The notes: a model not told the origin generated them from the sequence alone. Shown: positions 1-64,000, counted from the first letter of the stretch. The stretch is 64,000 nucleotides of DNA from an uncultured bacterium (GCA_963845185.1 CAWJRG010000006.1:1-64000), one strand, 5' to 3'. Numbers and translations: made by a program.

Positions 1-1
1 A

Positions 2-2435
2 AACACACCACAGAACACAGCAACTTTGACGGCGACAGGTACAAATACACCGTTGCCCACGGCAACTTTAACCGGGACGGGAACAAATACATTGACGCCT
101 ACGTTTACTGCAACACGAACAAACACGTTAACGTCTACCTTCACTACGTCACCAACGCTGACATATACAATTACGCTGACTTGGACAATCACGTCACAGA
201 ACACGGCAACTTTAACGGCAACAGGAACAAATACAGCGTTGCCTACAGCTACAAGGACAAATACCGGGACAATTACCATTACAATGACAGAGACAAGCAC
301 AGGTACATTTACGGTTACAGCAACAAGAACAAACACATTGACAGATACGCTGACATACACAGTTACTTTGACTTGGACAAACACATCTCAGAACACAGTA
401 ACTTTAACAGCGACAGAGACAAACACAGTGTTGCCGACAGCTACAAGAACAAATAGCGGGACAAATACAGTTACAGTGACAGGAACAAGCACAGATACGT
501 TTACAATTACTTCTACTAGGACAAATACATTAACAAGTACGCCTACAAATACAGTTACTTTGACTTGGACAAACACATCTCAGAACACAATTACTTTAAC
601 GGCAACAGGGACAAATACTCTGCTGCCGACAGGGACAAGCACATTGACGCTAACGTTTACGGCGACAAGGACAAATACAGCGACAATAACTTCAACAAGT
701 TCAGTGACTAATACGATGACACCGACATTAACAGCGACATTGACTTTCACAAGAACAGTAACACCAACAGATACTAATTCGCCAATAGTCTCGGCTACGC
801 CAACATTTACTAATATCGTATTCACATGGACAATTACGCCGACATTTACCGTATCGCCCACAATTACATTGACAAACACACCGTTACCAACAGGGACAAA
901 TACAAGTACGCTAACGTCTACGGCGACAAGAACAGATACAATGACAAATATTCCTACATATACAGGGACTCTGACGAGTACAAACACACCGCAGAATACA
1001 GAGACTTTGACAGCAACAGACACAAATACTGCAACGCCTTCCGCAACTGCAACGCGAACAAACACTGTAACATTAACATTCACTGCAACATCAACGCCGA
1101 CAGATACAGTTATGATGACTTGGACAAACACACTAAATCCAACAGGTACAAGCACGGCGACGTCTACGCTTACGGCGACACGAACAAATACTGCAACGGT
1201 CACTTCGACAAGCTCGGTGTCTAACACTGTCACGCCAACATTAACAGTGACATTGACTTTCACACGGACAGTTACACCAACAGATACTAATTCGCCAATA
1301 GTCTCGGCTACGCCAACATTTACTAATATCGTATTCACATGGACGATTACACAAACGTTTACCATATCGCCGACAATTACAATGACGAATACATTGTTAC
1401 CGACAGAAACAAATACAGAGACGCCCACGTTTACTGCGACAAAAACAAATACAGCGACGTCTACATTTATTAATACAGCGACAGATACGCCGACAATTTC
1501 ACCTACTTCTACCATAACGTTAACAATAACACTGACAGATACGCCTTCACTAACAGATACGATAACGTCTACATCGACAGAAACAGCTACAAGAACACAT
1601 ACACCATTACCGACGCTGACAAATACACCGCAGAACACTGCAACGAGCACAGTGACGCCTACTGTTGGAGCCAGCCTTGTAGCGGCCATAAATGTATCGC
1701 CAGGAAACGCAATGATAGGCCAGGATATAACAGTGGTAATGCAGATAGTAAATACAGGGACAAATGGCGTGGATAACTTACAGCCTTCAGTTCTTGCTCA
1801 AGCAGGAGGCGGAGCAGCTGTCCTTGTAGGCGGGCCCAAGCCCTGCAAGTATTGCAATAGCCTCGGGGTCAGCAGGTTCATTTACGTGGGTATATACAGT
1901 GACTTCCGTGGCAGGCAACATAACATTCAGCGGCACAGCAAGCGGCACAGACGCAATAAACGGCACAATAGTATCAACCTCATCAGTGTCGAGTAATCCT
2001 GTAATATGCGTGACAGCCACAGCAACAATAGCAAATTCGATTACAGTTACCATAACATCGACATATACAATAACGCCAAGTATTACGGCAACCAAACCAG
2101 TTGCGACAGCCAGCTTTACACCGACAAACCAGGTTGCTGTTTTGACTGTTACTCCTACGATTGTTATCGCAGAACCGCCAAGGATATATCCAAATCCGGT
2201 GAAAGACAAGTTCAGGTATATATTTACACTGTCAGAAGATGCGGATATAGAAATAAGAATATATACAGTAGCATTCAGATTAATAGCAAGATTTGACCAG
2301 AGACTGAGCGTAGGGTTAAATACTATGATAATCGACACACAAGGCTTGGCAAACGGCACATATTTTATTGTATACAAGGAAAAAGGCCAGACGACAAACA
2401 AGAAAAAAGTTGATAAATTTATTGTATTGAAATAA
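2..2435 (+). pseudogene. Thr-rich surface protein (5' partial) with an internal Ig-like domain and a T9SS type A-like C-terminal domain, split by a +1 frameshift at about 1835-1837 (true lesion or sequencing error)
   Basis: ORFs 26..1996 and 1899..2435 join if one C is removed from GGGCCCAAG. This restores GPSPASIAIASGSAGSFTWVY, matching the paralog at 8236..12318 (GPSPASTTIKANLQASFTWVY). The C-terminus reads IYPNP...LANGTYFI...KVDKFIVLK. Confidence 0.8.
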
Positions 2436-2787
2436 ATAAAAAAGATTTGGCGCAATTTTATTTACAAACAGTATTAAGTCATTTTGTTAAATTTTTTAAA
2501 ATCTTTATTCGTATAAAATACTATATACGCGCTTTGCCACTTATTCCCCACACTAGCTAGAGAGTTAAAAGTTGAACATTAGATAGGTGATGGAGGAAAG
2601 GTTCAAAGCTCAAGGGTCAAGAGCTCAACTGAAAGCCTCAACAAGTTTCCTTCGACGGCTCATCGACTGAAACTGGGGCAGCAATACGTAATTATTTTTG
2701 CTTGATACTCTTTTTACTAAATCACTTGCAAATAGAATTATTAATGATAAAATTAATCATAAATAAAATTAAACTAAGGAAATAAAA

Positions 2788-3660
2788 ATGATAAAACCAT
2801 ATTACGAGAGGCCAAATTTTACCCTTTATCATGGTGACAGCCTTGATATTTTAAAAGAAATCAAAAAAAGTTCTATTAACATGATTTTTGCAGATCCGCC
2901 TTATTTTCTATCAAGTGGTACATTTACCTGCCATAATGGCAGAATGGTCAGTGTTAAAAAAGGCAATTGGGATTTAAGCAATGGTATGGAAAAAAATTTT
3001 GAATTTCATCTTGCGTGGATTAAAGCCTGCAAGGAAATACTAGAACCAAATGGTAGTATGTGGATAAGCGGAACCTACCACTCAATTTATCAATGCGGTT
3101 TTGCCTTGCAAATGAATAATTTTCATATTTTAAATGATATAGCATGGTTTAAACCTAATGCATCGCCTAACTTGAGTTGTCGCTTTTTCACTGCCAGCCA
3201 TGAAACGCTTATTTGGGCAAGAAAAGAAAAAAAGGCAAAACATAAATTTAATTATAAATCAATGAAAGACGGCAGCTGGCCGGAAGATTCTTTAAAGAAA
3301 CCAGGCATGCAAATGAGATCTGTTTGGTCTTTAAATACTCCTAAACCTATTGAAAAAAAATTTGGAAAACATCCTACACAGAAACCATTTGATTTACTCA
3401 AACGCATTGTGCTTGCCAGCACAAATAAAGGCGATTTAATACTGGATCCTTTTACAGGAAGCTCAACAACAGGACTAGCTGCATATTTATATGGACGGCA
3501 ATTTATTGGTATTGATACAGAAAAAAATTATCTTGATCTTTCGATAAAAAGATTTGAGGAGCTTGACAAGAATCTAAAAGCTAAATTATTTAAGGTGAAA
3601 AAAATTGAAAATCATATCGAGAAGGCAAGCAATCAACAACCTAAGGAAGCATTTGGGTAA
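2788..3660 (+). CDS. DNA amino-methyltransferase (N6A/N4C, beta class)
   Basis: Catalytic motif IFADPPY comes before HPTQKP and the SAM-binding motif LDPFTGSSTT. Confidence 0.93.
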   Translation: MIKPYYERPNFTLYHGDSLDILKEIKKSSINMIFADPPYFLSSGTFTCHNGRMVSVKKGNWDLSNGMEKNFEFHLAWIKACKEILEPNGSMWISGTYHSIYQCGFALQMNNFHILNDIAWFKPNASPNLSCRFFTASHETLIWARKEKKAKHKFNYKSMKDGSWPEDSLKKPGMQMRSVWSLNTPKPIEKKFGKHPTQKPFDLLKRIVLASTNKGDLILDPFTGSSTTGLAAYLYGRQFIGIDTEKNYLDLSIKRFEELDKNLKAKLFKVKKIENHIEKASNQQPKEAFG

Positions 3661-4228
3661 AGATTTATCTAAGTTGGCGAAAAAAACAAAAATAACCACA
3701 TATCAAACCGGAAAACAGAATAAAGGATGGAAAGGTCTAGTAATTGAAATATTAGCCGGCCTGAAAACCAATGTATCAAAAGCCCCAAATGGCGAAAACT
3801 TTGAGCTGAAATCCGTAAGTTTTTATTATAATGATAAAAAAGAGCTGGTCCCTAAAGAAACTATGGCAATAACAATGATAAACCCTGAAGAACTAAAAAA
3901 GACACAGTTTTTTAACAGTCATTGTTGGGCTAAACTTAAATCAATTGTTTTTTGCGCTGTTTTGTGGCATGGAAAAAATTCCAGAACTGCTGAATTAATA
4001 AATGTCACAAGCTTGGACTTTACTGAAAACGAAGAGCTTATTAAAGAAATTGAAAAAGATTATGAATTTATCAGAAATAAATTAATTACTAAAGGTTTTC
4101 AAAGTTTGACTGGCTCGGATGGTAAGTGGATTCAAGCAAGAACAAAAGGTGCCGGTCATGGTTCTACCAGCAGAGCCTTTTATGCACGGAAAGAATTAGT
4201 TAAGAAAATATTTGATGCCGCTTCTTAA
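3605..4228 (+). CDS. MutH/Sau3AI-family endonuclease (probable type II restriction enzyme)
   Basis: Motifs NKGWKGLVIE, ELKS, PKETMAIT and QARTKG...RAFYARK. TTG start with upstream AAGGTG; overlaps the MTase gene. Confidence 0.85.
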   Translation: MKIISRRQAINNLRKHLGKDLSKLAKKTKITTYQTGKQNKGWKGLVIEILAGLKTNVSKAPNGENFELKSVSFYYNDKKELVPKETMAITMINPEELKKTQFFNSHCWAKLKSIVFCAVLWHGKNSRTAELINVTSLDFTENEELIKEIEKDYEFIRNKLITKGFQSLTGSDGKWIQARTKGAGHGSTSRAFYARKELVKKIFDAAS

Positions 4229-4346
4229 TTAACTTAATATAACCTCACAACAACTTCTCCAGCATCAAAATCGCTCCTCCGGACTGGAGCTGGTACGTGC
4301 AAGGGAATAGGGAATTGGGATTGGGGATTGCCGTGGAACAAATGGC

Positions 4347-4375
4347 TTGAAATATATCCGTGTTTATCTTACAAT
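4347..4375 (+). promoter_or_regulatory. Sigma70-like promoter of the LacI gene
   Basis: TTGAAA-17 nt-TACAAT. Confidence 0.5.
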
Positions 4376-4411
4376 CGATCATAAACTTATAATCCATAAC
4401 GTTGGAGCCCT

Positions 4412-5440
4412 ATGAAAAAATTAGTTATTAAGGATATAGCCAGGCTTGCAGGGGTAAGCAACAGCGCTGTTTCGAAGACCATCAACAATTACAGCGATAT
4501 TCCGGAAAAAACAAAGGAAAAAATACGGAAAATAATAGATAAATATAATTTTCACCCTTCCAAGTCCGCCCAAATGCTCCGCAAGGGCAGGAATGACAAG
4601 ATAGCTTTTATGTCGGGAAGGATTGCCTCGCATTTTACCGTAGAAATCCTCGGCGCCATTGAAAAAAGGACATTTTCTACCGGCAAATATGTCCATGGCA
4701 TTATCCCGTATTCAACGGATTATGACAGGAAGATTATGGATGAAATATTCAAAAAAATACTTTATGGCAGGGAAGCCTCGGCTATCGTGGCGCTTGCCAT
4801 GAACCCTGACCCCGGGATACTGCTTAAATACAGGGAAGCAGGGATACCTTTAATACTGATAGAGAACTTTATGAAAAACGCGCACTCGGTCAACATAGAT
4901 AACCGTAAGGCCGGTTTTATGGCAGCCGAATACCTCATAAAAAGCAACAGGAAAAAAATAGGGTTGATATGCGGCGGGCTGAAGGCCGGGTCAAAAGCCG
5001 GTTTCAGTTATGCCGCGGTAAAAAGGAAGGCAGGATTTGACAAGGCGCTTGAAATGTCCGGTATTAAGCCTGACAGCAAATACCTGGAGCTGGCTTCTAA
5101 TTATACTATCGCTGAAGGTATGGAAATATTCGACAGGTTTGTGAAAAAGGGAGTAAAACCCGACGCAATATTTTGCGCTTCCGGCGATGCGACAGCCACA
5201 GGTGTGATGGAATCTGCCAAAAAGCACGGAATAAGGATACCTGATGACCTTGCAGTAATAGGTTTTGACGACTTCACATTTTCAGCTTTCCTGAATCATC
5301 CGCTTACAACAGTCAGGCAGCCGGTAGAAAAGCTTGGCGCAGAAGTCTTTAATACGGCTGTGGAAGCCATTGAAGGAAAATTAAAGTCGTTTAAACATAC
5401 TATAATAGAGCCTGAACTCATCATAAGAAAGTCTGCTTAA
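4412..5440 (+). CDS. LacI-family transcriptional regulator
   Basis: N-terminal HTH IKDIARLAGVSNSAVSKTIN; C-terminal IPDDLAVIGFDD, PLTTVRQP and ELIIRKS. Confidence 0.96.
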   Translation: MKKLVIKDIARLAGVSNSAVSKTINNYSDIPEKTKEKIRKIIDKYNFHPSKSAQMLRKGRNDKIAFMSGRIASHFTVEILGAIEKRTFSTGKYVHGIIPYSTDYDRKIMDEIFKKILYGREASAIVALAMNPDPGILLKYREAGIPLILIENFMKNAHSVNIDNRKAGFMAAEYLIKSNRKKIGLICGGLKAGSKAGFSYAAVKRKAGFDKALEMSGIKPDSKYLELASNYTIAEGMEIFDRFVKKGVKPDAIFCASGDATATGVMESAKKHGIRIPDDLAVIGFDDFTFSAFLNHPLTTVRQPVEKLGAEVFNTAVEAIEGKLKSFKHTIIEPELIIRKSA

Positions 5441-5446
5441 ATTCCC

Positions 5447-5475
5447 TTGACATTGTTATTTGCTTGATGTATACT
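5447..5475 (+). promoter_or_regulatory. Sigma70-like promoter of the GH74 operon
   Basis: TTGACA-17 nt-TATACT. Confidence 0.75.
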
Positions 5476-5476
5476 A

Positions 5477-5496
5477 TTACTAAATCGATTTCGTAA
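5477..5496. promoter_or_regulatory. Candidate LacI-type operator
   Basis: 20-bp palindrome TTACTAAATCGATTTCGTAA with 9/10 pairs and a central CG, directly after the -10 box. Confidence 0.6.
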
Positions 5497-5555
5497 GATG
5501 CATGCTGCATATTTAAGCCTAAAATTTTCATGCTTTTTTTGGGAGAGTTACTTTA

Positions 5556-8234
5556 ATGAATAACAGGAAAAAATCAAACACACCTTTAAAGAAAATAATA
5601 TTGCTGTTTATATTTGTTTTAATTCTTAAAAATATTTCAGCATATACATGGAAACCCGTTGTAGTACCCGCGGGCGGCACCATCACGGGAATTGTTTACA
5701 GCAAGGTCTCCCAGGGACTCATTTATGCCCGCACCGATATGGGCGGCGCCTATCGCTGGAATAGCGCCACCAGCACCTGGATTCCATTGACCGACTGGCT
5801 CGGCGACTGGAACCTGTACGGCATTGAAAGCATCGCGCCCGATCCGGTGAACGCCAACATAGTCTATGCGGCCATCGGCCAGACATATAATAATACAGAC
5901 GGCTATATCATAGCTTCCTCGGACCAGGGGAGTACCTGGACCCAGTACTCAATCCCGGCCTTAATCGGAGCTAACAACGGCGGCAACGACGCAGGAGAAC
6001 GTCTTGCTGTAGACCCAAACCTTACATCCATCCTGTATTTCGGGTCGCGGAGTAACGGCCTGTGGAAAAGCACAAACTCAGCCGCCAACTGGAGCCAGGT
6101 GACATCTTTCCCTGTGAACGGCGATGCCGGAAATGGCCTGAGCTACGTTATCCTGGACCCTAAAAGCGGCACATCAGGTTCGCAGTCAAACACGGTCTAT
6201 GTGGGGGTGGAAGCCGCAGGTTCAGGCAACAGCAACCTCTACCGTTCGACCAACGGCGGCACCAGCTGGGCCGTGGTCCCCGGCGGCCCGTCCGGCATGA
6301 TCACAATACAAGCATCCCTCGGGACAGACGGAAACCTCTGGATAGTTTATGACGACAGCAACAGTTACAACAACGGCCAGATATGGAAGCTCAACACAGG
6401 CACGCTGGCATGGACCAATGTGTCACCGTCAAACGGCCCGGCAAGCGGCGGTGGTTACAGCGGGATATGCGTGGACGCACAGAACGCCCAGCACGCGGCA
6501 GTCACAACCATGGACTGGTGGGGCGGCCCTGACAAATGTTACCAGACCACGAACGGCGGGACTTCCTGGACAGTAATTTCAAACGTGCAAAACAGCTGGG
6601 ATGGCGGGCCCTACGCCGTCTATAACAACAACGGCGCGCTCTGGACACGGTTTTGCAGCACTTACGACGGCGGCGCCTGGTATATGAACTCAATCAAGAT
6701 AGACCCTTTTAATTCAAACAATGCTATTTATACAACAGGAGGCGGACTTTGGACTACCACAAACGTCCAGGCCTCATCCCAGCCGCAGGGCATCACATGG
6801 ACATTTACTGACTACGGCATAGAGCAGACTGCGGTCCTTTTCCTGAACGCGGCCTATAAGAACGGGGTCTTTTTCAGCTGCCTTGGCGATGTGAGCGGAA
6901 TGCGATACACCAACCTCGACAGCCCGGCCCCTAATAAATACTGCCCTTCGGTCGGCAACATCAACTGCCTTGACTTTGCCGAGAACAACACCAATATCGC
7001 GGCACGCGTGGGCAGCAGCGGCGCCGTCGCTTCAGACACGGCCTTTTCCTCGGACAACGGGCAGACATGGACGCCTGGCTCTACAGCACCGCCGGGTTAC
7101 ACCACCGACAATGAGATGGGCTCTGTGGCGGTCGCTGCCGACGGCTCGCGTGTGATAGTCTGCCCTTTCAGCGGCTATGGAAACCCGGCTTACACCACCA
7201 ACAGCGGCAGCAGCTGGACCACCTGCAACGGCCTGTCTTCAGGTTCATACCTGGACTCGGACCGTGTCAATGCATCCATCTTTTTCGCCACCAACGGAAG
7301 CACACTTTACCTCAGCACTGACAGCGGCGCGAATTTCAGCGCTGTCAACACATTCTCAGGGACCGGCGCTCCCCGTACTGTATTCGGGCTGACAGGCGAG
7401 GTATGGGTGGCCACAGGAAACGGCCTATACCGTTTTACCAACAATGGCTCGACAATGACGACCATTTCCAATGTTTCTTCAGCCAACTCAGTAGGGTTCG
7501 GCATGGCTGCATCCGGGCAGTCGCATCCGGCTGTCTACCTGACGGGAAACGTGGGCGGGACATACGGGTTTTACCGCTGTGACGACGGAGCAGGGAACGC
7601 GTGGGTGAGGATAAACGACAACAACCACCAGTATGGTTACGGAGCCTGGTGCGGCGGTGATGAAGGAATATACGGCAGGATGTATGTCGGGACAAACGGC
7701 CGCGGGACGCTTTATTGCGACAGCGCCGTAACCGGCACTGCAACAAACACGCCAATTATAACTTCAACATTCACGACTACTCAAACACGCACACCAGTGC
7801 CGACCGGTACAGTAACTTTCACGCCAACGCCAATGCCTGCAATGTCGCTGACAAAAACTGTAAATAAAGCATCTGTTACGCTTGGAGACACAGTCACATT
7901 TACACTTTCCTACCAAAATACAGGTTCTGTTACAGCGCCGAATGTGCCGCTATGGGACACTATACCAAGCTGCGTTTCCTATATCGGCAGCAGCCCGGCT
8001 GCGACGCAGAACGGCAGCCTGCTCAACTGGAACCTTGGAAACATTAATTCCGGCGGCAGCGGAAGCGTAACATGGTGGGGCGTGGTCACATGCTATTCAT
8101 TCACCCCGCTTTTTAACAAGATGTATTATTTTGCTTATTGTGACAAAAAGTTTTTTACGGACATATACAATTATTACAATGATTTTGCCCGGGCTTATGA
8201 CCCGTATAAAAAGAAATTGCAGGAGATGGAGTAA
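5556..8234 (+). CDS. Secreted GH74 xyloglucanase-like glycoside hydrolase with a truncated DUF11 domain and aromatic tail (unit A1)
   Basis: Signal peptide; GH74 motifs GGTITGIV, YARTDMGGAYRW, GERLAVDPN and YVGTNGRG; BNR/Asp-box repeats (STNGGTSW). DUF11-like LTKTVNK...GDTVTFTL...LWDTIP near the C-terminus. Confidence 0.9.
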   Translation: MNNRKKSNTPLKKIILLFIFVLILKNISAYTWKPVVVPAGGTITGIVYSKVSQGLIYARTDMGGAYRWNSATSTWIPLTDWLGDWNLYGIESIAPDPVNANIVYAAIGQTYNNTDGYIIASSDQGSTWTQYSIPALIGANNGGNDAGERLAVDPNLTSILYFGSRSNGLWKSTNSAANWSQVTSFPVNGDAGNGLSYVILDPKSGTSGSQSNTVYVGVEAAGSGNSNLYRSTNGGTSWAVVPGGPSGMITIQASLGTDGNLWIVYDDSNSYNNGQIWKLNTGTLAWTNVSPSNGPASGGGYSGICVDAQNAQHAAVTTMDWWGGPDKCYQTTNGGTSWTVISNVQNSWDGGPYAVYNNNGALWTRFCSTYDGGAWYMNSIKIDPFNSNNAIYTTGGGLWTTTNVQASSQPQGITWTFTDYGIEQTAVLFLNAAYKNGVFFSCLGDVSGMRYTNLDSPAPNKYCPSVGNINCLDFAENNTNIAARVGSSGAVASDTAFSSDNGQTWTPGSTAPPGYTTDNEMGSVAVAADGSRVIVCPFSGYGNPAYTTNSGSSWTTCNGLSSGSYLDSDRVNASIFFATNGSTLYLSTDSGANFSAVNTFSGTGAPRTVFGLTGEVWVATGNGLYRFTNNGSTMTTISNVSSANSVGFGMAASGQSHPAVYLTGNVGGTYGFYRCDDGAGNAWVRINDNNHQYGYGAWCGGDEGIYGRMYVGTNGRGTLYCDSAVTGTATNTPIITSTFTTTQTRTPVPTGTVTFTPTPMPAMSLTKTVNKASVTLGDTVTFTLSYQNTGSVTAPNVPLWDTIPSCVSYIGSSPAATQNGSLLNWNLGNINSGGSGSVTWWGVVTCYSFTPLFNKMYYFAYCDKKFFTDIYNYYNDFARAYDPYKKKLQEME

Positions 8235-8235
8235 A

Positions 8236-11200
8236 ATGCCAAAGGTAAAGGCAAAAGAAAAGCGCGGCAGAGAAGGGGCTGGTAGAAATAATTCAGCAAT
8301 ATATTTTATTTTTTTTATACTGATATTAATGCCTTTTTCTGCCTTTGCCACTTCAACTATTCAGAACCTGGCAGTATCGCCGGGGACTGTATCGGCGGGG
8401 CAGAACGTAACAATAACATTTTCATTTATGAGCACAAATACAGGATGCAAAGTAGCTTATTTTGCGGCTTTATCGAACCAGTGCGCACTGCAAAACGCTG
8501 GGACAGTGGGGCAGGCAGTACTGGTAAATGAGGGTGGAATAAATACACCCTGCTGCAATGCGCAGGTAAACGGCGGAAGGACCAGCCAGTGCGACGGGGA
8601 CAACACCTATCACGCTTCAACGGAAACTACATGCGGCATGGAATCAGGCGGAGGGCCTATTTACATGACCGTGCCTTCAAGCTGGGCAAACGGCACATAT
8701 TACGCGATAGTGGCGGTGAGGGATTGCAATATATACCTGAACCCATCATGTTGCACGAATATGGACAACCAATATTGCGTGTCATTTACCGTGGGCGTGG
8801 CAGGTTCGCCGACAAATACGCCATTGCCGACAAGGACAACGACGCCCACGCCCGTGCCTGTCGGGATTATTGTCAATGTGGCGCAGATAGGTTTCGGCAA
8901 TTCGAGCAGCGCTTCTTTTAATGTTTTATCGCCAACGCAGACAAGCACACAGCAGTCAAACCCGACTTTTACACGAACTTCAACGATGACAAATACAAGG
9001 ACAAGCACCCCATCGTCCACAAATACAAACACGAATACATTCACGCCAACAAACACGGTTACTTTGACGTGGACAAGCACACTACAGAATACAGTTACAT
9101 TAACGGCGACAGGGACGAACACGGCGGTAAATACAGGCACAAGTACAGCGACAAAAACAAACACTGCAACATCTACACTTACTTCAACCTTGACAAATAC
9201 ACAAGTCAACACAGCGACTTTAACAACAACAGGAACAAACACGCCGGTAAATACAGGGACAAGCACAGCGACACCTGCGCTGTCAGCGACGAGGACAAAT
9301 ACTGCAACTTTGACATATACAGTGACATTAACAAATACACCATTGCCGACAAAGACAAATACAGTTACTTTGACGTGTACAAGTACGCCACAAAATACAA
9401 TTACATTAACAGCGACAGGGACAAATACACAATTGCCAACAGGAACAAGCACACAGTTTCCTTCGCCTTCAGTTACGGCGTCCATGCCAGTGACAAGGAC
9501 AAGCACGAGTACAAATACGCCAATACCGACTGGTACAAGCACAGCGACATTTACGCTTACAACGACAAGAACAAACACCGCAACTACGACTTATACGTTG
9601 ACATACACGTCAACATTTACAGTTACTCTGACAGGGACAAGCACACTACAGAATACAGTTACATTAACGGCGACAGGGACGAACACGGCGGTAAATACAA
9701 GCACAAGTACAGCGACAAAAACAAACACTGCAACATCTACACTTACTTCAACCTTGACAAATACACCGGTCAACACAGCGACTCTAACAGCGACAGGGAC
9801 AAACACGGTGGTAAATACAAGTACAAGCACAGCGACAAGAAAAACAAATACGTTGACATATACTGGAACTATGACAGCGACAAACACGGCTACATTGACA
9901 TTCACGACTACAATAACTCAGACAAACACGCCCACTTATACAGTGACATTAACTTACACTAGGACGGTTACTTCTACAAATACCGATACGCCGGTTGTAT
10001 CGATAACGCCGACATATACAGCAACAGTATTCACATGGACAATTACACAGACATTTACAATATCGCCAACGATCACGCTGACAGACACGCCTTTGCCGAC
10101 AGGAACAAATACAGTCACGCCCACATTAACGGCAACCAGAATAAACACGGCAACGTCGACATTCACCGCGACACTTACACCGACATACACAGTTACTTAT
10201 ACTTTAACAAATACGCCGGTAAATACGGCAACTTTAACAGTGACAGGTACAAGCACAAATACATTTACATTAACAGCAACAAGGACGAGCACGACAACAA
10301 ATACTCAGACATGGACGCCGACGTCTACTCTGATAAATACCCCTACAGACACGGCGACTTTAACAGAGACAGGCACAAGTACAGCGACAAGGACAAATAC
10401 AACGACAAATACGCAAACATATACAATTACTTTGACAGATACAAGCACAACGACGCTGACATTAACGCCTACAAATACTGCTTCGTTCTCAGTAACATCA
10501 ACATTTACAAGAACAGTAACACCAACAATTACTAATTCGCCAATAGTATCGGTAACGCCGACTTATACAGCTACGGTTTTCACATGGACAATTACGCAGA
10601 CATTTACAGTATCACCAACGATTACATTGACAGATACACCGCTACCGACAGGAACTAATACAGGCACACCTACGTTTACTGAGACAAGAACAAATACTTC
10701 AACACCTACGCCGACATATACAGTTATTCTGACATTGACAAACACGCCACAGAACACGGTAACTTTAACAGATACAGGTACAAATACGCCATTACCTACA
10801 GGCACAAGCTCAGATACGCCTACGCTTACTGCAACAAGGACAAACACATTAACAAATACGGCTACATATACAGCCACCCAGACTTTGACAAACACTCCAC
10901 AAAACACAGTAACTTTAACAGCTACAGGGACAAATACACCCTCGGGGACGCCAACGCTTACTGTAACAAGGACAAACACAGAGACAAATACACTTACATA
11001 TACAGTCACTCTGACGCTGACAAACACTCTACAAAATACAGCATCTTTAACAGCTACAGCTACAAATAGTTGTGCCTGTACAGGGACTCCTACTTATACA
11101 GCGACAATTTTTACAGCTACAATTACATTGACATATACAGTGTCACCGACAGTTACCTTGACAAATACGCTGTCGCCTACAACAACAAATACAGCGACAT

Positions 11201-12318
11201 CTACTCTAACAAGAACAAATACACTGACATGGAGTCCAACTAATACACCCACACGTACAAATACATTGACGGTTACTAATACAATGACAGGCACAAATAC
11301 GCTTACATTTACAGAGACATTGACATTCACAACAACAGTTACTGCAACATTAACCAATACGCAAATTGTTTCAGAGACACCTACTTATACAGCGACAATT
11401 TTTACGGTAACTATTACACCGACAATTACAATAACAGCTACAAACACGCCGGTAAATACAGCAACAGACACGCCTACAGCAACGCCGACAATAGCTATAA
11501 ACCTGGTGGCAAATATAACAGTATTGCCGGCAAGCGCCGGAAGCGGGCAGGATATAACAGTAGTTATGCTGGTAGTAAACACAGGTGGAAACGATGCGGA
11601 TAACGTAGTACCGTCAGCTTTGTCGCAATCCGGCGGAGGAACAGCCACGCTGGTAAGCGGGCCAAGCCCTGCAAGTACAACAATAAAGGCAAATTTGCAG
11701 GCATCATTTACATGGGTATATATTACAGCTGCGACAGGCAGCATAATATTCAGCGGGACTGCAAGCGGTACGGACGCAGTGGACGGAGTTAGCACGACAA
11801 GCGCTTTAGTGTCGAGCAATACATTTATATGCGCGACGGTTACAATGACAGTGACGGGGACAGTTACAGTCATGGCAACAGCCACAGTGACATCTACAAC
11901 AGCGACGACGGCGACAGCGACAACAGAATTTACTCGTACGAGCACGCAAATTCCTGCGGTCACGGTGACACAGACACCCGAGGTTACAGTTGTTCCAACA
12001 GGAGTGACAATAGGGCCGATAAAGCCGTACCCGAACCCGATAAATCCTGTAATTTGGCCGTTAAAAATTGCGGTTAACGTAATGCCTAACGATATGGACA
12101 GCATAACGGTAAAAATATATACGTCAGCGTACAGGCTGATAAGGGAAGAAACATTCGATGGAACTGAAGTGAAACAAGTAGCAGGCGGAGTAATTTTGAC
12201 ATGCGATAGCAGCGAGCTTAACGGCCTAAGCGCGGGGACATATTACTACGTGGTAATTGCGGAAAAAAGCGGAGTGAAGGTAAGGTCCAAAATAGACAAG
12301 ATTATTATATTAAAATAA
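8236..12318 (+). CDS. Secreted Thr-rich stalk protein: Cys-rich N-domain, TxT repeat stalk, Ig-like domain, T9SS-like C-terminal domain (unit B1)
   Basis: ATG at 8236 after AGGAG; signal peptide ending SAFA; C-terminus PYPNP...LSAGTYYYV...KIDKIIILK. Confidence 0.85.
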   Translation: MPKVKAKEKRGREGAGRNNSAIYFIFFILILMPFSAFATSTIQNLAVSPGTVSAGQNVTITFSFMSTNTGCKVAYFAALSNQCALQNAGTVGQAVLVNEGGINTPCCNAQVNGGRTSQCDGDNTYHASTETTCGMESGGGPIYMTVPSSWANGTYYAIVAVRDCNIYLNPSCCTNMDNQYCVSFTVGVAGSPTNTPLPTRTTTPTPVPVGIIVNVAQIGFGNSSSASFNVLSPTQTSTQQSNPTFTRTSTMTNTRTSTPSSTNTNTNTFTPTNTVTLTWTSTLQNTVTLTATGTNTAVNTGTSTATKTNTATSTLTSTLTNTQVNTATLTTTGTNTPVNTGTSTATPALSATRTNTATLTYTVTLTNTPLPTKTNTVTLTCTSTPQNTITLTATGTNTQLPTGTSTQFPSPSVTASMPVTRTSTSTNTPIPTGTSTATFTLTTTRTNTATTTYTLTYTSTFTVTLTGTSTLQNTVTLTATGTNTAVNTSTSTATKTNTATSTLTSTLTNTPVNTATLTATGTNTVVNTSTSTATRKTNTLTYTGTMTATNTATLTFTTTITQTNTPTYTVTLTYTRTVTSTNTDTPVVSITPTYTATVFTWTITQTFTISPTITLTDTPLPTGTNTVTPTLTATRINTATSTFTATLTPTYTVTYTLTNTPVNTATLTVTGTSTNTFTLTATRTSTTTNTQTWTPTSTLINTPTDTATLTETGTSTATRTNTTTNTQTYTITLTDTSTTTLTLTPTNTASFSVTSTFTRTVTPTITNSPIVSVTPTYTATVFTWTITQTFTVSPTITLTDTPLPTGTNTGTPTFTETRTNTSTPTPTYTVILTLTNTPQNTVTLTDTGTNTPLPTGTSSDTPTLTATRTNTLTNTATYTATQTLTNTPQNTVTLTATGTNTPSGTPTLTVTRTNTETNTLTYTVTLTLTNTLQNTASLTATATNSCACTGTPTYTATIFTATITLTYTVSPTVTLTNTLSPTTTNTATSTLTRTNTLTWSPTNTPTRTNTLTVTNTMTGTNTLTFTETLTFTTTVTATLTNTQIVSETPTYTATIFTVTITPTITITATNTPVNTATDTPTATPTIAINLVANITVLPASAGSGQDITVVMLVVNTGGNDADNVVPSALSQSGGGTATLVSGPSPASTTIKANLQASFTWVYITAATGSIIFSGTASGTDAVDGVSTTSALVSSNTFICATVTMTVTGTVTVMATATVTSTTATTATATTEFTRTSTQIPAVTVTQTPEVTVVPTGVTIGPIKPYPNPINPVIWPLKIAVNVMPNDMDSITVKIYTSAYRLIREETFDGTEVKQVAGGVILTCDSSELNGLSAGTYYYVVIAEKSGVKVRSKIDKIIILK

Positions 12319-12486
12319 TATAGCAGGCTACTGAAAATTCCCTAAACAATGAGGTTTAAATTATGCATTTTAGGCAGCAATGATTTTTAATTATTATTTA
12401 AAAAAATTTACCGACTCTTTATTTGTAAAACTCCTCAAAACTTTTCATGATAAATATTGTCTAATAATTTAAGGAATTTAAACTAA

Positions 12487-12515
12487 TTGACAAAGCAAAA
12501 ATATATGAATATACT
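12487..12515 (+). promoter_or_regulatory. Sigma70-like promoter of unit A2-B2
   Basis: TTGACA-17 nt-TATACT. Confidence 0.7.
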
Positions 12516-12673
12516 TATAATATAGTAAGATAATTACATTTAATTGGAACGAAAGAACTTACTATTATGTTTGTTGATTTTTAAACACAAGAGTATTTTA
12601 AAAAAAGCGTCCGGATGAATAATCATCAAGGGGATGGTGATTTTCAAGACCGGGAACGAAGGAGAGGGGTTTT

Positions 12674-13684
12674 ATGGTTAAGAAAAGCATTAAAAACTTT
12701 ATATTCCCAATAATTCTGGCTATTATTGTCTTTATTTTATTTTACGTGCCTGTCAAGGTTTACGGCCTGGCAATCACTTCTGCCCAGCTTCTTATCTCAG
12801 CTGATGATTGTTTTGCCGCATACATTGACGGCTGCCTTATTTATAATACCGGCAAGATTACATCCAACAGCCCATGGAACGAAACCTTTACCTTCACCGG
12901 TGCACAAATAACAAATTGCCTGACGACATGCGGGCCGCATGTGCTTGCCGTAAATTATTACGATACCGAAGGAAACATAATAAGGGTAACATATAAGCTG
13001 CTGATAAATTTTGACAACGGCAACAGCACGGTTGCTTACAGCGACGGGAACCCGGCAACCACAAAACAGATGTACAACGGCAATGTGTTTTCAACGTCCA
13101 ACGCCCAGTTTTTCCCGACAGGATGGAACACTTTAAGTTATGACGATTCCGCGTGGACAGTGACGGCTCATACATGCGAGGCGGACGGATGTACCTGTGA
13201 TTCAATAGCAGACCCGGTTTTTAGCGGCACCTATGGCGGTTGGGTGCCATGGATTACATATAATTCCGGATGTTCCGTAATAACTGAAGGCGACTCGAAC
13301 CTTGTAAGGCAGTATTTTACCACTCCGTGCGCGCCGGTAAGCATAACAAAAACTATAAACACAAATTACGCGATGCTCGGGCAGACATTAACGTATTGTT
13401 TTAGTTACTATAACCACGATACCGTGTCGGATACTTTTAATTTGTGGGATACCTTACCGGCTGTTACGACATTTGTGGGCTGCAACAGCGGATGCACAAC
13501 CCAGACATCAGGATCAAGTACGGTTGTGAGCTGGTCAATAACTGCGGCTTCAAATACGGCTGGGTCAGTATGCTGCTGGGTTGTCGCAAGTTCGTATCCG
13601 TTTTTCGAGATACCGCCCGGGAATTTTTTTGCCTTTATAAAAGATGACAATTTATGTACCGAAGACAAGCCAAGCAGGAGATGA
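12674..13684 (+). CDS. Secreted Cys-rich lectin/galactose-binding-like protein with a truncated DUF11 domain and aromatic tail (unit A2)
   Basis: Signal peptide; motifs ISADDCFAAYIDG and GWNTLSYDDSAW; DUF11-like ITKTINT...GQTLTYCF...LWDTLP. Confidence 0.75.
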   Translation: MVKKSIKNFIFPIILAIIVFILFYVPVKVYGLAITSAQLLISADDCFAAYIDGCLIYNTGKITSNSPWNETFTFTGAQITNCLTTCGPHVLAVNYYDTEGNIIRVTYKLLINFDNGNSTVAYSDGNPATTKQMYNGNVFSTSNAQFFPTGWNTLSYDDSAWTVTAHTCEADGCTCDSIADPVFSGTYGGWVPWITYNSGCSVITEGDSNLVRQYFTTPCAPVSITKTINTNYAMLGQTLTYCFSYYNHDTVSDTFNLWDTLPAVTTFVGCNSGCTTQTSGSSTVVSWSITAASNTAGSVCCWVVASSYPFFEIPPGNFFAFIKDDNLCTEDKPSRR

Positions 13685-13690
13685 AATATA

Positions 13691-16600
13691 ATGCTCATGA
13701 AAGAGGCAAAAGAAAAATGCAATAAGATTTTAAAAAAAATTTTGCCTTTAAGAATTATATTCTTTTTCCTTTTGACAATTTTTATTTACAACAACGCTAA
13801 TGCAACTTCATATATCCAAAATCTGGCAGTTTCACCGGGGACCGCGTTTACCGGGCAGAATGTTACTATAACTTTTCAGTTTTATGGAACCAATACGGGA
13901 TGCAGGATTGCTTACATGGCAGGGCTGTCAAACCAGTGCGCGTTTCAAAGCGGAGGCACGGCGGGCCAGGCATTGCTTGTTTCTGAGGCAGGCATGGATG
14001 TTTTAAACAATAACGTGTCCGGCGGAAGAACGAGCCAGTGCTACGGCGTAACAACATCGGCATGGACAAACAGCAATGACCCGACCTGCGGCATGGAGGC
14101 CGGCGGAGCGCCGATTTACATGACCGTGCCGACCAACTGGACAGCAGGGATATATTACGCCATAGTAGCGGTGAGGGACTGCAATCTGTACGCAAACCCA
14201 AGCTTAGCTTTTGACAATCAGACTTGTTTGGCTTTTAATGTACTTGTTCCGACACCGACATTTACATACACTCCTACCGCAACTGCTACGGGCGTACAGA
14301 ATATAGCCAACAGCAGTTATGGATATACCAACAGCGTTGCTTATATAATGTCCAATGTATCGCCGACTCTTACCAAAGTTTACACACGCACTTCAACAAG
14401 CACAATAACGGTTACAAATACCCCGACATATACTTACACGCGTACGCCTACAAATACGCAGACGCCTACGCCAACAGCAACGCCGACATCCACAAACACG
14501 CTGTCGCCGACATACACGTACACGCGGACAGATACATATACAAATACCTCCACTGCTACAATAACAGCAACGCCTACTTTTACTTCAACCGTGACAAATA
14601 CAGTGTCAATGACATTTACCAGGACAAATACACCTACATACACGAATACACCAACGCCGACGGCGACGCTGACATATACAAACACAATGTCGCCGACATA
14701 TACATACACGCGTACATCGACATACACAAATACGCCAACGCCTACAGCAACGTCGACATATACAAATACGCTGACGCCGACATACACATACACACGTACA
14801 TCGACATATACTAATACGTCAACGTATACATATACGGATACAGATACAATGACAGCGACACCGACATATACTCCAACAGTGACAATTACAGTGTCCGTGA
14901 CATTTACAAGGACAAACACGCTCACATACACACTGACTGACACGCCAACAGCGACGCCTACATTTACAAATACGGTATCGCCGACTCCCACATACACGCA
15001 GACAGTGACATATACATACACGGATACAGTTACAGTGACAGCGACGCCTACTTATACTCCAACAGTGACAATTACAGTGTCCGTGACATTCACAAGGACA
15101 TATACACCCACATTTACATTGACTGACACGCCTACAGCGACACCAACATATACAGACACAGCATCACCGACACCCACATACACGAGGACAGTGACATATA
15201 CATACACATACACAGACACAATGACAAATACGCCGACAGTAACAAATACAATAACGCCGACATATACAATAACAATGACATTTACAATTGTAATACTGTC
15301 GGCAACATATACGCCGACATACACGATAACCAGGACAAATACGCCTACAGATACAATAACGCTGACATACACACTGACAGATACGCCGACGTCAACGCCA
15401 ACATATACAGACACGACATCGCCGACACCCACATACACGAGGACAGTAACATATACATACACATACACAGACACAATGACAAATACGCCGACAGTGACAA
15501 ACACAATAACGCCGACATACACAATAACGATGACGTTCACTGTTGTAATACTATCAGCGACATATACGCCGACATACACAATAACCAGGACAAATACGCC
15601 TACAGATACAATAACGCTGACATATACACTGACAGATACGCCGACATCAACGCCAACATATACAGACACGACATCGCCGACACCCACATACACGAGGACA
15701 GTAACATATACATACACATACACAGACACAATGACGAATACGCCGACAGTGACAAATACAATAACGCCCACATACACAATAACAATGACGTTCACTGTTG
15801 TAATACTGTCGGCGACATATACGCCGACATACACAATAACCAGGACAAATACGCCTACAGATACAATAACGCTGACGGATACATTGACATATACGCCGAC
15901 GGCAACACCTACATATACAAACACGACATCGCCGACGCCCACATACACGCAGACAGTGACATATACAAGCACGAATACGGCGACATACACGAATACAGTG
16001 ACGCCGACATACACGATAACAATGACATTTACTGTTGTAATATTGTCGGCGACATATACACCGACATACACGGCAACGAGGACAATAACCGTGACAGACA
16101 CGCAATCGGATACGCCGACTTCAACGCCTACATATACAAACACAACATCGCCAACGCCCACATATACGCAGACAGTGACATATACAAGCACGAATACTGC
16201 GACATACACGAATACGGTAACGCCGACATACACGATAACAATGACATATACAGTTGTAATATTGTCGGCGACGTTCACACCGACATATACGGCAACTAGG
16301 ACAATAACAGTGACAGACACGCAATCGGATACGCCGACTTCAACGCCGACATACACAAACACGTTATCGCCGACAGACACCTACACAGTGACAGATACAT
16401 ACACAAGCACAGCGACACCGACATTGACGGATACAGTACAAAATACGCCGACATATACGGATACGCTGACAACAACGCCGACAGACACGGCAACGTCCAC
16501 GTACACTGATACAAAAACAGACACGGTAACAGATACGCCGACATTTACATATACAGAAACGCCAACTTATACGCCGATAAATACGGCAACGCCTACATAT

Positions 16601-17980
16601 ACAAATTCGCCAATAGATACGCCAACAGATACACTAACAATAAGCCCGACGCCAAGCAGCACGCTGACATCTACATTGACATATACAGAAACGCTGACAA
16701 ATACGCCAACGTTTACGTCAACCATAAGCCCAACTTTGAGCAGCACGCTGACATTAACATTCACGCACACATTTACCCCGACATATACAGATACGCCAAC
16801 AGATACACCAACGTTAACGTCAACTGCAAGCCCTACATTCAGCAGAACCCTGACACAGACGTACACATATACAGCAACAGCAACTATTACAATAACCTAT
16901 ACAAATACGAATACACTGACAACAACACACACAGGTACAAACACAGCTACGGTATCGATAACGGATACAATGACGTGCACGGCGACAGCCACAATAACAA
17001 TAACGCCGGTTCCGTTCCCGTATGAGCTGAATATAAGCGTATATAACGAGGCAGGAGAACTGGTGAAAGTGATAACGAATACAGCTGCATCGGAAGAAAC
17101 GCAGCAAATGCTTTTGTTATTGAACGGGAGCCAGACAGGAATAATATCGCCTGGCTCAGGGACGGCGCTGACAATAAGGATGCCCGGCGTAGAAACGCCT
17201 GACCAGCAAAAAGGCGGATACGCTGACTTTACGTGGGATGGTACAACCAGCGCGGGACAGAATGTAGGGAACGGGGTATATTATATAAAGGCAACAATTA
17301 CGGATCCGTACGGGCACAGCGAGGTGATAACAAAGGAAATAACATCAATGGAAAGCAACCAGTATGTAGAACTTAAAATATTCAACTCGGCAGGGGAGCT
17401 TGTAGACGACATAAAAGAGGAAAAGAGCGTAGCGGGAAATATAGCGCTGAAGGTAAAGGATACAATAGGACTAAATGAAGACAGCAGCAATACAGTAAAT
17501 ATAATATACGGGGACGAGGTAGGAGACATAATATACTGGAACGGGGAGAACGCGCAGGGGACAATAGTGCAGAGCGGGACCTACGAAATAGAGATAGTGG
17601 CGAGGACATCAGACGGGAGGATAATAACGACAAGCAAGACAGTGACGGTATTGGTAGAGGGGAAAGAATTCATAAGCAATATAAAAGTACAGCCGAATCC
17701 TTTTGTAACAAGCAGGGTAAACGGAGGTGTAATCGGCAAGGTGCTGTTTACGTGGACAAGTAGCAGCACAGGGACTGTGAAGATAAAGATATATAACATA
17801 GCAGGGGAATTAATCAGGACGATAGGAGCAATGGTGCAGGACGGGCAGGCGCAATGGGACGGAAAGACAGTGGCGGGGAACCCTGCCTCGAGCGGAATTT
17901 ATATATGCGTACTGGAAGCCAAAAGCGACACTGGCCATAGCGAAAGGCAAATAGTGAAGTCTGCGATAATCAACAAATGA
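13691..17980 (+). CDS. Secreted Thr-rich stalk protein with a Cys-rich N-domain and tandem FlgD-Ig/T9SS-like C-terminal domains (unit B2)
   Basis: Signal peptide; TxT repeats; repeated I[YF]N.AGEL[VI]...W[DN]G...G.Y modules; QPNPF. Confidence 0.85.
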   Translation: MLMKEAKEKCNKILKKILPLRIIFFFLLTIFIYNNANATSYIQNLAVSPGTAFTGQNVTITFQFYGTNTGCRIAYMAGLSNQCAFQSGGTAGQALLVSEAGMDVLNNNVSGGRTSQCYGVTTSAWTNSNDPTCGMEAGGAPIYMTVPTNWTAGIYYAIVAVRDCNLYANPSLAFDNQTCLAFNVLVPTPTFTYTPTATATGVQNIANSSYGYTNSVAYIMSNVSPTLTKVYTRTSTSTITVTNTPTYTYTRTPTNTQTPTPTATPTSTNTLSPTYTYTRTDTYTNTSTATITATPTFTSTVTNTVSMTFTRTNTPTYTNTPTPTATLTYTNTMSPTYTYTRTSTYTNTPTPTATSTYTNTLTPTYTYTRTSTYTNTSTYTYTDTDTMTATPTYTPTVTITVSVTFTRTNTLTYTLTDTPTATPTFTNTVSPTPTYTQTVTYTYTDTVTVTATPTYTPTVTITVSVTFTRTYTPTFTLTDTPTATPTYTDTASPTPTYTRTVTYTYTYTDTMTNTPTVTNTITPTYTITMTFTIVILSATYTPTYTITRTNTPTDTITLTYTLTDTPTSTPTYTDTTSPTPTYTRTVTYTYTYTDTMTNTPTVTNTITPTYTITMTFTVVILSATYTPTYTITRTNTPTDTITLTYTLTDTPTSTPTYTDTTSPTPTYTRTVTYTYTYTDTMTNTPTVTNTITPTYTITMTFTVVILSATYTPTYTITRTNTPTDTITLTDTLTYTPTATPTYTNTTSPTPTYTQTVTYTSTNTATYTNTVTPTYTITMTFTVVILSATYTPTYTATRTITVTDTQSDTPTSTPTYTNTTSPTPTYTQTVTYTSTNTATYTNTVTPTYTITMTYTVVILSATFTPTYTATRTITVTDTQSDTPTSTPTYTNTLSPTDTYTVTDTYTSTATPTLTDTVQNTPTYTDTLTTTPTDTATSTYTDTKTDTVTDTPTFTYTETPTYTPINTATPTYTNSPIDTPTDTLTISPTPSSTLTSTLTYTETLTNTPTFTSTISPTLSSTLTLTFTHTFTPTYTDTPTDTPTLTSTASPTFSRTLTQTYTYTATATITITYTNTNTLTTTHTGTNTATVSITDTMTCTATATITITPVPFPYELNISVYNEAGELVKVITNTAASEETQQMLLLLNGSQTGIISPGSGTALTIRMPGVETPDQQKGGYADFTWDGTTSAGQNVGNGVYYIKATITDPYGHSEVITKEITSMESNQYVELKIFNSAGELVDDIKEEKSVAGNIALKVKDTIGLNEDSSNTVNIIYGDEVGDIIYWNGENAQGTIVQSGTYEIEIVARTSDGRIITTSKTVTVLVEGKEFISNIKVQPNPFVTSRVNGGVIGKVLFTWTSSSTGTVKIKIYNIAGELIRTIGAMVQDGQAQWDGKTVAGNPASSGIYICVLEAKSDTGHSERQIVKSAIINK
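14601..17445 (+). repeat. Near-identical ~2.85-kb direct repeat, copy 1 (copy 2 at about 20258-23102)
   Basis: Constant 5657-nt offset at every point checked (14601/20258, 16380/22037, stop codons 17980/23637), with only scattered substitutions. Confidence 0.9.
15181..15945 (+). repeat. Intragenic tandem repeat with a 255-nt (85-aa) unit, about 3 copies, followed by shorter related units
   Basis: CACGAGGACAG recurs at 15181, 15436 and 15691; VILSAT codons start at 15290, 15545, 15800, 16037 and 16256. Confidence 0.85.
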
Positions 17981-18138
17981 CAAGTTAAAGCGCACTTATC
18001 CTGCAGTATCTGCTTAATTAAGCCAATTTAAAAAAATTTACTAAACCCATATAAAAATTATCTATTTTTCATCAAAATTTATCAAAACTTTTATCTATAA
18101 ATATTGTCTAATTTAGTGTTTAAAAAATTTAAATAGTT

Positions 18139-18167
18139 TTGACAAAACAGTTATTTGTTTATATAAT
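18139..18167 (+). promoter_or_regulatory. Sigma70-like promoter of unit A3-B3
   Basis: TTGACA-17 nt-TATAAT (perfect consensus). Confidence 0.75.
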
Positions 18168-18210
18168 TGACATTAGGATAGTAATTTATTAAAAGGAGGC
18201 GGGCAGGCAT

Positions 18211-19329
18211 ATGTTACGGGTTAATCAGTACCTGGCTACAATAGCCATATTAATGTCATTAATTTTTCCGTCAATAGCCCAAGGCGCTTGCACACCAACC
18301 GCTGCCCAGATATGCGTGGGTTCGGATGATGAATCATATGTATGGATAAACAACAATATATTGAACGGCGGCGCGGTTTTTGATACTAATAGCTGTACAA
18401 GCCAGACATGCGTAAACGTACCGGCCAGTTATATTAACGTTACGGGAACCAATGAGATTGCGGTTGAGAATATTAATGTGACGGCAGGCTATGTGTGGTC
18501 GAGCTGGGTCCTGCAGATAACCTGCTCAAGCGGGCTGGATGAATATATAAGCAGTTCCGACGGCAATGTGAGCTATTATAACCAGGTATCGTCTACTGCT
18601 GCGCCGCCAGCCAATGACTCGAACAGCCTTACTTGGTATGACCCAAATTATTCAAACACTACGGGATGGGGAGTCCCTGTCGCTGTTACAAACAAGGCTT
18701 CAATTTATTGCGTGCCGGCAACAGATCCAAGGACAGGTACGTTTCTTGTGCCGCTTGGGTATTCATGCGGCAGCGGAGACGAGCCCGGGTCTTCAGACGA
18801 GGCGCCGGCAGGCGAAATCTTATACTTTCGCGAGAATTTTACCTTGAGCCAGTTAACCCCAATGACACCAAACCCGCAATCCCCGACACCAACTATAACA
18901 CCATCAAATACGCCGAATTCTTCACAAACCCCTACAAACACACCTACTTTCACGCCTACGCCGACTCCGGTAATGAATGTAACAAAGACAGTAAATAAAC
19001 CAATCGTTACTCTTGGAGATACAGTCACATTTACGCTCACTTACCACAATACAGGCGCTGTAACGGCCCCGAACGTGCCGTTATGGGATACCATACCCAA
19101 TTGCATTTCATATGTTGGCAGCAGTCCTGCCGCAACACAGAACGGAAGCCTGCTTGTATGGAACCTGGGCAATATAAACGCAGGCGGAAGCGGATCGGTA
19201 ACCTGGTGGGGTGTAATCAGTTGCTATCCTCTTAACCCGTTTTTTATAAGGAAATATTATTTTGCATGTTTGGATAAAAAGTTTTTTATTGCCGATTGCA
19301 GGCTTGATTTATTAATCATGGACCAGTAA
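18211..19329 (+). CDS. Secreted Cys-rich lectin-like protein with a Pro/Thr linker, truncated DUF11 domain and aromatic tail (unit A3)
   Basis: RBS AGGAGG; signal peptide ending AQG; VGSDDESYVWIN motif; DUF11 region nearly identical to that of A1. Confidence 0.75.
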   Translation: MLRVNQYLATIAILMSLIFPSIAQGACTPTAAQICVGSDDESYVWINNNILNGGAVFDTNSCTSQTCVNVPASYINVTGTNEIAVENINVTAGYVWSSWVLQITCSSGLDEYISSSDGNVSYYNQVSSTAAPPANDSNSLTWYDPNYSNTTGWGVPVAVTNKASIYCVPATDPRTGTFLVPLGYSCGSGDEPGSSDEAPAGEILYFRENFTLSQLTPMTPNPQSPTPTITPSNTPNSSQTPTNTPTFTPTPTPVMNVTKTVNKPIVTLGDTVTFTLTYHNTGAVTAPNVPLWDTIPNCISYVGSSPAATQNGSLLVWNLGNINAGGSGSVTWWGVISCYPLNPFFIRKYYFACLDKKFFIADCRLDLLIMDQ

Positions 19330-19353
19330 AAGAGAAAGCAGGAGATGAATAAA

Positions 19354-22300
19354 ATGTTTAAAAAAGAGGCAAAAGAAAAACAAGATGCCGGTATTAAAAA
19401 TCTTTTGCCTGAAATTTTTTTAAGAAAGGGGGATAAAAACAGGCATAAAAAATTTTTATTTGTATTAATAATAGCAACTTTTATATGCGGCAGTGCTTTC
19501 GCAACATCATCCATACAGAGCCTGACTGTGTCGCCTGCGACTTTATCAGCCGGCCAAAACGTAACAATAACATTTCAATTCGAAAGCAACAATACCGGAT
19601 GCAAGACAGCTTATTTCGCGGCCCTGTCAAACCAGTGCACTTTGCAAAGCGCCGGCGCATCAGGCCAGGCAATACTTGTAAATGAAAACGGAATAAATGT
19701 TGCCTGCTGCAGCGCACAGGCAAATGGAGGCAGGACAAGCCAGTGCTCTGGAAACAGCACCTGGTATACCAGCAATTCCGCTACCTGCGGCATGGAACCA
19801 GGCGGAGCCCCGATTTACATGACCGTGCCTTCAAGCTGGGCAAACGGCACGTATTACGCCATAGTTGCGGTAAGGGACTGCAACATATACGCAAATCCAG
19901 GTCTTGCTATAGATAACCAGGGATGCGTCCCGTTTGTTGTAGGCCCATCACCGACAAATACGCCTTTACCCACAAATACAGCTACGCCAACAACTGTTCC
20001 GCCGGGATTCATTGTGAATGTAGCGCAAATAGGTTATGGCAACGCAAGCAATGCTGTTCTTCAGGTAGTATCGCCCACGCTGACAAACACACAACCATCA
20101 AGCCCGACTTATACACGGACACCAACTCCAACATATACAAGAACAATTACTCCATCGTCAACCTACACATATACATACACTGATACGCCAACTTATACCT
20201 ATACGGATACATATACAATGACACCGACGCCGACTTATACTCCAACCGTGACAATCACAGTGTCAATGACATTTACCAGGACAAATACGCCTACATACAC
20301 GAATACACCAACGCCGACGTCAACGCCTACATATACAAATACGATGTCACCGACATATACATTCACGCGTACATCGACATACACAAATACGCCAACGCCT
20401 ACAGCAACGTCGACATATACAAATACGCTGACGCCGACATACACATACACACGTACATCGACATATACTAATACGTCAACGTATACATATACGGATACAG
20501 ATACAATGACAGCGACACCGACATATACTCCAACAGTGACAATTACAGTGTCCGTGACATTTACAAGGACAAACACGCTCACATACACACTGACTGACAC
20601 GCCAACAGCGACGCCGACATTTACAAACACGGTATCGCCGACTCCCACATACACGCAGACAGTGACATATACATACACGGATACAGTTACAGTGACAGCG
20701 ACGCCTACATATACTCCAACAGTGACAATTACAGTGTCCGTGACATTCACGAGGACATATACACCCACATATACATTGACTGACACGCCTACAGCGACAC
20801 CAACATATACAGACACAGCATCACCGACACCCACATACACGAGGACAGTGACATATACATACACATACACAGACACAATGACAAATACGCCGACAGTGAC
20901 AAATACAATAACGCCGACATATACAATAACAATGACATTTACAATTGTAATACTGTCGGCAACATATACGCCGACATACACGATAACCAGGACAAATACG
21001 CCTACAGATACAATAACGCTGACATACACACTGACAGATACGCCGACGTCAACGCCAACATATACAGACACGACATCGCCGACACCCACATACACGAGGA
21101 CAGTAACATATACATACACATACACAGACACAATGACAAATACGCCGACAGTGACAAACACAATAACGCCGACATACACAATAACGATGACGTTCACTGT
21201 TGTAATACTATCAGCGACATATACGCCGACATACACAATAACCAGGACAAATACGCCTACAGATACAATAACGCTGACATATACACTGACAGATACGCCG
21301 ACATCAACGTCAACATATACAGACACGACATCGCCGACACCCACATACACGAGGACAGTAACATATACATACACATACACAGACACAATGACGAATACGC
21401 CGACAGTGACAAATACAATAACGCCCACATACACAATAACAATGACGTTCACTGTTGTAATACTGTCGGCGACATATACGCCGACATACACAATAACCAG
21501 GACAAATACGCCTACAGATACAATAACGCTGACGGATACATTGACATATACGCCGACGGCAACACCTACATATACAAACACGACATCGCCGACGCCCACA
21601 TACACGCAGACAGTGACATATACAAGCACGAATACGGCGACATACACGAATACAGTGACGCCGACATACACGATAACAATGACATTTACTGTTGTAATAT
21701 TGTCGGCGACATATACACCGACATACACGGCAACGAGGACAATAACCGTGACAGACACGCAATCGGATACGCCGACTTCAACGCCTACATATACAAACAC
21801 AACATCGCCAACGCCCACATATACGCAGACAGTGACATATACAAGCACGAATACTGCGACATACACGAATACAGTGACGCCGACATACACGATAACAATG
21901 ACATATACAGTTGTAATATTGTCGGCGACGTTCACACCGACATATACGGCAACTAGGACAATAACAGTGACAGACACGCAATCGGATACGCCGACTTCAA
22001 CGCCGACATACACAAACACGTTATCGCCGACAGACACCTACACAGTGACAGATACATACACAAGCACAGCGACACCGACATTGACGGATACAGTACAAAA
22101 TACGCCGACATATACGGATACGCTGACAACAACGCCGACAGACACGGCAACGTCCACGTACACTGATACAAAAACAGACACGGTAACAGATACACCGACA
22201 TTTACATATACAGAAACGCCAACTTATACGCCGATAAATACGGCAACGCCTACATATACAAATTCGCCAATAGATACGCCAACAGATACACTAACAATAA

Positions 22301-23637
22301 GCCCGACGCCAAGCAGCACGCTGACATCTACATTGACATATACAGAAACGCTGACAAATACGCCAACGTTTACGGCAACCATAAGCCCAACTTTGAGCAG
22401 CACGCTGACATTAACATTCACGCACACATTTACCCCGACATATACAGATACGCCAACAGATACACCAACGTTGACGTCAACTGCAAGCCCTACATTCAGC
22501 AGAACCCTGACACAGACGTACACATATACAGCAACAGCAACTATCACAATAACCTATACAAATACGAATACACTGACAACAACACACACAGGTACAAACA
22601 CAGCTACGGTATCGATAACGGATACAATGACGTGCACGGCGACAGCCACAATAACAATAACGCCGGTTCCGTTCCCGTACGAGCTGAATATAAGCGTATA
22701 TAACGAGGCAGGAGAACTGGTGAAAGTGATAACGAATACAGCTGCATCGGAAGAAACGCAGCAAATGCTTTTGTTATTGAACGGGAGCCAGACAGGAATA
22801 ATATCGCCTGGCTCAGGGACGGCGCTGACAATAAGGATGCCCGGCGTAGAAACGCCTGACCAGCAAAAAGGCGGATACGCTGACTTTACGTGGGATGGTA
22901 CAACCAGCGCGGGACAGAATGTAGGGAACGGGGTATATTATATAAAGGCAACAATTACGGATCCGTACGGGCACAGCGAGGTGATAACAAAGGAAATAAC
23001 ATCAATGGAAAGCAACCAGTATGTAGAACTTAAAATATTCAACTCGGCAGGGGAGCTTGTAGACGACATAAAAGAGGAAAAGAGCGTAGCGGGAAATATA
23101 GCGCTTAAGATAAAGGATACAATAGGGTTAAATGCGGACAGCAGCAACAGCGTGAACATAATATACGGGGACGAGACCGGGGATATTATATACTGGAACG
23201 GCGAGAATTCGCAGGGAGCAATAGTACAGAGCGGGACCTACGAAATGGAAATAGTGGCAAGAACATCAGACGGCAGGATAATAACGACAAGCAAGACAGT
23301 GACGGTGCTGGTTGAGGCTAAAGAATTTGTAAACAATATAAAAGTCCGGCCCAATCCTTTTGTAACAAGCAGGGTAAATGGAGGCATGGTAGGCAATGCT
23401 TTGTTTACGTGGACAAGCTGGAGCACAGGAAACGTCAGGATAAAGATATATAACATAGCAGGTGAATTAATAAGGACGATAGGGGCAAAGGTGCAGGATG
23501 GGCAGGCGCAATGGGATGGGAAAACAGTTGGAGGGAATCCTGCATCAAGCGGAATTTACATATGCGTACTGGAAGCCAAAAGCGACACTGGACATAGCGA
23601 AAGACAAATAGTTAAGTTTGCGATAATTAGTAAATGA
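19354..23637 (+). CDS. Secreted Thr-rich stalk protein with a Cys-rich N-domain and FlgD-Ig/T9SS-like C-terminal domains (unit B3)
   Basis: Paralog of B2. Start set at 19354 by RBS spacing and alignment with B1/B2 (ORF track gives 19345). Confidence 0.85.
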   Translation: MFKKEAKEKQDAGIKNLLPEIFLRKGDKNRHKKFLFVLIIATFICGSAFATSSIQSLTVSPATLSAGQNVTITFQFESNNTGCKTAYFAALSNQCTLQSAGASGQAILVNENGINVACCSAQANGGRTSQCSGNSTWYTSNSATCGMEPGGAPIYMTVPSSWANGTYYAIVAVRDCNIYANPGLAIDNQGCVPFVVGPSPTNTPLPTNTATPTTVPPGFIVNVAQIGYGNASNAVLQVVSPTLTNTQPSSPTYTRTPTPTYTRTITPSSTYTYTYTDTPTYTYTDTYTMTPTPTYTPTVTITVSMTFTRTNTPTYTNTPTPTSTPTYTNTMSPTYTFTRTSTYTNTPTPTATSTYTNTLTPTYTYTRTSTYTNTSTYTYTDTDTMTATPTYTPTVTITVSVTFTRTNTLTYTLTDTPTATPTFTNTVSPTPTYTQTVTYTYTDTVTVTATPTYTPTVTITVSVTFTRTYTPTYTLTDTPTATPTYTDTASPTPTYTRTVTYTYTYTDTMTNTPTVTNTITPTYTITMTFTIVILSATYTPTYTITRTNTPTDTITLTYTLTDTPTSTPTYTDTTSPTPTYTRTVTYTYTYTDTMTNTPTVTNTITPTYTITMTFTVVILSATYTPTYTITRTNTPTDTITLTYTLTDTPTSTSTYTDTTSPTPTYTRTVTYTYTYTDTMTNTPTVTNTITPTYTITMTFTVVILSATYTPTYTITRTNTPTDTITLTDTLTYTPTATPTYTNTTSPTPTYTQTVTYTSTNTATYTNTVTPTYTITMTFTVVILSATYTPTYTATRTITVTDTQSDTPTSTPTYTNTTSPTPTYTQTVTYTSTNTATYTNTVTPTYTITMTYTVVILSATFTPTYTATRTITVTDTQSDTPTSTPTYTNTLSPTDTYTVTDTYTSTATPTLTDTVQNTPTYTDTLTTTPTDTATSTYTDTKTDTVTDTPTFTYTETPTYTPINTATPTYTNSPIDTPTDTLTISPTPSSTLTSTLTYTETLTNTPTFTATISPTLSSTLTLTFTHTFTPTYTDTPTDTPTLTSTASPTFSRTLTQTYTYTATATITITYTNTNTLTTTHTGTNTATVSITDTMTCTATATITITPVPFPYELNISVYNEAGELVKVITNTAASEETQQMLLLLNGSQTGIISPGSGTALTIRMPGVETPDQQKGGYADFTWDGTTSAGQNVGNGVYYIKATITDPYGHSEVITKEITSMESNQYVELKIFNSAGELVDDIKEEKSVAGNIALKIKDTIGLNADSSNSVNIIYGDETGDIIYWNGENSQGAIVQSGTYEMEIVARTSDGRIITTSKTVTVLVEAKEFVNNIKVRPNPFVTSRVNGGMVGNALFTWTSWSTGNVRIKIYNIAGELIRTIGAKVQDGQAQWDGKTVGGNPASSGIYICVLEAKSDTGHSERQIVKFAIISK
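20258..23102 (+). repeat. Near-identical direct repeat, copy 2 of 14601-17445
   Basis: Same 5657-nt offset as copy 1. Confidence 0.9.
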
Positions 23638-23652
23638 AAACAAAAGGCATAT

Positions 23653-24426
23653 TTACTTAAACAGCATCCATATAGCAATTGCGAACTGCAGAAAGGCAAA
23701 TAGCCTGTTTAAAAATCTTTTGTCAGCGCGTATGGATATCCTAGAGCCGATCAAAGCGCCTGCAAGGACGATTACAGATAAAATGCCGACGAGTTTGTAA
23801 TCAACATGACCAATAAAAGAATGGCCAAGGAATCCTGTAAAGCAGGTTATTACAATCATTGCGGAAGATGTAGCTACAGCTATTTTTATTGGAACACTAA
23901 AAAGCAGGGTCATCATCGGAACCTTTGCGAACCCGCCTCCTATGCCTATAATACTTGAGATAAAACCAGCCAAAAATGATATAGGCAGGCCCAGCCACAA
24001 ATTTATCGAATAGTATTCTCCGTTTTTTTCTATGTGATAAAAACCAAACTTTTCCCCGGGTTTTGATTTTAATGGTTTTTGGGGCATGAGCATAAAAATT
24101 GCAGATATGAAAATAACGACAGCGAAAAGGCGGCTTAAAAATTTTTCGGAAAAAAGATTTGAGTTGTAACTGCCAATATATGCGCCGAGTATGGACGCCG
24201 GTTCCAGAAGAAAAAGTATACGCCAGTCAATTAGTTCGTTAGTGTGGTATACAACGGCTGCAGTTAGGCTCATTACAAGCATTATTGCAAGGGATGTTGG
24301 TACGGCGTGATGAAAGGACAGGCCTGACTGCAGAAGGATAGGCACATACAAAACACCGCCGCCAAGTCCGAGCATTGAAAAAATTACGGCTACGGTAAAA
24401 ACCAGGATTAAAATAAAGAAGCTCAC
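23653..24426 (-). CDS. Sulfite exporter TauE/SafE family membrane protein
   Basis: Two repeats, LGLGGGVLYVP and IGIGGGFAKVP; AVPTSL/AVATSS; hydrophobic, 257 aa. Confidence 0.9.
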   Translation of the reverse strand: MSFFILILVFTVAVIFSMLGLGGGVLYVPILLQSGLSFHHAVPTSLAIMLVMSLTAAVVYHTNELIDWRILFLLEPASILGAYIGSYNSNLFSEKFLSRLFAVVIFISAIFMLMPQKPLKSKPGEKFGFYHIEKNGEYYSINLWLGLPISFLAGFISSIIGIGGGFAKVPMMTLLFSVPIKIAVATSSAMIVITCFTGFLGHSFIGHVDYKLVGILSVIVLAGALIGSRISIRADKRFLNRLFAFLQFAIAIWMLFK

Positions 24427-24461
24427 GTAAAACTATCCGAATAAAAAAAGAAATGAATTCA

Positions 24462-25175
24462 TTATATGTATTTGCCTCTGGAATGATTTGATTTAATTTT
24501 AATCAGGTCAATAAACATTCGAAAAGAATCTTTAAAGACTCGCACTTTTGTTGCTGCCGAGTTATGCCATTCAACTGGCATTTCTATAATTTTAAAACTG
24601 TGCAGTTTCGCTATATATAAAACTTCGACATCAAAACCAAAATCGTATATTAACTGCCTTTCGAAAACAGGCTCAATTACGCTTTTCTTAAAGCTTTTGA
24701 AACCGCACTGGGTATCATGCAAAGGAAGGCCAGTTATAAGGCGTACAAGCATGTTGAAAAATTTCCCCATTTTTTCCCTGTAAAAAGGCTGTTTTACAGG
24801 TATAAGTGATTCCTTCAGACCTCGCGACGCAATAACAATATCCGCTCCTTTCTGGTGTTCATCATAGAACTTGTCGAAAGTTTCAATTGGTGTGGATAGA
24901 TCGGCGTCGGTGAAAAGCATAATATCGTTTTTAGCTTCAAGCATTCCTTTTTTTATTGAATATCCCTTTCCCATGTTTTTACCGTTGGAAAGTACTCGCA
25001 CGCCTTTTTCTTTTTCTGCCACTTCGACGGTTTTATCGGTACTGCCATCGTTAACAACAACGATTTCAAAAGGGAAACTGCAGCCTTTTAAATACTTTTT
25101 TATCCTCTGCAAAGAGTAAGGAAGCCTTTTTTCTTCATTATAAGCCGGTATTATTATTGAAACCGAATCCATCAC
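24462..25175 (-). CDS. GT2 polyprenol-phosphate glycosyltransferase (dolichyl-phosphate beta-glucosyltransferase-like)
   Basis: Motifs IIPAYNEE, VNDGSTD, NMGKG, FTDADLS, DTQCGFK and FGFDVE. Confidence 0.93.
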   Translation of the reverse strand: MMDSVSIIIPAYNEEKRLPYSLQRIKKYLKGCSFPFEIVVVNDGSTDKTVEVAEKEKGVRVLSNGKNMGKGYSIKKGMLEAKNDIMLFTDADLSTPIETFDKFYDEHQKGADIVIASRGLKESLIPVKQPFYREKMGKFFNMLVRLITGLPLHDTQCGFKSFKKSVIEPVFERQLIYDFGFDVEVLYIAKLHSFKIIEMPVEWHNSAATKVRVFKDSFRMFIDLIKIKSNHSRGKYI

Positions 25176-25284
25176 ACTCTCCGTGGGCTTGTCATTTTTT
25201 ATACTGAATAAAAATATTATAATAAAAAAAATATTAATTTACAACGAAATTAATCCCGATTTGCGAAGATCCCTGACGATAGGG

Positions 25285-25493
25285 CTTCGACTGAGCTCAG
25301 CCGAAGTCAGACGGGGATACGGGTACCTGCTTGGGTGATTCACGAATCACCCAAACGAATGAAAAACAAAGGCGGGCAATTCATGAATTGCCCCTACGCA
25401 AAATAACACTATCAAGGGAAGGAGCATATTATTGATGCATTCTGTAATAGTGATATTGGAGCCCCCGGGGCTAAAGTCCTGGCTTTTTTGTTT
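25285..25493. repeat. Cluster of REP-like palindromes
   Basis: CTTCGACTGAGCTCAGCCGAAG (25285-25306), TTGGGTGATTC-AC-GAATCACCCAA (25331-25354), GGGCAATTCATGAATTGCCCCTAC (25374-25397), and a GC hairpin plus T-run at about 25461-25493. Confidence 0.7.
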
Positions 25494-25532
25494 ACCCGTC
25501 TGCGCGGTAAATATTTGTAGAGAAGGGGCTTG

Positions 25533-27001
25533 GAGTCTGTCTCAAAAGCCTCTTAATTCTTTGACATAAATGGTATAATGGTTTCAAAATTTAGCGAAGG
25601 AGAAACCAAATGCCAACGATAAGAGCCGATAGAAATCAAATGTATCTACTGCCACCGGCAATAGAAGATTGGGTTTCAAAAGATCATTTAGCTCGATTTG
25701 TCGTAGAATTCGTAGAAGAATTACCGCTTGAAGAGATGGGTTTTAAAATGGAAGAAGAAACCGGAAGACCGGGATATTTTGTAGATCTTTTACTTGGGGC
25801 ATGGATGTACGGCATACTGGAAGGAAAAAAGAGCAGCAGAAAAGTTGAAAAAATGACTTACGATTCAATGGGGATGATATGGATAACCGGGAATAATCAT
25901 CCCGACCATAATACGCTATGGAGATTTTTTAAAGGAAATAAAGAGCAGATAAGGGTTTTACTGAAGGAGACGGTGCGTGTGGCAACAAACAACAATTTGG
26001 TTGGTTTTGAAATCCAAGCCGTGGACGGCACAAAAATACAGGCAGATGTAAATAAGGAAAAGACCAAAACAATAAAAGACATGAATAAAAAAATACAAGA
26101 ATTAGACAGAGAAATAGACAAAATAATGGTGGAAATTGAGAAAAATGACGAACAAGACGATGAAGAGGACAAAAGTAAGTGCGGAATGCCAAAAGAATTG
26201 CAGGAAAAGGAGAAACTGCGTCAGGTAATAAGAGAACATATAGAACGTATGAAAAGTGAAGGAAAAACAACTGAAAACCCCACAGATAGAGACAGCCGGT
26301 TCATGATGACAAGAGGTAAAGGACTGCAACAGGCATATAACTCACAGGTTGTTGTGGACGCAAAGAAACAGATAATTGTGGCAGAGAATGTGACAAACAA
26401 GGAATCGGATGCTCACATGCTGAATGATATGATAGAAAAAGCAGAGTCGAATACCGGACAAAAATCAGGAGTAACGCTTGCGGATGGAGGGTATTATTCA
26501 CCGGAAGAACTGGCAAAAGCCAAAGAAGAAAAAAGGAATATAATTGTTAACTTGCCGGAGGATGACAGCGATAGGCCGTATGGCAAAGCGCATTTTAAAT
26601 ACGACAAAGAAAAAAACGAATATGTATGTCCTAAAAATGGCAGGCTTGAATATACCAGTATAAGGAAGAAGAAAAACGGAAAAGAGACAATGATATACCG
26701 ATGCGGGGATCATAGGGATTGTATTTATAAATACGAATGCAGCAAGGTAAAATCCGGAAGGATAATAGAAGCAAATAAGCATGAGTATGAGGAGATAGTG
26801 TCAATATACAGAGAAGAAGCTAGGGTCAATAACTGGAAAGAACAGCTTCGAAAGAGAAAAACAATAGTTGAGCCATTATTGGGACGTATAAAAAACGTAC
26901 TTGGTTTTACAAGATTTAGTGTTAGAGGAATCGAAAGCGTAAAAACACAATGGTCTTTTATATGCGCCGCCCATAACATAAAGCAGGAGGAAGAAAGATG
27001 A
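25533..27001 (+). mobile_element. IS1182-family element, apparently lacking its right end
   Basis: Candidate left IR GAGTCTGTCTCAAAA at 25533. I saw no complementary IR downstream. Confidence 0.7.
25610..27001 (+). CDS. IS1182-family transposase
   Basis: Motifs LLPPAIEDWV...HLAR, SSRKVE, PDHNTL, AVDGTKIQA, TDRDSR, LADGGY, YVCP, VEPLLGRIK and AHN. Confidence 0.92.
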   Translation: MPTIRADRNQMYLLPPAIEDWVSKDHLARFVVEFVEELPLEEMGFKMEEETGRPGYFVDLLLGAWMYGILEGKKSSRKVEKMTYDSMGMIWITGNNHPDHNTLWRFFKGNKEQIRVLLKETVRVATNNNLVGFEIQAVDGTKIQADVNKEKTKTIKDMNKKIQELDREIDKIMVEIEKNDEQDDEEDKSKCGMPKELQEKEKLRQVIREHIERMKSEGKTTENPTDRDSRFMMTRGKGLQQAYNSQVVVDAKKQIIVAENVTNKESDAHMLNDMIEKAESNTGQKSGVTLADGGYYSPEELAKAKEEKRNIIVNLPEDDSDRPYGKAHFKYDKEKNEYVCPKNGRLEYTSIRKKKNGKETMIYRCGDHRDCIYKYECSKVKSGRIIEANKHEYEEIVSIYREEARVNNWKEQLRKRKTIVEPLLGRIKNVLGFTRFSVRGIESVKTQWSFICAAHNIKQEEER

Positions 27002-27954
27002 AAAAGATAATTACAATGATTTGTTGTTTGTTGTTAGTAGTGATTTGTTGGGCTGGAGGAGTGATGGCCGAAGAAAATGCGGTAGGAGTAACTACAACAT
27101 CACAAGCTGAACCTGCAAAAGCAGCAACAAAAATTGCGCAAGGCCGAATGATGAAAGTCAAATTAGTTGAAAAATATAAACAAGATGAAATTAATAAGCG
27201 TATTAAGGTATTAAAAGGCGAATTACCGCCTAATTCGGTAGATGGAGGACCAGAACAATGTGTATATGACCTTGCTAATTTTAAGGCTGACCCGCAGATT
27301 GTGCTGCCAGTACTACTTGATAAATTGAACAATAGCAAAAATGAAGATTTGAGAAAAGTTATTGCTGAAGTAATTATCAACATAAGTCAAAGTGAAGAAG
27401 TATTAACAGCCTTAAGAAAAGTTGCAAATCAACCAATGTCGGAAAGTATCAAATCGAAACTTAAGACAACACCTTATGATTTTTATTCTTATATTCAAGG
27501 GGTAGCGCTTATGTCATTAGAAAAGGCGCATGATGTTAAATCAATACCTTTAATAATTGAGTGGTCTGAAAAATACAATCAAACTAATATTTTAGAGGTT
27601 GTAAATCAACACGATAAGAATATGAATTTTAATAACGAATGTGCAAACGAATTCGGAAAAGAGCTAAATGGGAATAATATAGATAATAAGAAAAAAATGG
27701 AAATTATTCAAGAATCAATATTATCTTTAGGACAATCACCTGATAAATATAGCAACTTTATTAAAGCAATACTAGATGATAAAAATGCAAGCGACGAATG
27801 TGTTAATAAATTATTAGAAATTAAGCAATATTCCAGATTTATTTCGGATAAAAAAGGCGAAAAGACACTTTTCGACAATTTAACTCCCCAACTTAAAAAT
27901 CTTAAAAACAAATTTAATAGCGAAAAAATTGATAAACTTTTAACCAAGGAATAA
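26998..27954 (+). CDS. Hypothetical secreted protein, HEAT-repeat-like
   Basis: RBS AGGAGG; signal peptide; helical repeats VLPVLLDKL...DLRKVIAEVI and SIPLIIE; very AT-rich. Confidence 0.65.
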   Translation: MKKIITMICCLLLVVICWAGGVMAEENAVGVTTTSQAEPAKAATKIAQGRMMKVKLVEKYKQDEINKRIKVLKGELPPNSVDGGPEQCVYDLANFKADPQIVLPVLLDKLNNSKNEDLRKVIAEVIINISQSEEVLTALRKVANQPMSESIKSKLKTTPYDFYSYIQGVALMSLEKAHDVKSIPLIIEWSEKYNQTNILEVVNQHDKNMNFNNECANEFGKELNGNNIDNKKKMEIIQESILSLGQSPDKYSNFIKAILDDKNASDECVNKLLEIKQYSRFISDKKGEKTLFDNLTPQLKNLKNKFNSEKIDKLLTKE

Positions 27955-28138
27955 AATGATAAATAAAACAAAAAGTTTTCAATTAGTCTTATTAATTACT
28001 GTGATAATTCAACATTATTTGGACACCAACCTGTCTGAAATTGCTTGACATTTTATCCAAAAACAAGATCTTATCATAATTGTTTTTGGACGTCTGTAGA
28101 CGACAACCCCTGAAATCTATTTCAGGAGGTAACATACC

Positions 28139-29476
28139 ATGTTTTACCGCAAAAGGCAATACCGTTCCAGAAAGCCCGCCAGGAAACAGCACTTCACAAG
28201 GTCAAAGTCCTACCGGAAGGAAGAAAAGCTAAAACTCATCAAAGAATTTGAAGCTCTCAAAGCGCCCATGGCGATGTTTTGCAAGTGGTATGGAGTAGGT
28301 ACGCCGACTTTTAAACGCTGGCAGGAAAACTATTTCAAATACGGCGAGCAGGGACTGGAAACCCGCAAGGCAGGCAGGATACCGAAAGAAATTTCTGATG
28401 CAGTAAAAACAGAAATAATCAAAATTAAGATAGAAAATCCGGGACTCGGCATGAAAAAAATTTCAGACTGGCTTGCGCGAAACAGGTTTGTTCGAGTGGG
28501 TCCAAAGGCGATAAGACAGGTACTTTCCGGGAACCAGCAGACCGCGCCGCTACTGGAACAGGCAAAGTTAAGACAAGGGAACAGCGGCAAAGAACCGCAC
28601 AGGTTTGAGAGGAGTAAACCCGGCGAGATGTACCAGATGGATATAATGACTTTTATGCTGCAGGGATTATACAGAGTTTATGTTATTGCATGCCTTGACG
28701 ATTACTCCCGTTTTGTGGTTTCAATCGGCTTGTTCCGCAGGCAGACAACGGATAGGTGCATGGATGTTTTAAGGGGCGCAATTGAACGGTACGGAATGCC
28801 AAAAGAGGTTTTGACTGATAACGGCAGGCAGTTTTATACGTGGCGGGGCAGGAGCCAGTTCCAAAAGTACCTGGTGAAATGCGGAATTGAGCATTTTAGG
28901 AGCAGGCCGTACCATCCTCAGACCCTTGGGAAAATTGAATCTCTCTGGCGCAATATGTATCAGGAACTCCTCGGCAGGGAACCTTTCAACAGCTTTGAGG
29001 CAGCGGAAGAAGGCATTAAAAAATGGACAGAATGGTATAATTTTAAGAGGCCTCATCAGGGCATAGGCGGGCTCGTTCCTGCTGACCGTTTTTTCGGGGT
29101 CGACAAATCAATGCGGGAAGTCATGGAAAAAGGCACGGGAATGGTAAAGGATGCCTTAATAGTTGACCCGAGGCGGATTAAGGAGCCGGTATACCTGATA
29201 GGTAAAATCGACGGAAAAGAAATAAGAATAATAGCAAAAGAAGGCAGCGTAACACTGGAAGGGCTTGATGAAGTGAAAGAAAACACCCTGCAGGAGGCAA
29301 AAAAAGATGGAATCGAAGCAAAAAGCAATGAAGCAATTCGACAGGTTGCACAGGAACCTGAGGGCGAAAAGAAAACTGGAGGAACTGATGCTGATAATAG
29401 CAGGAAGGAAAAAGGTGAAACAGGTGGTGAAGGAAATGAAAGTTACGAGGGCGGCTGTGTGGGAGTGGAAAAATAA
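28139..29476 (+). CDS. IS481-like DDE transposase (HTH + rve integrase core)
   Basis: DDE triad in YQMDIM, LTDNGRQF and GKIESLW; YNFKRPHQGI. Confidence 0.9.
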   Translation: MFYRKRQYRSRKPARKQHFTRSKSYRKEEKLKLIKEFEALKAPMAMFCKWYGVGTPTFKRWQENYFKYGEQGLETRKAGRIPKEISDAVKTEIIKIKIENPGLGMKKISDWLARNRFVRVGPKAIRQVLSGNQQTAPLLEQAKLRQGNSGKEPHRFERSKPGEMYQMDIMTFMLQGLYRVYVIACLDDYSRFVVSIGLFRRQTTDRCMDVLRGAIERYGMPKEVLTDNGRQFYTWRGRSQFQKYLVKCGIEHFRSRPYHPQTLGKIESLWRNMYQELLGREPFNSFEAAEEGIKKWTEWYNFKRPHQGIGGLVPADRFFGVDKSMREVMEKGTGMVKDALIVDPRRIKEPVYLIGKIDGKEIRIIAKEGSVTLEGLDEVKENTLQEAKKDGIEAKSNEAIRQVAQEPEGEKKTGGTDADNSRKEKGETGGEGNESYEGGCVGVEK

Positions 29477-29783
29477 GATGAGGAAAGGGGCTCTCCGCGC
29501 GCTGTCTCCGGCGGGACGGGGAAGGAAAGAAAAGGATTTTGTGTGCGCGGAAAGGGTATACGACGAGCTGCATGCGACAAGAAGCAAGCTTAAAAGAGCT
29601 TTGAAAAAAAACGCACGGCTGGAAAAAGAAAAAGCCTTTACGCAGGGAAATTTGCGGGTTGCGCGCAGCGCGCTCGCGTTTTACGGCAAAGAGGCCGGGG
29701 ATATAAAAAAAAATTCACGCGCCTCGCGTATATTAAAAAAACTGTTCTCGACAACGCCGAAAAGGCCGCTCAAAGAGGCATGA
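29307..29783 (+). CDS. HTH + coiled-coil protein (IS3 OrfA-like)
   Basis: HTH-like VKQVVKEMKVTRAAVWEWKNK followed by a heptad-like helix; A9 run at 29705-29713. Confidence 0.65.
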   Translation: MESKQKAMKQFDRLHRNLRAKRKLEELMLIIAGRKKVKQVVKEMKVTRAAVWEWKNKMRKGALRALSPAGRGRKEKDFVCAERVYDELHATRSKLKRALKKNARLEKEKAFTQGNLRVARSALAFYGKEAGDIKKNSRASRILKKLFSTTPKRPLKEA

Positions 29784-30922
29784 AAGCGGTTGATTTTTGC
29801 AGGGAATCATGCGTATCGAGGAGCTCGCTATATGACTGGAAAAAGAGGGCAGGCGCAGGCGCGCTTGAAAATAAAATTCCGGGCGCTAAAAAGTCCCGGT
29901 ATATCGTGGACAGGTACGCTGAAAGGGATGTCTTAAGGTTCGCGGATAAATACCCGGGAATCACGTCCTATTATGAGCTCGGCAAGGCCGCGGAAATATC
30001 GGAGAGCAGCGCCGGCAGGATAATGAAAAAACGCGGGCCATTAAAGGATGTAAAGAAGGAAAGCGGCAGAAAACCGCTTCACGTGCAGTGGCGCAGGCTC
30101 CACGCCTGCTGGGCTATTGATACGCTGTCGTTTAAAACAACAGCCGGTATGGCTTACCTGCAGATGATTGTGGAGGAATATTCAAGGGCTGTAATTGCGT
30201 GGAGGCTTCAGCGCAGAAAAACCGCCTCAGATACTGCGGAATTTATCAGCCGGACAATTGAACTCATGGATGCCGCGCCGCTGGCGCTGAAATTCGACAG
30301 GGGAAGTGAGTTTAATAATGATGAAGTTTCGGCGCTGCTTGGAGAAAAGAATATCCTGCCGCTGCCGAGCCCTAGGCAGTACCCTGCTTTTAACGGCAAG
30401 GTAGAGAGGGGGAATAGGATAATTAAAAAGTACCTGAAGCATAAAGGCAGGCTGAATTTTTGGACAGTCCGAAGGGCAATAGGAAGGGTGGTTTTTTACA
30501 TGAACAAAGTAATGCATAGAAGGATGTTCGGCGGAAGGACGAGCGAAGAAGCGTTTGCCAATGGCGTAGTTTACAGGAGGAAAGACAGGCCCCGCCTTGC
30601 CGGAAAAGTAAAGAGGGAAATTTCAAAGATAATAGCAAGGGATAAATCCAGAAAAGATATGCTGGACATTACGAGAAAAGCAGTGGTAAAGTCTGTAATT
30701 AATTATGGACTTGTCCTTGTTAATCACTGGGATACGCCGATTGAGTTTTGCAGATACAGGTGGAAGGACATATTAAAAAAATACAGGAAGACTGTGGAAG
30801 CGAGCAAAGAACCGGAAGTAATTAACCCGGATTTTGACCCTATCGCGGAAATGAAAGCAAAGCTTAAGCATAATACAAAAAGGGAATTGATGGCTAAAAT
30901 TGGCAGAAGAAACCGGAATTAA
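29780..30922 (+). CDS. Second DDE integrase-core protein (OrfB-like)
   Basis: WAIDT, KFDRGSEF and NGKVERGN; N-terminal HTH VSRSSLYDWK. Confidence 0.85.
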   Translation: MKAVDFCRESCVSRSSLYDWKKRAGAGALENKIPGAKKSRYIVDRYAERDVLRFADKYPGITSYYELGKAAEISESSAGRIMKKRGPLKDVKKESGRKPLHVQWRRLHACWAIDTLSFKTTAGMAYLQMIVEEYSRAVIAWRLQRRKTASDTAEFISRTIELMDAAPLALKFDRGSEFNNDEVSALLGEKNILPLPSPRQYPAFNGKVERGNRIIKKYLKHKGRLNFWTVRRAIGRVVFYMNKVMHRRMFGGRTSEEAFANGVVYRRKDRPRLAGKVKREISKIIARDKSRKDMLDITRKAVVKSVINYGLVLVNHWDTPIEFCRYRWKDILKKYRKTVEASKEPEVINPDFDPIAEMKAKLKHNTKRELMAKIGRRNRN

Positions 30923-30994
30923 GCCCTGAAGGCAGGGGTTCCACACTAATGAGTATTGAATTTATTGCTTCGGATAGGCCGGATAGAGGGAAAA

Positions 30995-32482
30995 TCAGTA
31001 AAGCAGTTGGCAGTGCGGCCCGCCGGCGCCCCAGGTATAAGAAGGTATGGGGATAACTTCGTACCCGTATTTTTTGAATATTTTTTCCTGCGTATCGTAA
31101 ATCGGGTTTGGCAAAGCAGCCACCTTATCCATGGTATCAAAAACATACTGCAGGGTGTCTGCCAGCCTTTGATAAGTAGCCGGGCCAGGCAGGTTCTGCC
31201 ATTCGGAAAAATTGGTTCTCAACCAGTCAAGCGCGTTTAGAACCTGCTGTTGCGGCGTGTCAGGGCTGTCTATTGGAAGGAAATAAGGATACTTGGGAAG
31301 GAGCACGGTAATTTTGCCGGTATTCTTGTCGCGAAATCTGACTATATTTACAGGGTTTCTTACGGGGTGGTCTGAAAAGGGGAGCCGGATAACTTCATAA
31401 CCGAGGTTTTTAAATTCACCGGATGCTTCGTCATATTCTTTCTGCACACGGCTTATGAAGTTTTTATCAAAAGAATTTTTCAGCAATGAATCATAGTGCT
31501 GTTTCATCTTCATGTATGTAGGTATAAAAACCCTCGGGCTGCCAATGCCAGGATTTGGCAGCACACAGGCAAGCATATCAAGATGAAAAACTTCGTCACT
31601 ACCGCTGCCAGGTATAGGTGTAAGCAGCAGTTTTTCAGGAACGAATAAGACTTTGATTCCAAAAACAGAATCTGAGAAAGCTTTTCTTACAGTCTCGATT
31701 AATGAGGGAGCCAGGGAATTTTGTTCAAAAGACTGCTGGCCCATGTTTCTGTTAAGAAATTGTATAACGCGATGCCTGCCGGCGAGAAGTGCCACTTTGT
31801 TGTCGGGTGTCCATATAATGTCTTCATCACCGCCTTCGGCGCTTACATCTGTGCCGAAATTCCACAGCGTAAAGGTCTGCGGGAAAGCTTTTACCAATCT
31901 TTTTACGGTTAAAACATAACCGGGAATGGTGTCACCCTCACTATAACCGAGAATTATGCGGTGATTACTGTCAATACCGATAATCTTGCATATATCCTGC
32001 GGCCACTCAAGCACATTGGCGGAATAGAAAAAATAAAGCCTTTTTTTCACATCATCATCAGTGAAATTACAATGGGCTTTAAGATAGCTTATGAAATATT
32101 CTTTCTCATGCCCCTCTGATTCAGGAACATATTGTTTATCGGGAAGGGCGGCGTATATACGGGTATATTTAGGCAGGTTTTTCAACAAGTCACCATGCGA
32201 GAGTTCAAAATTAAGCCAATAAAATTTTTCGGCAATTTTTTTCTTTTGCTCGCCGGTGGCAGCTGAGGGCCATTTAAGTTCTGGGAGGTAAAAGTATTGT
32301 TTTTCATCCGGCCATAATCCAACTACAACAAAATCCATTTGCCTTTCTGATTCAGGCACAAGTAAGGCGCCTTTATCTTTTATAAACATGCCTTTGGGCG
32401 TGTCTTGGCAATGTAATAAGGCATATATTGAAAAAAATATAGTTAAAATCATCAAAAAAATTTTTGTTAAATATTTAATCAT
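30995..32482 (-). CDS. Secreted pentein-superfamily (amidinotransferase/arginine or agmatine deiminase-like) protein
   Basis: Motifs WPQD, EGGD, HLD and C-terminal GAGGPHC in canonical order; N-terminal signal after a GGAG RBS (ATG at 32482). Confidence 0.65.
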   Translation of the reverse strand: MIKYLTKIFLMILTIFFSIYALLHCQDTPKGMFIKDKGALLVPESERQMDFVVVGLWPDEKQYFYLPELKWPSAATGEQKKKIAEKFYWLNFELSHGDLLKNLPKYTRIYAALPDKQYVPESEGHEKEYFISYLKAHCNFTDDDVKKRLYFFYSANVLEWPQDICKIIGIDSNHRIILGYSEGDTIPGYVLTVKRLVKAFPQTFTLWNFGTDVSAEGGDEDIIWTPDNKVALLAGRHRVIQFLNRNMGQQSFEQNSLAPSLIETVRKAFSDSVFGIKVLFVPEKLLLTPIPGSGSDEVFHLDMLACVLPNPGIGSPRVFIPTYMKMKQHYDSLLKNSFDKNFISRVQKEYDEASGEFKNLGYEVIRLPFSDHPVRNPVNIVRFRDKNTGKITVLLPKYPYFLPIDSPDTPQQQVLNALDWLRTNFSEWQNLPGPATYQRLADTLQYVFDTMDKVAALPNPIYDTQEKIFKKYGYEVIPIPSYTWGAGGPHCQLLY

Positions 32483-32878
32483 TGCAAACAGCTCCAGTAG
32501 TGATTTTTTGCAAAATTGCACAAATATCGAGTTTGAATGATAACAAACGAAAACGCCTTAAGTCAAGGTATTATTTGACAAATATTTTTGGGAAAAGTTT
32601 CGTTGATTTATAAATAAAAAATTCCCGATTTTTGTCCCAAAAAACAAACAGCGACAGCTTTAAAGTATTAAAAAAGAAAAATCAATTTTGCGGAAACAAT
32701 AAAAGGATAAAATGATTGACATTTCCTATTTTTGATATATATTTGTCCAAAATAAATCCGTATAGCAATTGCAACGGATATTTCTTTTGGCACAGGAGTG
32801 CCTGATATTTGCTGAAAAATTCAAATTGAAAGTTATATTTTAAAAGGATGCTGAAATATTATTGAGGAGAAAAATTTT

Positions 32879-35125
32879 ATGAAGAAAGAAAATCTGATAA
32901 ACCCGGAAATTTCTGAAAATGCCTTAACCGTGCTTAAGAGAAGGTATTTTATAAAAAACGACAAAGGCGATCCGATAGAGGATGCGAAAGATTTATTCTG
33001 GCGCGTCGCGAATAATATTGCGCAGGCAGACGCGATTTATGACAAAAAGGCAGATATAGAAAAACAGGCTCTGGAATTCTATGATGTAATGGCAGGCCTT
33101 GATTTCCTGCCGAACTCACCGACACTCATGAACGCCGGCAGGGATCTGCAGCAGCTTGCGGCTTGTTTTGTTTTGCCCATAGAGGATTCAATAGAAGAGA
33201 TATTCGAAGCGGTAAAATATGCTGCACTTATCCATAAAAGCGGCGGGGGAACCGGATTTTCTTTTTCACGTTTAAGGCCTAACAGGGACAAAGTCAAGAC
33301 AACAAATGGAATATCTTCGGGGCCGGTTTCTTTTCTGAAGGTTTTTAATGCGGCAACCGAAGCAATAAAGCAGGGCGGCACAAGGCGAGGCGCCAACATG
33401 GGCATACTCAGGGTAGACCATCCGGATATAAAGGAGTTTATAACATCAAAAGCCGATAACAAGGAAATAAACAATTTTAACATATCTGTTGCTTTGACCG
33501 AAGATTTCATGCAGACGCTGCGCAATGGCAAAAAATACAGGCTTATAAACCCACGAAACGGCGAAACAGTGGCGGAAGAGGATGCCGAAGAGATTTTCAA
33601 CATGATTATTGAATACGCATGGAAAAACGGAGAGCCTGGAATAGTTTTTATAGACAGAATAAACAAAGAAAACCCCACTCCAAATGCAGGTGAAATTGAA
33701 GCGACCAACCCGTGCGGAGAACAGCCGTTGCTCGCCTATGAAGCCTGTAACCTCGGCTCAATCAATCTCGCCCATATGGTCACACCTGACAAAAAAATAA
33801 ATTATGACAAACTTTCAAAAACAGCGGCAATAGCAACTCGTTTCCTTGACAACGTCATTGATATGAGCAAATATCCCATGGAAAAGATAACCAATATGGT
33901 AAGAGCGAACAGGAAAGTAGGAGTTGGCGTTATGGGATGGGCAGACATGTTAATACAGCTTGAAATTCCCTATGACTCTCAAGAAGCAATAAGGACAGGT
34001 GAAGAAGTAATGGCATTTATTCACAAGGAAGCTGAAAATGCTTCACTGGCAATTGCCAGACAGCGCAGTGTTTTTCCCAACTATAAAGGCTCCATTTATG
34101 ATAAAAAGAATCTTAAATTAAGGAATTCAACCCTGACCACTGTAGCGCCAACAGGAACTTTAAGCATAATAGCGGGGTGTTCCTCCGGAATAGAGCCGAT
34201 TTTTGCGGTTGCATATACAAAAAATGTAATGGATAACGACAAGCTGCCTGAAATTAACAATTATTTTCTTCAAACAGCAAGGCAAAGAGGTTTTTACAGC
34301 GATGAACTTATTAAGGAAATAAGCAAGACGGGGCATGTAACAGGAATTAAGGAAATACCGGACGATATAAAAAAGGTTTTTGTGACAGCCCACGATATAA
34401 AGCCGGAGTGGCATATTAAAATGCAGGCAGCCTTCCAGAAATCCACGGACAACGCCGTATCAAAAACCGTTAACTTCAGTAATAGCGCAACACAGGAAGA
34501 CGTAAGAAAAGTTTATTTACTTGCCTACGAGCTTGGGTGCAAGGGCGTTACAATATACAGGGACGGCTCAAGGGAAGAGCAGGTATTGACAACATCGTTG
34601 TCCAGTAAAGAGCCGGCGAACATGCCGGTGTCAATGCAGTATCTCCATGAAATAGAGCCAAGGAAGAGGCCTGAAACAACCATAGGAAAGACAATAAAAA
34701 TGAGGACAGGATGCGGAAATCTTTATGTGACAATAAACGAAGATGAAAACGGGCTTTGCGAAGTATTTACAGCCATGGGCAAGTCCGGAGGCTGCGCGGC
34801 AGCACAGTCAGAAGCAATAAGCAGGCTTGTTTCGGTGGCCTTAAGGGCAGGCGTAAAACCTGACGTATTAATAAAGCATTTGCGCGGCATAAGATGCCCG
34901 GCACCAGCATGGCAAGAGGGCGGTATGGTACTGTCGTGCCCGGATGCAATAGGAATAGCGCTTGAAAAATACATACATGAAAAAAAGGAGGGTAACGAGA
35001 AATTTATATTCAAACTTGTTGAAAAAGGAGCGGCAGGTGAAACATGCCCGGAATGCGGGGCTCATCTGGAACATGAGGGTGGATGCAATATATGTAAAAT
35101 TTGTGGATATTCCAAATGCCTGTGA
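32879..35125 (+). CDS. nrdJ: Adenosylcobalamin-dependent (class II) ribonucleotide reductase with a C-terminal TSCPD/Zn-ribbon region
   Basis: Motifs PNSPTLMNAG, ACFVL, TNPCGEQPL, EACNLGS, APTGT, GCKGVTIYRDGSR, SCPDAI and CPEC...CKICGYSKC. Confidence 0.95.
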   Translation: MKKENLINPEISENALTVLKRRYFIKNDKGDPIEDAKDLFWRVANNIAQADAIYDKKADIEKQALEFYDVMAGLDFLPNSPTLMNAGRDLQQLAACFVLPIEDSIEEIFEAVKYAALIHKSGGGTGFSFSRLRPNRDKVKTTNGISSGPVSFLKVFNAATEAIKQGGTRRGANMGILRVDHPDIKEFITSKADNKEINNFNISVALTEDFMQTLRNGKKYRLINPRNGETVAEEDAEEIFNMIIEYAWKNGEPGIVFIDRINKENPTPNAGEIEATNPCGEQPLLAYEACNLGSINLAHMVTPDKKINYDKLSKTAAIATRFLDNVIDMSKYPMEKITNMVRANRKVGVGVMGWADMLIQLEIPYDSQEAIRTGEEVMAFIHKEAENASLAIARQRSVFPNYKGSIYDKKNLKLRNSTLTTVAPTGTLSIIAGCSSGIEPIFAVAYTKNVMDNDKLPEINNYFLQTARQRGFYSDELIKEISKTGHVTGIKEIPDDIKKVFVTAHDIKPEWHIKMQAAFQKSTDNAVSKTVNFSNSATQEDVRKVYLLAYELGCKGVTIYRDGSREEQVLTTSLSSKEPANMPVSMQYLHEIEPRKRPETTIGKTIKMRTGCGNLYVTINEDENGLCEVFTAMGKSGGCAAAQSEAISRLVSVALRAGVKPDVLIKHLRGIRCPAPAWQEGGMVLSCPDAIGIALEKYIHEKKEGNEKFIFKLVEKGAAGETCPECGAHLEHEGGCNICKICGYSKCL

Positions 35126-35201
35126 TATAATATACTATATACATTGCCAAGCAAGAGTGGGCAAAGTAAAATTTTTAACCGTCAAATGAGGGAGGCAAAA
35201 A

Positions 35202-35648
35202 ATGAGTCTTGAAAGGGAAAAGGGGGAACTTTTGGTTCCCGGTTCGGAAAAGAGGGAATATCCCCGCTTGGCAATGCGCGTAAAAGTCAGGTACAGAATT
35301 CTTGACGGGGAAACGGCTCAAAAGGCGCTTACAAAAAATTTTGAAGCTGAAAAATTACTCGCCGAATACAATACAGGAGAATCTATTGATGTTTCCAAAA
35401 CAGGGCTGCTTATGTTTACGGAAAAAGAAATCCCTCTGAAAAGTTACCTGGCAATCAATATGTATATTTCAATACCAGGCATAGCATGCGCATGCAGGGC
35501 GCTGGCTGAGGTAGTAAGACGGGAACGGGATGGGGATAATTTCAAGGTGGCGCTAAAGTTTTTGAAAGTCATGCATCACAACCTTAAAAACTATAAATTC
35601 GCAGCTTTACAGACACTGTTGGATATAAAAGAACCAGGGATAGAGTAA
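35202..35648 (+). CDS. PilZ domain protein
   Basis: RxxxR (REYPR) and DxSxxG (DVSKTG). Confidence 0.85.
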   Translation: MSLEREKGELLVPGSEKREYPRLAMRVKVRYRILDGETAQKALTKNFEAEKLLAEYNTGESIDVSKTGLLMFTEKEIPLKSYLAINMYISIPGIACACRALAEVVRRERDGDNFKVALKFLKVMHHNLKNYKFAALQTLLDIKEPGIE

Positions 35649-35716
35649 ATTTAAATATTATTTTTCATGTAATATACTTATAATTTAATCCAAAACAAAA
35701 ATGAGGAAAAGAACAC

Positions 35717-36172
35717 ATGGAGAAAGAAAAAAAAGAAGGAGAACTTTTACTGCCTGAAGAGAGAAGGGAATATCCAAGGGTAGCCATGACTATTAAAATT
35801 TTATACAGGATACTCGATGGTTCGGACGAAGATCAGAATTTAATAAAAAATTTTAACGCTGAAACAATATTGACACATTACAAAGAAGGAGAATCAGTAA
35901 ATCTCTCCAAATCGGGCATTCTTATGTTTACAGACGAGGAGATAAAAATAAAGAATTTTGTTTCGACCAGCATGTACATACCACTGCCTGGTTTTTCCTG
36001 CAATGTAAGAGCACTGGCTGAAGTTGTTAGATGCGACAAGGATGAAAAAAAAGGAAAATATCTTGTTGCCCTGAAGTTCTTAAAATTGCTGCATCACAAC
36101 CTGAACAAGTTTAAGTATGTTTCGTTAAAGGATATACTTGCTATTGACGGAGAGAATATTAAAATAGACTGA
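35717..36172 (+). CDS. PilZ domain protein
   Basis: REYPR and NLSKSG. Confidence 0.85.
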   Translation: MEKEKKEGELLLPEERREYPRVAMTIKILYRILDGSDEDQNLIKNFNAETILTHYKEGESVNLSKSGILMFTDEEIKIKNFVSTSMYIPLPGFSCNVRALAEVVRCDKDEKKGKYLVALKFLKLLHHNLNKFKYVSLKDILAIDGENIKID

Positions 36173-36197
36173 ATATTTTTTTAGGGAGGGTGCGAAA

Positions 36198-36680
36198 ATG
36201 GCAGATGAACAAAAGGGTGAAGAAAAAGAGGCAAAAAGCGCTGAATTAATAATTTCAGGCGAGCGCAGGATATATCCCCGAATTGCTCTTACTGTCCCAG
36301 TTAAATACAGTATAGTAAAGGAAGCGGAACCTGCCGAAGCTGAGCAGGATGAACTGCTGCAAAAAGGTTTGGATAATATTTATTCAGACAAATACGCTGC
36401 AACGCAAACAGTAAATATAAGTACAGGCGGATTACTTATAACAACGGATGATTTAATCAAACCTAAAACGACATTGCACCTTACCATGTATATACCCCTT
36501 CCAGGGATAGCATGCAACTGTTCAATACTTGGGGAAGTAGTAAGGTGTGAAAAAACAGAAAAGGGCTATAATACAGGCATAAAATTTATCAAGATTATCC
36601 ATCATAACCTTAACAAGTATAAATATGCCACATTAAAGGATATTTTAAAAATAGATGGACCGAAATTCAGGATGGATTAA
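36198..36680 (+). CDS. PilZ domain protein
   Basis: RIYPR and NISTGG. Confidence 0.85.
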   Translation: MADEQKGEEKEAKSAELIISGERRIYPRIALTVPVKYSIVKEAEPAEAEQDELLQKGLDNIYSDKYAATQTVNISTGGLLITTDDLIKPKTTLHLTMYIPLPGIACNCSILGEVVRCEKTEKGYNTGIKFIKIIHHNLNKYKYATLKDILKIDGPKFRMD

Positions 36681-37001
36681 TAATTCATCTTTTAAATGCT
36701 TTTTTGGGGGGGGGGGGCAATAAAACCTTTTAAATCAGCCTATTTTAAGCATTTGTTAAGTTTAATGCTAGATTTTATCATCAGTATAAATAAAGGTTTT
36801 GTATTGAAGATTTTCTGGCAGCGGCTACAAGGGTTTAATAAGAAAAAAGCAAAAGCATGCGAAAAAAAGGGATTAAAATGGAAAATGGCTGTAAAACAAT
36901 TAGGAAAAATTAATTTATACTACTTTAATGCAGACAATGCCTCAGGTGTTTTTAATATTGACAAAATATCTGAAAGTAGTATATACTATTAAATATATAT
37001 A

Positions 37002-37358
37002 ATGAAAATGAGAAATATGTGCGAAATATTACTTTTTAAGGAGGAGCTTGATATGGGCATGACGCAGCCAGAAGCAATCGCAGAGAGGTTAAGAGCTGAA
37101 GCAAAAAGACTTTATCCTGGGGTATTGGTAAGAGTTTCACTAGAAGCATTTCCCAATGATGACGGAGCGGATATATATATTTATGCTCCAAGAAAATATT
37201 CTGATATGCTGTTATCAAGATTAAAAACAGCCAGGCAGCAATTTGTAAAAAACACCAAAGTTGACGTAACGAAATTACGTATCATAATGGAAGACGCTGA
37301 AAATATGTCAGCGGAACTAAAACAGAGGTTACTAGCGGAACAGGGAGGAACACAATAG
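37002..37358 (+). CDS. Hypothetical protein; real start may be the ATG at about 37053, after AAGGAGG
   Basis: ORF with an internal RBS and an upstream TTGACA...TATACT promoter-like sequence. Confidence 0.6.
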   Translation: MKMRNMCEILLFKEELDMGMTQPEAIAERLRAEAKRLYPGVLVRVSLEAFPNDDGADIYIYAPRKYSDMLLSRLKTARQQFVKNTKVDVTKLRIIMEDAENMSAELKQRLLAEQGGTQ

Positions 37359-37392
37359 TTTTACAAGTTACAGGAGAAAGGTTGTTGTTAGA

Positions 37393-38316
37393 ATGAAAAA
37401 ATTTAAAAGAAAAAAGCACATTACAGTTTTATGTGTCCCTGACGACAGTTCAAGAGTGTTTAGCGTTAAAATGAGAAGTTTTGTTTTTTATTCACTGGCA
37501 ATTTTGTGGCTAGTCGGGCTTGCATTTTCTATATTTATTATTTCCCGCCATACTAATTACAGAGCAACCCTTGAATATAATAAATACCTTATTAATAAAA
37601 ACAGAGAATTCGCAAAAGACGTTTTAGACATGAAGGAAACAGTCGATAGGGTAGCTCAAATAGACAAACAAATGAGAGAACTTTTACAGCTTAAGAGCAA
37701 GAATGGGATGATAAAATACACGGGGTTGGGCGGGCCATCCTACGTTGACGACGCGAGCATGCTTGAAAAATGCTTAAAAAACGAAAAAGATACAATAAGC
37801 AAAAGCGCGTTTGACCTTGCTGTAAAATGCGTTAACGAGAAAGCAAAAGATAAAGAAAAAAGTTTTCAGGAAATTATAAAATACATAACGGACCAGAGAG
37901 CAAAATTGACCGCGGTGCCTGCCGGCTGGCCTTTAAAAGGCTGGATTACAAGCGGATTTGGCTCGCGGCTTGACCCTTTTACCGGTGCTTTGACTTTTCA
38001 CGAAGGCGTTGATATAGTCAATGACCTTGGAACTCCGGTAAAAGCAACTGCCGATGGAGTGATCAGTACAGCAGGATGGGAAAAAAGCTTTGGATATGTT
38101 GTCGCAATTAATCACGGCAATGGTTATTCCACGAGATATGGACATCTTCTTAAATATAGCTGCAGTTTGGGGCAGTGCGTTAAAAAAGGACAGGTTATAG
38201 GATACCTCGGAAATTCGGGGCGCAGCACGGCACCACATCTGCACTATGAAGTCCGACTGAACGGTGTCGCAGTTAATCCGGTAAAATATCTCAACAAAGA
38301 AATTGCTTTAAAGTAA
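37393..38316 (+). CDS. M23-family metallopeptidase with TM anchor and coiled coil
   Basis: HEGVD, YGHL and GRSTAPHLHYEV. Confidence 0.93.
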   Translation: MKKFKRKKHITVLCVPDDSSRVFSVKMRSFVFYSLAILWLVGLAFSIFIISRHTNYRATLEYNKYLINKNREFAKDVLDMKETVDRVAQIDKQMRELLQLKSKNGMIKYTGLGGPSYVDDASMLEKCLKNEKDTISKSAFDLAVKCVNEKAKDKEKSFQEIIKYITDQRAKLTAVPAGWPLKGWITSGFGSRLDPFTGALTFHEGVDIVNDLGTPVKATADGVISTAGWEKSFGYVVAINHGNGYSTRYGHLLKYSCSLGQCVKKGQVIGYLGNSGRSTAPHLHYEVRLNGVAVNPVKYLNKEIALK

Positions 38317-38326
38317 AAGGAGAAAA

Positions 38327-38677
38327 ATGCTCGGCAGCATGGAAACACTAATAGGTAAGGATTGTGAAACAAAGGGGAATATATATTCCAAAGGAAATAT
38401 AAGAATAGACGGTAAAATTGAAGGCAATATTCAGAGTGAAGAAAACGTAATTATGGGAGAAAACGCGTCAATCAAAGGAAATGTTTATGGTAAACATCTC
38501 ACAATAGGGGGAAAAATAATCGGCGATGTCACAGCTAAGGCAAAACTTGAGATTCTAAATACAGGAAAAATATACGGGGATATAAAAACACCAAGGCTAA
38601 TAATGGCGGAAGGCGTAATTTTTGAAGGCAACTGCGAAATGGAAAAAATAATAGAAGAAACAACGCCTAAAAAATAA
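38327..38677 (+). CDS. Bactofilin (polymer-forming cytoskeletal protein)
   Basis: TLIGKD...GNIRIDG...EGVIFEGNCEM; typical adjacency to an M23 gene. Confidence 0.92.
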   Translation: MLGSMETLIGKDCETKGNIYSKGNIRIDGKIEGNIQSEENVIMGENASIKGNVYGKHLTIGGKIIGDVTAKAKLEILNTGKIYGDIKTPRLIMAEGVIFEGNCEMEKIIEETTPKK

Positions 38678-38900
38678 ATTGATTCTTTATATTTATATAT
38701 CCGAAGACAGGGATAAAACAAAAATTTATTATTGTTTACTATAATTTAAGATATTCTTAAAAATCAAAATACTACCTTCCGGTTTATATAATGCCTTTGA
38801 CAATTAGCGCACACGGTAATATAATTAAACAAAAATAAATACTAGAAAAATTTTATTTTTATAAAATTATATTTGGTGAAAATAAGGAGACGGATAAACA

Positions 38901-40340
38901 ATGGTTAGAGTAAGATTTGCACCAAGTCCGACTGGGTATTTGCATATAGGAGGTGCTCGTACGGCGCTTTATAATTATTTGTTCGCAAAAAAGAACAAAG
39001 GTAAATTCATATTGCGGATAGAAGACACCGACGCGGAGAGGTCCACCGAAGAATCGCTAAATACCATACTTGACTCATTGCGTTGGATGGGGCTTGACTG
39101 GGACGAGGGACCGGGAGTGGGTGGAGAACACGGGCCATATTTCCAAACGCAAAGGATAAAAATTTATACGGAGTACGCCGAAAAACTTTTAAAAGAAGGT
39201 AAGGCATATAAATGTTTCTGCACAAAGGAAGAACTTGACGCAGAAAGAAAAAAAGCAGAAAGCCAAAAGAGAGCTTTTAAATACGACGGCAGGTGCAAGA
39301 ACCTTTCGGCTACAGAAGCAGAAAAAAAAGAAGCAGAAGGCAAACGCTGTACTATACGAATAAAAATCGACAGCGAAGGCGAAACTATAATTAACGACAT
39401 TATAAGGGGCGAGGTGAGATTTCAAAATTCCGTTCTTGACGACATGATAATCATAAGGGCAGACGGCATGCCTGTTTATAATTTTACGGTTGCTATCGAT
39501 GACGCACTGATGAAAATAACGCATGTAATAAGAGGTGAGGACCATCTTTCCAATACGCCGAAACAGGTGCATATTTACAAGGCGCTCGGATTTAATTTGC
39601 CTTTTTTTGCACACATACCTTTGATCCTAGGTCCGGATAAATCAAAATTGTCAAAAAGGCACGGCGAAACAAGCGTAGCCGAATACAGAAAAAAAGGTTA
39701 TTTAAAAGAGGCTCTTTTGAATTATCTCGCTATGCTAGGCTGGTCAGCGGAATCGGGCGAGGATGTATTATCAATGGAACAACTCGTAGAAAAATTCGAT
39801 CTTGACAGGGTTCATAAAGCAGGGGCAATGTTTGATAACCAGAAATTACTTTGGATGAACGGGGTTTATATCAGGAATACCAATATTGATGAACTGACAA
39901 GACTGTGTGTGCCATATTTGAAAGATTCGGGATTAATAACAGATGGTGATATTAAAGACAAATATGATTATATAAAACGAGTCGTTTTGCTGCAACAGGA
40001 AAAAATAAAAACACTGTCGGAAGTTGTTGAGCTTTCAGCCTATTTTTTTAAGCAGGAAATAGATTTCGATGAAAAGGCAAAAGAAGTAATAGAAAAAACA
40101 GAAAATAAGAGCAAAGTGCTTGAAATATTTAAAAACGTTATAGACACTGTTGGTGTTGATAAAAATAAATTGGAAGAGAGTTTAAAAGTGGATATGGAAA
40201 CAGCTGGTATAAAACCAAAAATATATATGCACCTGATTAGGGCAGTTATTTCCGGAACTACCGCAGGTCCGGGGTTATTTGATATTATAGAAACATTGGG
40301 TAAAGATGTAGTATTGGACAGAGCAGGAAGATTTTTGTAA
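38901..40340 (+). CDS. gltX: Glutamate--tRNA ligase
   Basis: RFAPSPTGYLHIGG, IRGEDH and KLSKR. Confidence 0.98.
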   Translation: MVRVRFAPSPTGYLHIGGARTALYNYLFAKKNKGKFILRIEDTDAERSTEESLNTILDSLRWMGLDWDEGPGVGGEHGPYFQTQRIKIYTEYAEKLLKEGKAYKCFCTKEELDAERKKAESQKRAFKYDGRCKNLSATEAEKKEAEGKRCTIRIKIDSEGETIINDIIRGEVRFQNSVLDDMIIIRADGMPVYNFTVAIDDALMKITHVIRGEDHLSNTPKQVHIYKALGFNLPFFAHIPLILGPDKSKLSKRHGETSVAEYRKKGYLKEALLNYLAMLGWSAESGEDVLSMEQLVEKFDLDRVHKAGAMFDNQKLLWMNGVYIRNTNIDELTRLCVPYLKDSGLITDGDIKDKYDYIKRVVLLQQEKIKTLSEVVELSAYFFKQEIDFDEKAKEVIEKTENKSKVLEIFKNVIDTVGVDKNKLEESLKVDMETAGIKPKIYMHLIRAVISGTTAGPGLFDIIETLGKDVVLDRAGRFL

Positions 40341-40386
40341 TACAGCGTAATGCCGACATAATTATGTAAATACTGAAAGGAATAAA

Positions 40387-40686
40387 ATGAAAAAAATTAT
40401 TGTTAGCAGCATTATTTTGCTTTTTGTATGCCAGCCTATTTTTGCCGACGCGATATTTAAGAAAAATGGAGAGGTAATAGAAGGGAAAATAGTGGCAGAA
40501 ACCCAGACGGAGATAGGAATAAAAACACTAGATAAGTCCTTTTTTGTAAAAAAAGATGAAATTGAAAGACTTGTATATTCGCCGGCAGAAGAGAATAAGC
40601 CGTTTATCGACTGGCCAATTGTAATTCCCGGGGTGATATGCGCGGCATTGTTTTTATTTGTATTATTTTGGCACCAGACATTATGA
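40387..40686 (+). CDS. Hypothetical exported/membrane protein
   Basis: Signal peptide, DAIFKKNGEVIEGKI beta motif and a C-terminal TM helix. Confidence 0.65.
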   Translation: MKKIIVSSIILLFVCQPIFADAIFKKNGEVIEGKIVAETQTEIGIKTLDKSFFVKKDEIERLVYSPAEENKPFIDWPIVIPGVICAALFLFVLFWHQTL

Positions 40687-40754
40687 AATTTAAATTTGAA
40701 GTGATTGATGTTGTTTTGCCCTTGCGCACTTTTTTAGTATAATCCCGACTATAA

Positions 40755-42557
40755 TTATTCTACTTTGAGTATTGCCAAAAATGCTTCCTGCGGAATTTCT
40801 ACGGAACCAATTTGTTTCATACGTTTTTTGCCTTCTTTTTGTTTTTCCAGCAATTTTCTTTTCCTTGTAATATCGCCGCCGTAACATTTTGCGAGCACAT
40901 TTTTTCTCATGGCACGGACATCCTCGCGTGCTATTATACTGCCGCCTATCGCGGCCTGAATAGGCACAACGAACATCTGGCGGGGGATTACTTCCTTTAA
41001 TTTCTCACATAAGGCTTTTGCCTTACTGAAGGCAAAATCTTCATGTGTGATAAAGGACAGGGAATCGACTTTTTCGGCATTTACAAGTATGTCCACTTTT
41101 TTTAGATTGCCTGGCCTGTAATCTATAATTTCGTAATCCATAGAGGCATAGCCCTTTGACACAGATTTTAATTTGTCGTAAAAATCCCATATTATTTCGG
41201 ATAATGGGAGTTCGTAGGTAAGCAAAGCACGGTTGACCGATAAATATTCTGTGTTCTGATAAATCCCGCGCCTGCCCTGGCACAGTTGCATCAGGCTACC
41301 GACATATTCCGAAGGGGTTATTATCGAAAGCCTTACATAAGGCTCTTCAATTATGGATATACGGCCCGCGTCCGGAAATTTTGACGGGCTATCGCACATA
41401 TAGACTTCTTCATTCCCGGTTATTATTTTATACTCAACGTTTGGCGCCGTGGCAATCAGGTTCAGGTTATATTCGCGTTCAAGGCGTTCCTGGACTATTT
41501 CCATATGCAATAATCCCAAAAAACCACAGCGGTATCCAAAGCCAAGGGCATCGGAAGACTCGGGCTCGTAAAATAATGACGAGTCGTTTAACTGCAGTTT
41601 TTGCAGGGCATCTTTCAGTTCGTTATACTGCTCGGAAATGACGGGGAATAAGCCACAAAAAACCATTGGCTTCACTTCTTTATAGCCTGGTAGCGCAATA
41701 TCACAGGATTTATTTTTTTCGGTAATAGTATCTCCGATTTTTACATCGATTAAGTTTCTTATTCCGGCAACTATGTAACCAACTTCGCCTGCTTTTAACT
41801 CGTCGGCGTCGAGCATGCCGGGCTTGAATATGCCGATGTTTGTCACTTCCCAGTTTGTATTTGACGCCATCATATGTATAGCAAAGCCTTTTTTTATTAT
41901 GCCGTCATATAAGCGTACAAAAACTATGACGCCTTTGTAATAATCGAAAGTGGCATCCATTACAAGAGCTTTTAAAGGAGCGTTTGGGTCCCCTTTGGGC
42001 GAGGGAATCCTTTTTATGATTGCTTCAAGTATTTTTTCTATGCCTATACCTTCCTTGGCGCTGGCAAGAATCGAATCTTCAGCAGGCAGGCTTAGGAGTT
42101 CCTCAAGCTGGATTTTTACGTTGTCGGGGTTAGCACTGGGCATGTCAATTTTATTTATGACGGGTATTAAAAAAACATTATGGTTTATCGCTATATGGGC
42201 GTTTGCCATTGTCTGTGCCTCGACACCCTGCGTGGCATCAATAACCAGCAAAGCACCTTCCGAGGCTATCAAACTGCGTGAAACTTCATAGGAAAAGTCA
42301 ACATGGCCGGGCGTGTCTATGAGATTTAAAGTATAATTATGGTTTTCAAAAGTGTATTTAAGCTGTACGGCCTTTGCCTTGATTGTAATGCCTCGCTCAC
42401 GCTCCAGGTCCATGCTGTCAAGAACCTGTTCTTTCATTTTCCTTTTCTCTATCGTATGCGTGATGTCGAGCAGCCGGTCGGCGAGCGTGGACTTGCCATG
42501 ATCAATATGAGCAATTATGCTGAAATTCCGGATATATTCTAAATATGAATTGTCCAT
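40755..42557 (-). CDS. lepA: Elongation factor 4
   Basis: [21 protein letters not shown]-terminal [18 protein letters not shown]. Confidence 0.99.
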
Positions 42558-42559
42558 AT

Positions 42560-44413
42560 TTATTCTACTTTTATATATTTGTAATCAAAGTATCTCTGCT
42601 GGGTGTCAGCGCCGTCGTACTGGAGTAAGATAGCAACCATCTGCATGCTGCCTTTTTTTCTGTCTCTTCTCATTACCTTGATCTGGAAAGTCAGGGTTCT
42701 TTCCTCGCCCGGTTCCAGAGAAAATTTCTGGGTAATATCGCCGAACATTTCGAGGTTTGTCAGCTTTAATAATTTAAGGTAGAAATCTGTAACATTATTG
42801 GAAGTGTTTTTAACCGTGGCATCAACCGTAAAAATATCATTTTCGCGGACTTTATCGGGAATTTCCCACTCAACTTTAAAAGGGAAAACACCCTGCTCTT
42901 TCCTCAAATATGTGAATGTAGCTCCGCCAGCTATTGCCCATTCTAGAGCAGAATAAGGACCGCGAACCACTTTAAATGCCCTTGTCAGGTCGTGCCAGAA
43001 AAGACCCAACGACGGGTTGATCGGCAAGAAAGCGTCAACTGCCTGTTTTTGTCTGATAAAATGTTCGTCGGGTCCAGTGGGAACTATTGTTTTTCCAAGC
43101 AGATTCCAGTCAACGCACTGGCCGACAACCAGGGAAGTGTTGCATCGCCTGAGATAATCCGTCCAGTCATCAATCATATCCGGCAAAGTTTTTTTGTCTA
43201 TTGAATAAAACATTGCGGCATTTATTGAAAGACCGGCGTCAATTAGCATAAGCGGATCCTGACCGTGCTGCTTTGCCTCTTTCCAGCCGAGATTGAAGAC
43301 CCATAATGGTTTTTTAACTCCGGATTTTGTTACCATCTCGTGGATTATTATGGCCATTTTATGTGCGCGCCACCACTGCCACATTTCAACTATCTGGGGG
43401 TCATGCTCAACTTCGAGTTTTTTGGCCAGCCATACCATTTTTTCTTTATCATCAAGGTTTTCCCAATTTTCAGGTATATTATATACAGGCATATCATTTA
43501 TAAAATCAATGGCATATTCATAACCACCGAAATCAGTCCTCATGTAATCAAGGCCGATGTAATCAACATCAGGGCTTGCGTCCAGTTTTTTTATCAATTC
43601 TATTATGTCTGATTCACGCTTCTGGTCGTATATAGAAATATAAATAAGGGGGTGTAACTCGCCCGTATCCTTATCATAGCCTATCGTCTGCCTGTATGGT
43701 GAAAGGTCTTTCCTATTGCCGAGAAGTACATAGCCCGACATCCATGCGCCATATTTTATATTATATTTATGGCATTCCCTACCTATAAGCGGGAACTGCT
43801 GCATTGCTATCTGGCTCCAGGGGAAATCATAAGGTTTAAAAGAATCCCATATCTGCGATTGGCCTACGCAATGCCATAGAGCGTTGGCGCCCATGAATTT
43901 TGCCCAGAGCACGTAATTTTCCCAGGTTTTGACGCTCCTGCCTCCGAGGCCAGGAACCTGTTTTATTATAACGCCATCTGGTTCCTCTATATCCATGACA
44001 CAGAATCCTTTGGGAAGAGAAGGAGGGATGCGTTTTGTGATATTAAAAGTTGCAGTGCCAGCCTGTTTTTTACCGCCTGCTTCAATTATTACCACGGCAT
44101 TATAGGTGCCTATATGCGGGTTCCATGGAATAGGCCATTTTCCAACCCATTTGTTTAAGACAGGGTTATAAAGTATAAACAGCCTCGAAGTATTACCAAC
44201 TGTATTAATTAGTCTTTTATTTGAGAAAACCTCCACTGTTGCAGTTGCTGATTTCGGGGAAAAAGCGGTTTCAGTATTTATCGGTTTGCAAAAAATGGTT
44301 ACAATTTCGTAACGGAGATATTCTTTTTTGTCCGTGGATACCTTTATGTTGAAGGCTCTTAAACTTGAAATAAAAATAAAAAAGAGTATAATGCTGACGC
44401 AATATTTTTTCAT
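42560..44413 (-). CDS. Secreted hypothetical protein, possibly a glycoside-hydrolase-like TIM barrel between Ig-like domains
   Basis: Signal peptide; [10 protein letters not shown] motif; C-terminal beta-rich region. Confidence 0.55.
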
Positions 44414-44603
44414 GACTGTCCTTAAATTTGTGCAATATTTGTGTAATTTGACCTATAGATTTAAGTTTAGATTATATAGGCAATTTTTTAAGTGTCAAGG
44501 GGAAATTGAAAAGCTAATAATACATTAAGTTCGATAAAGGCAAGTATCTCACTTTTTAAAAGAAGCATATGACAAGGAGGCGGAAAGTGAAAGGCAAATT
44601 TAA

Positions 44604-45218
44604 ATGTTGAAAATATGTGAAATTTTTGAAGATATTGAAGGAGAAGGAAAATTTCAAGGTTATCCTACTTTTTTCGTCCGGGTCACAGGATGTAATTTAA
44701 GATGCTCGTGGTGTGATACTAAATATGCATATTATAAAGGCAAAATAATAAGTTTGAAAAGCATACTTAAAAGAGTCGCAAAAAGTCCTTATAAATTTGT
44801 CAGCATAACTGGCGGCGAGCCGTTGTTATATAAAAAAGAAATAGCAAGATTAATCAAAAAAATAAGGGAAAAATATAAAAAAAATGTGACTATAGAGACA
44901 AATGGTTCAATTACAATAGAAGGAGTTCCTGCGGATAATATAAGCATGGATTTGAAGCTGCCGTCATCGGGAGAGCATAAAAAAATGCTTTTTTCAAATC
45001 TAAATCTTCTTAAGCCGAAAGACCAGATTAAACTTGTTATAGGCAGCAAAAAAGACATGGTCTACGCAAAGAAAATCCTTGATAAATATAAGGTAAAAAC
45101 AGCAATAATTGTGCAGCCGGTTTTTGGGAAATTCCCGTTAAGGAAAATAAGAGATTTTGTTATGAAAAATAAGCTTAACTGGAAAGTATCAGTACAGTTG
45201 CATAAGATTATAAAGTGA
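44604..45218 (+). CDS. queE: Radical SAM 7-carboxy-7-deazaguanine synthase-like protein
   Basis: EIFEDIEGEG, CNLRCSWCDT, TGGEP, IETNG and QLHK. Confidence 0.85.
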   Translation: MLKICEIFEDIEGEGKFQGYPTFFVRVTGCNLRCSWCDTKYAYYKGKIISLKSILKRVAKSPYKFVSITGGEPLLYKKEIARLIKKIREKYKKNVTIETNGSITIEGVPADNISMDLKLPSSGEHKKMLFSNLNLLKPKDQIKLVIGSKKDMVYAKKILDKYKVKTAIIVQPVFGKFPLRKIRDFVMKNKLNWKVSVQLHKIIK

Positions 45219-45371
45219 CAAGGTAAAGATATGTAGCACGTTACTCCATGAAACCTGGATGTTTTTCAGCGAATAGGATATTTCTATTTTACCTTGACAA
45301 AAGTTTGGAAGTATTGACAGGTAGTTTTTATATTGATATAATATTTCAAAATATAAAACAGGAGGCGACAA

Positions 45372-45950
45372 GTGTTCAAGCTAAAAATGTACATGCTTTT
45401 TATTATTGGCGTGGCAATAGGCGGTGCTATAGGATTTATTGCGTATAATATGCTTTTTGAAACGGAATTCAGCAATCTCCAGCGGAATATTGAAACAGAT
45501 TGGGATAAGGTCATTACCAACTTGAATATGACTACTGATCAGGTAATAAACCTGAAAAAGCTTTTAATTCAGGATAAAGAAAAATTCGACGTTAAAAAGT
45601 TTGACGAAGTAATTTCTTTGAGGGCAGAGATTCTGGGTACTGATAAATGGGAAGAAAGAACTGAGTTACTAAACCAGATTGAGGAAGCAATGAACAGGGT
45701 AATTGAGTTTTACAATGATCGCATGGATTTAAGGGCAAAAAGGTTTTATTATGTGGAATGGGGAATGCTCACGGACAAATATAAAGAACAGTATAATGAA
45801 GCAAAGAATGAATATATAGATGAAGTGCATGAGTATAATGTTAAATTGAAAAGATTGCCCTACAGCATGATAGCAAAAAGAAAAAAACTGGTGGAAATAT
45901 CGCAGCCTGAACAAAGCAGGATAACGACAGTGCAGGTAGCTACCGAATAA
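45372..45950 (+). CDS. LemA-family protein
   Basis: N-terminal TM helix, helical body, C-terminal YIDEVHEYNVKLKRLPYSMIAK. Confidence 0.7.
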   Translation: MFKLKMYMLFIIGVAIGGAIGFIAYNMLFETEFSNLQRNIETDWDKVITNLNMTTDQVINLKKLLIQDKEKFDVKKFDEVISLRAEILGTDKWEERTELLNQIEEAMNRVIEFYNDRMDLRAKRFYYVEWGMLTDKYKEQYNEAKNEYIDEVHEYNVKLKRLPYSMIAKRKKLVEISQPEQSRITTVQVATE

Positions 45951-46311
45951 CTTTGAGTTATCCGGAGGAAAGTCCGGACTCCATGAAGCACGGTGCCCGG
46001 TAACGCCGGGGCGAGGCAGTCATAATGGCTGCTTCGACGGAAAGTGCAACAGAAAGCAGGTAGCCTCGGAAAGTGCCGTTTTTACGGCATCCGGGGTAAT
46101 AGTGAAAAGGCGAGGTAAGAGCTCACCGCATACTTCGAAAGGAGTATGGCATGGCAAACCCCACCGGGAGCAAGGCCAAATAGGGAATAAAGCCGATAAG
46201 GCGAAGCAGCTTCAGCTTCATTATTCCGGGTAGGCCGCATAGATTAATGGCTGCCAGCCCGTGAAATATTACGGGCGCACAGAATCCGGCTTATGCACTG
46301 TCGTTATCCTG
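45917..46311 (+). ncRNA. rnpB: RNase P RNA (bacterial type A)
   Basis: Conserved GAGGAAAGTCCGGACTCC, GGAAAGTGCAACAGAA, GGTAAGAGCTCACC, GGCAAACCCCACCGGGAGCAAG and ACAGAATCCGGCTTA. P1 is an 18-bp pairing of 45917-45934 with 46294-46311. Confidence 0.97.
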
Positions 46312-46400
46312 TTTTTATTTTAAATCACTTTTGACCAAAATAAATTTAAAAACAATTGCCGCGGCGTTTTCTTCCGTGCTGATAAAAAATAGAGGATGAA

Positions 46401-47207
46401 ATGTATAATTATATAGATTTACACCTTCATACAAAGTTTTCCTGGGATGCAGAGCAAACAATGGAAGATGTAGTAAAGAAAGCTAAGGGAAAAAATATTA
46501 AAATTATGGGTTTCACCGAGCACATCGACCTGATGGATAAGCATCATAAAAATTATTTAAAATTTGATTATAAAAAGTACACAGAGGAATTCAAAAAAAA
46601 CAAGGAACAATTTCCGGGATTATTGAAAGGCATAGAAGTAGGTGAAATGCATGTATACAACGACAGATTCGTAAAATTTGCAGAAAACAAGGAATTTGAT
46701 TATTTTATCGGCTCGCTGCATTTTATAGGCGAATATACTCCGGTTTTTGACAATTATTTCAAGCAGCATAAACTCCTTGACGTGTATAAAGCTTATTTTG
46801 AAGAGGAATATAAATTAATAGAACACGGTGGCTTTGAGGTTGCGGCGCATATAACTCTTGTCCACAGGTACGGGGCAAAATATTTTAAAGAGCCTGTTTA
46901 TGAGACATTCAAGGCAGAAATAGGCGATATTTTAAAACTTTTAATAAACAAGAAGATAGCCATTGAAGTAAACACCTCAGGATTACATTTTCCTGCAAAT
47001 GATTTCATACCGGATAAAGAAATAATCAGGGCTTATATTTTACTTGGTGGAGACATGATAACAGTAGGTTCTGATGCTCATATGATAGAAGATTCTTTTA
47101 CCGGATTAAAAGCAGCCTATGAAATGCTGGAAGAGTTAGGGGTAAAAGAACTGACTGCATTTGAAGGACATAAGCCGATAAAGATAAGGATGAAACAAAA
47201 CGAATAG
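46401..47207 (+). CDS. PHP-family histidinol-phosphatase (HisJ/HisK-like)
   Basis: DLHLHT, FTEH, GSLH, EVNTSG and GSDAH. Confidence 0.88.
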   Translation: MYNYIDLHLHTKFSWDAEQTMEDVVKKAKGKNIKIMGFTEHIDLMDKHHKNYLKFDYKKYTEEFKKNKEQFPGLLKGIEVGEMHVYNDRFVKFAENKEFDYFIGSLHFIGEYTPVFDNYFKQHKLLDVYKAYFEEEYKLIEHGGFEVAAHITLVHRYGAKYFKEPVYETFKAEIGDILKLLINKKIAIEVNTSGLHFPANDFIPDKEIIRAYILLGGDMITVGSDAHMIEDSFTGLKAAYEMLEELGVKELTAFEGHKPIKIRMKQNE

Positions 47208-47296
47208 ATAATTTAACTCTGATAAATTCCGTCTGCAAGATATTGTGAGATTTGTTTTAAGAAAAGCTTTCCGGAAAAAATTATACGGAGAAAAAA

Positions 47297-48310
47297 ATGA
47301 AAATTTACAAACACAACCTAAAAGATGCAAAACCTTTTGTCACAAAAGATAATTCAATAATCCGCTCGATACTTGACCGGACAAACTCGCCGGTAAAAAA
47401 TGAATCCATGGCAGAGGCGGTTTTAAGAAAAGGCAAATCTACTATTGAACATGTCCATAAAAAGTCTGAAGAAATCTATTATTTTACTCAGGGAACGGGA
47501 GTTATATATTTAAATGATAAAAAGATAAAAGTAAAAACAGGAGACGGAGTGCTTATAAGTCCGGGCGAGCGACACAGGCTTGTAAACACCGGCGGGTATG
47601 ATATAAAAATATTGTGTCTTTGCTCACCGCCTTACTCGCACGAAGACACACTTATAACAAGGCACAATTTTGAAATGGTGATTTTTGATTTTGACGGTAC
47701 GCTTGTAGATAGCGCGCCTGGAATATGGAAAACCGCAAATGAAATGGCAAAATTATATGGGGTAAAACCGATTACAATGAATCAGGTAACAACTTCTGTT
47801 GGAACGGGCTTGGATAATTTTATTGAGGATTTGTTTCCGGAACAGTTGGAAAAATACCCCATGAAAACAATGATAAAAACTTACAGAAAAATATATTTGA
47901 GAAGTTTTGCTTTTGGCTTAAAAATTTTTAAAAATGTGGTAACGGTACTTAAATACTTAAAAAAGCGGAAAATTAAGGCAGCAATTGTATCAAACAAGCT
48001 GAAAAAGTATGTGGATGAAATAAATAAATACACGGGCATTGACAAGTATTTTAATATAACGCTCGGCAGCGAAAGCGTAAAAAAAATGAAACCTGATCCG
48101 GAGGCTGTTTTTTATATAATGAGAAAATACGGACTTAATAAAGAAAACATACTTTTGGTAGGAGATAGTCAGTACGACATAGAAACTGCAAAAAACGCCG
48201 GTGTAACTTCGGTTTTCATTACTCAGGGCTACGCCGATATTAAAAAAGTAAATAGACTTTCGCCTGATTATTGTTTTAATGATATAGGGAAATTGATGGA
48301 AATACTCTGA
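47297..48310 (+). CDS. Cupin + HAD hydrolase (phosphoglycolate phosphatase-like) fusion
   Basis: Cupin HVHKKSEEIY...PGERH; HAD DFDGTLVDS, KPDP and VGDSQYD. Confidence 0.85.
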   Translation: MKIYKHNLKDAKPFVTKDNSIIRSILDRTNSPVKNESMAEAVLRKGKSTIEHVHKKSEEIYYFTQGTGVIYLNDKKIKVKTGDGVLISPGERHRLVNTGGYDIKILCLCSPPYSHEDTLITRHNFEMVIFDFDGTLVDSAPGIWKTANEMAKLYGVKPITMNQVTTSVGTGLDNFIEDLFPEQLEKYPMKTMIKTYRKIYLRSFAFGLKIFKNVVTVLKYLKKRKIKAAIVSNKLKKYVDEINKYTGIDKYFNITLGSESVKKMKPDPEAVFYIMRKYGLNKENILLVGDSQYDIETAKNAGVTSVFITQGYADIKKVNRLSPDYCFNDIGKLMEIL

Positions 48311-49233
48311 TGGAACTGATAGCAAACGCAATTATTCCAGTATTTTTGCTTATTGGAATGGGATATTTTTTAAAAAAAAGAAAAATAATTGCGGCCGAAA
48401 CTGAAAATTTTATAAACAATCTCGCCTATTACCTTGTGCTGCCTGCGATGATTTTCATTAGCATATATAAATCCCCGTTTGATAAAATATTCAGCATTAA
48501 AATGGTGTTAGGGTGTTACGCAGCAGCATTTGCGGTTTTTTTAATCGCCATTGCACTGTCTAGATTTTACTTACAGCGGCAAAGGGGAGCCATGGTACTT
48601 ACAACTTTTAGGACAAATATAGCGTACTTAGGATTTCCCCTGATATTAAACGCTTACGGCCAACTTGCGCTCGCGCAGTGCAGTGTGCTTACGGGCTTTA
48701 TAGCACCTTTTACAATAACGCTTTCCATATTATATCTGAATATGGAATACAGGGGAAACAATAAAGAAAAGAATAAAATACTATATTACGTTTTTTCAGA
48801 CCCGCTTGTTTTAAGTTCCATCGCAGGTATTATTTTTTCCTATTTCAGAATTTCTTTGCCGACTTTCATAATCAATACCATTGACATGATTTCATCCATG
48901 GGTTCGCCGCTGATGCTAATAGCTGTAGGCAGCGGATTGAAGTTTTCAACCATAAAAAGGGATAAATCCGCGATAGTAATAAGCACTTTCTTAAAATTAA
49001 TAATAATGCCGCTATTGACGCTTTTGATTTTTAGATGTTTTATGCCTTTGGATAGCCACATGGAATTAATAATTGCAGTAATGACATTTGCTTTTCCCAG
49101 TGCATTATCAACTTATATGATGGTGAAACAATATAAAAGCAACGCTGAATTGTGCAGTTCCATTATCATGTTTACAACAGTACTTTCAATATTTTCTATA
49201 TCTTTTTGGATAATTGTTTTAACAAAAGTATAG
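48310..49233 (+). CDS. AEC-family transporter
   Basis: PVFLLIGMGY, LPAMIF, NIAYLGFP, KLIIMP and PSA. Confidence 0.9.
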   Translation: MELIANAIIPVFLLIGMGYFLKKRKIIAAETENFINNLAYYLVLPAMIFISIYKSPFDKIFSIKMVLGCYAAAFAVFLIAIALSRFYLQRQRGAMVLTTFRTNIAYLGFPLILNAYGQLALAQCSVLTGFIAPFTITLSILYLNMEYRGNNKEKNKILYYVFSDPLVLSSIAGIIFSYFRISLPTFIINTIDMISSMGSPLMLIAVGSGLKFSTIKRDKSAIVISTFLKLIIMPLLTLLIFRCFMPLDSHMELIIAVMTFAFPSALSTYMMVKQYKSNAELCSSIIMFTTVLSIFSISFWIIVLTKV

Positions 49234-49602
49234 CTATTCACAAATTTTTACGAAACTTTAACGAAAATGTTGATAATTGATGTTAAAATCATAAAAAGCC
49301 AATAAAATAAGGAATTTTTAAGAAAAAAATAATGTGAGTTGAATGGGGATATTAGCATAATTTTGGCCACAATAAAGCAGAATAAATAAAGGCATTTTAA
49401 TAGAAATACACATAATTAACATTATTAACATTAGCAGCGTCTGCATAGGTATAAAAAGAGAAATTGAATACGAAAGAATTTAAGAAAGAAAAATAACTAC
49501 AAAAACTGATGAACAGAAGATTTTAAGCATTAATTCAAAAATAATTTGAAATTGACGGGTTTATTAAAATATGATACTTTAAATAGAAAGGAGGCAAAAC
49601 AA

Positions 49603-51093
49603 ATGATTCCCAAAGTTATGCAAATTGGAAGCAAGAAAGTACTGAAAGAGGCGCTGACATTTGACGATGTTTTGATTATTCCCCAAAAATCCCATGTACT
49701 GCCGAAGGACGTGGAAACAAAAACCAAATTCAGTAAAAACATTGAAATCAGCATACCGCTTGTAAGCGCAGCCATGGACACTGTTACCGAATCAAAACTT
49801 GCGATAGCAATGGCCCAGGAAGGCGGCATTGGGGTTATACATAAAAATTTGACGATAAATGAACAGGCACGGGAAATTGACAAAGTAAAAAGGTATGAAA
49901 GCGGTATGATCCTAGAACCGGTTACTCTTCCGCCAGATTCGACAATTAGCAACGCGGTCGATATAATGAACAAATATCATATATCCGGCCTTCCTATTTG
50001 TGAGGGTAAAAAGCTGACTGGTATACTCACTAACAGAGACCTGCGTTTTGTGAAAAATAAAAAGCAAAAAGTCTCAGAACTTATGACACCAAAAGAAAGG
50101 CTTATTACTGCCACAAGCGAAATAACTTTTGACAAGGCAAAAGAAATACTTCATAAAAACAGGATTGAAAAGCTTCCTATAGTAAATAAAAATTTTGAGC
50201 TAAAAGGTTTAATCACCATCAAAGATATAGAAAAAAAGCTTAAATTTCCAAACGCAACAAAAGATAAATTCGGCAGGCTACGCGTAGCTGCCGCAGTCGG
50301 GCCGTCCGATGATATGGAACAGAGGGCAGATGCGCTGGCAAAAGCCGGGGTTGACGCACTTGTTGTGGATACAGCTCATGGACATACAGAAAGCGTGATG
50401 CGGGCGGTTAAATTATTAAAGAAAAAATTCAAGAACATTGATATACTGGCCGGCAATGTGGCTACTGAAGAAGGGGCAAAAGATTTAATAAAAGCAGGTG
50501 CCGATGGTGTTAAAGTTGGTATGGGGCCAGGTTCAATCTGCACCACAAGGGTTATAGCAGGTATAGGCATGCCCCAGATAACAGCAATAATGGACGCTTG
50601 CAGAGCCACGCTGCGATATAAAATACCTTTAATAGCCGACGGCGGGATAAAATATTCGGGCGACGTGACAAAAGCAATTGCCGCAGGCGCGGATTGTGTA
50701 ATGATAGGAAGCCTTTTTGCGGGTACAGAGGAAAGCCCGGGCCAGATAATATTGCTTGAGGGAAGAAGCTTCAAGGTTTACCAGGGTATGGGTTCAATGG
50801 CTGCCATGAAAAAGCGCGGTGCAAGGGAAAGATATTTCCAGTGGGAAGAGGAAGAGGATAAGCTGGTGCCGGAAGGAATTGAAGGAAGAGTGCCATTTAA
50901 AGGCACGCTTTCGTCAATTGTATACCAGCTTGTCGGCGGGCTTAAGGCAGGCATGGGTTATTCGGGAGTGAAGAATATAAAGGAACTTAAAACACGGACA
51001 TATTTTGTGCAGGTGTCGTTTGCAGGCCTGCGTGAAAACCATCCACACGATGTAATTATAACAAACGAAGCACCTAATTACAGAGTGCTTTAA
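49603..51093 (+). CDS. guaB: IMP dehydrogenase
   Basis: [18 protein letters not shown] pair and GPGSICTTR; start set at the ATG after AGGAGG. Confidence 0.98.
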
Positions 51094-51107
51094 TATAATC
51101 TGGTTAT

Positions 51108-52646
51108 ATGATGAAAAACGATACCATAATTATCCTTGATTTTGGGTCTCAGTATACGCAACTCATTGCGAGGAGAATCAGGGAGCTAAATGTTTATTCT
51201 GAAATACATCCTTTCAACGCGGCTTTTGAAAAAATAAAAGCAAGCGAGCCCAAAGGAATTATACTGTCCGGCAGCCCGGCAAGCATTTACGACAAAAAAC
51301 CACCTTTGACAGACAAAAGAATATTCGGTATGGGTATACCGGTGCTGGGCATATGTTACGGTTTACAGATAATAAGCAAATACTTCGGCGGAAAAGTGGA
51401 AAAAGGCGATCACAGGGAATACGGTTTTACTGAGCTTATAATAAAACAACCTGATTTGCTTTTACGCGGGCTCAAGGGAAAAGAGACAGTGTGGATGAGC
51501 CACGGGGATAAGCTAATAAAAAAACCAGCAGGATTCGCAACGCTCGCGCGTACAAAAAGCTCGGAATTTGCTGTAATAATGAATGAAAAGGAAAAGATAT
51601 GGGGAATTCAGTTTCACCCGGAAGTTGTACATACAAAAAACGGCAAAAGAATTCTAAAAAATTTTGCCGTAGATATATGCGGGGCGCGCAGGAACTGGAC
51701 GCCTGGATCATATATCAAATCGACAATTGAAAATATAAGGAAGCAAACCAAGGGCGAAAAAATACTTTGCGCGGTAAGCGGAGGGGTCGACTCTACAGTT
51801 GCATCTGTCCTGATAAGCAGGGCGATAGGCAAAAATCTGACGTGCGTATTTGTAAATAACGGGCTTTTGCGGCTTGAAGAAGAAAAAAAAGTACTTGCCA
51901 TGTTTAAAAAACTTAGAATTAAAGTTGATTATCTTGACGAGGAAAAAGGATTTCTTACGCGTCTGGCTGGAATCACTGACCCGGAGAGAAAAAGAAAAAT
52001 AATAGGCAATTATTTTATAAGGGCTTTTGAAAAGCATGCGAAAAAAACAGGAAGTTTTAAATTTCTGGGCCAGGGAACCCTGTACCCGGACCTTATCGAG
52101 AGCGTGTCGGTAAAAGGGCCTTCTGCTACGATAAAGTCGCATCATAACGTAGGCGGCCTGCCTGAAAAAATGAAAATGAAACTCATAGAGCCTTTGAAAT
52201 ACCTTTTCAAGGACGAAGTCAGGAAAATAGGAAAAAAACTCGGAATCCCGAAAGATGTATTGTGGAGGCAGCCTTTCCCGGGGCCAGGCCTGGCAGTCAG
52301 GATACTGGGTGAAATAACAAAAGACAGGCTTGATATTTTAAAAAAGGCCGATGATATAATAGTTGATGAAATCAAAAAATCGGGTTATTATTATGCGGTA
52401 TGGCAGTCTTTCGGCGTATTACTTCCCGTGAAAACAGTCGGTGTGATGGGAGATTTACGCACTTATGAGAACGTGATTGCGCTGCGAGCCGTAGATTCAA
52501 AAGACGGCATGACTGCAGAATGGGTAAAATTACCATATAATTTACTGACAACTATAAGTTCCAGAATAATAAATGAAGTTAAAGGCGTAAACAGGGTAGT
52601 TTATGATATTTCCAACAAACCGCCAGCTACCATAGAATGGGAGTAA
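51108..52646 (+). CDS. guaA: GMP synthase (glutamine-hydrolysing)
   Basis: LDFGSQY, GICYG, QFHPE, SGGVDS and KPPATIEWE. Confidence 0.99.
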
Positions 52647-52650
52647 AGCA

Positions 52651-54681
52651 ATGATTTCGTTCGGCAGGCATGTATGCAATAATTTCAGTGTAGCCACAGA
52701 GAAGGAATGGATAATAACGAATTCAAAAGGCTCATACGCCTCGTCTACCATACTGATGACCAATACCAGGAGACACCACGGACTTCTTGTGACAAGGTGC
52801 AGCGAAGTCGACGACAGGATAGTTATGTTTCCGGGTTTTGAGGAAGAACTCGAGATAGCCGGCAATATATACCATATATCTACTCATGAATATAGAAAAA
52901 CTATTTACCCCAAGGGTTATTATTTCTTAGAGCAATTCACTTTTAATGAGGATATGGTTACACAGATATTCCTTGTAGAAAACATACGCCTGAAAAAAGA
53001 AATATTCCTGATGAAAGATACAAATACCGTGGTTATTACATATACGATACTCACACCGGATAGTTATGCGAAACTACACATCAGACCGTTTATTTCTTTC
53101 AGGGAAATAGATGGTTTGCTGCGGGAAATGTCTGTTTTTGACCCGGATTTAAAAGTATTATCCGAAAAGAAGATAAGTGTCCAGCCATATAAAAATTTGC
53201 CGCCAGCATATATTTATAACCCCGACGGAGGCAAAGTCAAAATAGGCGGCGTATGGTACAGAGAATTTTATTATGCAAAAGATGAACATGACGGGGGCGA
53301 CAGCATAGAAGATCTTTACCTGATAGGCACAATAACTTTTGAGCTTACAAGCAATGAACCCAAAGCCATAATCCTATCCACCGAGGATAAGGATGTTATT
53401 GAAAGGGCGGAGATAAAAAGCCTTTTTTATAAACAAATAAGAAAAATCAAGGAAATATGTTCGGAAACAAAGAAATGCGTCGAGAACGAGAGAGACAGTG
53501 AGACCATAGAACAGCTTATTTACGCAGCCGATTCTTTTATCGTAAAGGACGACGCAGAAAAACCGTGCGTGCTTGCGGCTTACCCATGGCCGTGCCATAT
53601 ATATTTCAGGGATTTATTCGGCGCTTTCCCCGGGCTGTTCCTTGTATCAAACAGGTTCGAAGAGGCAAAGGAATTACTGAAAACCAAAATAAATTTCGAA
53701 TACAACGGCCTTTTGCCGTTAAGCATGACATTTAACAAGCTGAACGTGTCATATGCATCGGCCGACGTGGCACTGTGGTTTTTTTACGCGCTTTACAAAT
53801 ACCTGGAATACACAAAAGACTTCAGCTTAGTAAAATCAGACGGCGATTTTTTCAAGCGCATAAGCTGGATTATAAATATGCATATAAACGGAATAAACAA
53901 CGAAAACATGACATACAGGATATATAAAGACACTGACGGGCTTATATATGCGGCCCATAAAACAGAGCCAATTACTTGGATGAATAGAAAAGTAAACGCT
54001 GTGCCTGTAACTCCCAGAAAGGGAAAAGCAGTGGAGGTTAATGCCCTGTGGTATAACGCGATAAGGACAATGCAGTTTATTACCGGGCATAACGGCCAAA
54101 AAGAAAAACACAATTCATATAAAGAACTTGGCGACAGCGTTTATAAAAGTTTTAACGAGGCATTTTGGAACCAGAAAGAGGATTGCCTATATGACTATAT
54201 TGACGGACAGTTTAAAGATGAAACCATCAGGTCGAATCAAATACTGGCTTTAAGCCTTCCTTTTCCGGTTGTAGACGAAAAAGAAAAAATGGAAAAGATA
54301 ATGAATACAGCAATAAAGGAGCTTTACACTTCATTTGGGCTGCGTACATTAAGCAACATGAATGTGCAATTCAAGCCAAAATGTGAAGGCGACAGAAATG
54401 CGAAGGAGACAGCCGCGCATCAGGGATCGGTATGGACGTGGACCATGGGGCATTTTGTTACAGCTTATATAAAAACATTCGGCAAACGCAAAGAAACAAT
54501 GCAGTTTATCAGGACCGCGTATGAACCATTTTTTGAGTCCATTAAAAACGGCGCGCTGGGAACAATAGCCGAAATGGCTGACGGAGATTTTCCTTATAAA
54601 GAAAGGGGAAAGCTTTCTCACGCGTGGGCCGTCGCGGAAATATTAAGATCTTATTTTGAAGACTTTCTGGCAGATGAATAA
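52651..54681 (+). CDS. Amylo-alpha-1,6-glucosidase / glycogen debranching enzyme family protein
   Basis: EWIITN..GSYAS, TRRHHGLL, PRKGKAVEVNALWY, IRSNQ, GLRTLS, HQGSVW and AWAVAE. Confidence 0.9.
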   Translation: MISFGRHVCNNFSVATEKEWIITNSKGSYASSTILMTNTRRHHGLLVTRCSEVDDRIVMFPGFEEELEIAGNIYHISTHEYRKTIYPKGYYFLEQFTFNEDMVTQIFLVENIRLKKEIFLMKDTNTVVITYTILTPDSYAKLHIRPFISFREIDGLLREMSVFDPDLKVLSEKKISVQPYKNLPPAYIYNPDGGKVKIGGVWYREFYYAKDEHDGGDSIEDLYLIGTITFELTSNEPKAIILSTEDKDVIERAEIKSLFYKQIRKIKEICSETKKCVENERDSETIEQLIYAADSFIVKDDAEKPCVLAAYPWPCHIYFRDLFGAFPGLFLVSNRFEEAKELLKTKINFEYNGLLPLSMTFNKLNVSYASADVALWFFYALYKYLEYTKDFSLVKSDGDFFKRISWIINMHINGINNENMTYRIYKDTDGLIYAAHKTEPITWMNRKVNAVPVTPRKGKAVEVNALWYNAIRTMQFITGHNGQKEKHNSYKELGDSVYKSFNEAFWNQKEDCLYDYIDGQFKDETIRSNQILALSLPFPVVDEKEKMEKIMNTAIKELYTSFGLRTLSNMNVQFKPKCEGDRNAKETAAHQGSVWTWTMGHFVTAYIKTFGKRKETMQFIRTAYEPFFESIKNGALGTIAEMADGDFPYKERGKLSHAWAVAEILRSYFEDFLADE

Positions 54682-55273
54682 AATAAAAGCGTTAATAATA
54701 ACCGCAAGCGCCAGGAAACAAAGCAATTCAAAAGCAGCCGCAGTTTTTTTAATTAGAACCTTAAAGCAGCGCAATGATTTAATAATCAGCGAAAAATGGG
54801 TGGATATCAACAAACTCAATATAAGCCACTGTAAGGGCTGCGAAAAATGCTCCAAAAATTTAAAATGCAAAATCATTGATTCTGCCGCGGGGCTGCTGAA
54901 AAAAATCAAGGATGCGGATCTTGTAATTGCGGCTTCGCCAGTATATTTTATGGGATCACCTTCGAGGCTTAAAGCGTTTATTGACAGGAACCTGGTGAAA
55001 TGGCAAATTATCAATTTCAAACCCGGAATACAGAACAGTAAATCCGGGAAAAAGAAAAAAGGCATAATAATACTTACCGCAGAAGAAGCCACGCGCAATA
55101 ACTTCATTGGCGCAGAAAACGAAATAAGGGCAATGTTTGCGGTGAACGACATTAAAACATACGCGGCCTTAAAACTGCCGGCAATGCACAAGCAAGGGAA
55201 GTTTATAAAAGACACCGGCGCAAAGACTAAAGTAGAAAGAATTGCCGGGCTTTTATCATTTGAAAAGGAATAA
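54674..55273 (+). CDS. Flavodoxin-family / iron-sulfur flavoprotein
   Basis: SARKQSNS, CKGCEKC...C, ASPVYF and LKAFIDR. Confidence 0.88.
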   Translation: MNKIKALIITASARKQSNSKAAAVFLIRTLKQRNDLIISEKWVDINKLNISHCKGCEKCSKNLKCKIIDSAAGLLKKIKDADLVIAASPVYFMGSPSRLKAFIDRNLVKWQIINFKPGIQNSKSGKKKKGIIILTAEEATRNNFIGAENEIRAMFAVNDIKTYAALKLPAMHKQGKFIKDTGAKTKVERIAGLLSFEKE

Positions 55274-55275
55274 AT

Positions 55276-56169
55276 ATGGCTACGGTATCAGATATCGAAA
55301 GGAACAAAGAAGCATTCATAAATTTTATCCTGTTCGAAAAAGGGCTGGCGCAAAATACGGCCTCAGCCTATAAAAGCGATATTGCTCTTTTTACGGTTTA
55401 TTTAAAAGATGGTAAACTGCAGAAAATAACCGAGGAAACCTTAATTGATTTTATATTCAGCTTAAAATCAAAAAATTACTCTTCGCTTTCCATTGCCAGA
55501 ATAATAGTCAGCATCAAAAGCATATTTAAATTCATGCTCAAAGAAAAGGCGATAACAGCAAATCCTTTTGAGGATATGGAGTCATTTAAGACGAGGAAAA
55601 AAATACCCGAGGCACTCGCCGAGGTGGAAATTGAGAAACTCCTTGCGCAACCCGATTTATCGTCAAGAGAAGGATTGCGCGACAGGGCAATAATGGAGCT
55701 TTTATATTCATCCGGCGTGAGGGTAAGCGAACTTACGGGAATGGAGCTTACAGATATAAATCTTGACGACAAGATGGTCAGGTGTTTCGGCAAGGGCTCA
55801 AAAGAAAGGATAGTGCCGCTCGGCGATTACGTCATTGACGCGCTGAAAAATTACCTGAACGCAAGAAACGGATTTTTAAAAAAAGAATTCACGCCGTCGC
55901 TGTTTTTAACGCGGCTTGGAAGGAAATTCACGCGTACCGGCATCTGGAGCATGCTGAAAGTATATGCTAAAAAGGCAGGCATAGTGAAAAACGTTTATCC
56001 GCATATTTTCAGGCATTCATTTGCCACGCATTTACTTGCAGGCGGGGCAGATTTGCGCAGCGTCCAGGAAATGCTCGGCCATGCGGACATATCAACAACA
56101 CAGATTTATACGCATGTAGACAGGAGCAGGCTGAAAAAAATACATAAACTTTTTCATCCGCGGGGATGA
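55276..56169 (+). CDS. xerD: Tyrosine recombinase XerD
   Basis: RDRAIMELLYSSGVRVSE, GKGSKER, HIFRHSFATH and LGHADISTTQIYTH. Confidence 0.92.
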   Translation: MATVSDIERNKEAFINFILFEKGLAQNTASAYKSDIALFTVYLKDGKLQKITEETLIDFIFSLKSKNYSSLSIARIIVSIKSIFKFMLKEKAITANPFEDMESFKTRKKIPEALAEVEIEKLLAQPDLSSREGLRDRAIMELLYSSGVRVSELTGMELTDINLDDKMVRCFGKGSKERIVPLGDYVIDALKNYLNARNGFLKKEFTPSLFLTRLGRKFTRTGIWSMLKVYAKKAGIVKNVYPHIFRHSFATHLLAGGADLRSVQEMLGHADISTTQIYTHVDRSRLKKIHKLFHPRG

Positions 56170-56282
56170 AAGTTGGCTATGGAAACCTGGAACGGGAATA
56201 AGGAAGGACAGGGGCAAACTACATGGCATGCCAAAAAATGTAGGGAAATTTTTTAAAACGTTCTCATAATAAAATTAAGGGT

Positions 56283-57023
56283 GTGAAAATGAATATAGGG
56301 TTTATATCGGATATACACAGCAACTTTGAAGCATTGCGTGCCGTGCTTTCCTTTTTTAAAAAGGAAAAAGTGGAACAGGTGATATGCGCAGGCGACATTA
56401 TAGGCTACGGCGCTGAACCTAACGAGTGTATCGAGACAATAAAAAATGTCTCCGTCCTCAATGTTTACGGCAACCATGAAGCGGCATTAACAGGGCTTTT
56501 GCCCGAAGAGAATTTCAACACTTACGCCAAAGAAGCCATTGACTGGCACAGGAATAAAGTAAAAACTGATAATTTTGATTTTATACACGAATTAAAACTG
56601 GAGGCTGTTTTTGACAAGTTTATAAAGATTGTCCATGCTTCGCCTGTCAGGCCGCAGCAATTCCCCTATCTTATTACCGAGAGGGAATACGCCGAGGCGC
56701 TGATAAGCTACCGGGAGAAGATATGCATCGTGGGGCACACGCACGCGCCGGCTGTGTTTTATTATGACGCAGAAAGGTATCATTTTGGCGAAATATCGAA
56801 CGATACTTTTTTAATAGAAGGCGATTTCAAATATATCATAAACGTGGGAAGCGTAGGCCAGCCAAGGGACGGAGACAAGAGGGCCTGTTGCGGCATATAC
56901 GACTACGAAACAAACATATTTAAAATAAGAAGGGTAGAATACGATTTTATGGCGGCAAGGAATAAAATAATCAAAGCGGGGCTTCCGCCTTTTTTAGGCG
57001 AAAGGCTTATGTACGGCACTTGA
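56283..57023 (+). CDS. Metallophosphoesterase (calcineurin-like)
   Basis: SDIHSN, GDIIGYG, GNHE, GHTH and NVGSVGQPRDG. Confidence 0.93.
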   Translation: MKMNIGFISDIHSNFEALRAVLSFFKKEKVEQVICAGDIIGYGAEPNECIETIKNVSVLNVYGNHEAALTGLLPEENFNTYAKEAIDWHRNKVKTDNFDFIHELKLEAVFDKFIKIVHASPVRPQQFPYLITEREYAEALISYREKICIVGHTHAPAVFYYDAERYHFGEISNDTFLIEGDFKYIINVGSVGQPRDGDKRACCGIYDYETNIFKIRRVEYDFMAARNKIIKAGLPPFLGERLMYGT

Positions 57024-57050
57024 ATCAAAACCGGAATTTCAGGAGCAACC

Positions 57051-57653
57051 ATGGGAAAAAATAAAAGGCTTGTAATGACTATAACGGTAGTGGCACTTAT
57101 TATACTGGGGTCGGTGGTTTTTTTGGCAAAAAGGCTGGCAAATCAGAGCGCAAAATTACAAGACAAGCAGCCCCGGCAGGAACAGCAAAATATTGAAGAC
57201 AATAAAATAAACGATATTATGCAGCAGTATTCCAGCCTGCCGCCTGAAGGAAAAAAGAAATTTGAAGAGATGCTGCAGCAGCTTGAAAAGCAATATTTTG
57301 CAAAAAAAACGGATAAAAGTTCAGCAGCAGGACCGGTTAAAACAAACTTAAAAAAGCAGGGTATTCAAATAAAGTGGCAGGACGCAGCTAAATATGTCGG
57401 AAAATACGTTATCGTGCAGGGTGAAATAGTTTCTTCCTACAATAACGGGGATGTATGCTTTATGAATTTTGACAAGAATTTCGACAAATCCCTTTCGCTT
57501 ACTATTTTTGGCTATAACCTCGGCAAGTTTCATGAACATCCTGAAAAATATTATTACGATAAAACAGTGAGCGCATGCGGGACAATAAAGGAATACAAAG
57601 GCAGGCTGGAGATAATACTAAGCGAGCCGAACCAGATAGAGGTTGAAAAATGA
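57051..57653 (+). CDS. Membrane-anchored hypothetical protein with a C-terminal OB-fold-like domain
   Basis: N-terminal TM; DAAKYVGKYVIVQGEI...FMNF...GTIKEYKGRLEIIL. Confidence 0.7.
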   Translation: MGKNKRLVMTITVVALIILGSVVFLAKRLANQSAKLQDKQPRQEQQNIEDNKINDIMQQYSSLPPEGKKKFEEMLQQLEKQYFAKKTDKSSAAGPVKTNLKKQGIQIKWQDAAKYVGKYVIVQGEIVSSYNNGDVCFMNFDKNFDKSLSLTIFGYNLGKFHEHPEKYYYDKTVSACGTIKEYKGRLEIILSEPNQIEVEK

Positions 57654-57843
57654 CACGAATATCATCCGCGAAAAGGAATATATCATGAATTTCTGGCGCA
57701 AATTAAAGGACAATTTTTTCAAGTTAATAATAAAACTGGACAACGGTTTTCTTTGCGACACATGCAGATATAATCACCCCAATACATGCTACCAACCGGA
57801 CAGGCCGAATGCAAAAAAATGCAAAGAATATGCAAAAAAATGA
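57643..57843 (+). CDS. Small Cys-rich hypothetical protein; start may be about 57685
   Basis: CDTC...C...C pattern; fills the gap in the operon. Confidence 0.55.
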   Translation: MKNDTNIIREKEYIMNFWRKLKDNFFKLIIKLDNGFLCDTCRYNHPNTCYQPDRPNAKKCKEYAKK

Positions 57844-57876
57844 AAACATACGGATTACAAAGGAGTTTTATTATAC

Positions 57877-59157
57877 ATGAATAATATTACAGCCATAATT
57901 CTTGCAGCCGGGAAGGGCACAAGGATGAAATCGGAAAAGACAAAAGTTTTGCACGAAGTCGCGGGTAAAGCCATGATTAGCCATGTGCTTGATACATGCT
58001 TTAATGCCGGCATAAAAGATTTAGTCGTAGTTGCAGGGGACAATTACAATCAACTCAGGGGCTTCATAGAAAAGCGCTATGGCCGGGTAAAATACGTAAT
58101 CCAGAAACCACAGCTTGGAACAGCACACGCGGTTTTAAAAGTTTTTCAGGCAAAAACGCCTTTAAAGAGCGGCGTATTAATAATAAACGGCGACGTGCCT
58201 CTTGTTGAGCCGGGGACCCTGCGGAATTTAATAAAGTGGTTTACAAAAAAGGAGGTAAATGGTATAATTTGCACCGCAAAAATTAATAATCCCTTCGGCT
58301 ACGGAAGAATCATAAAAAACAACCAGGGCAGTATCATTAAAATTGTCGAAGAAAAAGACGCGGGCATTGAAGAAAAAGCCATCAAGGAAATCAACGGCGG
58401 CATTTATGTTTTCAAAAGCGAAGATATTGCAAATTATGCAGGAAAAATAAGGAAAAACAGAATAAAGCAGGAATATTACCTTACGGATATTGTTGAGTTA
58501 ATGTCTTCGGACGGAAAGAAAATTGAAAGTTTCAATATAAATCCCGAAGAAATTAAAGGCATAAACGACAGGATACAATTAATGGAAATGTCAAAGCTGA
58601 AAAACAGGAAAATTCTTGAAAAGCTCGCGCGCGAGGGAGTTACCGTGGATGATTTTGACACGGTTTTTATAGATGAGAACGTGAGCGTGGGCAGGGATAC
58701 CGTAATAAGGCCTTTTACAGTAATAAGAGGAAAGACGCGCATAGGAAAGAAATGTGTCATAGGGCCGTTTTCTCATATCAGGCCGGATACAATTATTGGC
58801 GACAACTGCAATATCGGCAATTACGTAGAGATAAAAAAATCTGAAATCGGCAACCATGTACATGTGGCGCATTTGAGTTACATAGGCGATACTAAAATCG
58901 GCGACGGCACAAACATAGGCGCGGGAACAATAACGGCGAACTTTGACGGAGTAAAAAAGAACAAGACTTTTATAGGCAGGAAAGTTTCGGTGGGCAGCGA
59001 CGTGGTATTCCGTGCGCCTGTCAGGATAGGCGACAACGCGGTGATAGGCGCAGGTTCCATTATAACTGAAAATGTACCGGCCGGCGCTCTTGCAATAGCG
59101 AGGGCAAGGCAGGTAATAAAAAAAGACTGGGTTAAAAAAAGGAGATATAAAAAATGA
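57877..59157 (+). CDS. glmU: Bifunctional UDP-GlcNAc pyrophosphorylase / GlcN-1-P acetyltransferase
   Basis: ILAAGKGTRMKS, QLGTAHA, GYGRI, EYYLTD, HLSYIGD and GAGTIT. Confidence 0.96.
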   Translation: MNNITAIILAAGKGTRMKSEKTKVLHEVAGKAMISHVLDTCFNAGIKDLVVVAGDNYNQLRGFIEKRYGRVKYVIQKPQLGTAHAVLKVFQAKTPLKSGVLIINGDVPLVEPGTLRNLIKWFTKKEVNGIICTAKINNPFGYGRIIKNNQGSIIKIVEEKDAGIEEKAIKEINGGIYVFKSEDIANYAGKIRKNRIKQEYYLTDIVELMSSDGKKIESFNINPEEIKGINDRIQLMEMSKLKNRKILEKLAREGVTVDDFDTVFIDENVSVGRDTVIRPFTVIRGKTRIGKKCVIGPFSHIRPDTIIGDNCNIGNYVEIKKSEIGNHVHVAHLSYIGDTKIGDGTNIGAGTITANFDGVKKNKTFIGRKVSVGSDVVFRAPVRIGDNAVIGAGSIITENVPAGALAIARARQVIKKDWVKKRRYKK

Positions 59158-60092
59158 ACGGTAAAATGCAGCTTTTTGCCGGCAATTCAAACATGAAGCT
59201 TGCAAAGGAAATTTCAAAATATATAGGCGTAAAACTTGGAGACGCAATGGTGAACAAATTCCCTGAGGGCGAGATAAGGGTGAAAATAAACGATAATGTC
59301 AGGGGATCCGATGTTTTTATAGTCCAATCCACCTGCCCTCCAGCAAACGACAACCTCATGGAAATGCTTATAATGATAGACGCCATCCGCAGGGCCTCGG
59401 CAAAAAGAATAACCGCAGTGCTTCCTTTTTACGGATATGCGCGCCAGGACAGGAAAGACCAGCCCAGGGTGCCGATTACCGCAAAACTGGTGGCGAACTT
59501 GCTGGTCAAAGCAGGCGCAGACAGGGTGCTTACCATGGACCTGCACGCAGGCCAGATACAGGGTTTTTTTGACATACCGCTGGACCATTTGCTTGCCGCA
59601 CCCGTGTTTATAAATTATTTTAAAAAGAAAAAACTGAGAAATTTCGTGATCGCTACTGCTGATATCGGCGGCATCAAACTGGCCTGGTATTTCGCGGAAA
59701 AATTAGGCGCGGAACTTGCCATAGTTGACAAAAAAAGGCTCAGTCCGGAGTCGGTCGATGCCATGCATTTAATCGGCGACATAAAAGACAAGAACGTAAT
59801 AATACCCGATGACATGCTCGCTACGGGAGGCACATTTGTCCAGGCTGCGAAGTTTTTAAAGAAAAGAGGGGCAAAGGATATTTACGGGTGCATGACACAC
59901 GGGCTTTTTTCGGGCAACGCCATGGAAAAAATAAACGATGCGCCCATAAAGGAAGTGGTTGTCACGGATACCATACCGCAGCGCGAAAGAGAGAGCAACA
60001 AAAAGGTAACCGTGCTTTCGGTCGGGAGCATGTTCGGCGAGGCGATAAAGAGGATTCATAACGAGCAGACAATAACAGCGTTATTCAAGTAA
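59154..60092 (+). CDS. prs: Ribose-phosphate pyrophosphokinase
   Basis: FPEGE, GYARQDRK, DLHAGQIQGFF and DDMLATGGT. Confidence 0.98.
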   Translation: MNGKMQLFAGNSNMKLAKEISKYIGVKLGDAMVNKFPEGEIRVKINDNVRGSDVFIVQSTCPPANDNLMEMLIMIDAIRRASAKRITAVLPFYGYARQDRKDQPRVPITAKLVANLLVKAGADRVLTMDLHAGQIQGFFDIPLDHLLAAPVFINYFKKKKLRNFVIATADIGGIKLAWYFAEKLGAELAIVDKKRLSPESVDAMHLIGDIKDKNVIIPDDMLATGGTFVQAAKFLKKRGAKDIYGCMTHGLFSGNAMEKINDAPIKEVVVTDTIPQRERESNKKVTVLSVGSMFGEAIKRIHNEQTITALFK

Positions 60093-60137
60093 ATATTTGT
60101 ATCCACGCTGCATAAAAAAACAGGAGGAATTTGCGAA

Positions 60138-60893
60138 ATGGATAAAGTAACAATAGAGGCAAAAGTGAGGAAAGAAGGGGAATCAACCCCCCAAAAAATA
60201 AGGAAGGAAGGCAATATACCCGCGGTGGTATACGGCAAGGAAACAAAATCGCTGCCGATTGAGATTAAAATAAAGGATATTCAAAAGACCGTGAAAACGG
60301 TATCCGAGGGCACGATTCTTATCACCCTTAAATTAATAGACAGGGAAAAACAGGAAGAGAAAACCGTGGTTATCCAGGAAATTCAGCGGGACCCGGTTAC
60401 GGACGAGATTATACATGCCGATTTCCACCAGATAGCCGAGAACGAAAAGACGGTATTTAAGGTGCCTGTTATAATAAAGGGCATTTCGGAAGGCGTAAAA
60501 GAGGGGGGAGTAATTGAGCATATATTGAGGGAAGTGGAAGTCAGGTGCATGCCAAAGGACCTGCCTCCAACCATTGATATAGATTCGACCCTGTTAAAAA
60601 TAGGCGACGACCTGACAGTCAAAGATTTAACAGTCAAAGAAGGCGTCGAGATACTTGATAATCCGGGAGCTGTAGTGCTTACGCTGCTTGCACCGCATGT
60701 ATATGAGGAAGCTGCGCCTGCTGCTACTGCTGCCGCACCTGAAGCGGCTGCTGCCCAGCCTGAACTGATCAAGAAGGAAAGGGCTGTTGAGGAAGGCGAA
60801 GAAGGCGCTGAGAAAGCTGCGGAGCCGGCCGGAGCCAAGAAAGAAGAGAAAAAGGAAGGCAAAAGGGAAGCCAAAAAAGAAGCCAAGAAGTAA
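60138..60893 (+). CDS. rplY: 50S ribosomal protein L25 (CTC type)
   Basis: IPAVVYG, EIQRDPV..IIHADF and GVKEGG; follows prs. Confidence 0.96.
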   Translation: MDKVTIEAKVRKEGESTPQKIRKEGNIPAVVYGKETKSLPIEIKIKDIQKTVKTVSEGTILITLKLIDREKQEEKTVVIQEIQRDPVTDEIIHADFHQIAENEKTVFKVPVIIKGISEGVKEGGVIEHILREVEVRCMPKDLPPTIDIDSTLLKIGDDLTVKDLTVKEGVEILDNPGAVVLTLLAPHVYEEAAPAATAAAPEAAAAQPELIKKERAVEEGEEGAEKAAEPAGAKKEEKKEGKREAKKEAKK

Positions 60894-60940
60894 AATTTTA
60901 AACTGTAAGCTGTAAAGTCTAATTAAAAACCGTGGTCTTG

Positions 60941-61504
60941 ATGAAACTCATTATCGGCTTGGGCAATATCGGCGAAGAGTATGACGGGACAAGGCATAAC
61001 ATCGGTTTTGAATTTATTGATTATTTTGCTTCAAATGCGGGGTTAAAAATAAACAAAAAATCAGGATACGGCCTAATTTCCCTGAAAGCAATAGCCGGCG
61101 AGGAAATAATCCTTTTAAAACCAACCACTTATATGAATGAATCCGGAAAAGCGGCAAATTTTTTTAAAAATAAATACGGGATACCCCCGGAAAACACGCT
61201 GGTAATACACGACGATGTTGACCTGCCGCCCGGCAGGATAAAAATAAAAAAAGGCGGCGGTGACGCCGGGCACAAGGGCATAGCATCCATAATAAAAGCA
61301 TTAAACAGCGGGGATTTTATAAGGCTGCGCATCGGCATTGGCAAAGCACAAAGCAAAAGGGAAATGGTTGATTATGTTCTGGGTAAATTTACCCGCGACG
61401 AAACCGCGGAGTTTGAAAAGAAATTTCCGGTTGTTGAAAAATTCATATATGATTTTATTACAATGGGTTATGAAAAAGCAGCGGGAAAATTTAAAGCTGA
61501 TTAA
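60941..61504 (+). CDS. pth: Peptidyl-tRNA hydrolase
   Basis: IGLGN..EEYDGTRHNIGF, KPTTYMNESG, HDD and GHKG. Confidence 0.96.
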   Translation: MKLIIGLGNIGEEYDGTRHNIGFEFIDYFASNAGLKINKKSGYGLISLKAIAGEEIILLKPTTYMNESGKAANFFKNKYGIPPENTLVIHDDVDLPPGRIKIKKGGGDAGHKGIASIIKALNSGDFIRLRIGIGKAQSKREMVDYVLGKFTRDETAEFEKKFPVVEKFIYDFITMGYEKAAGKFKAD

Positions 61505-61544
61505 TTCATAAAACGAAGGATTTTTTAGCCAAAAAAGGTGTGAG

Positions 61545-61892
61545 ATGAAATTCTCAAGGGAAGAAAAAATAATACTGCTGGCCATAATTATAGCCGCTAT
61601 TGTCGGGTTTCTTGCCAATATATTTTTTTCATACGGAAAAAAAGTCCATGTTACAACCCTTGCGGCAAGCGCAGAAAAAATCAATATAAACACTGCACAG
61701 GCCGCTGAGCTTGAAAAACTGCCAGGCATAGGCAGGGTAACAGCCGAAAGGATAATGGAATACAGGCAGAAATCAGGCGGTTTTAAAACAACTGAAGAGA
61801 TAATGAAAATAAAGGGCATGAGCAGCAAGAAATATGAAAGAATAAAGAATTATATAACAAGCGTAACAAATACGGGCAATGCAGTTAAATAG
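61545..61892 (+). CDS. comEA: ComEA-like helix-hairpin-helix DNA-binding protein
   Basis: KININTA..AELEKLPGIG...AERI; N-terminal TM. Confidence 0.88.
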   Translation: MKFSREEKIILLAIIIAAIVGFLANIFFSYGKKVHVTTLAASAEKININTAQAAELEKLPGIGRVTAERIMEYRQKSGGFKTTEEIMKIKGMSSKKYERIKNYITSVTNTGNAVK

Positions 61893-64000
61893 GCCGATAT
61901 TTTTTGTTTGCCTTTTTTACATGGCGGGCATATTTGCCGCAGCAATAGCCCCGATAAGCTGGCTGGTTTCGTTATTAATACTTCTCGCCGCACTTATAAT
62001 TTATTTATTGTTTTTCTTACATAAGGATAAAGCAGACTTTCTTGTTTTTATTCTTTTTTTCATGCTCGGCATGCTTTGCTACAGCATGTATACCGCATAT
62101 TTCCCGCCAAACCATATATCCAAATACATTGCGAAAAACGGGAATAATATAAATGCCGTGGATGTCGTTGTCGGGGAAGACCCGGCAATAGCAGACAACA
62201 GGGTATATTTCAGCGCCGATATAATAAACGCTTACGGAGACAACAAGAAAATTGAAAACCTTTCCGGCAAAATCAGGGTCACGATTGAAGAAAAACTTGG
62301 AACGGGAATAGAGTACGGCGATGTGCTTAACATAAAAGGCGTGCTGCGGGAGCCCGGAGGTATAAAAAACGCTGGAGAATTTGACTATAAAAAATACCTG
62401 GAAAACAGGAAAATTTATTACACGATTTACGCAAAACAGGATAATGTACTGAAGATAGGCAAGAAAACCGGGAATTACCTTTATTATTTTTCGTACAGGA
62501 TAAAACACAGGCTCGTTGATATCATGTACTCGAGCATACCTTTTGATGAAGCGAAAATTCTCGACGGCATAATGCTGGGCAACGAGCGGAGGATACCGTA
62601 CGAAGTTTACGACAGGTTCAATACGACAGGCACGGTGCATATACTCGCGGTTTCCGGCCTGAAAGTGGGCCTCATAGCCCTGTTTGTTTTTCTCGTGCTT
62701 AAGGCAGCCAGGGTAAACAGGAAAATATCGGCGCTGGTAACCGTAATAATAATCACGGTTTTTACCATTATAACAGGCATGGCCGCTTCGGCTGTAAGAG
62801 CCACAATAATGTCTTATGCCGTGCTCTTATGCCTTGCCATGGAAAGGGACGCAGATGTATTTGCTTCGATCGCCGCGGCAGCCATGGTTATCCTGCTTGT
62901 AAAACCCGTGGATTTATTCGATATAGGCTTTCAGCTTTCGTTCCTCGCGACCTTCGGGCTGATATACTGCAATAAATATTTTATGGGATTCTTTAAATTC
63001 ATGCCGGAATATGCGGCAGAACCGCTGGCCATAACCTTGACGGCACAGATATTTCTTGTGCCGCCGCTCGCCTACACTTTCCACATGATTTCTCTGGTAT
63101 CCTTGATAGCGAATTTTTTTATAGTGCCGCTGACGAGCCTTATAATAATGATAGGGCTTGTTATGTGGTCCTTTGGGACTGTAAGCATGTGGGCCGCGCG
63201 GGTTTTCGGGGCCAGCATCTGGCTTATCGTGAAATCAATGATGTTTATCGTTAATTTTCTGGCGTCCGTGCCATTTGCCGCAATATCGGTAAAGACGTTT
63301 AACCCCGGGTTTGTTGTTTTTTATTACATATTTTTTTTGATACTGCCGCACTCCGACATTGACATAAAATTAAGGAAAATAAGCTTAAAGGCAGTTCTGG
63401 GCTTTGCCCTCCTTGCATGGGCTGGAATCCATATTATTTACGGAGGCAGCGACTTTAAATTCTACGGGCTTGACACGCGCGGCATTAACGCGGCGTTTGT
63501 AAAAACGCAGGACAATAAAAAAATACTCATGATATGCGGCGCTGCAAATGCAAGGGCTGAATCAGGGCTATACAGCCTGCGGAATACAGTGATACCTTTT
63601 TTGAAGCACGAAGGCGTAAATACCATTGATTACCTTATACTGCTTTCGGCAGGGAAAAATACAGAATACATAAACAAGAATTTCCGCGTAATGAAAACAA
63701 TATACGGCCACGGGATAATGCTGGAAAAACTCGGGGAAAACACGGATATTGAAATCAACACAAACGGGGTTAACATAAATTATAACGGCCGCAGGATTAT
63801 ATTTGCCAGGCATTTTGACAGCGGATTCAGGTATGAGCAAAACGCGGTTATTTACCTGTGCTCCCTTCCCGGGGAAAGCCTGGTTTTGCCTGCGGGGGAC
63901 AGCATATATTTTGTAAACAGCAATGGCCTTAAGTTTTCTAATGAAAAAGAGCCAGGCGCAAACTGGGCCGGCCATATGATTGACCTCGCAAAGACCGGCA
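61879..64000 (+). CDS. comEC: ComEC/Rec2 competence protein (3' partial; absent from the ORF track because it runs off the window)
   Basis: Manual translation from ATG 61879: MQLNRPIF..., NAGEFDYKKYL, TGTVHILAVSGL, SAVRATIM and GFQLSF. Confidence 0.92.
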   Translation, partial: MQLNRPIFFVCLFYMAGIFAAAIAPISWLVSLLILLAALIIYLLFFLHKDKADFLVFILFFMLGMLCYSMYTAYFPPNHISKYIAKNGNNINAVDVVVGEDPAIADNRVYFSADIINAYGDNKKIENLSGKIRVTIEEKLGTGIEYGDVLNIKGVLREPGGIKNAGEFDYKKYLENRKIYYTIYAKQDNVLKIGKKTGNYLYYFSYRIKHRLVDIMYSSIPFDEAKILDGIMLGNERRIPYEVYDRFNTTGTVHILAVSGLKVGLIALFVFLVLKAARVNRKISALVTVIIITVFTIITGMAASAVRATIMSYAVLLCLAMERDADVFASIAAAAMVILLVKPVDLFDIGFQLSFLATFGLIYCNKYFMGFFKFMPEYAAEPLAITLTAQIFLVPPLAYTFHMISLVSLIANFFIVPLTSLIIMIGLVMWSFGTVSMWAARVFGASIWLIVKSMMFIVNFLASVPFAAISVKTFNPGFVVFYYIFFLILPHSDIDIKLRKISLKAVLGFALLAWAGIHIIYGGSDFKFYGLDTRGINAAFVKTQDNKKILMICGAANARAESGLYSLRNTVIPFLKHEGVNTIDYLILLSAGKNTEYINKNFRVMKTIYGHGIMLEKLGENTDIEINTNGVNINYNGRRIIFARHFDSGFRYEQNAVIYLCSLPGESLVLPAGDSIYFVNSNGLKFSNEKEPGANWAGHMIDLAKTG

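Follow-up and report, generated by a model that had tools for sequence, protein, structure and literature searches.

The window analysed here is a stretch of 64,000 nucleotides from an uncultured, cellulose-degrading bacterium. Between positions 5556 and 23637 it carries, on the plus strand, three catcher genes (A1, A2 and A3), each followed directly by a tag gene (B1, B2 and B3). The A1 gene (5556..8234) encodes a signal peptide, a BNR/sortilin-like head of the F510_1955-type glycosylhydrolase-like kind, a Thr/Pro linker, a catcher (7830..8087) made of the first seven DUF11/CLIPPER strands, and an aromatic tail of 48 amino acids (8088..8231) that has no DUF11 match. The Lys codon of A1, AAA, lies at 7854-7856 (LTKT), the Asp codon at 7956-7958 (LWDTIP), and the final DUF11-like strand, SVTWWGVV, ends at 8087. 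In A2 (12674..13684) a signal peptide and a lectin-like head, which shows a weak rhamnosidase-N-like match, precede the catcher (13325-13588; Lys codon 13349-13351, Asp codon 13448-13450) and the tail (13589-13681); the final strand, SVCCWVVA, ends at 13588 and is followed by 31 residues. The A3 gene (18211..19329) encodes a signal peptide, a Cys-rich lectin-like head, a Pro/Thr linker, a catcher (18961-19218; Lys codon 18985-18987, Asp codon 19087-19089) and a tail (19219-19326), with 36 residues after the final strand SVTWWGVI, which ends at 19218. The initial annotation had the A proteins stop at these three motifs; the DUF11 strands do end there, but the chain itself runs on for 31-48 residues of aromatic tail.

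The B1 gene (8236..12318) encodes a signal peptide, a Cys-rich head (~8350-8823), the tag (8863..8925; GIIVNVAQIGFGNSSSASFNV; Asn codon 8875-8877), a Thr-rich stalk and a weak T9SS-like C-terminal domain (~12004-12312). B2 (13691..17980) comprises a head (~13808-14248), a tag of the GVQN class (14291..14350; GVQNIANSSYGYTNSVAYIM; Asn codon 14300-14302), a Thr-rich stalk (~14351-17137) and a FlgD_ig/CHU_C T9SS-type C-terminal domain (~17738-17926). The same order is found in B3 (19345..23637): head (~19507-19989), tag (20005..20070; GFIVNVAQIGYGNASNAVLQVV; Asn codon 20017-20019), Thr-rich stalk (~20071-22794) and FlgD_ig/CHU_C T9SS-type C-terminal domain (~23425-23583). Each of the three tags is, as had been proposed, an isolated peptide, 20-22 residues long, with Pro/Thr linkers on both sides and an invariant Asn, and all the coordinates and motifs given earlier for A1-A3 and B1-B3 were reproduced on re-reading the sequence. 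A1 and B1 show translational coupling, with a single base between the A1 stop codon (8232-8234) and the B1 ATG (8236), and the B1 ribosome-binding site, GGAG, lies within the last codons of the A1 tail. Expression of A and B as a read-through or frameshift fusion was ruled out, since B begins at a start codon of its own and has a separate ribosome-binding site and a separate signal peptide. The B head is also found alone or fused directly to a complete DUF11 domain; stand-alone heads stop before the tag, which rules out the tag as part of the head fold. A search of the ESM Atlas with the B head domain gave a best score of 0.76 and no lead to its function.

Comparison with the Pfam DUF11 profile (PF01345; 114 positions, gathering cut-off 24.6 bits) locates the point at which the A domain is truncated. 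A1 matches positions 3-80 and A3 positions 3-79 (44.4 bits each), and the remaining catchers of this genome, A4 and A5, match positions 3-80 (40.9 bits) and 2-86 (25.1 bits). A2, matching positions 2-73 at 15.1 bits, falls below the cut-off, yet it aligns with the other catchers. Among five complete paralogous DUF11 domains taken as a control, three matched, reaching positions 107, 109 and 99, and two had no Pfam match. The earlier claim that the A domain lacks its closing strands is thus upheld: the alignments of catchers end at positions 73-86 of 114, while those of the paralogues extend to 99-109, and a catcher is not a complete DUF11 domain in one polypeptide. Alignment by hhalign to a 123-column profile of 17 complete paralogous domains places 27 catchers on columns 2-86 (97% probability, E 6e-11); for 22 tags the best match is to columns 88-118 (E 0.01, only 4% probability), with the tag Asn opposite the Asn that is invariant among the complete domains. 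Catchers and tags therefore tile the complete domain without overlap, with Lys and Asp on A and Asn on B.

The tags were also scored, together with 50,000 control windows, against a generic C-terminal sub-profile, for which unrelated public proteins supplied 596 DUF11 repeats. The tags of B1, B3 and B4 and that of one relative outscore all 50,000 windows, and four further tags are outscored by just 18-148 of them. The B2 tag is outscored by 2,507 of the 50,000, and eight of 16 tags by at least 1,277; the GVQN class, B2 included, is not significantly similar to generic DUF11 C-terminal strands. The tag Asn aligns to the conserved Asn of the generic profile, too. It should be noted that the 596-repeat profile replaced an earlier one of 11 C-terminal sequences, with which no tag was significant, and that Pfam gave no DUF11 match for the tails or for the isolated tag peptides (B2 left out). 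Judged by these profiles, the tags resemble DUF11 C-terminal strands, strongly in the case of B1 and B3 and weakly in that of B2. The split-domain reading put forward in the initial annotation retains its structural logic, in which the catcher supplies Lys and Asp and its partner the Asn-bearing strands, but it is less secure for tags of the B2 type, with their weak similarity to DUF11.

The residues expected of an isopeptide triad are strictly conserved. Lys and Asp are invariant in all 27 catchers, which share 24-72% identity, and Gly and Asn in all 22 tags; in the complete paralogous domains, Lys is kept in just 15 of 17. Lys and Asp of the catchers are 33-34 residues apart; the triad of 9IFR, as given in the accessible part of the CLIPPER survey (PMC12617251), is Lys715/Asp748/Asn806, with a Lys-Asp spacing of 33. 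By an eye count, the profile consensus has Lys, Asp and Asn at columns 6, 37 and 96, and the catchers end at columns 78-84. A triad within one domain is not what A contains: there is no conserved Asn in the tails, and the Asn is that of the partner's tag. Catchers and tags also match by class, the six Cys-free catchers all going with G-x3-N tags, and GVQN tags accompanying each of the 16 catchers that contain Cys, a correspondence that represents two clades and not 22 independent events.

The three A+B pairs of the initial annotation are all present in the window, but the number is an undercount, as the genome has five catcher/tag pairs; each of its five catcher genes lies directly upstream of one of its five tag genes. 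The heads of the A proteins are BNR-type glycosidase-like in one case and lectin-like in two within the window, and a GH5 cellulase head occurs elsewhere in the genome. A regular expression for Pro/Thr-flanked tags, which misses B1 and B4, was run over 18,907 ORFs; three of its 25 raw matches were kept, and all three are tag-bearing genes. The catcher/tag pattern is far above chance.

A search of related genomes, as proposed in the initial annotation, showed that the pattern reaches far outside the window. Within the order, 22 of 24 genomes contain strong catcher matches; outside it such matches are found in just four of 75 other genomes of the phylum. The order-wide set consists of 54 distinct catcher ORFs, from which the removal of 10 cut by contig ends leaves 44 with readable surroundings. 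A tag gene adjoins 39 of these 44: the tag lies downstream of 34 catchers by HMM, of two more, divergent, by eye, and of A5, and two catchers come just after a tag gene. Homologues of A commonly lacking a tag-bearing partner, which the initial annotation had named as evidence against itself, were not found; orphans are rare (5 of 44). Three-gene chains were found in four genomes, in which a catcher gene (X) is followed by a gene for a head, a tag and a catcher (Y) and then by one for a beta-helix, a tag and a stalk (Z'). Two-tag scaffolds follow two, two and three catcher genes in three genomes. The numbers of catchers and tags can be uneven (3 to 2 at G014:C59; 3 to 1 detected at G019:C3), and at G002:C38 and G010:C86 a one-tag B is followed by a second catcher gene. 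In relatives the tag also occurs after a beta-helix or other domains and is therefore not tied to the B head. Word-index homologue searches returned just six proteins for A and nine for B, and the best 150 matches of a catcher-alignment profile search among 1.84 billion representatives are giant multi-repeat DUF11 proteins, which are uninformative on the split form.

The AlphaFold2 model of the A3 catcher with its tail has seven strands within residues 1-90 (pLDDT 93-98); the tail (residues 91-122, pLDDT 63-43) has none. The tail of A3 as the element that completes its own fold, another outcome named beforehand as contrary evidence, is not seen, the tail being disordered in this model. In structural comparison the model matches 9IFR best (Z 9.8, rmsd 2.1, 90 aligned, model 1-91 to chain 19-114), but integrin, adaptin and CBM2 sandwiches tie with it within 1 Z unit. 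A PDB sequence search with the catcher profile also returned 9IFR (E 1.8e-4), among spurious armadillo-repeat matches; in the same kind of search complete-domain queries gave no match and a single catcher sequence gave E 0.81. In a model of an adaptor segment from G017 (tag, 60-residue linker and catcher; 220 residues), the catcher is confident (pLDDT 91-97) and the tag undocked (pLDDT ~35), with three alignment rows over the tag, which is probably not cognate to the catcher of its own chain. A complex prediction for the A3 catcher and tail with the B3 tag (32 residues), both entered as alignments and run without controls, reached 0.19 and 0.23 where the mark was 0.32; it speaks neither for nor against docking.

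The domain is split, the split is conserved, the genes concerned are adjacent and the triad is conserved. On the strength of these sequence comparisons we are inclined, with some reserve, to regard each A/B pair as a single CLIPPER (DUF11) isopeptide domain encoded in two halves, which would dock in trans, probably with formation of a Lys-Asn isopeptide bond, and so place enzymes on T9SS-type stalks. The binding of A to B, the covalent bond, the site of assembly and the role of the tail are what we infer. A and B, both of which have signal peptides, would be exported separately by Sec. Since A is without its last two strands and the stalk encoded by the next gene carries them, the two proteins probably snap together, perhaps for good, with the tag of B inserting by beta-strand complementation where the catcher has an open edge or groove. 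Lys and Asn would then meet beside Asp, and an autocatalytic isopeptide bond is probable. The product would share its topology with those paralogues that are single chains, in the order head, CLIPPER, stalk and sorting domain, and an enzyme or lectin would sit at the distal end of a stalk anchored to the cell. Because the sorting domain is on B only, A probably rides out on B. The aromatic tail is possibly a temporary cover of the open groove. The adaptors, with tag and catcher, and the two-tag scaffolds encoded in relatives suggest chains and multi-enzyme assemblies, cellulosome-like in function, and adaptors and multi-tag scaffolds fit a scheme of interchangeable heads on stalks. A bolder version, to which we are drawn only tentatively, is that these genes encode the first natural covalent Tag/Catcher system: several orthogonal split CLIPPER classes would irreversibly ligate glycoside hydrolases and lectins to T9SS-anchored threonine stalks and, by means of adaptors and two-tag scaffolds, form a cohesin/dockerin-free "cellulosome" in which cargo without a sorting signal is carried out by its partner.

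Modelled alone, the catcher is a confident closed seven-strand sandwich, and seven-strand CLIPPER_2 domains exist according to the accessible part of the survey (PMC12617251); for this reason it might be a stable, working domain even when unpaired. The truncated DUF11 domain could then be a self-sufficient Ig-like spacer or binding module, the B peptide a processing, glycosylation or folding element, and the genes neighbours on account of binding between the A tail and the B head or of co-expression. The similarity of the A3 model to CBM2-type cellulose-binding modules (Foldseek E 4e-4; Z 9.1), the GVQN tags without significant DUF11 similarity and the five orphan catchers are in keeping with this account. 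We nevertheless hold it to be unlikely, as the constant neighbour of the catchers is the tag and not the B head, which occurs without catchers; as tags of the B1 and B3 types surpass every control on DUF11 C-terminal strands, Asn on Asn; as catcher and tag tile a complete domain; and as adaptors in four genomes unite tag and catcher in a single chain. Docking might also stop at strand complementation, as in chaperone-usher or type V pili, in which case Lys, Asp and Asn would be retained for packing or hydrogen bonds; whatever genomic and profile data favour docking favour this account just as much. Some DUF11 domains indeed lack isopeptide signatures (PMC12617251, accessible part), and natural donor-strand systems are mostly non-covalent, as described in the portion available to us of PMC9715654. 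Such non-covalent docking appears improbable to us, given the invariance of the exact triad in catchers and tags at identities down to 24%, set against the looser retention of Lys in complete paralogues, and given that enzymes on a stalk of ~1000 residues would be poorly held by a flexible, linker-flanked peptide of 20 residues.

In most of the 27 catchers, the last strand leads straight into a tail with a semi-conserved motif, [RS][YLF]P[FYWLM]...[ED][YF][FL]A, as might be expected if the tail were the real functional element, be it a novel signal for C-terminal sorting or anchoring or a cap that closes the truncated domain permanently, with A displayed independently of B. We think this very unlikely: in the AlphaFold2 models the tails are disordered or form a short helix (pLDDT 43-68), they range from ~25 to 60 residues in length without a hydrophobic span, and such a role would leave the conserved tag and the gene adjacency unexplained. 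Least credible of all, and already disfavoured, is the view that the pairs have no function today, being either an artefact of assembly or what is left, in decay, of a gene fission or an insertion. The split does look like a complete head-DUF11-stalk gene interrupted by ~250 codons, but frames and signal peptides are intact and the triad invariant throughout the 22 genomes of the order and the four others of the phylum, and five split copies with differing heads coexist in one genome that is 99% complete.

Isopeptag/pilin-C, SpyTag/SpyCatcher and SnoopTag/SnoopCatcher are engineered split pairs derived from Gram-positive CnaB or pilin domains. The A/B system is like them in that an Ig-like isopeptide domain is cut before its C-terminal strand or strands, the large part holding Lys and an acid and the peptide Asn or Asp. 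Unlike them, the A/B split would be natural and of CnaA-like CLIPPER origin, with a two-strand tag, of several classes, that is internal to its protein and lies between linkers; there are also adaptors and scaffolds with more than one tag. CLIPPER/DUF11 domains, such as that of 9IFR, are alike in sequence (44.4 bits), Lys-Asp spacing and the alignment of the tag Asn, and 9IFR is also the top match of the predicted fold (Z 9.8), level with other sandwiches; they are intramolecular, whereas here two genes are involved, with the Lys/Asp half at the C-terminus of A and the Asn half internal to B, and a bond, if formed, would link two polypeptides. An incomplete Ig-like fold is likewise completed by one or more strands of another polypeptide in pili of the chaperone-usher and type V kinds, but these pili are polymers of like subunits assembled by a chaperone and usher or a protease, whereas A and B would pair distinct cargo and stalk one to one and have a reactive triad. 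The accessible part of a report on the Sulfolobus acidocaldarius thread describes donor-strand complementation together with a proposed spontaneous intermolecular isopeptide bond (PMC9715654). According to the same text, that thread is a homopolymer in which the N-terminal alpha-amine is joined to an Asn two subunits off (PMC9715654); unlike A/B, it has no canonical Lys/Asp/Asn triad and no origin in a split CLIPPER domain. Cohesin-dockerin cellulosomes likewise carry glycoside hydrolases and binding modules on cell-anchored scaffolds, and the multi-site scaffolds and adaptors of the relatives are a further likeness; cellulosome docking, however, is calcium-dependent and non-covalent, whereas A/B docking would work by completing a fold, perhaps with a covalent bond. 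Pfam gave no cohesin or dockerin match at E up to 0.1 for any of the six window proteins.

A literature search on DUF11, isopeptide, naturally split, donor strand and T9SS found no description of a natural split isopeptide domain. To judge by titles, the "naturally split" papers returned concern inteins and ligation methods; neither "split" nor "truncated" occurs in the accessible part of the CLIPPER survey (PMC12617251), and the Goldbacteria cellulose paper makes no mention of threonine linkers, T9SS or DUF11. Autocatalytic isopeptide domains have so far been described in nature as intramolecular staples, split forms being laboratory inventions. A natural split, if true, would mean that evolution reached protein "superglue" as a principle of assembly. 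It would also explain how enzymes are mounted on the surface without cohesins or dockerins in a little-known cellulose-degrading phylum, and would offer protein engineers several tag/catcher classes that are ready for use and possibly orthogonal.

For T9SS-type export, the arrangement raises the question of whether attachment to a protein with a sorting domain can bring one that lacks it out of the cell. The placement of a sorting domain on B and none on A, as claimed in the initial annotation, stands for B2 and B3 and for the A proteins, but B1 has a weak match only. B2 and B3 score 75.2 and 70.4 bits against FlgD_ig (cut-off 27) and, at 22.3 and 20.5, lie slightly below the cut-off of 23 for TIGR04183; the C-terminus of B1 weakly matches the PorU C-terminal domain (E 0.0019). 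Profile searches of the genome gave a SprA-like protein with four collinear matches, all sub-cut-off, and 40 PorV-like matches, all below the cut-off. Matches to the PorU model lie nearly all on the C-terminal sorting region, with one covering 335-442 and none at the cut-off. The genome encodes more than 50 T9SS-type C-terminal domains.

Both members of each of the three gene pairs at 5556–23637 lie on the same strand (+), and the coordinates of the initial annotation are all correct. The upstream genes, A1 (5556–8234, 892 aa), A2 (12674–13684, 336 aa), and A3 (18211–19329, 372 aa), encode proteins with signal peptides and differing heads, namely a BNR/sortilin-like head with a weak match to the F510_1955 glycosylhydrolase in A1 and Cys-rich lectin-like heads in A2 and A3. 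The downstream genes, B1 (from the ATG at 8236 to 12318), B2 (13691–17980), and B3 (19345–23637), share one layout: a signal peptide, a Cys-rich head of ~160 aa for which no family match was found, a short Pro/Thr linker, a peptide of 20–22 aa (the tag), and a stalk of roughly 900–1000 residues with Thr at every second residue. B2 and B3 carry a T9SS-type C-terminal domain, with FlgD_ig above cut-off; the C-terminal match of B1 is weak. B1 starts one base past the A1 stop, and GGAG lies within the last A1 codons. Stalks and C-terminal domains of B2 (14400–17980) and B3 (20100–23637) are near-identical by eye over roughly 1,100 residues, whereas the heads and tags differ (57% identity in the first 270 residues), which suggests recent gene conversion or a tag end swapped onto a common stalk.

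The proposal that the DUF11 domain of A is truncated is borne out. Pfam DUF11 covers only positions 3–80 in A1, 3–79 in A3, and 2–73 in A2 (the last below the Pfam cut-off) of 114; among five complete paralogue domains taken as a control, three matched Pfam, reaching positions 99–109, and two gave no Pfam hit. A1–A3 possess the Lys, with the Asp 33–34 residues downstream. In a consensus built from 596 public DUF11 repeats, Lys, Asp, and Asn occupy columns 6, 37, and 96 (counted by eye), and the truncated domains, termed catchers here, end at columns 78–84; thus, the truncation falls immediately before the Asn strand. A 2025 survey renamed DUF11 "CLIPPER" and solved structure 9IFR, in which an intramolecular isopeptide joins Lys715 to Asn806 with Asp748 as catalyst (PMC12617251). 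9IFR is the top structural match of the AlphaFold2 model of A3 catcher plus tail (Z 9.8, rmsd 2.1, 90 residues; model residues 1–91 on 19–114 of a 123-residue chain), on a par with other Ig-like sandwiches, CBM2 modules among them.

Behind the last matched strand of A1–A3 is an aromatic tail of 31–48 residues that matches nothing, and the catcher alignment contains no conserved Asn in the tails. According to AlphaFold2, the tail does not complete the catcher fold, contrary to the refuting case named in the initial annotation: residues 1–90 of the A3 catcher form seven strands at pLDDT 93–98, and tail residues 91–122 are strandless, with pLDDT falling from 63 to 43.

In sequence, the B peptide resembles the DUF11 strands that A lacks, and this part of the proposal stands for B1 and B3 but is statistically weak for B2. 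In a profile–profile comparison with 17 complete paralogous domains, 27 catchers occupy columns 2–86 (97% probability, E 6e-11). The 22 tags align best to columns 88–118, with Asn matched to Asn, at weak significance (E 0.01, 4% probability). An initial test of the tags against a small DUF11 C-terminal profile was negative. In a broader test, which scored tags with the last 33 positions of the 596-repeat profile against 50,000 control windows from the source genome, the tags of B1, B3, B4 (a stalk gene outside the window), and one relative outscored all controls. The alignments set tag G-x-I-V-N-V-A against profile G-t-v-i-t-N-t-A. Four further tags were beaten by only 18–148 windows, and the remaining eight, B2 among them and most of the GVQN class, by 1,277–19,032.

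Genomic linkage is the strongest line of evidence for split-domain docking. The initial count of three pairs holds for the window, but the 99%-complete source genome contains five catchers and as many tags, each catcher next to a tag. In one additional pair, on contig 9, a GH5 cellulase is partnered by a stalk; in the other, on contig 1, a 752-aa multi-domain protein is encoded upstream of a 3,445-aa protein that contains a beta-helix domain, a B head, and, at residue 722, a tag. DUF11-like domains gave 35 hits in this genome, of which four are C-terminal and end at profile columns 78–84, and these are A1 to A4; A5 was picked up by separate searches. Within the order, 22 of the 24 genomes yield strong catcher matches (E up to 1e-22); elsewhere in the phylum, 4 of 75 genomes do. 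Of 54 distinct catcher ORFs examined in their local context, 34 have a same-strand gene downstream in which an HMM detects a tag, two have a divergent tag seen by eye, and one (A5) has its tag beyond the locus examined; two lie directly behind a tag-bearing B, ten are cut by contig ends, and five are orphans. Catchers are not commonly partnerless. Two orphans (L095 and L096, on contigs of two relatives) stop right after an ...ARYP or ...MRLP motif, are tail-less, precede unrelated cytoplasmic genes, and may be decaying copies.

The feature is genuine and conserved. The catcher alignment (27 sequences from 13 genomes, 24–72% identity to A3) shows no variation at the Lys, the Asp, the Thr after it, or at one Pro, one Asn, and one Trp. 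The leading Gly and the Asn of 22 tags are likewise invariant, and the linkers flanking these tags vary freely. Six Cys-free catchers are paired with G-x3-N tags and sixteen Cys-bearing ones with GVQN tags, which, since only two clades are involved, is a descriptive match only. The four conserved Cys of the latter class (Y-C, G-C-x2-G-C, V-C), absent from the other, probably pair as two disulfides, consistent with extracytoplasmic folding.

B heads are also found by themselves or joined directly to a complete DUF11 domain; what consistently accompanies the catcher is thus the tag rather than the head. In two relatives, a scaffold bearing two different tags stands behind two catcher genes, and in another such a scaffold stands behind three. 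Four genomes contain three-gene chains composed of a head with a catcher; a B head with tag, linker, and catcher; and a beta-helix protein with tag and stalk. The middle proteins are adaptors of ~405–460 aa (B head, tag, Thr linker, second catcher), each flanked by a gene with a catcher alone on one side and a tag-bearing beta-helix protein on the other, an arrangement that implies three-protein chains.

In our opinion, split-domain docking is the best explanation, favored with modest confidence; a covalent natural tag/catcher system is a more tentative reading. One CLIPPER domain would be divided between two genes, with A and B exported separately by Sec and the two-strand tag completing the catcher sandwich. 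Lys, Asp, and Asn would then probably form an isopeptide bond, and the product would recreate the head–CLIPPER–stalk–sorting-domain order of single-chain paralogues. Since only B carries the T9SS-type domain, A probably travels to the surface on B. Binding, covalency, assembly compartment, and tail role are what we infer here. Against docking stand the statistical weakness of GVQN-class tags, including B2, the prediction of the catcher alone as a confident seven-strand domain, the sometimes unequal numbers of catchers and tags, and the five orphans; two attempts at modelling catcher–tag docking gave no usable answer.

We take isopeptag/pilin-C and SpyTag/SpyCatcher to be the closest engineered analogues. 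The closest natural ones are donor-strand pili and the archaeal thread, in which strand complementation is combined with a proposed intermolecular isopeptide (PMC9715654); functionally, the A/B system resembles cohesin–dockerin display. No natural split isopeptide domain was found in the open-access literature searched.

By the source name of a homologue, the uncultured organism belongs to the Goldbacteria group. The source genome encodes an SprA-like protein, many PorV-like barrels, and >50 T9SS-type C-terminal domains, all below curated cut-offs. Several of its ~40 sub-cut-off PorV/FadL-like matches (e.g., contig 10, 233331–233954; contig 5, 276461–277078; contig 1, 135004–135696) adjoin giant DUF11 surface-protein genes, and a dedicated outer-membrane partner may exist for each large adhesin.

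The contig opens within another Thr-rich stalk gene (1–2435), which ends in a T9SS sorting domain (TIGR04183, 32 bits against a cut-off of 23). Its frame breaks near 1900–1996 (ORF 2–1996 overlaps ORF 1899–2435), for which a frameshift or misassembly of repeats could be responsible. Between the two stalk loci, an N6/N4 DNA methylase gene (PF01555, E 4e-56) and an overlapping MutH/Sau3AI-like endonuclease gene (PF02976, E 1e-10) at 2788–4228 are probably a small type II restriction–modification pair. A LacI-family regulator (4412–5440) directly upstream of A1 may make expression of the first pair responsive to sugar. Just past the third pair is a DDE transposase (25610–27001; PF13751, PF01609, DUF772), preceded by a TauE-like exporter (23653–24426) and a family 2 glycosyltransferase (24462–25175, −).
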